Positions 1 through 64,000 of a stretch of 64,000 nt of DNA are shown here, in pieces. The notes under the pieces were generated by a model, which was not told where the DNA came from, ran no database searches, and saw only the letters and a program-made list of their open reading frames with translations. The stretch comes from Eledone cirrhosa (Eukaryota): positions 158,038,001-158,102,000 of the forward strand of contig OZ024743.1 in assembly GCA_964016885.1 (NCBI GenBank), written 5' to 3'. A program made the translations under genes and the position numbers. Positions within the stretch are counted from its first letter, which is position 1; each line of letters begins with the position of its first letter.

Positions 1-176
1 AAACAATATATTCTGCAGTTCTATGAATGTCAGCAGCAAATACTGTACTTGAAATAAAATATGGGTTGGCATCAGGAAAAGCATCTGGCTATAAAGAAAA
101 CTGCATTTGTTTTTGTATCATTTAACCCATGCAATCATGGAAAAATGAACATAAAAGTAATGTTATGATATATACC

Positions 177-530
177 ATCATCATCGATTAACGTCCAATT
201 CCAAGTTAAATGGGTCCCATATAGAGGCAAGTTGGGTTGGTGATCATGTCTTATTCATATAGGGATGTTTCTGGCTGGTTTTCTACGGCTGGATGCCCTT
301 CCTAACACTACCCACATTGACAGTGTGTGCTGCATGCTTTTTGCCATGTCTTTTACACGTCCATTTTACAGTGTGGGCTGGATGCTTTTTGCCGTGTCTT
401 TTACACATCCACTTTACAGTGTGGGCTGGGGGTGGGGCATACTGTACATATGCTTCAGCTTGTGCTCATGGGAAGTTGGGTCTTCTGTATTGCTGCGTAT
501 CACCTGAGATCACGGTCATATGTCATCTCC
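177..530 (-). mobile_element. RTE LINE 3' end fragment
   Basis: Reverse complement of the RTE 3'UTR (ggatgcccttcctaacac...) with a (CAT)n tail at about 177-184. Confidence 0.75.
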
Positions 531-954
531 TATATGTATGTTTCTGTACATATACATGGATGTGTGTCTGTGTGTGGATGTAGAGATATATGGATTGATA
601 CACTTGTCTATCTATATTTGTGAATGAATCTAAATAATCTTATGTTCGTATGGCTAGGTGTATGTAGGGTTGTATATACATTCCCGTGAAAACTTGTGTC
701 TGTGTATATGTATGTCTATATAGTTGTGTCTATGTGGGTGTGAGGTGTTTTTTATGTGTGTGAATTTATGGTTATGTATATGCCTATCTATGTCTGTAAA
801 TCTGAGCACACTAGACAGAAATCTTATTTATGACCTCTGGGCAGGATATTTGGATGGTCAACCAGTATCGATGCAGTTCCATCCACTATTTTTATAACTC
901 TTAAAGTGATCTCCCTATCTAACATTGTTTAGATGTATGTTATTCTTATTGTTA

Positions 955-1295
955 TGGATTGGCAGTATCGATAGAGAGTCGGACAACATTATTTGGGGCA
1001 TAGACATACGACCCTTTACGTTCTAAGATCAAATGCTTCCAAAGGTTAGGTTTTCTTTCATTCTTAACGGGTCAATAAAATAAAGTACCAGTCATGCACT
1101 GTGGTCAATTTAATCGACTTTCCCGTCCCCCAAAATTGCTGGCCATGTGCTTATATCAGAAACCATTTTTATTATTATTATTTGTTTACCCACGAGGTTG
1201 ACTTTGCCTTTCATCCTTACGGGGTCAATAAAATAAAGTACCAGTAATGCACTGGTTAATTGCTGGCCTTGTGCCTAAAGTAGAAACAATTATTT
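955..1295 (+). mobile_element. Two adjacent Nin/Deu-core tRNA-derived SINE copies
   Basis: Head ggattggcagtatcg; core ttgcctttcatccttacggggtcaataaaataaagtaccagt; tail aattgctggccttgtgcc. Confidence 0.7.
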
Positions 1296-1599
1296 GTTTA
1301 CCCACTGTTCCTAGTCTGTTATTCCCACCTCTCTTTCTTCATAACTAATTTATGCATTTTTGTATTTCTATTTCAAATTATAACAAATTATAACAAATTA
1401 TTGGAAGGATCCATGAACTCTTCAGGGGAATTATTCTTCAAAACTAAGAGGCTACATTGATCATAAAATTATATATACTGTTCCATTATTGAAGCAGCAT
1501 GTTGTCCAAAACGTGTTATTGAACTATTAAATGATCAAATCTCTCTTAATATATTAAGACTATGTATAATTTCATGGTCAATGTAGCCTCATCATTTGA

Positions 1600-2520
1600 T
1601 AGAATTAGAGAAGAAATTTCAGACATGGAGGCACAACTTGGAAATAAAAGGCCTTAAAGTCAACCTGGCAAGGACCAAAATCCTAGTGAGCAGAAAATAA
1701 AACAGGGCTCTGATCCCCTCCAAGAAATGGACTGCTCGGTATCCAGGAAAGGAGTAGGCAGAAACTTAATCCAGTGTCCTAAATGCAAACTGTAGGTACA
1801 CAAGAGATGTAGTGGGAAAACAGGCAGGCTAGCAAAAACACAGACTTCATATGTGGACGTTGCACAGGGGTAGTAAGCAAAGACCCTCAGAGAGCTAGCT
1901 CCTTTAATTGCACAGAGAATCCCATATAAATAGTTGACAGCTTCTACTACCTGGGTAACCAAATCAGCAGCAGAGGTGGATGCGCAAAAAGTACAGCTGC
2001 CAGAGTAAGAATGGGATGGAAAAAGTTCAGGGAGCTACTACTGTTGCTAGCTACAAAAGGTCTCTCACTCAAGATAAAAGGCAAGCTGTACAATGCCTGT
2101 GTGCACTCAACAATGTTACAGGGAAACACGGACACTACATGCCAAGGATCTATGGAGATTGGAAAGAAATGAAACCTGCATAATTAGATGGATGTGTAAC
2201 AGTAGTGTGCGTGAACAGCAAAGTGTAAATGAATTGACAGTGAAACTGGGCATAAGAGGGAACAATTGTTGTGTGGAGGAGAGAAGACTGCAGTGGTGAG
2301 GACATGCAATGCGCATGAAGGATGACAGCTGTATAAAAAGACTCAGGGCTGTAGAGGTTGCAGCATACCTTGAAAGAGGAAGACACAGAAAGACATGGGA
2401 TGAAATGATAAAGGCTGACCTGGCTCATCGGAACCTGCCAATGGAGGTGACACAGGACCAAGACCTCTGGCGCTACAACATAGGACAAAAGACTTGTGTC
2501 AACAACTCAGCCCTGCACCC
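1600..2520 (+). mobile_element. Degenerate RTE ORF2 3' part (RT end, PHD finger, thumb)
   Basis: Homologous to 17890-18800, with frameshifted LERNETCIIRWMCN and KTWDEMIKADL. Confidence 0.85.
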
Positions 2521-2564
2521 TGCTCATAACAGTGCCACCTAGCTTCACACAGAAAATGTGCTTG

Positions 2565-3230
2565 ATGGTAGACCACCCAGTAATATGGCTCCCTTATGAG
2601 TAAGGCTTGGCACGGCCAACTAGCCCAACTACCCTCATTGTGGGACAACCCAGCTCCCAAATTATTGTTCCGATGTGGGTGGGATACGGTGCAGCCAACT
2701 GGCCAGATCCACCCACCTCATGACGGCTATACTCAGGGCCCACTATGAGCAAAGCTTGGTGGGGCTAACTGGCTAGACCGCCCTCATAATGCGACCACCC
2801 AGATCCCAAAATACAGTAACAGTCCCATTATGAGTAAGGTACGATGTGGTCATCCGACCAGACTTGGCATGGCCAGCGGTCCCAACTTTCCTCATAGTGG
2901 GACCACCCAGATCCTAAATTATGGTTCCAATGTGAGCAAGGTATGGCACGGCCAACTGGCTAGGCCCTCCTCATAATGATGCTACCCAGGGCCCCATAAT
3001 GAGTAAGGCTTGGTGTGGCCAACTGGCCAGACCTCCCAGATCCCAAAACACAGCAACAGTCCCGATATTGTGCAAGGTATGGCGTGGCCATCTGGCTAGA
3101 CTTCTAGTAACATGGCTCCACTATGTGTAAGGCTTCATGTGGCCAACTGGCCAGACCTCCCTCATAATGGGACCACCCGGCTCACAAACTATAGTTCTGC
3201 TGTAAGCAAGGTACGGCACAGTCAACATAA
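2565..3230 (+). repeat. Minisatellite of about 9 diverged 55-105 bp units within an RTE 3'UTR
   Basis: Recurrent gaccacccag...gagtaaggcttggtgtggccaactggccagacc...ctcataatgg. Followed by the RTE 3' end (3240-3405) with a (GAT)n tail. Confidence 0.8.
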
Positions 3231-3419
3231 CGGTGCCATCTAGTAAATGTGGTTGGCATTAGGAGGGCATCCAGCTGTAAAAATTTAGTTCCATCTGAGC
3301 AAGTTATGGCATAGCCAACTGACCAGACATATCTCATGATGTGGACGACCCATTTAACCCATGCAAGCATGGAAAATGGACGTTAAATGGTGATGATGAT
3401 GATGATATATATATATGTA

Positions 3420-5421
3420 CATCTGCATGGAAGGATTGGAAAAATGGGAGGAGTAGAGACTGATACTCAGTCGCTAAAAGAGAGGCTAGACGTCAGGTAT
3501 ACATAGCATGCAGGGAAGCTGAGAGTAGGAGGTTTGCCAATGTTCTGCGACAAGAGGATGAGAGACGTGAGGTATTCCGCATTGCAAGGCAGTGTATCAG
3601 TGTAAATCAGGATGTTGTTGGAAATAAATGTGTCCGAAATGATACTGAAGCACTTAGCGTCACTGATGCTCAGAAAAAGGAGGCGTCGAAATGTCATTAT
3701 GAGAGATGATGAATGTTGAGAATGAATGGGAGAGAGAGAAACTAGACCCAACAAGCGGACCAGCTATTGAGGTTGACGACTATAGGGTCAAAGAAGGAAT
3801 TAAGGAAATGAAAAGTGGTAAGGCCGCTGGACTGTCAGGGATAGTTGCTGGGATGCTGAAGGCATCAGGAGAAGTAGGAACTAAACTGGTTGCACGCATA
3901 GTCAATCAAGTTATATATGGCAGAGTCATACCCAAACACTGGTGCAGCAGTATTCTTGTTAATTGCTACAAAGGTAAAGGGGATGCTCTGAAGAGGAGCA
4001 ATTATAGGGGCATAAAACTGATGGATCAGGTCATGAAAGTGACAGAAAGAGTGCTAGCAAAACTAATAAGTGAAAGAATCAAATTAGATGAGATCCAGTT
4101 TGGTTTTGTGACTGGGAAAAGTACAACAGATGCCCTCTTCTTAGTGAGAGAACTACAAGAGAGGTTCTTAGAGAAGAATAAGCCACTATATTTAGCTTTT
4201 GTTGACCTAGAGAAGGCTTTGATAGAGTACCCCAATCTGTCATCTGGTGGTCCCTAAGGAAACTAGGTGTAGATCAATGGCTTATGATGACAGTGCATGC
4301 TATATACGTAGGAGCTGTCAGTAAAGTGAGAGTAGGAATGGAGTTTAGTGAAGAATTCCAGATACAAGTAGGAGTACATTATTATTCATTATAGTTTTCC
4401 AAGCCATAACAGAGGAGTTTAAGACTGGCTGCTCATGGGAACTTCTCTATGCTGATGATCTGGCACTTATAGCAGAATCAGTAGAGGAGCTAGAGAATAA
4501 ATTCCGGCTGTGGAAACAGCAGTTGGAATCAAGGGGACTGAGAGTGAACCTAGCAAAGACTAAAGTGTTGATAAGTAGGGAAGAGGACAAGACTCTGATT
4601 CCATCAGGGAAATGGCCATGCTCAATATATAGAAAAGGAGTTGGCATAAACTCTATAGAATGTACACAATACAGATCTTGGATACACAAGAGGTGAAGTT
4701 GGATAGCAGGCAAACTAGCAGGAAAGGAAAACTTCATATGTAGTAGATGTTCAGGGAAAATTGATAGTAGAGGTGTCAGTGATAGGCTCATTTTTCAAAT
4801 GCAGGTAGGATCTATAGAGGTGGTGGATAGCTTCAGATATCTAGATGATCAGATTAGCAAGGGAGCAGCATGCTCCGAGGCCATAGTATCTAGAATAAGG
4901 ACAGGATGAAAGAAGTTTAGGGAGCTGCTGCCTCTGTTGACAACAAAGGGTTTCTCCCTACGGTGAAAGGTTGGTTGCATAATGTCTGTGTGAGATGCGC
5001 AATGCTGCATGGTAGTGAGAGATGGGCAGCAACTGCGGAGGATATGCGAAGGCTAGAGAGAAATGAAGCAAGCATGCTCCAATGAATGTGCAATGTCGAT
5101 GTGTGTGAACGACCAAGCATGGACGAGTTGAGAGTGAAACTGTGTATAAGAGGAATAAACTGTAGCATGCAGGAGAGAAGACTGCATTGGTATGGCCAAG
5201 TGATGTGCATAGAAGATAACCACTGGGTGAAGAAGTGCCAAGAAATCCCGGTGGAATTAAGACATAGTAGAGGAAGACCATGAAAAACATGGGCAGAGGT
5301 GGTGAGAGCGGACCTCAGATCGCTGAAGCACACAGAGGTGGAGAGATGCTGTGCTGAAGAGGACCCGTCCCACCCTTGCAAGCAAGGAAAAGTGGATGTA
5401 AAATGATGATGATGATGATGA
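3420..5421 (+). mobile_element. 5'-truncated degenerate RTE LINE (RT region to tail)
   Basis: ORF 3706-4257 (YRGIKLMDQVMK, LAFVDLEKA), YADD at about 4450, PHD remnant, (GAT)n tail at 5403-5421. Confidence 0.9.
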
Positions 5422-5959
5422 TTTATATATATTTTATATATATATATATATAGAGAGAGAGGGGGGGGGTTAAAATAAAAACAAACCAAGAGGTACAACA
5501 TTAGTCTTATTAGGTTCATATTTGAAAAAGGAAAATGGGAAGTTCAATGTATTGGGCGTTACTCCTCATTGGGAGTAGAGGAATACAAAGATATGGTTAA
5601 GAGAGTAGAAATAACACAAAGATGGAATTAATAGAAGCAAAAAAAAATAATGAGGGACATGTGTGTGTGTGTTGTATCTAATTCTAGTTTGAGTGTATGC
5701 GTATTTGTTGTTGGAATAGTGCATACATAGTTTGTGTCTGTATGTCTGGTTATATTAGCATTGTATTTGTGCATGGTAAGTCATTGTGTATCAAAAACAG
5801 TTATGAGAGAAAACAAAACAACCTACCTCCAAAAGGAGACATAACTGGAGTGAAAATACACATATAATGACCGTTATATCATCATAGTAATGAAGCAAAT
5901 ACAACACTAAGTAAGAATGCATGTGTACATACATGTGCGCGTGGTGATTATATATATAT

Positions 5960-6913
<954 letters not shown>

Positions 6914-7024
6914 GTAAATTCCCGATTGTGGTCAGCAAGGTTTGCTAAACACATATCTATACCCCCTCTGCATCACCCCATACATTGAGTACTCCCATGA
7001 TTAGTGGCCTCCTTGGTCTCAGCA

Positions 7025-7152
7025 CGACCCCGTAAGGATGAAAGGCAAAGTTAACCTCGCCGGGATTTGAACTCAAATCATAAAGGGCCGTAACTCTATG
7101 CTGCAAAGCATGGCATCAGACCCTCTACTGATACTGCCAATCCACCGCCCTT
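7025..7152 (-). mobile_element. Nin-core SINE, 5' half
   Basis: Reverse complement of the head and core (cgaccccgtaaggatgaaaggcaaagttaacctcgccgggatttgaactc). Confidence 0.75.
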
Positions 7153-8794
7153 GAATGTGTAAGAATAATGAGTGCATTTAATTATGGCACCAGCACTAAA
7201 GATTTTATGACCACCTCTTGTAAATCACCTTGATGATAAATAACAGCAAATCTTCATCAGAGTCTGTGACTTTAATGCTTATGTTAGTCAGCACCATGAT
7301 AGCTTTCCAAGAATACATGATAGCTACAGATATGGTATGAGGATTGAAGAGGGATCAAGGCTCCTGGAGTTTTATGATGCAAATGACTTAACTATTTGCA
7401 ACATTAATTTCAAGAAACCAACAGCTCACTTGATCGCCTACCAATTAAATAAATACAAAAGTCAGATAGTCTAAAAAATGGGATGGACAGATGGTTGAAC
7501 ATACCACTCAACATAGACTAGTGGTTAATGACTTCAGAATAAAACTTAGACACTCTCAGACAATCTGGAGAAGGAAGATATAGAAATTGAAAGATCTCTA
7601 TAATATAGACGACTGTGTTTCCTTCTACTGCTAACATTTATCATTCTTGCATAACATCAACCATCTCTGTTTCTATACATCACTTGCTCTCTCTTTCTCT
7701 CCTGCCATGAGACATCTATACCATTACTGCTAAAGCTGTTTTCTGTACACCCACTAGCATATAATGATCACAATCTCTTTCCCATTACTCTCTCCCCTAC
7801 CATTCAATCATTGTTTCGCGTATCATTTATATTCTCTCCTCTCTTATTATCCTAGTCATCTCTCCCCTTCTATTCACTTCTGACCAAATTTGCCATGAAA
7901 AAAATGAACACTATGTAGAATAGAGAGGACTCTTTAGTTTTGTTAGGGATAAAGTAATTTCTCTAATATTAGTGCCTAGTGCAACATTAAATGCATCCAG
8001 TACACTCTGTAAAGTTGTTGGTATTAGAAAGAGTATCCAGCCATAGAAACCATGCCAAAACTGGAACATACAAGCAAGATATGGGCCCCAAAAGCATCTA
8101 CCATGACAGTAACTCTGAATAAAAACTAACTTAGACTGTAAATACCTGACTAACCTAAGTCAAGATGAAAAGCTGACATAAATTGATGATAGTGATAGTG
8201 ATAATGATGGTGGCGGTGGTTAATTCGTAGAATTGGTCAAACATCAAACAAAATACACTAAATACTTGGTTATGTCCCTTTACAATGTGGGCTGACAAGG
8301 CCTACAGATCTGCAAGACATAAGCTTCATCATGCAAAGGAGATTTAAACTATTTCTAAACTAGAAAAAAAGCATGATGCAATTTAATTTCAAGATTGACA
8401 GTCATAAGTGACAAAGATATTTTGTTATTGATAAAAAGTGACAAAGTGTCCAAGGTAAGATTGGCAGTGAGCAGTCAAATTTAAACTTTCCAAAATGTGA
8501 AAAAAAATATGTCACGAAACATTGATTCTTGGTAATAACTGAACGTGATTGAAATAAGAAGCTTGCTTTAAGCTTCATTAAGTTCAAGGCCAAGTTTCAA
8601 AAGAAAGTAAGGCACTCATTTCGAGGCTTCTTAAACACTAATAGAACTACCACAAAGGTTCGCATCACTGACTCATTACATGTTGAGCAGATTTGTCAAC
8701 AGCAATAATGGCAAACAAAAAGAGAGTAAGCTGCAAGATGCTTCTGAAGTACAAAATATTCAAACAAAATTTTATGAAAAACGTCAGGCAAATT

Positions 8795-10830
8795 TTCAGC
8801 AACACTGTGATGGCTTTTATGGGATCCATGGAGACTTTGAGTTTGGTACAAGTAATGAGAAAGGATCAAGGCTCTTAGAATTTTGTGACACCAATGATCT
8901 GACTATCTACAACACAAAATTCAGAAAACTAGTCAGCCACCTGATCGCCTACAAATCAGGCAAGTACACTAGCCCAATAGATTTTATCCTTACCAGAAGT
9001 CAATATAAACTGATAGTAGTAAACACCAAGTCCTTCCCTGGTGAAGAATGTACCTCCCAACATAACCTAGTAGTTAGTGACTAAAGTTAGAGCTCAGAGA
9101 CAGAAGGAAACTTGGAGGAGAAGAACATGGAAGCTAAAGGAGACCGCAGCTCATAACAAATTCAGGGACACCCTGTCTGATGCTTGTAGCAGTAAGAAAG
9201 AGGCAATACAGACTTACAATATAGACAAACAGTGGGAGTTACTTAGAAATAATCTGCTGAAGGCCTCAGACAAGATATGTGAATGGAGCAAGGCTCCAAA
9301 GAGAAAGAGAGTGACATGGTGAAACAGTAAGGTGGATGAAACAATTAAGGCTAATAAACAGGCATGAAAAGACTGACAAAATGGGGGAAGCAGAGAACAG
9401 TACCAAGATGTTGGAGAGATGTGTTAGGAATCACAGTGGCATGCTTGCACTCATTGTTGCTGAAAAGGAAGTAGCATGGAAGTACCAATATGAGAGACTA
9501 TTAAATGAAGAGAATGCATGGGAGGAAGATAATCTACCTCAAAAAGACCCAACAGAAAGCCAGCCATCCAAGTTAGCAGTAATAGTGTCTTAAGTAAGGC
9601 AATTAAGGATATCAAGAGGAGTAAAGCAGCTGGACTATCAGGGTTCGGTACTGAGATGCTGAAAACAAAGTAATACAGGATGGTGCTGGCATAGCAGAAA
9701 CATCATCAACTGCTACTAGAAAAAGGGAGATGCACTAGACAATAGAAACTATAGAGGCATCAAGTTGATGGACCAGGTCATTAAAGTTACAGAAAGAGTT
9801 ATAGTACAACTGATTAGGGATCAAGTTAATCTAGATGAGATGGGAGTTTGGATTTATACCAGGTAGAGATGTCTTCTTCCTGGTGAAACAACTGCAGATG
9901 TACTTTGCTAATTATAAGCCCCTCTAACTGGCATATGCTGACCTAGAGAAAGCCTTTGACAGGGTTCCTCATTCCATAATGTGGTGAATGTGGTGAGCTC
10001 TTAGGAAACTAGGGGTAGATAAGTGGCTTGTGGAGAGTGTACAAGCCATGTGCAGAGATGCAGTCAACTGAAAAGTGAAAGTTAATAATGAGTATAATGA
10101 AGAATTAAGTAGGCAGTTGAGGGTCTACCAGGGCTCTATTCTCAGCCTCCACCTGCTCATTATAGTACACCAGGCCATAACGGAGGAGTTTAAGACTAGC
10201 TGCCCATGAGAACTCCTATATGCAGATGATCTCACACTCATAGCTGAATCGGCAGAGGAACTAGAGAAGAAATTCCAGACTTAGAAGCAAAATCTGGAAT
10301 CAAAATGCTTCAAAGTCAACTTATCCAAGACTAAAGTCCCAGTAAGTAGGAAAAATGACAGGACCCTCATTCCATATAGTGTACAAGGCTGATTGTATGA
10401 TGCCTGCATGTGAACTGTGATGCTCTATGGGCCTTCACTGCAGAGGATCTGTAATGATTAGAAAAAAATGAAGCAAGCATGCTTCGATGGATGTGTAATA
10501 GCTGCATGCATAAATGCTGAAGCATTAGTAAACTAAGAGAAAAGTTGCACACAAAAGGGATTAAATATAGTGAACAAGAGAGAAGACTATGTTGGTATGG
10601 ACATGTGATGCATATAGAGAATGACAGCTGCATAAAAAAGTGCAAAGCACTCAAAATTTGAAGAAATTGCAGAAGAGGTAGACCAAGTTTTCCTTGAGAT
10701 GAAGTGGTAAAGGCTGACCTCACAAAGCTGAACTTTATGAAGGAGATGACACAAGATTGATTCAACTGAAAAGGAAACTGTACTGGAGAAGACTTGCCTT
10801 CTCATATGAGCAGGATGAAACAAGCATGGA
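8795..10830 (+). mobile_element. Degenerate RTE LINE with internal deletions (APE to 3' ORF end)
   Basis: GIHGDFEFGTSNEKGSRLLEFCD, IDFILTR and PGEECTSQH motifs; YADD at about 10220; many stops. Confidence 0.85.
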
Positions 10831-11399
10831 AGGGGTGGTGTAACAATATTTAGGTCCTCACTCTCCTATCAAATATACCCTTTTACATCTCCCTACCTCA
10901 TTATCTAACCTCCCTCTTCCACTTAGTCATCCTCCTGACACATAATCTTCCCCTCCACCACCTTAATCTCTTTACTCAGTCACATCCCTAATTCCTCCTT
11001 TCTTGTCCAACCCACACCAGCTTGAAAAGATAGACACATTTGCTCTCCTTCCCACAGTATACTACCAGATATCATTTGTTCACCTTCTCATTCAACAGTA
11101 TGTAGGTACTCTTCTCCCTGCCAATATACTCCCTCCATCACTATCTAATGTACCAGTCTTCCACACACACACATGAGCTCCCACCTCATCCTCCTAAGTA
11201 TTTCCCTCCTCTCTGATCCTCAGTTCCTAGTTCACACATGCTAGAAATGGATCACCAGACATCACTCTTAAAGCCACTTTTCTTTCTCACTCCCTCCCTC
11301 AGCAATCAACATGTAGCCCCATGCTCTTGACCTGGCATCATATCTGACTTAATTAAATCATCTTTACATCCTACTTCAAAATGACATTTGGTAACAAAC

Positions 11400-12300
11400 T
11401 CTGATGAATAAATTGTTGGCTTCACCACATCTAACTGAGCCTGAAAAGAGGATTTGAAGAGGCCCATGAGACAAGGATAGAGTTCTACTTTTGCAGCCTA
11501 AAGACAAAATGACAAAAGCATTCACATGGAGAATAGCTGACAGTTGCTGCACCCAACTATTCCACCTCATGGGGCTTCTTCATCTGTCAGGATGCACTCC
11601 TCCAGATTTTGCAAAGGAAAATGGCAGTTTAGGGACCAAGGGCACCAGATGGTAACCAGCACGAAAAGGAAACAGTCAATCAAGCTATGTTATTTGATTA
11701 TCTTCCACACCTCCATAGGTTAGAGTGCCTGTGTTTGTAGCTAAAACAATAAGGTTTGAACTGGAGAACATGTCACATCATTTGGAAAGGTAGGTCTAGC
11801 AGGCTCTAGTTGTGATGGGAAATCAGCCATATCAAGGCTCATTCTGATGACATCATTAACAGTGGCATGCCAAGGCAACTAGCCTGCACTGTGGTAACAA
11901 AAGAGTGGATGTAGTCTGAGCTTGTTAACCATGACTCCATAGTGGCATTTGTGTGGGTCACATATGTGAAGGCCAAAGCAAAGTCACTCCGATAAGGATA
12001 CTGGTTGGTGGACAACACCCTGAATTGATCCACACACCACTATTTAGCTGTGGGGCAGACCAGAGGCAAGTGAGATGGTATTGGTCCAAGGAAGATTCAA
12101 TCCTCATACAGGTTGAACTGCATATGATGTCATTCCAGTTGTGTTGGTATCCTGCATACGAACAAGGGCAGCAACGCGACTGTGAAGCTAGACACCTAGA
12201 GCTGACTCAAGTTGCCAGTCCCCATTGGGTTTCAATGTTTTGTAGATAACCTCATTGTAGAGAACCGGGTCAAGGCCATGAAGCTCACAAAGTTTTACCA
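11400..12300 (+). mobile_element. Possible highly decayed Ty3/Gypsy gag-protease remnant
   Basis: Only scattered hints (C-x-x-x-WQF knuckle-like, LLVD-like, ARHL-like). No intact motif. Confidence 0.25.
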
Positions 12301-12696
12301 GCCACCAGCTGGTGATGTCGAAAATTAAATTGCAAGTTTAGTTAGGATCAAGTTCGTGAGGATTCCCGAATGAAGACAAGGCACATGGACAATATCCTGT
12401 TTGTAGCCAAAGCAGTTAAAACACATGTGGTGTTGTGTAGACAGAGTTTTTAAAATGTAAGGTAGGATGTTGTGTAACCAGAACAGTTAAAATATATGAT
12501 AAAGAGTTGCGCAGCAAAAACAAAGTCAAAAATATGGTGTCCAAGTATACCTAAGAAATAAATGTAGAGTAACCTACTAAAATGCATATCTACATTAAAG
12601 AAGAAAGAAGAAAGAATAAAATGAACGGATAGCATATGAAGAAAAATTATATAATACATAAGGAATAATAATATTGACATTTTATTTCAATATATA

Positions 12697-14118
12697 TCAT
12701 CATCATCATCATCATTTTACATCCGCTTTTCCCTGCTTGCAAGGGTGGGACGGGAACTGATTCTGGCTTGATTCTACAGCTGGATGCCCTTCCTAACACC
12801 AACCTCATTTACAGTGACTGCTGGGTGCTTTTTTTTGTGGTGCCTACACGTCCACTTTACAGTGTGGGCTGGGTGCTTTTTTGCTGTGGCACCTCCACAA
12901 CCACTTTGCAGTGGGAGGGTGTGGGGGCATATTGTCTATATGCTTTAGCTTCGGCTTGTACCCATGGGGGGGGGGGTCTTCTGTATTACTGCATGACGCC
13001 AGAGGTCACGGTCGTATGTCATCGCCTTTGAGAGGTGTAATTGGGTAAGGTCGGCTTTTATCACCTCATCCCAGGTCTTCTTGGGTCTCCCCACTCCACG
13101 GCTTCCATCGACTTCTAGTGCTCTGCACCTTTTTATACAGCTGTCATCCTTCATATGCATCACATGTCCATACCAAGGCAACCGCCTCTCCTGCACACAG
13201 CATTTGATTCCTCTTATGCTCAGTCTCTCTCTCTCAATTCATTTATGCTTTGCCGTTCGCGCATATTACTATTACACATCCATCGGAGCATGCAGGCTTC
13301 ATTTCTTTCTAATCTACCATGTTAACATTGCTGTTCGTATACACACATCACACAGTCTGCCTTTCATTTTCAGGGAAAAGCCTTTTGCAGCTAGCAGTGG
13401 CAGTAGCAGTAGCTCCCTGAACTTCTTCCATCCCGTTCTTACCCTAGTTATTGTACTTTCCGAACACCCACCTCCGCTGCTAATTCGATCACCTAGGTAA
13501 CAGAAGCTGTCTACTGTTTCTACAGAGCCCTCCCAGAGTTTGGTGGTTCTTGTTTCCTGTGGCTGTTTGCTGCTTGCTGTCCCAGTACAGCTGTTACATG
13601 TGAAGCCTACATTCTTAGTTAAGCTTCCTGAGATACCGCTACATTTCTTGTGTACCCATTGTTTGCATTTGGGGCAGAGAATGGAGTTCCTACCTACACC
13701 TTTCCTACATACTGAGCAAAGCCATTTCCCTGAGGGGATCTGGGTTCTGTTTTCTCATCTACTTACAAGGACCTTAGTCTTTGTCAGGTTGACTTTGAGA
13801 CCCTTTCTTTCTAGTCCCTGCTTCTAAGTTTGGAATTTCTAGTTCTACCATAGATTCAGCTATAAGTGCGAGGTCATCTGCATACATGAGTTCCCATGGG
13901 CATCCGGTCTTAAACTCCTCCGTTATTGCCTGCAGGACTATGATGAACAGGAGAGGGCTAAGAACAGAGCCTGGTGGACACCGACCTGTACGCTAAATTC
14001 CTCGCTATAGTCATAGCTAATCCTAACTTTGCTGACTGCTCCCCCACACATGGCCTGCACAGCCCTCACAAGCCATTCATCCACTCCCAGCTTTCCAAGA
14101 GCCCACCAGACCACAGTA
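12697..14118 (-). mobile_element. 5'-truncated RTE LINE
   Basis: Reverse reading gives [27 protein letters not shown] finger and GRPKKTW; (CAT)n tail at 12697. Confidence 0.9.
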
Positions 14119-14138
14119 CGTATATATATATATATATA

Positions 14139-14177
<39 letters not shown>

Positions 14178-14246
14178 GTACATATATATATATGTACATA
14201 TATATATATATATATGTACATATATATATATATGTACATATATATA

Positions 14247-14593
14247 TCATCATCATTATCATCATTTCATTTTACGTCCGCTTTTTCCCTGCTTGCAAGG
14301 GTGGGACGGGAACTGATGCTGGCTTGATTTCTACAGCTGGATGCCCTTCCTAACACCAACCTCATTTACAGTGAGTGCTGGGTGCTTTTTTGCTGTGGCA
14401 CCTCCACGACCACTTTGCAGTGGAATGATATGGACCTCAGTCCCTATCATCTCATTTCTACAGCTGAGTAAACTGAAGCAATGTGAAATAAAGTTTCTTG
14501 CTCAAGGAAACAACACATCACCCGGTCTGAGAATTGAACTCACAATCTTTCGATTGCAAGGCCAATTCTCTAACCACTAAGCCATGTGCCTCC
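14247..14593 (-). mobile_element. tRNA-head CORE-type SINE with RTE-derived 3' tail
   Basis: Head ggaggcacatggcttagtggttagag (A box), gagttcaattct (B box), core ccttgagcaagaaacttt, tail matching the RTE 3'UTR. Sibling copies at 22281-22583 and 58210-58543. Confidence 0.8.
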
Positions 14594-14745
14594 ACATATG
14601 TACATATATATATATATATGTAGGAGGTGAGTTTTATTGTAGTACAATAAAGCAATGCAGATATCGGATAAGAAGCACTCTACAGTTTGTAGGACTGGAG
14701 TATACATAATATATAAGATCAAAAGATGGTTAAAAGAGTTCCATG

Positions 14746-14816
14746 TATTTTATTATGCGCATTTCAAAAACAAATATCATCATGCAATAATATTTGTGTT
14801 TTCATCAGATAAAATA
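14746..14816 (-). ncRNA. Type I hammerhead ribozyme (mirror copy, same sense as OS9 pre-mRNA)
   Basis: Same fold as 14935-15005, with palindromic helix III GAAAUGCGCAUA. Confidence 0.75.
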
Positions 14817-14934
14817 GGAAGACATGATATGAAGGTTAAAAAACACTTGTGAATAGTACAGTTTTAAATCAACATATGTTGATTTAAAATTGCACTATTC
14901 ACAAGTGTTTTTTAACCTTCGTATCATGTCTTCC

Positions 14935-15005
14935 TATTTTATCTGATGAAAACACAAATATTATTGCATGATGATATTTGTTTTTGAAATGTGCATAATA
15001 AAATA
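14935..15005 (+). ncRNA. Type I hammerhead ribozyme
   Basis: Helix I UAUUUUAU/AUAAAAUA; core CUGAUGA (14943-14949); long helix II (CAAAUAU/AUAUUUG); GAAA; helix III AUG-UG-CAU; predicted cleavage after A14997. Confidence 0.75.
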
Positions 15006-15083
15006 CATGGAACTCTTTTAACCATCTTTTGATCTTATATATTATATATATATATATGTACATATATAAGTACATATATATGT

Positions 15084-15124
<41 letters not shown>

Positions 15125-15202
15125 TATATATATATATATATATATGTACATATATATATATGTACATATATATATATGTACATATATATATGTACATATA
15201 TA

Positions 15203-15390
15203 TAACAAAGGAATTGTGGTAAGGAACCAGATGGACCATAACGCACCAGAGTACTCACTACTTAGGGTAGTAGAGTGGGAATAGGAAAAAGTATGACCCC
15301 GATGGCAGAGCTCAAGCCGTTTCGACGGCTATTTCTGTCCAGAAATAGCCGTCGAAACGGCTTGAGCTCTGCCGTCGGGGTCATACTTTT

Positions 15391-15395
<5 letters not shown>
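15203..15395 (-). mobile_element. Short fold-back element centred on a hammerhead helix II (PLE-derived)
   Basis: Inverted repeat 15281-15395. Each arm carries GAAACGGC-loop-GCCGUC (helix III plus GUC), but no CUGANGA. A second copy is at 42688-42892. Confidence 0.75.
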
Positions 15396-15436
<41 letters not shown>

Positions 15437-15676
15437 TATATATATATATATATATACAGTACTTACGTATCGAGAGAGAGAAAAAAAAAGGGGAAGATAG
15501 GTGATACATATAGTTATTTGCCAAGTAGCGTATGCCAAAGGTGCTCGATACTAGTGCCGGCAGTATTAAATATTCAAAGTGTTAATATTTAGTGGGCTAG
15601 AAAATTAGCAGAGCGTAAGCACGTGGGAAAGTAAGAAATCGGAGAATAGACCGTTAAAACATGTTTATTTAAAACA

Positions 15677-15716
15677 GCACCTACATACGTTTCGCCCAGT
15701 TGAGCTTCTCAAGGGC
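15677..15716 (-). ncRNA. Degenerate or variant hammerhead motif in a PLE-like tail (about 15458-15752)
   Basis: GCCC-UUGAGAA-GCUC AACU GGGC-GAAAC GUAU GUA-GGUGC. The 5' core deviates from CUGANGA. Confidence 0.35.
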
Positions 15717-15757
15717 ATAAATAATCAAAAGTGTTCCTTACATTGCCCGGAAATATA

Positions 15758-15809
<52 letters not shown>

Positions 15810-15832
15810 TATATATATATATATATATGTAC

Positions 15833-15918
<86 letters not shown>

Positions 15919-15921
<3 letters not shown>

Positions 15922-18900
15922 CTTTTCTGGGTGGGAAACGACAATGGGCTGGGTGGAGTAGGAATCATGGTAGCAGAAAAGTGGGCAGATAAGATAATAG
16001 ACGTAAATAGAGTGAACGACAGAATAATTAAAATAAGACTTGTCCTCAATAGAACTACGGTGACAGTAATATCCGCGTACGCACCCCAATCCGGACTGCC
16101 CAGCACTATAAAAGACAGATTCTATGAGACACTGATGCTCACTACCTCCCAAATAACCGACAGTGACTATATAATTATTGCAGGCGACCTAAACGGTCAC
16201 GTTGGACAACATTGTGACGGCTACGACGAAATCCATGGAGGCTATGGGTTTGGTACTAGAAATGAGGAAGGCTCCAGAATCCTGGAATTCTGCGACGCAA
16301 ATAACCTAACTATCTGCAACACTAACTTCAAAAAACGAGACAATCACTTGATCACCTACAGATCAGGGGAACATACTAGCCAGGGAGATTATATCCTTAC
16401 CAGAAGACGTGACAAAGTGACTGTCGTATACACTAAATCCCTCCCCCATGAATAATGCACTTCCCAACATAGACTGATAATTAGCGACCTAATAGTCAGG
16501 ACGAGACGTACTAGACAACAGAAGAGGACTATCCTCAGGAGAAAAATATTGAAGCTAAAGGACCCCACAGCCAAAAATAAATTCCAAAGCATATTACTTG
16601 ATGCTTTCGACAGTGAGGAAGAGCAATTAGAGACGTACAAGGTAGAGGAACAGTGGGAATTCCTGAAAGCAAACCTGCTGACGGCGGCAGACGAAGTCTG
16701 TGGCTGGAGCAGGCCTGTAGGCAGGAGGAGAGTAACATGGTGGTGGAACAGTAAGGTGGAGGGGTCAATTAAGGCCAAAAAGCAGGCTTGGAAAGTATGG
16801 AAAGTATGGCGGGATGGGGGAAGCAGAGAAGACTATCAAGTGGCCAGGAGGGAAGCTAGGAGACAAGTGTACTTCGCAAGAAGGGAAGCAGAGGAAAGAA
16901 AGTTCAAGCATGTTCTACAACGTGAGGACCAAAAACGTGAGGTGTTCAGGATTGCTAGGCAATGTGTCAAGGAAAACAGTGATATTGTCGGGGAGAAGTG
17001 TGTACTTAACGATGACGGCATACTTGCCATCACCGACGCCGATAAGAAGGTAGCTTGGAAGTGTCACTATGAAAGGCTACTAAATGAGGAGAATAAATGG
17101 GAGAAAGACAGTCTCCCCCACATCGACCCAATAGAGGGACCAGCAGTGTTAGTCGAGGGTAGTATAATAAGTAAGGCAATCAAAGATATGAAGACAGGCA
17201 AGGCGGCTGGGCCTTCGGAAATAGTTGCCGAGATGCTGAAGGCATCTGGTACGGTGGGACACACCATGGTCACCCGGATAGTCAACCAAGTCATACAGAA
17301 TGGGGTTGTTCCGAAGGACTGGCACAGCAGCATTATCGTTAACTGTTATAAGGGTAAAGGAGATGCCCTAGATAGGAGTAACTATAGAGGCATTAAATTA
17401 ATCGACCAGGTCATGAAGGTCACGGAAAAAGTTATAGCGCAACTAATCAGAGAGCGAATTGATCTAGATGAAATGCAGTTCGGGTTTGTGTCAGGAAAAA
17501 GTACCACAGACGCTCTTTTCATTGTACGACAACTACAGGAGAAGTACCTAGCTAAAAGTAAACCCCTATACTTAGCTTTCGTCGACTTGGAGAAGGCCTT
17601 CGACAGAGTCCCCCGTTCCATTATCTGGTGGGCTCTTAGAAAACTAGGTGTTGATGAATGGCTTGTGAGAGCTATACAAGCCATGTATAAAGAAACAGTC
17701 AGCAAGGTTAGAATTAACAACGAATATAGTGAAGAGTTTAGTGTAAAAGTTGGTGTTCATCAGGGCTCTGTTCTTAGCCCCCTACTATTTATTATTGCCC
17801 TCCAGGCTATAACAGTGGAGTTCAAGACCGGCTGCCCATGGGAACTCCTATACGCAGATGATCTAACGCTCATAGCTGAATCAATGGCCGAGCTAGAGAA
17901 GAAATTCCAAACATGGAAGCACAGCCTAGAATCAAAAGGCCTTAAAATTAACCTGGCTAAGACTAAAGTTCTAGTTTGTAAGAAAGAAAATAAGGCGGCG
18001 GTCCCCTCCGGGAAGTGGCCATGCGCAGAGTGTAGGAAAGGCGTAGGTAGAAATTCCATTTTGTGTCCCAAATGCAAAGTTTGGGTGCATAAAAGATGTA
18101 GTGGGATCACAGGTAAGCTAACTAAGAACATAGATTTTATATGTGGCCGGTGTTCTGGGGAAATAAGTAGCAGCAAGTGCCCGCAAAATACTAGCTCTTT
18201 CAACTGCGCAGAGGGTTCTATAGAAATAGTGGACAGCTTCCGTTACCTGGGTGACAAAATCAGCAGTGGGGGAGGGTGCTCTGAAAGTACAGTAGCTAGA
18301 GTCAGAACTGGGTGGAAAAAGTTCAGAGAGCTTATACCACTATTAGCCGCTAAAGGGTTCTCCCTAAAAATGAAAGGCAGGCTGTACGATGCCTGCATAC
18401 GAACAGCAATGTTGCATGGCAGTGAGACCTGGGCATTGTGTGCAGAGGATATACGCAGACTAGAGAGAAATGAAGCTTGCATGCTCCGCTGGATGTGTAA
18501 TAGTAATATACGTGAACGACAAAGCATAAACGAACTAAGGAAAAAATTAGAAATAAGAGGGATCAGATGTTGTTTACTAGAGAGAAGGCTACGTTGGTAT
18601 GGTCACGTGATGCGCATGAAGGACGATAGCTGTATAACAAAGTGCAGGGCAATAAAGATAGACGGTAGCCACGGAATAGGCAGACCCAGAAAAACCTGGG
18701 ACGAGCTGATAAACTCCGACCTCACACACTTACACCTCACCAAGACAATGTCACTGGACCGAGACCTTTGGCGGTACTCAGTAATAGAGAAGACCCGCCT
18801 TACCTAAATATAAAGTAAAACCTACTACAGTCAGTAGGCAGCTCTAACAAAATACACCCCCGTCCCACCACCCCCACCTATCCACACCGCCCCCTTCTAT

Positions 18901-19203
18901 GTAAAGTTATGTTGGTGCCACACCATCCAGGCCGAAACAAATGAGATCGTGTAGGTGTCACGACAAAAAAACACACAGTCCACGCTGTAATGTGGCCGTG
19001 TAGGCAACACGGTAAAAACCTCCCAGACCCACACTGTAAATGTGGTTGGTGTTAGGAAGGGCATCCAACTGTAGAAAACCTGCCAGACAGTCCTATGTGA
19101 GCAAGACAATCACTCTTGCCTCAAGTGGGAATACCCCCCCGTCCAAACCCATGCAAGCGTGGAACACGGACGTTAAACGTTGATGATGATGATGATGATG
19201 ATG
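15919..19203 (+). mobile_element. Near-intact, 5'-truncated RTE-clade LINE (APE + RT + PHD finger), (GAT)n tail
   Basis: ORFs 15931-16455 and 16549-18807 are in the same frame and separated by one TAA (16453-16455; GAA in the 9040 copy). Motifs AGDLNGH, QGSVLSP, YADD, FRYLG. Both ends lie in (TA)n. Confidence 0.95.
15931..18807 (+). pseudogene. RTE ORF2 with a single nonsense codon
   Basis: APE endonuclease C-terminal part, RT domain, C4HC3 finger at 18022-18153 and thumb/C-terminal region. Confidence 0.92.
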
Positions 19204-19285
19204 TACATATATATATATATATGTACACATATATATATATATGTACATATATATATATATATATATGTACATATATATATATATA

Positions 19286-19321
<36 letters not shown>

Positions 19322-19423
19322 TATATATATATATGTACACATATATATATATATATGTACATATATATATATATGTACATATATATATATATATATATAT
19401 GTACATATATATATATATATATA

Positions 19424-19482
<59 letters not shown>

Positions 19483-19484
19483 AC

Positions 19485-19535
<51 letters not shown>

Positions 19536-19608
19536 TATATAAATGAAAGGTATAGAAAATATTGTAGCAAAAAGCCAACAGTATTCCATAATATATATAT
19601 ATATATAT

Positions 19609-19915
19609 ATCATCATCATCATCAACGTTTAACGTCCGTGTTCCACGCTTGCATGGGTTTGGACGGGGGTAGTCCCACTTGAGGCAAGAGTGATTGTCTT
19701 GCTCGCATAGGACTGTCTGGCAGGTTTTCTACAGTTGGATGCCCTTCCTAACACCAACCACATTTACAGTGTGGGTCTGGGAGGTTTTTACCGTGTTGCC
19801 TACACGGCCACATTACAGCGTGGACTGTGTGTTTTTTTGTCGTGACACCTACACGATCTCATTTGTTTCGGCCTCGATGGCGCGGCACCAACATAACTTT
19901 ACATAGAACGGGGTG
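19609..19915 (-). mobile_element. RTE 3' end, inverted relative to 18895-19203
   Basis: Near-identical reverse complement of the preceding element's 3'UTR. Confidence 0.9.
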
Positions 19916-20115
19916 TATATATATATATATAAGAATTAAAATACTAGAATGTGTTGGAGTTAAACACCCTCTTCATATTATAGAAATGACAGTATAAGAT
20001 ATAGCTCAATGTAATTAAACAGAGCCGAAGAATTTTTATAATATATATATATATATATATATGTGTGTGTACATATATATATATATGTGTACTGTACATA
20101 TATATATATATATAT

Positions 20116-20768
20116 CATCATCATCATCATCATCGTTTAACGTCCATGTTCCACGCTTGCATGGGTTTGGACGGGAGTTTTCCCACTTGAGGCAAGAGTG
20201 GTTGTCTTGCTCACATAGGACTGTCTGGCGGGTTTTCTACAGCTGGATGCCCTTCCTAACACCAACCACATTTACAGTGTGGGAGTGGGAGGTTTACCGT
20301 GTTGCCTCCATCGCCACATTACAGCGTGGACTGTGTGTTTTTTTGTCGTGACACCTACACGATCTCATTTGTTTCGGCCTGGATGTTGTGGCACCAACAT
20401 AACTTTACATTGAAAGGGGCAGTGTGGATGGGGTGGGGGTGGTGGGACGGGGTGTATTTTGTTAGAGCTGCCTACTGTGTGTAGTAGGTTTTACTTTGTA
20501 TTTAGGTAAGGCGGGTCTTCTCTATTATTGAGTGCCGCCAAAGATCTCGGTCCAGTGACATTGTCTTGGAGAGGTGTAAGTGTGTGGGGTTGGAGTTTAT
20601 CAGGTCGTCCCAGGTTTTTCTGGGTCTGCCTACTCCGTGTCTACCGTCTATCTTTATTGCCCTGCACTTTTTTATACAGCTGTCGTCTTTCATGCGCATC
20701 ACGTGACCATACCAACATAGCCTTCTCTCGAGTAAACAACATCTGATTCCTCTTATTTCTAATTTTTC
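20116..20768 (-). mobile_element. RTE 3' fragment, same subfamily as 15919-19203
   Basis: ORF 20502-20702 ends in IEKTRLT, as in the long copy. Confidence 0.9.
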
Positions 20769-20832
<64 letters not shown>

Positions 20833-20849
20833 ACATATATATATATATA

Positions 20850-21455
20850 TGGTGGCTGCCAACTCGTTTTCGAGTACGGCCACTACTTTATATCCATGTA
20901 GGAGAACCCCTACCGATGCGCTGAACGAGTGTGACATTCTAGTCCAGCCAGCGACTTGAAAACTCTGGTACAAACACTACACTTGTGACAATTATGACAA
21001 ATAGTGCTGGGCCCATGGTACCATGTGACGACAAGTGCAGAGAGATCTCCAGATATAAAGCAATGCCTGTGCCGTGAAGCTTTTATAGTGAGCAAAGGCA
21101 CTGCACAAAGCCAGTCCCACTCTCTTAACCAAGATGATATTTACCAAAAAGAACAAGTCAACATCATTGGATACCATCAGAGTTGCAGGTGTTATATCAG
21201 AGTTTTCCTTCTCCTAGAATTCTGCCTTGACAAAGGCTAAGGGGTCATCTCTCCCGGTGATTTTGGATGGCCATTGACTCTAAAGAGCTCCTTTGCCCTT
21301 TGACAGGTTTTGTTTTTAGTCCTGCAGGATGTCCAAAGTCACCCTCCTCACCAAGAAACCTTGGTGGGGTTGCCAGTTTAGTCGCCAACGTCCCGACCAT
21401 GAGACAGGTTGTACTGGGATACATGTTACCAGTAGCACCAACTGGTGACCTGACA
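20850..21455 (-). mobile_element. Bipartite non-autonomous RTE derivative (5'UTR joined to C2H2-finger 3' end)
   Basis: RTE-type 5'UTR (ctaggagaaggaaaactctga), then HKCSVCTRVFKSLAGLECHTRSAH* and a 3' stem-loop ctcgaaaacgag. Flanked by (TA)n. Confidence 0.65.
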
Positions 21456-21595
21456 CATATATATATATATATATATATATATGTGTACATATATATATAT
21501 ATATGTGTGTACATATATATATATGTACATATATATATATATATGTGTACATATATATATATATATATATGTGTGTACATATATATATATATATA

Positions 21596-21661
<66 letters not shown>

Positions 21662-21799
21662 TATATATATATATGTACATATATATATATATGTGTGTGT
21701 ACATATATATATATGTACATATATATATATATATATACACATATATATATATATGTACATATATATATATATGTACATATATATATATATATATACATA

Positions 21800-22250
21800 T
21801 AAAACTGGAAATATTCCAAGCAACCATTAAGCCCATATTACTTTATGGATCCGAAACTTGGACACTAACATCACAACTTGAGAGGAGATTGGATGGCACA
21901 TATACCCGCCTCTTAATGAGAGTGCAAAACCTATCCTGGAAACGATATCCCACCTTGTCTAAAGTCTATGGCAAACTCCCTCGAGCCTCTGCCCTTCTAA
22001 AATCCCGGAGAGCTCAATTTGCTGGCCACTGTCACCGTGCCAGCAATGAAATCATATCCGCTCTCTTGCTCTGGAACTCTGACTCCAGCCTGACTAGGAG
22101 TAGGAAGCTGTCATTCACTGACGTTATCTCTAGGGATACGGGAATCAGTAGACAGGACCTGGGGGTGGCGATGGGGGACAGGGAATTCTGGGGCATGAGA
22201 GTGAGATCCATCATCTCGACAGTAGTCGACGAATGATGATGATGATGATA
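21800..22250 (+). mobile_element. 3' end of a second RTE-superclade family
   Basis: [12 protein letters not shown]...[13 protein letters not shown]...FAGHCHR; (GAT)n tail. Confidence 0.85.
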
Positions 22251-22280
22251 TATATGTACATATATATATATATATTCATA

Positions 22281-22583
22281 CATCATCATTCATCATTTCA
22301 TTTTACGTCCGCTTTTCCCTGCTTGCAAGGGTGGGACGGAAACTGATTCTGGCTTGATTTCTACAGTTGGTTGCCCTTCCTAACACCAACCTCATTTACA
22401 GTGAGTGCTGGGTGCTTTTTTGCCGTGGCACCTCCACGACCACTTTGCAGTGGAATGATAGAGACCTCAGTCCCTATCATCTCATTTCTACAGTTGAGTA
22501 AACTGGAGCAATGTGAAATAAAGTGTCTTGCTCAAGGAAACAACACATCACCCGGTCTGAGAATTGAACTCACAACCTTTCGA
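22281..22583 (-). mobile_element. CORE-type SINE with RTE tail, 5'-truncated
   Basis: Near-identical to 14247-14555. Confidence 0.85.
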
Positions 22584-22659
22584 TACATATATATATATAT
22601 ATGTACATATATATATATATATGTACATATATATATATATATATATATACATATATATA

Positions 22660-22705
<46 letters not shown>

Positions 22706-23279
22706 TATTTATATATATAAATGTACATATATATATATAAATATTCAAAATATCAGTTATAACAAGTAAGTTGTCTAGTAGAATCAGGGATTTTAAATCG
22801 AGGACAAGATACATTTAAGACAGTTCATCAGCGAGCCAGTGGCTGTATAACAAATAGTGATCAATAAAATGTGGCTTTATAACAAATAGTGATCAATAAA
22901 ATAAGTGTCAAACTACATAAACAGAAATGCAATGGAACTTTTTGATAATACAAAGTAGAGAACACTATTCAGAAATAAACAAAAGTAAATGCAACAGTTT
23001 TTTGTGTGTTCTTCTGCAATGTAATTCTTTCAGATCTGCCAAACTATTATAACTCCTACTAAATAGATTAGAATGGGTAGTATAAAATAAAATATAATAA
23101 TATAATGCTTACAGAACAAAAGCACAAACAAATATAATATATGCAAAGGAAAGGGAAAGGAAGAAAAAAAAAGAAAGAGAAAAAAACCACATTAGCATTT
23201 AGGACCACATACAACAAAATGCAGGCAAAAACGGGTGGACAACCTAGCTTCTACCAGAGCAAAAGATAACACTCCGAGG

Positions 23280-24390
23280 AGCACTGGGAAACCTCTCTAA
23301 TAATTTTTTGGCAAGCCAGCACACTCACAGCATTACCCTGGGTAATGGCGAGACTGATGCGCTGGAACAACCAAGTGCCCCCACAGGCATCACCAGTTAC
23401 CTCTGTTAGGTGAGTTGCCAGTGAAGATAAGAATCTCGCTGTCAGCCCAACACCACAGGCTGAAAAATGTAGTTAGCGAATAGATCACAGTATTTTAGGA
23501 TTTGTTCCTTTCAGCAGCAGATGCTGTAGCTCTCACCCTTACCGCTGCATCTAGGATGTGGGAAGAAGTAAAAGAGACAATAACTGTGACGCCCCAGATA
23601 AGGCACCTGCCTCTTGACCAGGAGCACAGGCTAAGACCATCAGGTCTTTTCCCATCAATTCTGGACAACCCAGATGGTTCAAAAATTGAATGGATGTTTG
23701 CCCAGGCCAAAGCTCTCCTGCAGATCAGGTTTAGCTCCATGTGACGTGCAAAGCAACCAGCATTCAGGCAGCAAGAATGACCACAGAGGCCTGTGAAGTT
23801 GAGGAGTTTGCCACACTGATACATCAGACTCATACAGACATCAGCTCCCACTCTGAAGGCAATGGAGACATGAAGCTCGCCCAAGCTGAGAAGGCCACCA
23901 ACGTTAGCCATGGGTAGAGCATCAACCCAGTCACCTGAGTATTTGGCGCTGGCAGACAGTAAGTGACACCTTGAAACTAATCTGACTGGTAGAAGAGAGA
24001 GTCAAATGTGACCCTCGAATGTATGCTGCTCCAAGCTCTCTGACTCCATCTGTCCTCCACCTCATCAGGAGCAGACAAGCCCAGCTCACTCCATCATAGA
24101 AGAGCTTCATCCAACTCCCTGTTGGAAATAGCCCATGTTGGAGAGGAGAGGATGTTGCTCGCCAGGGTGGAGGAAAGGAAGCAAGGAAGAGAGAGGGACG
24201 AACATTTATGAAAGCCAAGACCCCCAAATCGTTTGGGGAACGTAGCCTGATCACAGATTCTAGAGAGAGTCTGTCATTGACCAAGCACTTGAGTCTCTAG
24301 AAGATTGGGCTGTCGAAGCGTTGGAGGCATGGCGAAAATCTTTGAGATGGTCTGACCCTAATTGAAATAAGATAAGAAAGCGATGCCCTA
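23280..24390 (-). mobile_element. Degenerate CRE-clade (RLE-type) non-LTR retrotransposon, 3' part
   Basis: EPSGLSRIDGKRPDGLSLCSWSRGRCLIWGVTV, the PD..D restriction-like endonuclease motif, preceded by a Cys/His knuckle. Confidence 0.75.
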
Positions 24391-25280
24391 GCATGGTCGC
24401 AGTCAAATGACTGAAACTAGGGTAAGAAAAAGAATAGGTGTTTAATGTACCTACAAATATTCAATGCAGAGTAAACAGAGAGGATATTTGTGAAAGTGTG
24501 AGAAGCAAAACACAACCCGTGCCCTGCAGTCATCACGTACGTGTGATGAGATCTTCAAATTCTAGTAATATGCTTTGTGACAGTACACTACGGTCATATA
24601 TGCACAAAGGAAAGCGAGGGGTATTTAATCGTGTGTGTGACATGATTGTATTATATTCGTGTTTTGGTTTAACAAATAGTCAAAGGTTATATTATATTAA
24701 ACAATAACGTCTCAAAACAACAGAAACACTGCGAGGATATAAGAAAAGAAACTCAATGTAACTATATAATGTAACATTCAAATCTATGTAACAAAACGAA
24801 TAAACTTATTTGCATTGAAATACATACACATAAACCAGCAAGATAATTAACATCAATCCAACGACGGAACATCATGCATTCACTCATGCTGTTAAAATAC
24901 TACGCTAGATAATGAATGTACTACTCTATACATTACATTTAAAAGAAAAATGAAAATTTATGGTTGGAACACCTTTGATCATAGCTCTGCTGAATCGGCC
25001 CGACCAGGGACCAAACAACAACATAAAAACTACATGCTTCTAAATACTTATATTAGCACAACGAGGAACATCAACTTGGCTAACCAAGAATAATAAATCC
25101 AAACACGTTTAAGTGAGTTATGTGTGTGCTGCATACCCCGGTCCATCCCACATAGGTAACTGACACAGGCAAGATGTAAAATGTAGCTCTCATTACAAAC
25201 TATCATGAAGTATTTTAGTAATCACAGCTAAATGATTTGTGTTAGTTCCGGGTACATACAGATATATGTAGTGTACATAA

Positions 25281-25402
25281 TTGTTTCTACTTTAGGCACA
25301 AGGCCAGCAATTATCCAGTGGATTACTGGTACTTTATTTTATCGACCCCGTAAGGATGAAAGGCAAAGTCAACCTTGGCGGGATTTGAACTCAGATCGTA
25401 AA
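25281..25402 (-). mobile_element. Nin-core SINE fragment
   Basis: ctggtactttattttatcgaccccgtaaggatgaaaggcaaagtcaacc. Confidence 0.75.
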
Positions 25403-26325
25403 GGGATGTTTACAAGTAATAGAACGGAATAGAAGAATTAGGACTTGAGGCGAATGGATCCGAACAAAATCATAGTCCCATGACAATTAAACTACCTGCC
25501 TCGTCTGCTCTGCCCTGCGTATACCTACTATAAATTATGGCACAACAATCTAATAAACAAGTTTAACAACTTTTGTATTTATATAATTTATTATTCGTTC
25601 GTTCCGTCTTCGAGTGATAAAAAACATGATTTATCTTTTTTTATTTTTTGTCAACTGAAAAAATTCACAAAGCGAGAATCATCAGCTTCAGACGAATAAA
25701 TTATACATCTTATTGTTGGTTAGCCGCAAGTCAGTCCTGATTGGGCAAACCTAGGGTTAAAGACATTCCAGTCATGACGATCCCGTGTTGTTGCTCAGAA
25801 ATAGTGTATTCAGAACAATATCATTTCAACGCATCCATCCTTTATAATTTGAAGAGCAATTTGGCTGCTGTTTCTAACAAGTCGAACGACCAGTTAGAGA
25901 CATTCACACTGGCTCCTGTACGCAATATTAATCACGCTAAGTCGTTACTGCATACTTTGACATGAATTATACAATATAAGCATGTGCTTAGGGTAACAAG
26001 GGAAAAGCGCATCGCAGTTTGTTTGTTTTTTCAAAGTACCGGGTCTACCATGGTGTAAATAGTAAGTGACAGTTTTGGGGAGTTTTTTGCATTTTTATAA
26101 ATGATAATAAAACAATGTTGGAATGTTTTCATTTTCTTCGTATTGCTCTAATCTACAAGTGTTGAATAAATAAAACTTAACCCTCACCCAAAACGAGTTA
26201 TCTTTAATATAGTTGTGGAGTCTGGCCTCGAAAAGAAACTGAAGTTACAATCTGTTATTTCACATTCAGTATTCATGTCTTATCAGTTATATACTGGAGA
26301 TGTGGATTGAGCACTATTATTACCA

Positions 26326-26450
26326 TTCTGAGTTCAAATCCCGCCGAGGTTAACTTTGCCTTTCATCCTTTACGGGGTCGATAAAATAAAGTACCAGTAA
26401 TGCACTGGGTAATTTGCTGACCTTGTGCCAAAAAGTAGAAACAATTATTG
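26326..26450 (+). mobile_element. Nin-core SINE fragment
   Basis: gagttcaaatcccgccgaggttaactttgcctttcatcctttacggggtcgataaaataaagtacc. Confidence 0.8.
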
Positions 26451-27183
26451 TGTTATACTTGGGGCAACATTTGGCCTTAACTCGACCTTGCAGGCAGTAC
26501 TGAATAAATTAATAAAATAAATCCCATATTGACAGCAAACAGTGACGAACAATTAAACAGAGCAACGTAAGACCGACAGACAACCCCAGGAGCGTCTTGT
26601 AACACGAGTGCCAAAATAATGACAGGAACGATATAAAATCGATTTATAGAAGTTCAAGCGGAACATCAACTGCATTGATCTCACCTGTTCAGAAAGGCTT
26701 TCAAGGGCCATGTACATTAATTTAAACATATTTTTGTGGTTATAAATAAATGATCTCATAATCTTATATAGGAGCGTGTGTTCTGAGCAATCTGTTACAC
26801 TAATTATACGATCTATATGCTAATTATATTACGTGCAAAGATCATTAAAAGTATCAATCAATTGACGCTTGTATGGTATATTTATAGTTGTAAGCTGTAA
26901 TGACCTAGTGACACATTCGTATATAAATACAAACACACCAACAGAAACCGACATGTCTATAGGCAATCAAAACAGATAAAACCTAATTCAATCAATATTT
27001 GATGTCCTCTTGTACAAACACAGCTATTAAATATCCGTAGTCATTATAAATCTTTTTCTAAATTTTGTCTTGCCAACATTGAATTGTTCCAGTCAATTCG
27101 AATGAATAGTTTGCTCAGTTATCCTTTTGGGTTTTGTGTGATGGAGATTTGTTATTGCTACACTTTGGAAGAGTCATGCTGCC

Positions 27184-27445
27184 AATAAAACACCGGCACC
27201 ATTGGACTTCTCTTTGTTTTTATTACTAATTCCTCGGTTAATTTAGTCACCGAATAGTTGCTTAATGATCAAAGCTCATGTGTGACGCATTCTCTGATTA
27301 AAATAATCATTGATGTCACAGAATGCGTGACGAATGAGCTTTGAGCATTAAATAACAATACGGTCACAAATTAATCAAGGTATGGATTATTTACCTGAGT
27401 AATAACACAGAGGTAAAAAATCAACTGGTATGTGGGCTTTTATTA
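27184..27445. mobile_element. Old palindromic MITE-like fold-back
   Basis: Clear inverted arms at 27232-27297 and 27316-27380 (aaagctcat..tgacgcattct / agaatgcgtga..atgagcttt), with weaker symmetry further out. Confidence 0.6.
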
Positions 27446-27469
27446 ATAAAATTTTTTAAATCGTAAACA

Positions 27470-27600
27470 ATTCTATTTCAAATAACAACAACACTACAGA
27501 TATTGTTGTCTTTCTGTTTCTTCTACAACAATTACAAGGTACGCGATGGGCCCACCCACAGCCGCGGCGGACAGAATGGAGAAGGCGTTTCCCCGGAGGG
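27470..27600 (-). mobile_element. CRE-family 3' terminus
   Basis: Reverse complement of 37590-37730. Confidence 0.75.
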
Positions 27601-27761
27601 CTTTTATTTGCAGCATGGAATGCCCAAAGAATAACAATAACTGTTTCAACACATGATTTCACATCAATAATCTGGCAAAACAAATACAAACACGAATATT
27701 TGTTATTGTTTATCTTGATAGAAAGACTATAAGTGCTCAATACAGCTTTGTGTTAGAAATG

Positions 27762-27808
<47 letters not shown>

Positions 27809-28209
27809 TTAATTAGAAAGTGAACAATATGTGTATATATATATATATATACACACATATATATAAGTGAACAATATGTCTGTATATATATATATCTAAC
27901 ACCTTTCGTAACTGTACTCCTTGTTGTTGTTTACTTTTCCAATATATATATATATATATATTGGAAAAGTAAATTATAATGCTGGCCCAGACAGCACCAG
28001 TCTCCTTGGTCACTAGTGATTTTGTTTTGTTTGTTTTTTCAATTATATATGTATATAAACACAAATTACATATATGCACAAACAAATATATATATACATA
28101 TATGCACAAACAAAACCGTTTTGCTGTTGCTAAGATGATACCGTGAAATAGAAAACAATCTTAGAGGTGTTAAGATACGGAAAGAGAAAAAGAAGGCATT
28201 TTTACTTAC

Positions 28210-28374
28210 CTGAGGTAATAAAATTGGTTCTTTCGATATCTCAATGCCATAATGCACCGATTTAAGTTCGTCGATATCGAGAAATGCGATGACTACGGCT
28301 ACATCAAATAAAACGAGGAAAAATAGTCTGGTAACGACATGCGGTAATATCGATATGTTGATATTCGAAGCCAT
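28210..28374 (-). CDS. OS9: First coding exon of an OS-9-like ER lectin (ERAD MRH-domain protein), 55 codons including signal peptide
   Basis: ATG at 28374 (aaagttATGG) gives MASNINISILPHVVTRLFFLVLFDVAVVIAFLDIDELKSVHYGIEISKEPILLPQ, followed by a canonical phase-0 donor CAG|GTAAGT. The hydrophobic stretch plus LDIDELKSVHYGIEI resembles the vertebrate OS-9 N-terminus (LNLEELSEMRYGIEI, recalled from memory). Locally CpG-rich. No later exons found in the window. Confidence 0.8.
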
Positions 28375-28545
28375 AACTTTGACGAAATAGATGAGTGGCT
28401 CTGTGTTGCATATAAAACGTGGATCTTTAAAAGTGGAACGATACCGGTGTAGTCGCAAAAATGTAAACATCCGGTTAAATGTCTTGATGGAATAAGAGAA
28501 TGCGTATATGCGTGTGTGTTTATTCATATAAATGTATATATTTAT
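28375..28545 (-). promoter_or_regulatory. Putative 5'UTR/core promoter of the OS9-like gene
   Basis: Non-repetitive, CpG-retaining segment directly upstream of the ATG. The TSS cannot be located from sequence. Confidence 0.45.
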
Positions 28546-28686
28546 ATATTTATTATTGGCACATATTATAAGTTTAAGCAAAGAATTTCTGCTTTCACCC
28601 AAGAGCGGGATCTTCAGAAGATCTCGTTTTAGGATGAAAGCAGAAATTGTTTGCTTAAACTTTTAATCTGTGCTAATAATAAATAT
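28546..28686. repeat. 141-bp imperfect palindrome upstream of the OS9 ATG
   Basis: Arms atatttattattggcac...gcgggatcttc and gaagatctcgtt...gctaataataaatat, centred on 28616. Confidence 0.85.
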
Positions 28687-30054
28687 TTGCTCTTGGGTTT
28701 TTATATACTTATATATATACAACTCTCTGGATTTTGGTCTTTGTATTTATGTGTGTGTGTGTGTGTTTTAGTACAAAAATCTATGCAACTGTAAAATTAC
28801 AATGCATTATTTATTGGAAACTGAAAACTTCCTTAAATATTGCTCTTCTGATAGCAACATTCTACATTTGTAAAGAGTATTCTTTTTTTGAATCATGTAA
28901 ATTAGTTTACACTATATATATATATTATATTTATATTTATATATATATATATATATTAAGAAAAGATAGTAATTATACTTTCATTGAGATTGAATACCAA
29001 AGCAATATCTTTGCATAATGAATATCTTTGTCATTTTTCTTTTCTTCATCATCATCATCATAATTGTCATCGCCATTTACAGATTTTGACATATAACAAA
29101 TATACAATTATACATATATAAATACAGATGTTACACAAATAATCATATAAGTTTTCCTAAATATTTATATATATATATAACAAAGGGGTAACAAATGTAC
29201 ACTCATAAAGAAGGGTATACATATATAGAGAAATGGAAGTATATGAAATATAAACACATAGATATGGAAGTTTAAGGATATGTAATACAAGCACACACAT
29301 TTACAGGATTATGTGTATACAGCAAATATACACTTATACAAAAGTAGCTATATAGCAAATTTACACTTATAAAAAAGTAGATGCATAACTAATATATATA
29401 TATATATATATATATAAACAAATACATGACAAAATAGCCACATAAATATAGCATTGGGTATATAACTAAATATTCATAGTTAATAATGGTATGGAATAGT
29501 GTCAGTGACTAGGTTGTATATATATATAATCATATATGTAGTGAAAATTCTGAGGTATAAACCATTAATGCAGACACATAAAAATATACATTTGCCCATT
29601 CATTAAAAGTGATGTATACTTGAAAGTTAGAAAAAAAAAAAAAGAAAATGTGACATGGGACAACAAACTTTACTCTTTCATTCAAATAAAGCATTATTAG
29701 AAAGTTCTTCTGTAATTAAAAATTATGCCCAACTTCCCATTATTTTTTAGATGGTCATGTTTGTTTCCATGTTATTGGTATCTTATTTTCTTTATTTTCT
29801 CATTTTCTCCTATTTGAATTTATTCCAGTTTCTTTCTTCTTTTTGTCTTTTTATGAAATATTTTGTTTTGTCACGGTTTGTTTGATGTTATAGGTATTTT
29901 TCTCATATTTCTTTCTTTTAAGTGAAAACAATTAATGACTAATTTTTGGGGCAGTTAAATGACAAAGAACTATGGTTATAATTAAAATCTCAATGTCTTA
30001 ACATATAAATGTGCAGGTATGCTTGTGTAAGTGTATGATTTTCAAAGTATGTGA

Positions 30055-30101
<47 letters not shown>

Positions 30102-30124
30102 AGTGTGTGTGTTTGTATATATAT

Positions 30125-30159
<35 letters not shown>

Positions 30160-30513
30160 GCCTGTTAGCCAGACCTCATCCCTCTTTTGATGAGAGAGAT
30201 GAGGTCTGGGAAATGTGGTATGAATGCTTTCTTACTTTACTTTTATATCCAGTAGACCCCCTCTCCTATAGAATGCCACTCCCAGACACTCCTTTACAAA
30301 ATAAACATACACATATACACATGTATATATCTTACACCACTTGTTATTACTTCTCCTTCCCCATTACATTTTGTCTATGTACACATACATACACACATTC
30401 ATACATACATGCATGCATACATACCTACATACATGCATACATACATACATACATCCATATGTCTGTGCATTTGAATGTATATATACACATATGCATTTGT
30501 GTGAGTGTGTGTG

Positions 30514-30573
<60 letters not shown>

Positions 30574-30727
30574 CACATACATATATATATGTGTATATAT
30601 ATATATCATCATCATCATCATCATCGTTTAACGACTATCTTCCACGCTAGCTATATATATATATATACATATATATATGTATATATATATGTGTATATAT
30701 ATGTATATATATATATGTGTGTGTGTG

Positions 30728-30758
<31 letters not shown>

Positions 30759-31395
30759 TACATTTTATTACAATTTTTAGTTTTGTTTTTTTTTAAATAT
30801 AGCTCTGTATTATGGGTATATGTGTGGATGAGTTCATTTGTGTGTATTTTTATGTATATATGAGAGTAGAAGAAATGAATAAAAAAGAAAGAAAGTGAAA
30901 GAACGTTAGAAGTTTGAGGGTGAAATGGGCGGGGTCTGGTTCATTTTATTGATGGGTAAGGAATCTTCCTGCCAACTTCTTTCTAATTATGTGTCAAAAA
31001 ACTACTCACCTCCTACTGTTTCTCCAAACCAAAAGCATCATTTTCACTACCACTACTACCATCACCACTATTACCACCTTCACAACCATTACTACCATCA
31101 CCAGCCTCATCATCATCAATGTCAGCAGCATCCCTATTGATAAAATTCTTTGAAGTTGCTGCATTTAACATTTATGCTACTGTCAGTGGTAGGGGTGAGA
31201 ATGTAGGTAGCAGTATGGGTGCTGATGTGATGGCAGTGGTGTTTGGGATGTTATTACCCATTGAGTTCCTGTCATTGTTGTTATAGTTTTCATAGCTCTT
31301 ATTGTTGTAATTATAATCGTCACCATCCCTATTATCATCATCATCAACAACAACAACAACAAAATAGTATCACTATCTTCATCCCTGTCATCATA

Positions 31396-33560
31396 TCTAT
31401 CTAGGGTGGGTAAAATTCCCAAGATCCATGGACCAGTTCTCTCCAGCAGTCTCTGTCCCTCATCATCGCTACCCTGTCCGGTGTCTCCAAGAGACCTGTG
31501 TCTGTCCTTAGGGCATCAACATATGTCAGCCTCATTCTCCCTCTTCTAGTATGTCCGTGTAAGGGCTCCCACAGGAGCACTGAGTACAGTGTCAACTCTG
31601 AATGTCGGTGAGCATGTCCAGCTAACCTCAGTCTCCTCTGTTACTGTTGGGAGGCTCCCGTACAGCTCTGAGTTCTTCATTCTCAGTGTATACTGGTTAA
31701 TGATCAGAGCCATCCTCAGCATTCTCGTATAACACCTATCCACCATCTGAGTGAGTTTCTTGGTCAGTGTCCAAGTCTCAGACCCGTACAGCAGCACAGA
31801 CTCCACTGTAGCAAGGAAGAGATGGATCTTCAGGTCTTTACGAAGGTCCAACTTCCACACCAATCTCAAACTGTGGCATGCTGCCCAGGCTTTGCTCTTC
31901 CTCTCAACCACATCATCCTATGTGTTCCCAATCTTTGCTCCCAGATACAGAAAGTCCTCAACCAATTCTAGCGGCTTCCCGCCTACATTCATAATCTTTT
32001 CTGGCTTCTTAATGTTCTCTACCAGATACTTTGTCTTAATCTCATTCATTCTCATCGACACAGTCTCCACCTCCTGCATCAACTCCTGTGCCTCCTTCAC
32101 TGTGTTTGTCATCAGAACTATGTCGTCAGTAAATTCAGCATCTGATATCTTTTTCGCCTTAACTCTGCTGCTCTGAGCCAATGCTGCAGTAAGCCCAGAG
32201 TCCTGGTGTTTCTCCAGCACAAGGCACATACAATAGTCCACTCCAATGATAAAAAGGTAGGGAGCCGATGTATCTCCCTGGAACACTCCAGCCAGTATCT
32301 CAAAGAACTCTGTCATCCCATCAGGTGTAATGACTTGGTCTTTGGTCTTGGTGTAGAGCGGTGATATCAGGTCCAAAATCTTCTTGGGGATTCCATAAGC
32401 CTGTAAGATCTTCAGGAAGAATCCAGGGAAGATGTGGACTTACATCTCTGATATGCACCTGTCCAAATCCCAGATTGATTTCATTCTGGTGAGGAGAAAG
32501 TGGCGGAATTATGTTCTGAACACAGAACCATACAATTATTTCAGTACACTGGACAGTGACCACCGGCTTGTTATGAGTGAGGTCAGGGTGAGCTTAAGGA
32601 AGAGTAAGGCTCGCCTTGAAGAGCAATATATGACTGGGGAGCTTTCAAGGAAGATGATAAGCTACAGGAGAGGTACACAGTAGAAGTGAGGAACAGGTTC
32701 AGTGCTCTATGTGGAGAGGCAGAGGCAGAAGCAAGTGAGACCCTGGTGCCAAGGAGAGAGAAGAAGAGGAAGCACATCAGCTCTGCGGACCCAAAAGTGG
32801 GTGCAGCCAGAGAACACCTGCAAGCTGCCAAGGACCAATTCCATGCTGATCCTATGGAGGAGAGGAAGGAGAATGTGGAGGTGATGATAGAGAAGATCAG
32901 AAGTGTGGAGAGAGTGGTTGACAGGTCTAGGTGTAAAGAGAGCTGGATGATCATCAACAAAATCACAGGGAGGAAGAGAAGGGGTTTGATCCAGGGAACA
33001 GGGCCCGAGGATGGGATAAGGAAATGGTTGGACCATTTTAGGACCCTACTAGGAGAGCCGCCCTCCACAGCCCAGAACACTGGGGAGATCAAGCAGCTGT
33101 TTGAGGAACTGGATTTTAGACAGGACCCTTTGCCAGAGAGGAGCTTCAGGAAGCCAAGAAGCGGATCGAGGATGGAGTGGCATCAGAGGTGATGAAGAGG
33201 TGTGGTTTTGATGATATCATCCTGAAGTTCTGTAACCAGGCACTGGAGAAAGGAATTGCCCTGAATCAGTGGAGGATCAATAACATTGTCCCAGTGCCAA
33301 AGAAGAGAGATCTCTCTAACACCATCAACCACAGGGGGATCTCACTGGCATCACTTGTGGCAAAGACCCTCAACAGGATGATTCTTATTAGGATCCAGCC
33401 CGAGATGGAGAAGAAGCTCAGGGACAACCAGAATGGCTTCACAGAGGGAAGATCAACCGCCAGTCACATCCTGATGTTGAGGAGGTTACTAGAAGGAGCT
33501 AGAGCAAAGAGCTTCCTGCTGCCGTGGTTTTCGTTGACTTTAGGAAGGCCTTTGATTCTA
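31396..33560 (-). mobile_element. RTE-superclade LINE with 5' inversion and 8-bp TSD (TCATCATA)
   Basis: 31396-32415 on minus (LKILQAYGIPK...GVFQGDT...YGSETWTLT to tail) and 32415-33560 on plus (SQIDFILV...SDHRLV...FVDFRKAFDS). TSD at 31388-31395 and 33561-33568. Confidence 0.85.
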
Positions 33561-33600
33561 TCATCATAACCCTCATCAATAGCAGCCATTTATTGTTTAA

Positions 33601-33829
33601 CCCTTTAACATTTAAACCAGCCGTATCTGGTCAGAATTCTCTCACCTCTTTCTGTTCAAACCGGCTGTAACCGGCCACTCATATTGATGTTAAGGTATTG
33701 TTCTCAAAATAAATAATATAATAATATCAAAATCTCGTAGATTGGGTTTTATGTGAGATAATTGTGTGAATTAAAACCTTTACCATGAAAATACAGTAGT
33801 AAACGTAGAGTAATGTAAATGTTAAAGGG
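33601..33829. mobile_element. piggyBac-type MITE
   Basis: 14-bp TIRs CCCTTTAACATTTA / TAAATGTTAAAGGG, flanked by TTAA on both sides. Confidence 0.85.
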
Positions 33830-34168
33830 TTAATAAATCTTTCTTCAGCCTCTCTTCAAGCTGTGTATACCTGTCACCTAGCTTCTCTCTTATCTACCTG
33901 GTACTGGTCTCTGCTACCCTCATTTTTCCAATCTTTCCAGTGCTCTACTTCAGCCACAAGTTTCATCAGTAGTTTGCAAAAGAATTTCGAGTTGTCCTCT
34001 ATGTCAGAGTATCTAGCATCACTTCTCTCATCAAATGCATCACATAAGGCCTTTCTATACCTATATTTAACTGAAAGGTCCTTTAGCTTCCAAACTCTCA
34101 GTTTCCATGTTTTCCAGTATATATTGTTCTGTGTCTAGTGTTTATTTTGACGTCACTAATAACTAACT

Positions 34169-34233
<65 letters not shown>

Positions 34234-34320
34234 GGAAAGTTATATTTAAAATTGTTGGGTTACAACTAGTAAATATTTATAACTGATATAAAAGCACTCG
34301 ACAAATATTTGGAGTATATT

Positions 34321-34693
34321 TATAATATTAAATAAATGGAAACTATATTTATAAAACCATATTTATTTCATTATATATATTTCGGGGATATCATATTAAC
34401 AATATGCTATGCCTTCCTCAGACAAAATACAATATAAACAGTTTTATAGATAAATAGATTCGACATACCGTTATAACACCGACTTGCATTTGAAGAGGTT
34501 AAACTGGCAGTCTAACCTCTTCAAATGCAAGTCGGTGTTATAACGGTATGTCGAATCTATTTATCTATAAAACTGTTTATATTGTATTTTGTCTGAGGAA
34601 GGCATAGCATATTGTTAATATGATATCCCCGAAATATATATAATGAAATAAATATGGTTTTATAAATATAGTTTCCATTTATTTAATATTATA
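34321..34693. repeat. 373-bp near-perfect palindrome carrying two hammerheads
   Basis: 186-bp arms centred on 34507. The left arm continues to about 34231. Embedded in (TA)n. Confidence 0.92.
34585..34650 (+). ncRNA. Type I hammerhead ribozyme (mirror copy at 34364-34429, minus)
   Basis: Helix I UAUUUUGU/AUGAAAUA; CUGAGGA; imperfect helix II (CAUAUU/AAUAUG core); GAAA-UAUAUA-UA. Confidence 0.65.
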
Positions 34694-34710
34694 TATATAT
34701 ATATATATAT

Positions 34711-35385
34711 TGGGTGTCCTTTTACATCATGGATCACAGGCCTCGCGCACCAGGACTGAACAAAGTCTGATTCACCGTCTTGGATCCTATTCCCCTCTTG
34801 GACTCAACTCACCTCCCCAATTTCTCTAATACCTATCACTTTCTCTTGATCATTAGCAGCTTCTCTTACTATTAATGCATGCTGATATACACCCTTATAT
34901 TAACATACATTTGCTCATAGCTTCGTACTTACATGCACACACACACTCTTTTACTCACATATACACACACATTTCTTCTTAGCTTTGTACGGACCTATAA
35001 TAACACACACACACACACACAAACACATGCTTACACACGTACTCAAGTATAGCTCTTTTTACAAAACGTTTTTTTTTCCATTTCAGGTAGACACGTGCCA
35101 TCATCCACTTTTCTAAAAAAAACAAATCATGCACAAAACACCAACTCCAACAGTTTTGCAAGAGATGTCAACATGAATGGACCTGTTATTTTTATCTAAA
35201 GACATTTTTTCCAATTCCATCCCGCCCGTCCCCTCAATCTATTTTACTTCTCATTCTTTCTTCTGATGAAGGACTAGCGTCCGAAACGTTAAGACCCTCT
35301 TCCTGCTATATCAAGCGTTAACCTAATATATACCTTCCATATACTGTACCGATTGTGTTGTTATTTCTGTTTACCTTTTACATAC
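34711..35385 (+). mobile_element. Penelope-like element 3' end/pLTR
   Basis: GVLLHHGSQASRTRTEQSLIHRLGSYSPLGLN (C-terminus typical of PLE GIY-YIG domains), followed by an HHR. Confidence 0.75.
35259..35294 (+). ncRNA. Minimal type I hammerhead ribozyme
   Basis: UCUU-CUGAUGA-A-GGAC UAGC GUCC-GAAACGUU-AAGA. Helix III is reduced to the palindrome ACGU. A decayed copy is at 43059-43094 (minus). Confidence 0.75.
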
Positions 35386-36715
35386 ATATATATATATGTG
35401 TGTGTGTGTGTGCGCGCACGCGTGTGTGTGTATATATACATATACATACTTATACATATTAACTAGATTAATGGATTGATAAATATAGGTATTGATATTT
35501 ATATTTAATATAAAAATGTAAAATCAAGCACTTCAAAAAATATGACAAATCATATAAATAAGTAACAATATAAGAGATAAAAAAAAGTGACAATGAAATG
35601 AAAGGAAAGACAAAAATGTATCATGCATGTCAGAGATGTGAAAGTGTAAAAGAGCATAAGAGAAGGAGAAAGAGAGAGCAAAGTGATGATGATGGTTTAA
35701 TATAGAATTGAGTTCTGTAAATAGACTATGCATATATGAATGTACATACACACGTTCACACACATATATATATATATATGCATGTATGTATGTAATTACA
35801 TATATGGATATGGATACACACACATATACATATATATGCATGTATGTATGTGTGTATGAGTGTATGTATACATGCATGTATGTATGTATATGTATCTATG
35901 TATGTATAGTCTATTTACAGAACAGAATTATATGTAAACACCACCAGTATTAAGTAAGAGTAGAGAGATTTTAGGTGTTTTTTTTTAATATCCAAAAGAA
36001 TGCTTAAAAAAAAAACTTATGCACCAATAAGACAATCTGTCGTCTGTAACATAACCACTAGCCCACTAAAAACCTCCGCCTCTTCTTTCTGCGCACATTG
36101 CTCCCCACCCTCCCCGTCTCACTTCAGTCTTTCATCCATCTACACATTTCTATCTCCCCCACCTCCCCTCACTTCACATACACATACAATTATACATGCT
36201 CCTCAACACCACCTCCACCATTGCCATCACCAACGACATACAAGTTATAGGTATCTTTTTTTATCAATAACACACCAAAATTTTACATTAATAACATTCA
36301 CTGATGAAGTGAGGTGTGCAATTTATTTATTTTTATATTTACTTTTTTTATTTTTTATTTCCTCCTTTTCTTTTTTCTTCTATCTTCCTTCCTTTCTCTC
36401 TCTTTCGTTCTTTCTTTTCTTCTCATCATTATTATTACTATAATTACAGCAATAATAACAACAACAGTAATGATAATGATTTCTTTATTGACCAGTGTGG
36501 CTAGAAACATTGATGGTAATACAAATAAACAAGGACTCTAGGGATTTACATAAAATGAAAAAAACAGGTAACAAAGTAAAAATAAATTAACAAAAGTAGT
36601 ATTCCCCAAAAGGGAGGAGTATCACCAAAGAGAAATTAAGGAGCCCCACTTATCTGAAGTGACCCTAATCACCTACATCTATCTTTATCTGATAACAAAA
36701 TAAAAACCTATCTAT

Positions 36716-36880
36716 ATATGGGGCTTGTCTGAAAGGTTCATAGGCTGACCAATATACTCTCATGGAATGTGACCAAATGAAATATATTTTTCAAAATAGT
36801 CTGCTAGTGGCCCACACAGTTTTTCCATTGCAGTGCTTGGATCCCATTGATGAAAAAGCTTCCATCCTGTTGATCAAATA
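36716..36880 (-). mobile_element. Mariner-type DNA transposon 3' fragment
   Basis: Reverse reading gives GIQALQWKNCV...DYFEK, resembling the mariner transposase C-terminus, next to a TIR-like end. Confidence 0.6.
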
Positions 36881-37049
36881 CACACACACACACTCACACA
36901 CACACACACAAGAAAATATATAAACAAAATTCCTGTACTTTTGAATTTTGGGGACAATACCAACTTCTGACTACTGAACACAAAAAGCAGGCATGAATTG
37001 CCACTGTCCATATTCACTAAACCATGACACTTCAAATCACATTATCATC

Positions 37050-37735
37050 TTGGCGTTTCCCTGAGGCTCGGCCTCCAGATCTGCCAGCCACACCAATGTT
37101 GCTGCGGTTCCACCGTGGACTCTTTCGGCCTCCACCCGCTTTCCTGTCGCCACAGTACCGGCCGCCTTCCATGCCATGCTGCCCTCAGTGAGGTCATAAA
37201 GCATGGCTTGGAAGCTGCAGGCTTCCCTTCCCAGCTCAAGCCGGTGGGGCTGGACCGAGGGGACGGCAAAAGGCCAGATGGCATGACCATCTTCCCGTTC
37301 CGCGGTGGCAGACCCCTCATCTGGGATGCCACTTGCACCGACACTTTCTACAGCCGCAACCTGGTGCAATCTGCGACTGACCCAGGTTCTGCTGCACGTC
37401 GGGCTGAGGGGGCCAAACTCCGGTCGCTCTCCGACAGGTTTGCGGTCGTACCCTTGGCAGTGGAGACTTCTGGTGTCCTCGGCCCCAGGGCTACCTCCTT
37501 ACTCACCACCATAGGCGCTGAGCTGGCCAGCCGCAGGTGTGAACGCCGCGAGCTGGAGTGGCTTTTCCAGCACATCTCCCTTGCCGTCCTCCGGGGAAAA
37601 AACCTTCTCCATTCTGTCCGCCGGAGCTGTGGGTGGGCCCCATCGTGTACCGTTGTAGTTGTTGTAGAAGAAACAGGAAGACAACAACTGGAAAGTTTGA
37701 TTTTCTAATAAATAAATAGAAATTGAATTTTAGAA
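37050..37735 (+). mobile_element. CRE-clade non-LTR retrotransposon 3' fragment (zinc knuckle + RLE)
   Basis: DSFGLHPLSC...GLDRGDGKRPDGMTIFPFRGGRPLIWDATCTDT...PLAVETSGVLGP...WLFQHISLAVLRG. Confidence 0.85.
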
Positions 37736-38358
37736 GTGCCAGTGCTGTACTGGGGCTCAATTCTTCCTATCAAATTCTACTTTAAACAGATAACAATTTG
37801 AGCCACTTTTCTGCATAAAACTGAAAGAACCATGACACATTTTTGGCTGGGAAATGACCACAAAATGTGAGGCCTATTCATGTGATCTTTCTCAACAAAT
37901 TAAATTGCACTTCAAACATATAGCAATCTGAGGCACATTGTTTGAATAAAACTGAAATGCCCAACATCAGTTAAATGAAAGTTACATAGCCAAACATCTC
38001 TCTATATCTCTTAACTTTTGAAAATCATGAAACTTGTAAAACTGGTAGTCATAAATTATTGTAAATAAAACTTCTTAAAAACTCCAACAACATCATGATT
38101 CATAGTGACATATTGCCTTGCAATGTCGAACATATCACTTCTCTGATCCTCACAGACATCGTTGGCAAACTTTCCTCAGGACGTTGGCAAACTTTCTTTC
38201 TTCAGCCTCTCTCTGAGATATGTATACCTGTCACCTAGCTTCTCACTTAGCTACCTAGTACCGGTCTTTGCTACCCCCATTTTTCCAGTCTTTCTTTGTT
38301 TCTCTTGGCTTTAATGGCTTAATCCACTGTGTTGTTCCAACACCAATTCACACTCTGC

Positions 38359-38399
<41 letters not shown>

Positions 38400-38541
38400 T
38401 TTGAGTATATGTTGGTTGTATACCAACACCTCTGTATGCAGATTGGAGCACTCAACGAAGTGTGCAGGTTGGTTTGGTTACTCCGGAGTAGTGTAAAATA
38501 AAATAAATAAGTCAAATGTTTTAAATTTGTCTTCATTTATT

Positions 38542-38596
38542 ACTGCTATATAGATTTCGGTGACAGCCATCTTTGACGGTGACCTCTTCAGGCAGT
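38542..38596 (-). ncRNA. Type I hammerhead ribozyme in the 3' pLTR
   Basis: ACUGC-CUGAAGA-GGU..helix II..ACC-GAAA-UCUAUA-UA-GCAGU. Confidence 0.8.
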
Positions 38597-39251
38597 CCAA
38601 ATTAGTGCGGTAGAGACGAGTACACATGTTGTTGAGGTGTTTAACTTTGTCAATACTCTGATATGCCCACTTCCTGGTTGGGTTGTTGTTTCACTGAGGA
38701 ACTGGAATCATATGAATTTAAACAAACGAATTTCAGCGTCAGAGGACATCTTCTCCTCTCATTGGTCAGTTGTGAGAACATTCCTCAGTCAAAAGTCTAT
38801 AGAAATTCGTTCTGAGGCGAGGCAATCTGTAGTGGTTGTTCTTGTTATTGTTAAGTACATCTGACCTCTACTCTTATGTTGGTAGTGGTGTTGGTGTTGG
38901 AGTCAGCTCAAAAAATGATAAAATGGTAGAAGGAATAAGATGGTAAAGGAGCAAAATAAAATAATCAAATAAAATGTGTGTGTGTGTGTGTGTTATAACC
39001 AATCTCAACTTAAATAGAAGGCTATAAAGTGAAGAAAACAGAAAACAAATGAAAAATCAAGTAAAATAAAATGTGTGTGTGTTATAAAGATTAGGAAGGC
39101 TATGTCAATTAGGAAGGCTGTGTCAGAATCAATCTCTAGGATATCATGGTGTCTGCTCAGCCTGGGTGGGTCCCTATGGCTTGAGGGGAGTTCCCAACCT
39201 ATGGTGTTGTTACTGCCCATATAGCTTGAAGGAGGTCTGGCCGAGAGGTGT

Positions 39252-41819
39252 CTACATGTTCTGGAGAAGTCCATATAGCTTGAGGAAGGTCCCGGCCCTG
39301 AAGTGTCTGCATGTCCCGAAGAAGTCGGTTCTGAGGTTTATCAGGCGGCTTCCACCTCTTAGTATCTCGAGGGTCTCGTTCAGACATAGTTTGCATATGT
39401 CAGATCCCCCTTTATCGGGTGGTACTTTCCTGATTATGGACCAGGCCAGAGAGTACGGGGTCCTGTCTAGCTTAAGCTTCCAGATCAGGTCGGAAAGAGC
39501 CGCACTTTTCCTTTTGACCTCCTCATTGAAGGAATGGCGATGGTTTTACCAACGGTCTTTAAAGCTCGTTGATCTGGCTCCTGTGTAGAGGTGTTCGGAG
39601 TTGGGGGTTTTAACCCTACATCCGTATATTAGGTTCTTCTTAAGGCATTCATTACTAAGGGGGCATGATTCGGGGTTTCTGCTGTTGCAGAGGGTGGTCG
39701 ACCTCTGCGTGCCTAGTGTGGGGTTTCCGTTACGTGTTACATGGTGATCTTCCCCCGGGCCCGGTGGGGGTCCCCGTGTCTGTTTGAGTTTCTTGGGTGG
39801 GCACTGGGTCCCCCCTTCCCTCCTCCCACATGGTTCTGCTGGGTGCTTATATTGCCATCTTCTGGTTGTGTGTGGTTTTTAAGCCTACTCCTGTTGATGC
39901 TAGCTATGTGTTGGGCCAGATTTCTCGTGGTGGAATACGAGAGCTTCACAGTGTGTCTGTTGAAGATCTTGTGGTATCTATGGTCCCTCGGGAAGCATTT
40001 ATCAAGTGCTCCAAAGAATGATCGGGCCAAGCTGTTCTTTAGAGCCGCTAAGTAGGGTGGGTTGTACCACGTGATTGTTCTGCGTCTACTCCTATATGGG
40101 TGGGTTGGGGGCGTCGTCAGTTGTTGGAGAGTTGTTGGGTTGCTGGTGGTTCCCGCATTGTTGCTTCCCCTTTGGGCGCTATGCGTTTTGCTATCTTCAC
40201 GGCACGAATCTGTGGGGTGGTCCCCCCCCCCCCCCGACGTGTTGGGGTCGTCGGGCCCTGGTGGTTAGCATCACCCCTGAGACTGCTACTCATATTGGGT
40301 TTCTTCTCATGGTTAAGTGTACTCGTCACCATCGCCAGTGTGGTGGTGTCGGGCTCATGGTGCTTATTTGTTTCTGTTCTGCCTTTATTGTTAGGGTTCG
40401 CCCCCTCCCGGAAAAGCGGGTGTGGGTGTCCGTTGGGCCATCCCCATCCCGGCGTCTCGGACTATATGTTATATTTTGGTCATGTGCCGCCTTATTTAGA
40501 GCTGTGTTGTAATATTCCGCGTTGTTATCGAAGATTTCCTTATTTGCGGACAGGCTGAAGATCCTGTCCGAGACACTCTTCACCATGGCCTTGGTTATGG
40601 ATCTAGGGTTGTTTGACTTGGCGTTAACATACACAAGTTTCTCGTTGGGCTTGTGATAGGGGTAGTATTGTTCGGTGTTCAGGTTTAGGGTGGTGTCTAG
40701 GAAGTTAACTACCTTTCTATTTGGGTCTAGTTCGATACTGAGCTCCTGGTTCTTAAAGAAATGGCGAATACGCCTCCTCATTCCATCCAACATAGTGGTG
40801 CCATGGTCATATACTGTGAAGAGAGCATCGTCACGATATAATCCGTCGCCCAGGCAGGGGATTTCATCTTTTATCTGCTTCAGCAGGAAGAGCCCAACCA
40901 GGTCCCTTACCTGTGCTGAGTCGCTGGAGCCCATCGTGATGTCAAAGTTATTTGGCCAATCACTCCTGGTCCAAAGGTCTCCATCGAAGCAGATTAAGGT
41001 CTTTCTTGCGGCGTGGATGATGCTCACCTCATCTCGGGTTAGGTCCGTATTGGACATCGCTAAAAATAGGGCCTTATTGAGTACTATGGGTGAGATTGAG
41101 GAGTAGTAGCCTGCGATATCCAGTTGGATAAAGCTGGTCTTACTTTTCTCATGTAGTATCTTAAACCAATCTATTACCTCTCCCGTGCATGACCATTGCT
41201 GTAATCTAGTTTTTTTTTTCCGAAGCTTGGGCAAAATCCTATCTAGTATTCTTTTACTGACGATCCCTAGGTCAGATCTGGAGGGGGCTATTAGTCTGAC
41301 AGGGAGGTCGGACTCAAAGTTTGGCTTGTGATCTTTAAAGGTAATCCGCGGATCCCTTGGTTGGTATTGGGCCGTCCTGTCCTTTATGCCGAGTCCAGAT
41401 ATAATCCTGTAAGCTGTGGCATGGACCTCATCCAGGGTAAATCCAGGTGTTTTTGTGTAGCACTTCCTCAGTTCCCTGAGAATTATCTTATTAAACAGTT
41501 CAGTGTCCATGTTGTAAAGGTTGTTGTTGGTTTTGTCAGCATGGAAAAATATTCCAGTTGTCTTTTTAAGTACTGTAATTCGGTTTCTCAGGTGTCTGGG
41601 GTACTCCTGACTTCTGGGTGGGTTTCCGGAGAATTTGAGGTTGGAGATAATGTTAATCCTCTCGTTTTCAAACTCCTCCATTAGTCTGTTGTGGGCGGGA
41701 TTCCTCCTTGATCGAAAAAGGTACGAGGGAGTCCGTACTCCTGATGAGATCACTGGTGTATTCTCGTTTGCCAGGTAGGGGATGTCCTTCAGTGACGCTA
41801 AGGTTGCCAGTTTTTCCAT
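39252..41819 (-). pseudogene. PLE RT-GIY-YIG ORF, disrupted
   Basis: RT ORF 41819-40326, frameshifted linker (WYNPPY, KIFNRHTVKLSYS), then CNSRNPESCPLSNECLKKNLIY...LYTG...FKDRW*NH...CKLCLNE...GTCRH. One in-frame stop near 39547. Confidence 0.88.
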
Positions 41820-42513
41820 AGTGACTTAAGTCCGCTACTGTTTGAAGCGCTCAACCCGTGGAGGAGCTAGATACATTTTGAGTATATGTTGGTTGTATAC
41901 CAACACCTCAGTATGCGGATTGGAGCACTCGACGAAGAGCGCAGGTTGGTTTGGTTACTCCGGAGTAGTGTAAAATAAAATAAATAAGTCAAATGTTTAA
42001 AATAACAACAGGGAGCCCCACCCCAGAAAGAATTTCTATAGACTTTTGACTAAGGAATGCCCTCAAAACTGACCAATGGGAGGAGTGACCTTACAAATCT
42101 TTCTAAAATTGAGATTGGGTATAACACACACACATTTTATTTGATTATTTTATTTTGTTCCTTTACCATCTTATTCCTTCTACCACTTTATCATTTTTTT
42201 TAGCTGACTCCAACACCAACACTACTACCAACATAAGAGTAGAGGTCAGATATACTTAACAATAACAAGAACAACCACTACAGATTGCCTCGCCTCAGAA
42301 CGAATTTCTATAGACTTTTGACTGAGGAATGTTCTCACAACTGACCAATGAGAGGAGAGGATGTCCTTTGACGCTGAAATTCGTTTATTTAAATTCATAT
42401 GATTCCAGTTCCTCAGTGAAACAACAACCCAACCAGGAAGTGGGCATATCAGAGTATTGACATAGTTAAACACCTCAACAACATGTGTACTGGTCTCTAC
42501 CACACTAATTCGG

Positions 42514-42568
42514 ACTGCCTGAAGAGGTCACAGTCAAAGATGGGTGTCACCGAAATATATATAGCAGT
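42514..42568 (+). ncRNA. Type I hammerhead ribozyme in the inverted pLTR
   Basis: ACUGC-CUGAAGA-GGU..ACC-GAAA-UAUAUA-UA-GCAGU. Confidence 0.8.
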
Positions 42569-42605
42569 AATAAAAGAAGCCAAATTTTAAACATTTGACT
42601 TATTT

Positions 42606-42676
<71 letters not shown>

Positions 42677-42687
42677 TATATGTATAT

Positions 42688-42889
42688 ATAGGAAAAAGTA
42701 TGACCCCCGACGGCAGAGCTCAAGCCGTTTCGACGGCTATGTCTGGACTAGGAGTCCAGAACTAGCCGTCGAAACGGCTTGAGCTCTGCCGTCGGGGTCA
42801 TACTTTTTCCTATTACCCACTCTACTACCCCAAGTATTGAGTACTCTGGTGCGTTATGGTCCATCTGGTTCCTTACCACAACTCCTTCG

Positions 42890-42892
<3 letters not shown>
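42688..42892 (+). mobile_element. Second copy of the helix-II fold-back element
   Basis: Inverted repeat 42688-42813 plus an 80-bp tail. Same end points as 15203-15395, longer central loop. Confidence 0.8.
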
Positions 42893-42929
<37 letters not shown>

Positions 42930-43749
42930 TGTGTTGGAAGATAGACGTTAAACGATGATGATGATGATGATGTAAAATGTAAACGGAAATAACAACATAA
43001 TCGGTACAGTATATGGAAGGAATATATTAGGTTAATGCTTGGAATAGCAGGAAGAGCGTCTTAAAATTTTGGACGCCAGTCGTTCATCAGAAGAAAGAAT
43101 GAGAAATTAGATATATACTAATTTAAGTTATTACAACATATCTAAAATGTATGATGCATATGTTTCTCAATAGAAAAGCTCAGAGCATCAATAATTCAAA
43201 TTAAAAGATATATGCATAGAAAGAGAAAGAAAGAGCCATATATCGTTTGAGAAACACATAGTATTTTGTACATATATAAAGCACATAATATTTAGGAAAC
43301 ATACATACTTCAAGGGGGAAAAGTTCTTTCCTTATGGTACCATTTCATGATTCGAAAACCATAACAAACTTTGATCTAAGCAATTGATCATTGATCACCA
43401 ACTATTGATTTTGGTAAAGCTACAGGAGATGGAAATCAATCATCAAAGGAATTCTACTTTTAAGTTGAACCAAAACATCTTCATATGCAAATGTGGTTAA
43501 TCAGCCCACCTACACAAGCATAAATACTATATATTCTCACATGTACTCAAGTTTCAGCAGAAAGCAGCAGAGGGTGCGGCACTGTCCTGGTGAGATCCAT
43601 TAGCTTGAAATAAGTATAGGCAGTTATCCTCCGCTGCTTCTGCTGGAAATCACTATACGGTGCTGGCCGTCAGCCTTTCAATATCCATAGCTTGGCTTTC
43701 AAAATGTTTATTTATTAAACATACCATATATCTTTAGATATACAAAATT

Positions 43750-43832
<83 letters not shown>

Positions 43833-44369
43833 ATATGTATGTGTGTGTGTGTATATGTGTATACATGCATGTGCATATGTAATACGGCAGGCTATACACA
43901 AACATATGTCTATATAAGTATATGTGCGTAGGGGCCGAAAATATTGTGGTATCTTAATTGTTTCTTAATTGAATCTTAATAACACAGAATAAACACACCA
44001 GAATTTATTGAGGTCAGACAAACCGTTGACCCAATTCCAGGTGCTGCCAGTAATCTCTCAGATAGCCACACTGACCTATCAACAGGAACCAGTCAATGAA
44101 CACCATGGCATACGCCCCATCTTCAAAGGAATAATGTTTCTCTCAACGGAAAGATCAGTCACATATACCATGCTTCCTTTCTCTCTCTCTCCTTTTTTTT
44201 TAATCTCTTCCTACACTCTTTCTATTACTGCCGCTCACACCAATCAAATTCAATGTTCTTATCCTCAGTTAGCCAATTCTCCTACCTGCCATTTGCTCAA
44301 CCCTCAGCTTCAGGCTATGCCAGCTAGAAACCCTGATAAGTAAACTGAACCTGATTGATGCTCTCCCAG

Positions 44370-45415
44370 CACTCTTTCTGTTGGGGAACTGCATCGCCAT
44401 GACGAAGCTCCTATACACCTTCCACATTGCACCCTGCTACAGCCAAGAATCTCTCCTCAACCAGCACTGTCTGGCATGTTTTTGCTTGGCCTCCCAATTC
44501 TACATTGGTGCCTGGCTCACCACAGTTCCATCACTCATAACTGGTTCTCAGATCACCTTTCAGAACCATTCAACATCATGCACTCAGTCTGCCAAGGTTG
44601 TCCCCTCTCATCTCTTTTGTATGTATTGACTCTTAAGCTCACAAAATTTAAACTTTCAGACGCATCCCATTGCAAACAGCATATGCAGACAACGTCACTG
44701 TAGTGATGTCGAACACCAAGCACATTGAGGCGATCAACACTACTCTAAGAGAATACGACACTGTGACAGGAGCAATGATTAACCAGGAAAAGTCAGTAGG
44801 CCTGTGGCTCGGCACCTGGAGAAGTAGGTCCATGCTGTCCAAGAGTGTCATCAGACACTGGACAGACGGACTGATTAAATTGCTTGCGGTCTGGTTCGGT
44901 CCAGACCTCAAGATGGACAAAAACTGGGTCAAAGTGACGAGCAGCCTGACCATCGTGCCTTGTCTTAAGCCTCACCTGACTGCACTGAAGTGTTTGCTCC
45001 TTCGGTTTTTGTAGAAGGGATGCATTCTGATGGACAGGCGGTCCATCTGCTGTCAACACCCGTTGCATGGAGGACTGGGTATGTTGCGGCCGATTATGTG
45101 CAGACATGCGCTGAGGCTACAACATCGCCAGACCTTTTTCGATGGTGAACAGGTGTGGTCGTCTTTTGCTAGGCACGTTTTTTTGCCAGCTTGTTTCTTT
45201 GACAGAGCTGCAATCCTGAGTCAAGCGGAGACCGAGAGGGAGCAATTGGAAACTGGAATGTCTTCAAGTGGTCACTGCCATTTACCAACCGGGCACTGAG
45301 ATTGGTGGAAATTCCACCTTGGCATTCTAAAGAGGATTAGTGGAGAGCAAGAACAACAATGTCCTTTGGGAAACTCTAGTTGTTGACAAAAGCCAACTAG
45401 CTATTCTCTTCCAGA
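44370..45415 (+). mobile_element. Degenerate Tx1/L1-clade RT fragment
   Basis: SVCQGCPLSSLLYVL, AYADNVTV, GGLGM motifs with frameshifts. Confidence 0.8.
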
Positions 45416-45489
45416 CAGATAGATAGACAGTCAGACAGATAGATAGATAGATTGATAGTTAGCTAGGTAAATATATAGATATATAGATA

Positions 45490-46472
45490 TCTTTCTTTAT
45501 TTGCCACAGGGGCGTACAAAAATGGGACATTACAAGACGTGACGGCGGGGGTTTTACATAAAATCTTTAACAATGATAAATAACAAACTATATAAAAATA
45601 AAACAATTGAAATCCCAATTAGGGCGGGGGGGTAACGCTACTGCGGGGTTGTTTTACACCCCATGGATAGAACAACCCTCAACACCAGGAACACGTTTTG
45701 TAGGTGTTCCTGTCTTCCCTCTGTTTATCTTACTCAACCTGCAGGTTTATATACAGAGCAGGCCCATTCACTCGGGCCATTTTTGCCACATTCACCCACC
45801 TTTCAGCGAATTTATTGGGGTGTAGCACCTCTCCCTCCACTCTCACCTTCCTTCTGAAGTGGTACTTAAAGAAGAGAATGAGTTGTTGTCCGTAGAGAAA
45901 GGTGCTTGCCCTCAGTCCTTTTAACCTCATCCACCATATTACCTCTTTCGCCATAGCCACCAGACAGAGGAAGACCGCCTCTCCTTCATTCTTAAATGAA
46001 GGCGGCGGGGTTATCCTCACGATGGACTCGGCTGACAACTGGATGCGTCCTACACGTGACAGTAGCTGTTCGACATAATTCCACAGGTCGGTCACCCCTG
46101 GGCACTGAACAATTGCGTGCAGAACGGTTTTGATGTCCTGCTCGTATATTGGATAGGTCCTTTTGATAGGATCTCTGTCATGGCGTCCGTGCCTGTAGAT
46201 TTTGTCTCGAGCTGGTAGAGCTCCTCGGTAGCACTGCCAGGCCAGAGACCTCTGGAAGTTATCCATAGGCCTTGGACGGAAAGTCCTCCCGAACAGACTG
46301 GTCAGTTCATCTTCCTCGATGACTAGAGTTTCCCCGAGAACGTCGTCGCATTTATCCTCCACTAATCCCCTATAGAATGTCGAAGTGGAGTCTCCGCTGA
46401 TTGCCGTTTCCGCTTGGAAGAGGGCTGTGAGCACTGCCTGAAGGCACTCGAGGTGCCAGGCGCCCATTTTCG
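45490..46472 (-). mobile_element. Tx1/L1-clade 3' fragment (zf-RVT region and 3'UTR)
   Basis: ORF 45730-46467 (LAWQCYRGALPARDKIYRHG...TVLHAIVQCP). Flanked by (TAGA)n-like arrays. Confidence 0.8.
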
Positions 46473-47021
46473 ATAGATAGATAGATAGATTTAAATCAAC
46501 TGATAGATAGCTAAACGAAATTATAGACTTCGATATGTTTGCTTATGTTTGATGACAAATTTGGCATTATCACAACTGTTGAAAATGTTCTCCATTCTCG
46601 CCAACATAAAGAAGTAATAAAAACAAATACAAACGCATGTTAATACAAAAATCATATATAAAATCATTATAAGTATGCTTGAAATATGGATGTATGAAAC
46701 TTGGAATATATCCGAATTGACAAGATGTTGCTGTCATTATTTTCATATATTTTTGGGGAAGAACAGATAATGGCTTTGAAAACTTTCTAATATATCATCT
46801 CTTTTGTTCCTGTTTCAGTTACTTTATTGAGTTCTTTTTCTTTCTTTTTTTTCCATTTGCATATATGTAGTATATAGCATAATGGTACATAGAGAAATAT
46901 ATGTAAAGTATATATAGCATCATCATCATCATTTTACCCAACTTATTTAACTATTTTAGAGTTCATGTGCAACTTTTCATAAATAAAAGCAAACAGATTT
47001 GTGTCTGTGGTTCTGCATGTC

Positions 47022-47056
<35 letters not shown>

Positions 47057-47098
47057 GATGATGATGATGATGATATATCTATATCTATATATATATAT

Positions 47099-47364
47099 CA
47101 TCATCATCATCATCACCGTTTTACGTCCGTTCTTCCACGCTAGAATGGGTTAGACGGATTGTCCTGTTGTGGGCAGTGTCCAGTTGGCTGACCTTGTCTT
47201 GCTCATACTGATTCTGGTTTGATTTCTACAGCTGGATGCCCTTCCTAACACCAACCTCATTTACAGTGAGTGCTGGGTGCTTTTTCCGTGGCGCCTACAC
47301 GTCCACTTTACAGTGTGGGCTGGGTGCTTTTTTGCCGTGGCACCTCCACGACCACTTTGCAGTG
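47099..47364 (-). mobile_element. RTE 3' end fragment
   Basis: (CAT)n tail plus RTE 3'UTR. Confidence 0.85.
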
Positions 47365-50300
47365 TCATAGGCTATTTTATTTTTCCGGACATCGATTGTG
47401 GGGCTCCCCAGGGGCAGATAACCCCTTAAGCCTCTCGCTTGGAGTCAGCAGTACTACTGCATAAAGGCCCCATAATTCCTGCAGTTTGCCTCCTATCTTC
47501 ACCAAAATTAATCTTTTGTTTAAATTTTCAGGCATGCACTTACTCAGAAATTCAGGTAGGTGACCCCTTGAGGGGCAGTAAACCGACTTGATGAATGTTG
47601 AAGTTGATATCATCAATGCAACAAAACGTCATAACTGCTTGAGTTGGTGTTTGGTTTTCATGAAGCGAGACGTATAAGTTACCGATGGTGAACACATGAA
47701 CTTTTACTTGAACTTATCAAGGGGACCCGGGGGGGGGGGGGCAGTGAGCCCCTTCGACTTATCTATTGAAGTTCACATTAACACTGTATTAGTACCTGAT
47801 AACTTTTGAAGTTTACGTTCGATTTTAACTTTACCGGACACATTGGTTACCCATTGCCTAAAGATGATGTTGAAGATACTGTCTATACCTGGTTCAAGCA
47901 AGGGGACCCCAGGGGGCAGTAAGCCCCGGCAAGTAATTTATTGAACTTAGCTATTGTAATGCAGCAAAGCATCATAGCTTCAATAATTGGTAGGCCAATA
48001 AAACAAATTTCGACTTAGTTGTTATTCATGTACTACAGATGAAGATACAGTGAGGCACATTTACTTTCATTTCAATTCAGCAAGAGGACCCCCTCAGGGA
48101 CAATGAGCCCAATTCATTAACCTATAAAAGCTTAAACTGCCACAATAAAAAAGCACCATAACCTCAGGAGTTTATACTTGATTCTTACAAAAATTAAACG
48201 AAATGGTTATTGCCTGCCATAAGATAAAGCACCACACATTCGTTATCACTTGAATTTTGCAAGGAACCCCCTAGGGAGGGCAGTGAGCCCCCTTGGACCA
48301 CTTTTAAAGTTCATATTATGGTTGCAGCAAAGCATTTCAACTTCTGGAAATAAAAATCAATTTAAACGAAAGTTGACGCATCGGTTACTCATGTCCTACA
48401 AATGGAGTAGCGAATTTTTAAATCCCCCTGACTTAACTTTAATTTGTTTAGTTAACTTTAGGATGATTGAATTTAATTTTGCACCCGGTTGTCTCCCCCG
48501 TGTTTTGCACCACAATTAAGTGCGGAATGGGAAGTTAAATTTTTTTCCTTGAACTTTGGCGTCATTTCACACTCCTAACCAAGAAAGCGCAATTTAACCC
48601 AGGTGTAAATTTTAACACCCACTGTATGTGGATCGTGGTATTTCACACTCATGCCTAAACTGTGCGAATGATTGATTAGTGTTTGCACCCGGTTGTCTCC
48701 CCTGTTTAATTGCACCTCAATTAAGTGCGAAATGGCGACCTCTGGCCAACCACACATCAGTGAGTTGTGTTCAGTAGATTTCATCACACTTATTTGTATT
48801 ATCTAACCAATCAGACAACTCGAGTGTTGTTCATTGAGCGAAATTACTCCTATTTATATCGGTCAAGTCCGACCTAGGATCACACTTCTTTTTTTGCTTT
48901 TGACAAGTGGTAGGTTTTTTTTACATGCGTACTCTCATAAGCTACCACATGTTTCTGAAATGCATGCTTCTTCAACATTTGTCACCTTAAACAAGGTTTA
49001 GTTAATGTGTTTATGGTCATAAGGTTCCAGTTTATCATGCTGTGATTTTTCGGCCATTTTTGCGTGTATCCTTTCAATGGTTAGTACTTACTTATTGCTA
49101 TGTTTAAACTGAACAAACATACTGACACTTATATACCTACCACTGTAGCCACACTATTTAATTTCCTTTATCACAGGTAGACCGTACGCTGCGTTGCCCC
49201 TAACTTAAAACCTGAAATTTGACTGGTACACAAAATCTTGCAAAACATACCCACTTTCTCAGACCACATAGATTTATCACATTTTTTCACAATTTATATC
49301 CGTGTTTAGATTTGTTTACTTAAACGTTATTTGTCCACTATTTATCGTTCTCCCTGGTTAATTTTCTAAAAACAATGTCCCCCAAGAAAAGAACTTTCAT
49401 TGGTCGATTATCTAATGATGCAAGTAGGTCTAAGCGAAGGCGTCTCACCGAAGATGTAAATGTGACTGCGATCAGGCTCTCACAGAATGCTGTGCAGACG
49501 GCAGCTGCAAGAGTGGACGAGGATGACTGACAGTGTGAACTTTGACGGAACAAAGATGCTGCTGCGACTGGTGCTACTCGCGCTGAAGAAGATGAAGGAT
49601 GACATGCCGTTCGATGAAGCAGGGACGCCACTACAACAGCCGTTGCTCACGCGCGAGAGGATGAAGGACGACACGCCGTTCGACAAAGCAGGGATGCCAC
49701 TGCAACAGCCACTGCTCGCGCTCGAGAGGATGAAGGACGACACGCCATTTGACGTAGCAGGGATGCCGCTGCCACTGCTGCTGCACGAAATACTGAAACC
49801 ATAGAGCAATGACGTGGCCAACTTCTGCAAAGTGAACAGCGGCGATCATCGTTACGTGGCATTTCTAGGACTTGCAATTCACGATGGTTGTTGAAGGCCT
49901 TTTACTACGACCCCTCCTCCAACTACGCCATCCATGCAGATATTCAAATTAGGGAAATTACCTATGTTTGCCAGTTTTGTCGTACAAAAAAGTGACCAGG
50001 AGAGAGAGATGGAATGTGCTGTTCAAACGGTAAAGTTAGACTACCTTCTATTCACGACCCTCCAGAGACATTGCAACTCTCTTTGACAGACACGACAGAG
50101 GAATCATCAAAGTTCTGAGTAATATCCGCCGCTACAATTCCGCGTTTCAGATGACACCCTTCGGAGCAAAGCTTGCCTCGGAACGTGGGTTCATGCCAAC
50201 TTTCAAGATTCAGGGGCAGATCTATCACTTGATTGGGTCTATTCAACCTCTGGCAGAAAAGGATCCTCAACCTCTTCAGTTATACTTCGTCTGAAACTAT

Positions 50301-51002
50301 CAGGAGCAGGCAGAGATGCAAAACTCTATTTTGTCCGAAACTAACATTGAAACCATAATAAAACTTCAAGAAATGCTTCATGACATAAACAGCTATGTTC
50401 GCAGTTTCAAGTACGCTTTGGAAACAGCCACTGACCCAAACTTGATTGTGGTCATACATGCTAACCCAAAGCCATCTGGAGAACACGCTGGTCGGTTCAA
50501 CGCACCAACATGTAATGAGATTGCTGCGGTTATTTGTGACAAGAGAGATATCATTCTAAAGCACCGAGACAGCACATTACAGCGTATCAATGAGACACAC
50601 AGGTCCTACGATGCACTCCAGTATCCATTGCTATTTGTCAACGGCGAGGACGGATGCCATTTCGGCATTCCTCAACATTCAGCAGGCAATGGTGAGGCAT
50701 ATCTTAGCAAAACTGTCACCTGCATGGATTTCTACGCTTTCCGATTTATGGTAAGGGACAATTCATTCAACCATCTACACCGTTCTTGGGACCTTTTCCA
50801 ACTTTAAATTGTTACCATCGGATTTGTCTTTGCTGGCAGCACCGCCGCAGAGATATTTCAAAGTGAACGTTCAAAGGCCCTCTTTAGGTCCAACACCTAT
50901 AAATTGTTACTTCTATAGTCGTGTTTAACGGAAGTATTTCAAATAATTTGAATGACTACTCCATTGAGACTTATACCAGGCAACGCCGGGTACCTCTGCT
51001 AG
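47365..51002 (+). mobile_element. Internally deleted Helitron (5' boundary uncertain)
   Basis: Decayed RepHel N-terminus 49375-50807 (CQFC..GMCCSNGKV, NIRRYNSAFQMT, FKIQGQIYH, HAGRFNAPT, HRSYDALQYPLLF). 3' end ccaggcaacgccggg hairpin followed by CTAG|T at 50999-51003. Confidence 0.85.
49375..50807 (+). pseudogene. Helitron RepHel N-terminal region with 23-aa repeats
   Basis: MSPKKRTFIGR..., about four 69-bp repeats at 49510-49800 (EDEGRHAVRQSRDATATATARAR), several stops. Rep catalytic and helicase domains are absent. Confidence 0.8.
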
Positions 51003-51019
51003 TATAATATATATATGCG

Positions 51020-51215
51020 CCATGGTAACAAGCACCCAGTACTCACTGTAAATGAGGTTGGTGTTAGGTAGGGCATCCAGCTGAAGAAACCAAGCCAAAA
51101 GCAGTTCTGTAGGAGAAAGACATGGTCACCTGACCTGGCATTGCCCGCAACAAAACAACCTATCTAAACATGTTAGCATGGAAGACGGACTTAAAACGGT
51201 GATGATGATGATGAA
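51020..51215 (+). mobile_element. RTE 3' end fragment
   Basis: gggcatccagctg... with (GAT)n tail. Confidence 0.8.
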
Positions 51216-51779
51216 GGGTGGGCTGGAAATATTCTTATAAAGTTTTAATGTGGCAAAAAACAGACCATCTCCAAATAAGACACATATCAATGCTAAGCAT
51301 TATGGGTTTGGTAGGTGCGACCAAAGGGCGTGGGGTTGTGTAGTGGCAACAGAAATTCTGCTGTTCATAGATAATGCCATGCGCAGTTAGTGAGAACCAA
51401 ACAGTCAGCTGCTACAAAGGTTAGAGGTACTAAACTCTGTCATTAGACCCTTGCTGAAAAGCAGCATAGCGTGACAATGAAGAAAATTAAAGGAGATATG
51501 TGCTATAGAAGTATGAAGGATTATAAAAATCATAAAATTTATAAAAAGTTATAAATGTTACTTTATGAATGTTACTTTAAATAAATGAAGAAAAATGAAT
51601 TACGAAAAATACATTAAGAAAAAATCAATTAAGAAGAAATATAAATATAAATATAAGTATTATATAGTAATTATAATGTCAGTGTTTTGTTAAAAATAAT
51701 TGATTAATGATACGTAATCTAGTTCACACTTATACGTGAGTGTTTGTGTTGTGAAAGAAAAGGAAATGTGGTATGGCGC

Positions 51780-52450
51780 TCCCTTGTGACTTATGTAATG
51801 ACCCTCCATATCTCTACAGGGTCCAAAAATGATATACCAGTACCGAGTACATTCATAAGTTGAAGAAGGGGAAATTAATTAATTACCGTATTTCCCAGCA
51901 CCGAAGACACTTCGTCCTAGAGGATGGACCCTAATGTTGACAACCAAAAATTTGAAGAAAAAAATAGTAATCATCCTTCGACCTCCAGGAAGCATGGTTG
52001 ATTTTTTAGACTTATTTTAGGAAAAAAGTAGCGTCTTCGACGCCGGGAAATACTGTAATTAATTAATTCTAAGAACTGGCTTACTGCAACAATAACACCG
52101 ATTTCTCTGGCCATCGCCAAATCAAATATATTCTCTATTCTCTGTTTGTGTTTGTTGTAATTCCTTTTATTGATTAACTAATTAGGCAATCTACACCTAA
52201 TGATGACACCTGGATCTTATGTAACCAGGCCATTGAAGTATATATAGTGTTTTTTGCAACAATAAAACTTTAAAGGGAGATTTCCAGTCTGGCTTTCTGA
52301 TGTTTTAATTAAATAAATATTTAACTCCATTCCTACACCAGCTACTGCATTCAACATCTACATAGAGTGCTTTTCTTACTATTACATCATAGTTAACTAA
52401 ACAGAATGATAAGTTCGACACTTTGCTGAACCACACAACATAAATGAAAT
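51780..52450 (+). mobile_element. Decayed PLE 3' end with degenerate hammerhead (52193-52250)
   Basis: CDLC remnant; ACAC-CUAAUGA-..CCUGG/CCAGG..-GAAG-UAUAUA-UA-GUGU (two core mutations); downstream TAACTCC...GAGTGCT. Confidence 0.55.
51886..52055. mobile_element. Tc1/mariner-superfamily (pogo/Tc2-like) MITE, 170 bp
   Basis: TIRs CCGTATTTCCCAGCACCGAAGACAC / GCGTCTTCGACGCCGGGAAATACTG with TA on both sides. Confidence 0.85.
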
Positions 52451-52460
52451 ATATATATAT

Positions 52461-53080
52461 ATAAACGGAAAAAATAAAACGAAATTTCATTTCCCACTCT
52501 TAGTACGGCTGTTACTTAAATATAAGTATGTACACGTACATACATATATGTATACAGACGTACAGTAGTATGTATAAATATATACATAAATGCACACATA
52601 TATATATATGTACGTATGGATTCACCGAACATTTATTATAATGCTCGGTGTGTTTGTAAACAAAGATCCCGTATTAAGCCGTAGTGTCTAGCAACCATCG
52701 TTGCTCGTTTGTTCAACATTGACAAAGTAACGCTGTACTAGTTTAAAGCTTATTAGCTATCGTCAGCAACGTATACCTTCCTGCCAGATTGTTGAACGTA
52801 TATACTTACCTTATGCATATTAACGGCTGAGTAGCCCAATTTGCATATCGAGTGGGTTAATCGGTTGGGTGCACCGAAAACGATAAACGGAAAAAATGAA
52901 ACGAAATTTCATTTCCCACTCTTAGTACGGCTGTTACTTAAATATAAGTATGTACACGTACATACATATATGTATACAGACGTACAGTAGTATGTATATA
53001 TATATATACATACATGCACACATATATATATGTACGTATGGATTCACCGAACATTTATTATAATGCTCGGTGTGTTTGTA
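52461..53080 (-). mobile_element. About 1.5 tandem copies of a 422-bp hammerhead-containing unit (retrozyme-like)
   Basis: 52461-52658 is repeated at 52883-53080. Non-coding, flanked by (TA)n, HHR motif in the unique part. Confidence 0.7.
52730..52772 (-). ncRNA. Minimal type I hammerhead with a G12>U change
   Basis: ACGUUG-CUGACGA-UAGC UAAUAA GCUU-UAAA-CUAG-UA-CAGCGU: 6-bp helix I and palindromic loop CUAG, with GAAA mutated to UAAA. Confidence 0.65.
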
Positions 53081-53095
53081 TATATATATATATAC

Positions 53096-53366
53096 ACTGT
53101 AAAGGGGTCATGTAGGTGTCACGACAAAAGGCCCCCAGTCCACAATGTAAAGTGGCCATGTAGGAGACACGGCAAAAACCACACAGCACACACTGCAAAG
53201 ATGGTTGGCATTAGGAAGGGCATCCAGCCATAGAAAACCAGCCAGAAACAGTCCTATACGAGTGAGACATGGTCACCCGACCAAACTTGCCTTAAATGGG
53301 ATAAACCTGCTTAACACATGCTATAGTGGAAAATAGACGTTAAATGATGATGATGATGATGATGAT
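53096..53366 (+). mobile_element. RTE 3' end fragment
   Basis: 3'UTR plus (GAT)n tail. Confidence 0.8.
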
Positions 53367-53989
53367 TGTTAAACAAGCCATCTCTACAATTTCATGTTTG
53401 ACAACCATCTGAAAAGTGTCACTCCTCTCTAAGATTCATGAACCCAGATATGATTCTCTAGTGAGCAACACTCTTTGTTGCATATCAGGCAATGGCTGTC
53501 AATTACATTTACTACAACAATATTAGGTCTTTTAATATTCTTTCATTTTATGCATATAGCCTTTAGCAAGCCAGAAACAAATTCATCTCCACATGTTACA
53601 TGTATATTGATTAATGTCATAAGGTGGAACAGCTTGTTCTCCCTTTCAAATAAAATACACTTGTCCAATGAGAACTGGTTCTTTGTTAGGCAGGAACTTT
53701 AGGAGTCATTATACCCAAGATGTGGCTTTGAGGCATTGTATTTGCTATCCTGTGGTTCTTTATTATAACATTTACTTTAGGAAACATCATTTATCCATAT
53801 AAAAAAGATGACCAAACCAACATCAATAGTTTTTATGATCTAAGATTTGACACTCAATAGATTTGCTCTTTCAAGAACTTCAGTGTTTGGAGTGTATGAT
53901 CTCTAATCAATACGAATAAGTCACAGACATCTCTGATAAGAGCATTACAGTAATTTGAGCTAGTATTTATAGTTGATCCATGTTCATTG

Positions 53990-54690
53990 ACATCACTACA
54001 GCATTTGATACCATTAACAGCGAGATGCTATGGAAGATTTTATTAAAACTGGATTTCCCCGAGAAATTTTTGCTCTCATGCATACTCTGCATGATGGCAT
54101 GAAAACAAGGGTTAATGTTATTGATTCTTTTTCTAAAATATTCTCTGTAAAAAAAAATGGAGTAAAGCATGTAGATGTTGTTGGACCTACTCTGTTCACA
54201 GTATATTTTACTGTAGTATTTCAAAGATAGCTCAGATGATAGTATAGACCTGTGCCTTCATCAAAAGTCTCAACTGCTCTGCTTAGAGATCTCTTATATG
54301 CATATGACTGTGATGTGGTGACAAATTGACAAATACAGAGATTCAAGTGCAGCTTTTCACAGATCACTTCTCCAATGCTTCCAAGGCCCTTGGACTTGAA
54401 ATAAGCCCCAATAAGACTGTAATCATATATCAACCCACCCATAACTGAACATATGAAGCCCTTTGCCAAAATTGATAGGAAACCATTGCAGTCTTTCATG
54501 TACCTGGGCAGTACTTACAAAGAGTAGAGGCTACAACAATGAAATTTCTTTCGTTGAAAAAGCATCACCATCCTTCTCTGACCTTGAAAAGTGACTTTGG
54601 TTCAAATTTGGCATAAAAATTATGGTGGTAATCTCTGTATATTGAGCATACATTATGACAGCTTCTCTATATGCCTGTAAAGCATATGTC
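53990..54690 (+). mobile_element. Old BovB-like RTE RT fragment
   Basis: LHDGMKTRV...NGVK...PTLFTVYF and LLYAYD (YADD-like). Confidence 0.65.
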
Positions 54691-55544
54691 ATCTATATAT
54701 CATCATCATCATCATTTAACATCGATTTTCATTGCTACCAAGGGTTGGACAAGTTTTCACTAACTAAATCAGTACTCAAATAGAACTACTGACCTTTCAG
54801 ATGGGCTGGGGGCCTGCATCATGCTTACATATGATTCCATGCTCTACCAAGTACTAGGAAGGTTATGTCTTTGATACAACTGAAGGGTCTTGCCAACCCT
54901 TTGTATGGTAGATTTTCTATGACTGGATATCCTTCCTATCACCAAACCCTTTACAGAGTGTACTGGGTACATTTATTGTGTAGATCATCAACACTAGAGA
55001 GGCTGTCACATCTTTGACACTACTGAAAAGTCCTCTCAACCCTTTGCCTAGCAAGCTTTCTATAGCTGGACGCCCTTCATATCACCAACCACTTTACAGT
55101 ATGTACTGATTGAAAAATTATGTAGCTCACCATCACTAGAGAGGTTGTCATGCTGTTAACACAATTGAAGGATCTTCTCAACACTTTTTGATATGGTTTC
55201 TATAGCAAGATGCCTTTTCTATTGTTAGCCACCTTGCATGGTATACTGAGTGCATTTTCATGGCACCAGCACTAGAGTCTCTCAACTGAAGAAAAGAGAA
55301 AGAAGATATGTGTGATGTTATGTGTGTATGACAAGTGTGGTGGGATTTGACAGGGTGATGAGTATGGGGGGGGGGCTGACCACCATGCAATGTAATGATG
55401 GTGAGAACAGCCAGTAAGTAGTGATAGTGAAGGGAACATAGTTGGGAGGAGGTATTCCCCAGGTGTGTCATGATTTAGGTGGAAGGCGTATGGTGAAAGA
55501 TTGTATCAGGAGGATGGGGAGGCAACTAACCAACAAGTTAATGT

Positions 55545-55810
55545 GGGAGGGAAGAATTTTCATCCATTCTGGAATTAGAAGTCATGGAAGCTTTGAATAG
55601 GATGCCTAACGATAAGGCTGCTGGTATCGGTGACCTGCCTGCAGAGCCTTTAAAGACAGACAACGAAGCAATGATTAAGATATTGTGCCGACTATGCAAT
55701 AGAAATGTAGAAATAGGTGAGTGGCTTGCTAATTGGAAGAAGGCAGTTTTTATTCCCATACCAAAGACTGTTGGAACAACGAAATATACAGAGCCTCATA
55801 CGATCTTTAG
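55545..55810 (+). mobile_element. RTE/BovB-like RT N-terminal fragment
   Basis: EVMEALNRMPNDKAAGIGDLPAE...WKKAVFIPIPK. Confidence 0.7.
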
Positions 55811-56730
55811 TGGAGATGTATAATGGAATTACATTTTGAGCAAAGTCCTTCTGAGTGAAAAACAATTTTTTATGTTTAGAGTAGCATTGCTACCCCAAAC
55901 ATTTAAATCTCTCTTCCTCTCTCTCTCTCTCTCTCTCTGCCTCTCTCCCTTCCTCTCTCCCTCTCCCCCTCTCTCTCCCATTCTCTCTCTCACTCTCTCT
56001 TTCTCTCTCTTTCTGAAAAAAATGCTTTTACTTAAAAAATATCAATTACATCTTCCCATGATATGCAAACTTATCCAAATTTACAAACATAACTAATTAA
56101 CTAATTACAACCTACACTGACACCACAGATATACTTTCTTGTTAATGGAATCACCAAAATAGAAATGAAATTCTTCATGGATATCTCAAAATTTGGCTAA
56201 CTTTAAAGAACATGATATCTCTCAACCTCCATACTACTACTAGAACAAAATTACAGGAACTTAAGAGTGTAATACATGTTTATCAGATTCTCTGCAAGGT
56301 TCGATTATTTTTCTTATTCTTTTACTTTTCCCCAACTTTCTTTCTTTATCACTCCCTTCTCCTCCCCTTACTTACTTTATGCTAGTTTCCATTATTTTCT
56401 TGTCTTTCTATTTTACTATTTATTATTATAATTTCTCAGTTGGTTAGTTTAACAACCAGATAGTTGTTTATTTGTTGATTGTCAAAGTTCTTTCATCGCA
56501 CATTCTGTGACCTCCTCAGTGACTGTTTTTGTTGTTACTTTGTGTCTCTCCTTTGTTCTGCTTTACATCATCTTGTTTTTTGTCTGTGCTATCATTGATA
56601 CTTTTGTTTTGTAATTTCTTTCTCTTTTTCTGTCTGTGTATATATTTATATCATATATATATATATATATGATATATATATGCATAGTTATCTATCTCAT
56701 ATCTTTCTATCTGATTATCCATGTCTCAGC

Positions 56731-56733
<3 letters not shown>

Positions 56734-56814
<81 letters not shown>

Positions 56815-57400
56815 ATCCCTCTTTTACCATTCACAGTTGAGCATAACCATTTTATTCAGTTTCATATTTCCAGTAGCAAAATGGTAAGGAATACACTGAA
56901 CACAATAATTTCATTATATTATATGTTTAATTCTTCATCTTTTTCCTGCTTTCTCTTTTCTTTCTTCAAATCGTGTTTTTGATTTTAGTTTCCTTGCGTT
57001 TTCATTTTTCTAAACATTTTTTTTATTGCTTTCGTGTTCATTTTTCTTTCTTTATTTCCATCTGTATTTTCTTTCATTCATTTATTCATTCATTCATTCA
57101 TTCATTCATTCATTCATTCATTCATTCATTCATTCTTGTGTATTTCATACTTTCCATCTTTTTGTTGTTGTTTTGTTTATTTATTTATTTATTTATCAAT
57201 GCCTTCATTCATCTTTCTTTTCTTACACACCCTGACATAGTAGTTCTTACAATCAATTTTTGTTCTATTGTTTTTTTTTAATTCCCCTTTCCCCTCCTTG
57301 TAGCTTCTAGTTTCTTTATTCTTAGATTCTTCCTTCTTCCTTCCTTGCTTCCTTCCTTCCTTCCTTCCTTCCTTCCTTCCTTCCTTCCTTCTTCCTCTTC
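56734..57400. repeat. Microsatellite cluster: (CT)n, (TTCA)n, (TTCC)n
   Basis: Direct reading at 56734-56810, 57076-57135 and 57330-57392. Confidence 0.9.
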
Positions 57401-57951
57401 TTTCCTTTTTTCTCTGCATCTTCATTCAATTCACCCCCTTTCCCTATCTATCCCCCATCCAAACATATTTTATTTTATATTTGAATATTAATTTTAAATA
57501 GAAACAAAAGTATTATTTGATACTTTTGACATACGAAATAGCTTTTTTGGTTTATTTTTATTTTTTACTTATCAGATTAGGAAGGACAATGCCCATCACC
57601 TTAACCTAAAAAAAGATGACAAAAGTATAAATAATTGTTTCTAATTTTGGCACAAGGCCAGCAAATTTCAGTGGAAAGGTAAGTTACGAAATCAACGCTA
57701 GTACTTAACTGATACTTTAACCCTTTACTATTTACATTACTCTATATTGTATTTTTGTGGTAAAGGCTTTATCTTTGTTTTTGCCTTTCGTCATATTTCA
57801 TTACTTATATAAAAAAAAAAGGGCAGTTGATTGGCAGTATCGGTAGAGCGTCAAACAACATGCTTTGTGGCATAGAGTTACAGCCAATGTATACTTCAGA
57901 AATACTATATTTTTTCAACCGTTCAACAGATTGGCAGAGAAGTAAATAGTC

Positions 57952-57989
57952 CTGATGATGGGTAATGACCCAGAAACAGGTTCATTGTT
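57952..57989 (+). ncRNA. Partial hammerhead motif
   Basis: CUGAUGA-UGGGU AAUG ACCCA-GAAACA-loop-UGUU. No convincing helix I. Confidence 0.4.
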
Positions 57990-58209
57990 TCTCGATGCCA
58001 TTGTTAAACAATCAGATGACGATTGGTCATTGGCAGAGCACAGCTTTATCAGGCCGTTTGATTGCAAACAAATAAAATATTAATATTAATGTTCATATGT
58101 GTGTGTGTATATATTTATATATATGTATGTGTGTACATATGCGCGCTTACATTTATGTATCAACTGTGCTAGAGCAAGAAATAAAATTCAAATTTTATTT
58201 ATATATAAT

Positions 58210-58621
58210 GGAGGCACATGGCTTAGTGGTTGGAGCATTGGCCTTGCAATCGAAAGGTTGTGAGTTCAATTCTCAGACCAGGTGATGTGTTGTTTCCTTG
58301 AGCAAGACACTTTATTTCACATTGCTCCAGTTTACTCAGCTGTAGAAATGAGATGATAGGGACTGGGGTCCATATCATACCACTGCAAAGTGGTCGTGCA
58401 GGTGCCACGGCAAAAAAAAACACCCAGCACTCACTGTAAATGAGGTTGGAGTTAGGAAGGGCATCCAGCTGTAGAAATCAAGCCAGAATCAGTTCCCGTC
58501 CCACCCTGGCAAGCAGGGAAAAAGCGGACGTAAAATGAAAATGAAAAAAAATATATATATATATCAGTTCCCGTCCCACCCTTGCAAGCAGGGAAAAGCG
58601 GACGTAAAATGATGATGATGA

Positions 58622-58623
<2 letters not shown>
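58210..58623 (+). mobile_element. Full-length CORE-type SINE with RTE tail, plus duplicated 3' terminus
   Basis: tRNA-like head at 58210, core ccttgagcaagacacttt, RTE tail to about 58543. The last 60 bp are repeated at 58563-58623. Confidence 0.85.
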
Positions 58624-58654
<31 letters not shown>

Positions 58655-58810
58655 ACTCGCCTACAATTCCCCTCTCTTCCACTGTAAACACTTTGTATAC
58701 GCACACACACATACTAATATACGCATATGCACAAGTGTGCATATCGATGTATGTGTATATGTATATGTATATATATGTATGTATATATATAAATATATAT
58801 ATACATATAT

Positions 58811-59963
58811 ATATTATTCAAAATATTAATAAATGAAGACGTTCACATAATCAAAATATATGTTTTATTATATATATTTCGGAGGTACTGTGCTGTTTTT
58901 TCAGTACGTCCTCATCAGATAAAATATATGAATTGATGTATGACATACTTCAACAGTCTTGATGGTTCAATTCCAGTATTGGCAGCGATTTATTACAACA
59001 AACCTCAATATTTATATACACAAATAATAACATGATAAACTTAAATATGATGAAGAAGAGGATGTAGAGCGAGATATAAGTATAAGGAGGGGGTGAGTAT
59101 GAGAAAATGTAAGAAGAAATAAATAAACACATACGTACATAAATATTTAAATATTTAAATGCGTAAATATCTGTGTTAGGGAAGAAAAGGAAGAGAGAGA
59201 TAGATAGATAGAAGAGAAGAAAGAAGAAGAGAGAAAAGTTTTGATTTTTGAATTTTGTAACAAAATATTGAATATATTTATTAATTGAACTATGCTTCTG
59301 ATTATTATAGAAAATATTTTTATATTGTTTAATTTTGATATAATATATTAGTATAATTAGCTCAAACATAACCAAATACAAAAGATATTAAAAATTTCAC
59401 AGTATTTAATTGGTCGCTTCTATTTGACTTATTTGACTTAATATTTGAAAACAATGGTCACGCATCATGTCCCTTTCTTCTTTCTTTTTTTCTTTCTTTC
59501 TTTCATTCTTTCCTTTTTGCAGTTACGTCTTCCCTCTTCTCTCTCTCTCCTTCTATCTTCTCTTCTTTTTTCTCTCTCTCTCTTCCTTTTCTTCCCTAAC
59601 ACAGATATTTACGCATTTAAATATGTAAATATTTATGTACGTATGTGTTTATTTATTTCTTCTTACATTTTCTCACACTCACCCCCTCCTTATACTTATA
59701 TCTCGCTCCACATCCTCTTCTTCATCATATTTAAGTTTATCATGTTATTATTTGTGTATATAAATATTGAGATTTGTTGTAATAAATCACTGCCAATACT
59801 GGAATTGAACCATCAAGACTGTTGAGGTATGTCATACATCAATTAATATATTTATCTGATGAGGACGTACTGAAAAAACAGCACAGTACCTCCGAAATAT
59901 ATATAATAAAACATATATTTTGATTATGTGAACGTCTTCATTTATTAATATTTTGAATAATAT
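58811..59963. repeat. Large inverted repeat of a PLE-type pLTR (about 390-bp arms) carrying two hammerheads
   Basis: 58811-59200 is the reverse complement of about 59572-59963. The right arm continues to about 60055. Confidence 0.9.
59850..59911 (+). ncRNA. Type I hammerhead ribozyme (mirror copy at 58863-58924, minus)
   Basis: UUUAU-CUGAUGA-GGA C GUACUG..CAGUAC C UCC-GAAA-UAUAUA-UA-AUAAA. Confidence 0.8.
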
Positions 59964-60053
59964 TAATAACTCAACAAACTTCCTTGTAGAGTGCTTTTAA
60001 TATATTGTAGAACTATATTCATTGAGTAATCAATGAACCATAATAATCTTTGG

Positions 60054-60084
<31 letters not shown>

Positions 60085-60087
<3 letters not shown>

Positions 60088-60720
60088 CTTCAAAATATTA
60101 ATATAGACATTCATGTGATCAAATATATTTTATTATACATATTTCAGAGGTACTGAGCTATTTCATCAGTACGTCCTCATCAGATAAAATAAATTGATGT
60201 CTGACATACCTCAACTGTGCTGATGGTTCAATTCCAATCTTGGCAGTGATTAGTTATGACAAAACTCAATATTTATATACCATAAGTTGTAACATGAAAA
60301 ACTACATATAATAAAGAGTGTACGTAGGAAAATGTGTATAAAAATATATAATAATAAATATATATAAAGGCAAGTAATAAATATAAACATAAAACTACAT
60401 AACTGTTAAAAATGTAAATAATAAAATATGTATACCTCCGTATTTGTAGAAGGAGAAAATGAGAGGGGGAGAGGACTAACAGGAGGAGAGAGAGAAAAGG
60501 AAAGAGAGATGATAGTAAAACAAAAAAAAGAGAGATATGTATGGTAACATATAATTACATAAGGAGAAGGAGAATCAAGGTATATGATGCGTGACCATTT
60601 TTTTTCAAATATTAAGTTAATTAGAAATAATCATTAATTAAATAACTTGAAATTGTTAGACTATAATATTTGAAAGAACCTATATTACTGTATTATATCA
60701 AAATTAAAACAAATATAAAG
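60085..60720 (-). mobile_element. Third, more diverged copy of the same pLTR, with HHR at 60127-60190
   Basis: Reverse complement similarity to about 59320-59963; CUGAUGA-GGACGUACUGA..UCAGUACCUCU-GAAA. Confidence 0.8.
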
Positions 60721-60726
60721 TGGAAA

Positions 60727-61164
60727 CCGCGGAGTGGGGAGACCCAAGAAGACCTGGGATGAGGTGATAAAAGCCGACCTTACCCAATTACACCTCTCAA
60801 AGGCGATGACACACGACCGTTACCTCTGGCGTCACGCAGTAATACAGAGTACCCGACCTCCCATGGGTACAAGCTGAAGCGTATAGACAATATGCCCCCA
60901 CACCCTCCCACTTCAAAGTGGTCGTGGAGGTGCCACGGCAAAAAAGCACCCAGCCCACACTGTAAAGTGGACGTGTAGGCGCCACGGAAAAAAGCACCCA
61001 ACACTCACTGTAAATGAGGTTGGTGTTAGGAAGGGCATCCAGCTGTAGAAATCAAGCCAAAATCAGTTCCTGTATGAGCAAGGCATGATCAGCCGACCAG
61101 ACACTGCTCACAACAGGACAACCCGTCTAACTCATGCTAGCATGGAAGAACGGACGTAAAACAG

Positions 61165-61207
<43 letters not shown>
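60727..61207 (+). mobile_element. RTE 3' fragment
   Basis: GRPKKTWDEVIKADL, 3'UTR and long (GAT)n tail. Confidence 0.88.
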
Positions 61208-61394
61208 AAAGTGAAAAAGATAATTTAACATAACTCCAAGAGTAATCAAGAGTATATTTAAATTATTAAATATAGTCAGTAATTTAGTTCGAAAGATTAA
61301 AATTAAAAATGTTATTAACTAACCATAAAGCTTATAAATGCAGTAAATATGATATTATTAAAAAGTTTAATAATATCATAAGGTCCTCGTAAGC

Positions 61395-62511
61395 AGACGA
61401 GAAAACAAAACACAGATTCCCTCAGGAAAATGGCCTTGCTCAGTATGTAGGAAAGGTGTAGGTAGGAACTCCACCCTCTGCCCCAAATGCAAACAATGGG
61501 TACACAAGAGATATAGTGGGACCACAGGAAGCTTAACTAAGAATGTAGGCTTCACATGTAGCAGCTACGCTGGGACAGCAAGGAGCAAATGGTCTCAGGA
61601 AACAAGCACCTCCAAACTCTGGGAGAGCCCTGTAGAAACAGTAGACAGCTTCTGCTACCTAGGTGACTTAATTAGCAGTGGAGTTGGGTGTTCAGAAAGT
61701 ACAATAACTAGGGTAAGAACGGGATGGAAGAAGTTCAGGTAGCTACTGACACTGCAAGCTGCAAAAGGCTTTTCCCTGAAAATGAAAGGCAGACTGTAAG
61801 ATGCGTGTATATGAACAGCAATGTTACATGGTAGTGAGACCTGGGCGCTGTCTGTAGAAGACTTGCATAGCTTAGAAAGAAACGAAGCTTGCATGCTCCA
61901 ATGGATGTGTAATAGTAATATACGCGAACGGCAAAGCATAAACGAGTTCAGAGAGAGACTGAGCATAAGAGGAATCAAATTCTGTGTGCAGGAGAGGAGG
62001 ATGCGTTGGTATGGACATGTGATGCATATGAAGGATGACAGCTGCATAAAAAGGTGCAGAGCACTAGAAGTCGATGGAAGCCATGAAGTGGGAAGACCCA
62101 AGAAGACCTGGGATGAGGTGATAAAAGCCGACCTTACCCAATTGCACCTCCCAAAGGTGATGACACAGGACCATGACCTCTGGCGTCAAGCAGTAATACA
62201 GAAACCCGACTTCTCACGGGTACATGCCGAAGCTGAAGCACATAGACCATATGCCCCCATCCCCTCCCACTGTGAAGTGGTCGTGGAGGTGCCACGGCAT
62301 AAAAGCACCCAGACCACACTGTAAAGTGGACGTGTAGGTGCCATGAAAAAAAAGCTCCCAGCACTCACTGTAAATGAGGTTGGTGTTAGGAAGGGTATCC
62401 AGCTGTAGAAATCAAACCGGACAAGGTCAGCCGACCGGACACTGCCCACAACAGGACAACCCATCTAACCCATGCTAGCGTGGAAGAACGGACGTAAAAC
62501 GGTGATGATGA

Positions 62512-62513
<2 letters not shown>
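61395..62513 (+). mobile_element. RTE 3' fragment (PHD finger to tail)
   Basis: KWPCSVCRKGVGRNS..., MLHGSETWAL, (GAT)n tail. Confidence 0.9.
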
Positions 62514-62557
<44 letters not shown>

Positions 62558-62559
<2 letters not shown>

Positions 62560-64000
62560 TTCTCTATTAGCCACAGGGGCACAAGAGAAGGGGACAAATA
62601 CAAAGGGGGAAGTTTACATACAATAAAACGTGTAAAATGTTATCACAAATGCAATTTAAAAAGTTAGTCGATTTTCCCCAATAGGGGGAGACATTTCATA
62701 TGGGTAACACATACGCCCGAAAAAAATGTGCAACCCTCATCTCCAGGAGTACGAAGAGTTTGTACCCCCTTCCTCTCTTCCTCCTTCTCAACTGACAGGC
62801 CAGGGACTTTTGGAAGTTGTCCATCGGTCCCGGGCCAGTTCGTCTTCCTCTACGCCTAGAGTTTCTCCGAGCGCGTCGTCGCACTTGCTGCAGATCAACC
62901 TTCTATAGAATGACGAAGTGGAATCTCCACTGATCGCCGGGTCCGCCTGCCAAAGGGCTGTGAGCGCCTGAGCACATTCGATGTGCAAGTCGCCCATTTT
63001 CCTCGGTCTTTGCTTGACCCAGGACTGCAGCTCGGTCAGCGAGACTAGTCGTGGGAATGCCTGCCTCACGAACGGGACCCACACCGGTTTTCCGGTGAGG
63101 AATACGTGGAGGTCCCGCAGCCTGAGCGCGTGTTTGCGCATCGTCAGCCACGGCATCCCCAGCCCTCCGTTGGAAGGGTGTTGGCAGCAGATGGATCTTC
63201 TCACCGAAGGAGCCCGCCTCTTCCAAAGGAATTAGAAGAGCGCGCGCTCCATTTTGGTGAGCGTTTTGGCTGGACAAGGCACGACAGTCAAGCGGTAGTA
63301 GATGGCAGATGCTATAAAAGTGTTTGCCACCTCCGCTCGACCTTTCAAGGATAGTTTGCACTCGGCCCACTTCTGGGTGAGTGCAAACACCTTGGCCGTC
63401 CCCTCGTTCCAGTTCTTTTCCACCTGGAGGTCCGGACCAAACCAGACCCCGAGCAGCTTTACCGGTCATTCCGTCCAGCGTCCGACGACGCCATCTGAAG
63501 GCATCGGTCTGCCTCTCCACGATCCGAGTTGCAAACCAATGGACTTGTCCCGGTTCAGCTTCGCTCCTGTGAACCTTTTGTATTCCTTCAGTAAGGTGCC
63601 GACTTCCTCGATTTGCGAGGTGCTCGACAAAATTACTGTCACCTCGTCGGCGTAGGCCGACGCCGCTTTCCGCAGTCCCGGTTCCAGAGGGGTGCCCTGC
63701 AATAGCTCTAACATCCGCAGTAGTGGCTCGAGAATAAATACGCACAGAAGGGAGGAGAGAGGGCATCCCTGTCGAATGGATCGCGTGATATGGAACGGCT
63801 CCGAGAGGTAGCCCTTCACCTTGACCCTTGAGCAGATGTTGCTGTTGTGCATTGCAGCAATCCAGCCCCTGAACACGGGTCCGAAGCCTGCCGCCTCGAG
63901 CACCGCATCCAGGTAACGATGGTCAACCCTATCGAAAGCCTTAGACTGATCCAAATTGATTAGGGCCCCACCGAAGCCGGGTTTACACCCTACCCTCTAT
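62558..64000 (-). mobile_element. Tx1/L1-clade LINE (RT to 3' end, frameshifted, internal deletion), runs off the window
   Basis: LDQSKAFDRVDH, SIRQGCPLS, SAYADEVTV, GGLGMP. The 3' terminus resembles that at 45490. Confidence 0.9.

Follow-up and report, generated by a model that had tools for sequence, protein, structure and literature searches.

Hydra-clade Penelope-like elements (PLEs) possess two tandem bulged stem-loops, SL1 and SL2, which are probably RNA sites that place the reverse transcriptase (RT) for copying about 3–8 nt 5' of each. The families and their stem-loops are compiled in Table 1 for the window, a stretch of 64,000 nt from Eledone cirrhosa (contig OZ024743.1, positions 158,038,001 to 158,102,000). 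Here, E1 denotes the insertion end just before SL1 and E2 the tail end, just before SL2. The module runs in the order hammerhead, AU-rich spacer, SL1, SL2 and ATG. We found no description of the stem-loop motif, or of the pairing rule given below, in the portion of the literature available to us.

Each stem-loop consists of RCTC, a variable upper stem and loop, a 2-nt 3' bulge and GAGY-RCT, spanning roughly 20–30 nt and more where the loop is large; SL2 has the form GCTC...GAGCGCT and is located after the tail end. The original prediction had described an ACTC/GAGT hairpin at a common end point in four families. Its ten motif coordinates all read correctly and the pairing is real, but the element is more than that, having the upper stem and the 2-nt 3' bulge too. 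Moreover, the motif is doubled, with the second copy accounting for the tail end, and a sixth window family, M, carries the same stem-loop with GAGT-ACT. The motif pair noticed in a fifth family, E, is also present, although the window copy (52324–52371) is without the 3' half of the upper stem, whereas other copies have CGTT/AACG. For family C, a GCRC/GTGC hairpin inside the loop was considered and dropped, as the 3'-tail copy folds ACTC/GAGT with an upper stem; the internal copy of this family favours the alternative GCRC/GTGC fold. The predicted inverted arms align in families A (14701–14880 vs 14871–15050), C (38498–39019 vs 42101–42613) and D (58811–59234 vs 59542–59963). In family B a local alignment joins 34284–34506 with 34508–34729, the exact inverted match stopping at about 34321/34693, and the solo copy near 60085 aligns at 60082–60317 (83% to D).

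Table 1. Positions of PLE families and their stem-loops in the window; hammerhead cores are candidates by sequence.
Feature	Position	Strand	Details
Family A long arm, pLTR with tail	14620..14880	-	outer end E2 at ~14620, into (TA)n
Family A SL1	14674..14701	-	ACTC, upper stem CAGT/ACTG, TA bulge, GAGT-GCT
Family A putative minimal hammerhead core	14762..14808	-	CTGATGA...GAAA
Family A short inverted arm	14881..15045	+	outer end E1, just before SL1
Family M fold-back copy	15205..15391	-	SL1 (GT bulge) and tail
Family B long arm	34230..34506	-	E2 at ~34230
Family B SL1	34293..34315	-	ACTC, upper stem CAAA/TTTG, TC bulge, GAGT-GCT
Family B putative minimal hammerhead core	34380..34421	-	
Family B short inverted arm	34508..34693	+	E1
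Family C 3' tail	38398..38494	-	from E1 (~38494) to E2 (~38398)
Family C SL1	38447..38489	-	ACTC, upper stem CGGAGT/ACTTCG (one G-U), TT bulge, GAGT-GCT
Family C putative minimal hammerhead core in 3' pLTR	38555..38591	-	
Family C broken Hydra-clade PLE ORF	39252..41819	-	RT with DKT, linker, C-terminal GIY-YIG-type nuclease; stops and frameshifts
Family C SL2 in read-through upstream pLTR	41846..41867	-	GCTC, short upper stem, TT bulge, GAGC-GCT; ATG (41819) 26 nt on
Family C SL1, upstream partial pLTR	41924..41966	-	
Family C short inverted arm	42101..42612	+	E1 at ~42612
Family M fold-back copy	42690..42895	+	E1 at ~42690 on inverted arm, tail end at ~42895; absent from the original prediction
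Family M SL1	42819..42845	+	ACTC, upper stem TACT/AGTA, TT bulge, GAGT-ACT
Family E arm, decayed hammerhead and tail	52190..52447	+	SL1 52324–52371, upper stem partly deleted
Family D short inverted arm	58811..59234	-	E1
Family D long arm	59542..60055	+	putative hammerhead core 59856–59897; E2 at ~60055
Family D SL1	59969..59995	+	ACTC...TA bulge, GAGT-GCT
D-related single arm	60082..60317	-	ends at E1 (~60085)

The motif is far more frequent than expected by chance. A scan of the genome with the doubled pattern gave 885 matches against 8 for reversed-pattern controls, and the doubled motif is spread over at least ten families. Among 38 clusters of metagenome loci, which were fetched by protein and are 34–37% identical where compared, 34 have at least one motif (24 with two and 10 with one), while none of 1900 shuffles has two and 46 have one; only 4 of 288 ORF windows have one. 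SL1 and SL2 are 55–83 nt apart in these loci. A 1.3-kb family without a match to 33 Hydra proteins retains both stem-loops.

The proposed ACTC/GAGT pairing is likewise borne out by covariation. Given a 2-nt bulge, Watson-Crick pairing is seen at the first upper position in 84 of 86 cases, at the second in 52 of 82 and at the third in 33 of 51, values reached by none of 2000 shuffles; the result is not obtained with bulges of 0, 1, 3 or 4 nt. On a quick RT tree of 33 rows, two of them partial ORFs, six changes fall on the first upper pair of SL1, each of them two-sided. The lower stem also covaries, with A-U in SL1 of the Eledone cirrhosa genome and G-C elsewhere. These two-sided changes at paired positions make the stem-loop a conserved structured nucleic-acid element. 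Its inner loop part varies from 8 to 19 nt, with family E reaching about 55 nt; such variation suits a single-stranded fold better than a duplex site. The upper stems of SL2 are often only 1–2 bp, and 10 of 30 have U-U as their second pair; of the 86 stem-loops, only 66 keep the lower stem in the minimum-energy fold. In Rfam, the best 150 of 282 window matches are nearly all microRNA models on (TA)n or hairpins, all below the gathering score, with no hammerhead listed among them; eight metagenome loci gave 4 such microRNA-type matches, none at the stem-loops. No relative was found in the viral contigs searched, and no RNA run is among the listed sequencing runs that hold the element.

The stem-loops are tied to the insertion ends. 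With tail-free queries, 82 of 90 arms stop no more than about 8 nt short of SL1 or SL2 and the remaining 8 end 16–48 nt before a stem-loop; among the 90, none ends inside one and none reads through. Two arms, L196 and L198, pass SL2 and stop 75–85 nt beyond. The partner arm stops at query position 160 in A, 186 in B, 187 in C and 174 in D. In the metagenome, 11 of 15 copies with flanks end just before a stem-loop and 4 end elsewhere, one of them a read-through scored against a defective reference, and loose (TA)n ends in contigs of other sequencing runs are located at both E1 and E2. The common end point is thus fixed genome-wide, with a constant distance of 0–8 nt to the stem-loop; the "3–4 nt" first proposed is better read as 3–8 nt, because (TA)n microhomology blurs the exact base. 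These non-random ends are not explained by fading into (TA)n, since a perfect 9-nt TA run 65–70 nt upstream in B, C and D is unused by any classed arm end, and neither end of the family C reference has a TA run as long as 4 nt.

Each inverted insertion joins one SL1-end and one SL2-end: E1 and E2 are combined in 93 of 102 pairs, and in all 36 pairs of family M, which came as by-catch. The tail therefore equals the SL1–SL2 spacing, and it measures 90–99 nt in the Eledone cirrhosa families. Family K (35130–35385 in the window, with Neptune-like ORF pieces nearby) also has fixed ends, and we saw no such stem-loop motif in its tail and no read-through copy.

By their motifs and homologues, the families are placed in the Hydra clade of PLEs; a Pfam search of the window's ORF pieces matched neither RT nor GIY-YIG, so the assignment is based on these. 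Features in common with the published EN+ Hydra-clade elements, as far as the consulted part of Craig 2021 (PMC8557442) describes them, are RWK, DKT, the CxCx5C linker, the C-terminal GIY-YIG-type nuclease, the pLTR hammerhead, (TA)n targets, the inverted 5'-truncated copy and the tail at one end. Near the N-terminus, RWK occurs in families A, B and C (L121, L168, L138) and in 28 of the 30 ORFs from the metagenome, the other two being partial, and the window copy of family C has a break at this position. DKG is replaced by DKT in the window ORF and by DKT/S in A, B and C, and the CxCX5C linker before the nuclease is present in the family A ORF and degenerate in the window C copy. (TA)n flanks the insertions, as for a Hydra-clade PLE. 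Motifs were compared by eye with published Hydra proteins, and absence of the CCHH motif and of the insertion-in-fingers domain was assessed by eye on a homologue alignment and translations. The original prediction considered the families to have little other visible similarity, but they are not unrelated: the ORFs of A, B and C are 49–55% identical and lie on one branch of the RT tree, D-type pieces are about 40–67% identical, and B and D have a 71-nt stretch in common at 75% identity. Families A–D are parts of coding elements, with short copies in the form of inverted pairs, unlike the non-coding head-to-tail hammerhead arrays of non-LTR retrozymes; family J comes nearest to a retrozyme here, with two pLTRs flanking a 1.3-kb unit.

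The original prediction proposed that hammerhead, spacer and hairpin together may be the module that defines the end. The hairpin is indeed linked to the end, but the data do not support including the hammerhead. Candidate CTGAnGA...GAAA cores are present in the pLTRs of A–D, 105–111 nt from SL1, compared with 69–103 nt in metagenome loci, and in family M the predicted cut, read by eye, is only about 25 nt from SL1. Run-off at the hammerhead cut was rejected, as only one or two inner ends of the 93 inverted units lie near it; family C says less on this, its reference itself being truncated. In PAc, a Poseidon-clade element from Anolis, hammerhead mutants left insertion in vitro unchanged (Frangieh 2024, PMC11167929, from the sections seen).

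From the sequences, the stem-loop is plausibly what sets the RT start site. The motif acts on the donor molecule, because the (TA)n target is without it and a copy ending at SL1 excludes it. The PLE protein would bind each stem-loop in the element RNA, the template being uncut at the hammerhead (tandem, read-through or circular), and the GIY-YIG nuclease would nick both strands of the (TA)n target. Target-primed reverse transcription would then begin just 5' of each stem-loop, once per nicked strand, with one strand priming at SL1 and the other at SL2. The two cDNAs would grow inwards, meet and join at their truncated ends, a twin priming possibly carried out by a dimer, and the tail would be the piece between the two RT starts. 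Collision-free use of starts 60–100 nt apart on one template is without explanation and counts against this twin-start reading; a homodimer prediction scored 0.00, which speaks neither for nor against it.

Other explanations place the same element differently. The hairpin could act in DNA, folding in the cDNA or a single-stranded donor where the GIY-YIG nuclease cuts a few bases away, so that the ends are resolution cuts instead of initiation points. The strand test is without preference for RNA sense (G-U 15 vs A-C 14 at upper positions 1–5, 6 vs 3 inside helices; 49 of 86 stem-loops have a slightly lower folding energy as antisense), two cuts also fit one end of each kind, and the available text of Craig 2021 (PMC8557442) ascribes the tail to endonuclease-mediated resolution, while Frangieh (PMC11167929, in part) reports that the D. 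virilis endonuclease required the tail for recognition. However, the PAc tail ends coincide with starts that were mapped in vitro using an RNA template (PMC11167929, same extracts), and a cut cDNA end needs an extra step of joining to the target, so we hold this account to be unlikely, if the most serious of the four. In a somewhat less likely account still, the stem-loops would mark RNA 3'-end formation, with cleavage or termination just 5' of each and LINE-like RT starts at those 3' ends. This gives the same fixed distance and a copy that leaves the hairpin out, but alone it does not explain one end of each kind (93/102; 36/36), and PAc starts internally, its main product unmoved by a longer RNA 3' end (PMC11167929, as excerpted).

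We regard it as very improbable that the stem-loops are 5'-UTR or promoter elements controlling translation or transcription, the ends being produced by A/T microhomology to (TA)n that adjoins them by chance. SL2 is only 7–42 nt upstream of the first ATG, the bases immediately 5' of the stem-loops are A/T-rich, and pLTRs contain internal promoters (Craig 2021, PMC8557442, part consulted); yet the unused TA run and the one-of-each rule, unexpected from chance microhomology, largely refute this as the cause of the ends, as do the bare ends of the family C reference and the family that keeps both stem-loops without a Hydra-type ORF. An additional role in translation may exist. Least credible of all is that fold-back units are copied whole, MITE-like, inheriting their ends and pairing from a few masters: inner junctions do cluster at about -180 (A), -196 (B) and -175 (D) from SL1 and four B units have one length in common, but the 93 E1+E2 units have 86 distinct lengths, from 219 to 1469 nt, and full-length elements (window C, L121) have these ends too, as do distant relatives.

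Returning to RT placement by the two stem-loops, several known systems offer comparisons. L1 twin priming yields inversions when two target ends prime on one template, the second start depending on chance microhomology, whereas in these PLEs it would depend on a fixed second element. The epsilon RNA of hepadnaviruses is a bulged hairpin that positions the RT start and templates from its bulge by protein priming, and telomerase has structured RNA around its template; all three are likened to the stem-loops without a claim of homology. A 2013 paper (PMC3846280) describes the same one-sided tail and head-to-head inverted structure, attributing the inversion to self-priming on an antisense template; in the present reading the inversion comes from two starts, one per stem-loop. 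In PAc the limits of the tail are a pair of internal RT start sites that lie in an AC-rich stem-loop. Nicking and extension affect both target strands, a dimer is predicted, and RNA 3' of the start is required while hammerhead cleavage is dispensable; the families here likewise have two fixed 3' ends downstream of the hammerhead bounding the tail. The sections of that study at hand (Frangieh 2024, PMC11167929) define no conserved or duplicated recognition element and state no rule of one arm per start. Read by eye, the PAc template is without RCTC/GAGY-RCT, which makes it a precedent from another clade; from about +121, just past the +111–118 start, a stem-loop whose 3' bulge measures 3 nt can be sketched by eye. 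The two internal starts and the tail were already published for PAc, and the motif and the one-end-of-each pairing appear to be the new parts. In Craig 2021 and its supplement (PMC8557442), as far as covered, no motif downstream of the hammerhead is mentioned and tails of 30–40 nt are quoted for PLEs, compared with 90–99 nt here; by eye, three of the six published Hydra consensi contain the stem-loops and a fourth has variants. The exact word GAGTGCT has 10 matches in the supplement, all of them outside the Hydra consensi, since GAGCACT stands in its place in other animals.

Since the class was described, it has been a puzzle how PLEs select the sites at which copying starts, and why an insertion has an inverted arm and a tail on one side only; the 2024 work in vitro, in the parts seen, gave two internal starts with no conserved signal (PMC11167929). 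A covarying element at a fixed distance from each start, clade-wide, turns this into a matter of simple mutagenesis, offers a structural target for a telomerase-related RT–RNA complex, and gives exact annotation boundaries for a very abundant repeat class. More tentatively, and with somewhat more doubt than belief, the pair may be a clade-wide recognition code for PLE retrotransposition: with one protein subunit per stem-loop, both target strands would be primed in one event, and this programmed twin priming would yield the tail, its one-sidedness and the inverted pLTR together; insertion would then extend to any RNA with both stem-loops, and a duplicated bulged hairpin, differing in sequence, would do the same work in other PLE clades. 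The pair is also a candidate minimal cis-signal to mobilise non-coding passengers, and the twin stem-loops would explain the one-sided tail of Hydra-type Penelope elements.

All the motif coordinates and arms (pLTR copies) of the original prediction were borne out on re-reading the window, which lies in an animal genome of 3.0 Gb. Each family proved to have two fixed outer ends when the genome was searched with its pLTR: a short one (E1) just before the first of two tandem bulged stem-loops (SL1) and a tail end (E2) just before the second (SL2). The broken ORF of family C can be read as a reverse transcriptase (RT) with DKT, then a linker and a C-terminal nuclease; it has 28 homologues at 31–40% identity, the sole named match being from a cephalopod, and similar ORFs also lie downstream of A, B and D-type pLTRs in read-through copies. 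With their hallmarks RWK, DKT and CxCx5C, these Penelope-like elements (PLEs) fit the definition of the Hydra clade given by Craig et al. 2021 in section 11 (PMC8557442). Families A, B and C are 49–55% identical to each other versus 34–37% to two metagenome relatives and share one branch on the tree, so the ACTC/GAGT spelling common to them is inherited, not convergent.

Positions of families and further features (window coordinates except family J), with spacing of the stem-loops and outer ends of sampled arms
Feature	Position	SL1–SL2 spacing (nt)	Ends of arms (n = 30 per family)
Family A	14.6 kb	90	
Family B	34.3 kb	90	E1 17; E2 13
Family C	38.4–42.6 kb	99	9 at 4–8 nt and 6 at 16–33 nt before SL1; 14 at E2; 1 at 17 nt before SL2
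Family D	58.8–60.1 kb	96	E1 20; 1 farther upstream; E2 9 (including the window copy, assigned by inspection since the reference differs there)
Family E	52.3 kb		
Second motif, GCTC...GAGCGCT	41846–41867		
Inner-junction clusters (examples)	14880; 34506		
Family M	15205–15391; 42690–42895		
Family J (locus L423)	G000:C7:80110011-80113264		
Family K	35130–35385		
Hammerhead-like core (CTGATGA...GAAAC), not part of any studied family	57952		
Long RT frame, 783 aa, presumably RTE-like LINE	16456–18807		
Remnants of the presumed RTE-like LINE	3703–4257; 5973–6461; 61815–62324		
Frame presumably of a Helitron Rep/helicase fragment	50295–50807		

In read-through copies (in the window and at locus L121), the second motif stands directly after E2, giving the order hammerhead, AU-rich spacer, SL1, SL2 and ATG from 5' to 3', and the SL1–SL2 spacing equals the tail length. 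Each stem-loop starts with RCTC and the 5' strand of an upper stem; after the loop come the partner strand, a 2-nt bulge and GAGY-RCT. The doubled pattern GAGTGCT N48-75 RCTC N5-25 GAGCGCT occurs 885 times in the genome, compared with 8 occurrences of the reversed pattern, and 50 loci drawn from the first 100 listed matches (30 given and 20 picked for variety) include at least ten families. Locus L121 also carries three tandem 78-nt units (7320–7560) containing ACTC...GAGTGCT with a long loop.

We then turned to distant relatives, 78 metagenome loci chosen by protein alone from the best 80 of 443 and forming 56 clusters. In 38 clusters the sequence reaches 200 nt upstream of the N-terminal anchor; two motifs are present in 24 of these, one in 10 and none in 4. 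By eye, two of the last four carry GAGC-TCT variants and the other two reflect a false anchor or truncation. In the controls, one motif was found in 46/1900 shuffles (two in 0/1900), 4/288 ORF windows and 5/38 reverse complements. The metagenome elements spell both copies GCTC...GAGC-ACT. As for six published Hydra consensi inspected by eye, both stem-loops stand at the 5' end of Ajap-1, SL1 lies downstream of the hammerhead in Ajap-2 and Amil-2, variants occur in Crog, and Amil-1 and Obim-1 have no clear stem-loop. GAGY is followed by G in the two stem-loops of families A–J, but by A in 77/86 metagenome stem-loops and in family M; such a concerted change would fit one protein reading both stem-loops.

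The structure was analyzed in 86 stem-loops (44 clusters) selected by lower-stem sequence only. With a 2-nt bulge, upper pairs 1–3 are Watson-Crick in 84/86 (60 C-G, 24 U-A), 52/82 and 33/51, compared with shuffled means of 0.57, 0.29 and 0.26, the observed values being reached in 0/2000 shuffles; other bulge lengths fail in the same pairing test on these stem-loops. The bulge is mostly TT (58), TC (15) or TA (11), ACT follows in 75/86, and the lower stem survives minimum-energy folding in 66/86. SL1 shows covariation: on the RT tree (33 rows) its first upper pair takes six changes whether the 5' side, the 3' side or the two together are scored, and hence every change is two-sided. Beyond the first upper pair, the pairing of SL2 is weaker.

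Insertion ends were scored with queries stopping short of E1, taking the 30 best arms each for B, C and D, which as best-scoring copies are young. The end point is fixed: 82/90 arms stop no more than about 8 nt short of a stem-loop, and among the 90 none ends inside one or reads through. Among metagenome copies with flank, 11/15 end 0–4 nt before a stem-loop, 8 further copies stopping at contig ends having been dropped. Moreover, contigs of three public runs, one of whose samples may come from the assembled genome itself, show (TA)n loose ends and depth steps at both predicted places when compared with a B read-through copy. Fading into (TA)n is ruled out as the origin of the ends, because a 9-nt TA run 65–70 nt upstream of SL1 is not used. 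The hammerhead-to-SL1 distance varies, from 69–103 nt in metagenome loci to 105–111 nt in A–D. Arms at L196 and L198 pass SL2 and end in (TA)n 75–85 nt farther on, which may reflect either a different subfamily or a third start.

Single arms fall at E1 and E2 in roughly equal numbers; were the two ends of a pair chosen independently, about half of the pairs would be E1+E2. In fact, 93 of the 102 inverted pairs of A–D are E1+E2, with one E2+E2, no E1+E1 and 8 with an unclassed end (E1 being defined as -22 to +3 relative to SL1, E2 as -26 to +3 relative to SL2); the sets from the tail-free queries alone give 25/27. Since the 93 units have 86 distinct within-family lengths, most inner junctions formed separately. 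These junctions show no accumulation at the hammerhead cut. In families A, B and D they cluster 65–90 nt to the 5' side of the hammerhead core, partly through query bias, and the family A cluster sits at a short palindrome.

A sixth family of the window, M, was located by its stem-loop. Its 104 arms, by-catch from all own-genome loci, stop at E1 in 44 cases, at the tail end in 59 and elsewhere in 1, and all 36 of its 36 pairs are E1+E2. It is a very common short fold-back element whose hammerhead, predicted by eye, has a full stem III, a palindromic loop and a cut about 25 nt before SL1; no SL2, read-through copy or ORF was seen in the own-genome loci collected. Family J, with 3552 first-look candidates in the genome, is 1.3 kb long, lies between two pLTRs and retains SL1 and SL2 as well as the hammerhead; it matches none of 33 Hydra proteins and is probably a non-autonomous passenger. 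Family K is a hammerhead-bearing end that lacks the Hydra motif; its fixed ends, which run into (TA)n or (CA)n, are some 15–20 nt apart, and related loci contain ORF pieces of Neptune-like type. Elsewhere in the window, an endonuclease-like piece precedes the long RT frame, whose class we presume from its motifs, and several copies of this LINE have (ATG)n tails.

The motif folds as a single strand, since its loops are variable and its changes two-sided. Its sequence context also places its action on the donor molecule, because the (TA)n target lacks the motif and the E1 copy excludes it. The main rival explanation is a hairpin formed in cDNA and cut by the element's nuclease; the strand comparison, with G-U 15 versus A-C 14, favors neither strand. 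We favor folding in the RNA, which, by analogy with PAc, a Poseidon-clade PLE of Anolis, would be bound by the element's own protein, and the insertion ends would be RT start sites. Passages of the PAc study (PMC11167929) report two internal starts that bound the tail and a need for RNA 3' of the start, nicking and extension of both strands, normal insertion by hammerhead mutants, and a predicted dimer. By eye, a stem-loop whose 3' side carries a 3-nt bulge can be drawn in the PAc template RNA given there, beginning about 3 nt after the +111–118 start, and a short GGC/GCC repeat occurs twice upstream; perhaps this is the Poseidon counterpart. If RT does start at the ends, the one-of-each rule points to twin priming, in which each stem-loop would serve one nicked strand.

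Sections of Craig 2021 (PMC8557442) and Arkhipova 2013 (PMC3846280) already describe the one-sided tail and the inverted arm, and portions of PMC4209133 and the retrozyme papers (PMC7229834; bioRxiv 10.64898/2026.07.22.740005) describe hammerheads in pLTRs. Searches of full texts, among which subscription journals and Repbase notes are mostly absent, gave no description of the stem-loop motif, of its doubled arrangement or of the one-of-each rule. The doubled stem-loop is a real, clade-wide cis-element within a known element class, apparently undescribed so far, and the strict geometric rule of its stem-loops makes the question of PLE initiation directly testable.
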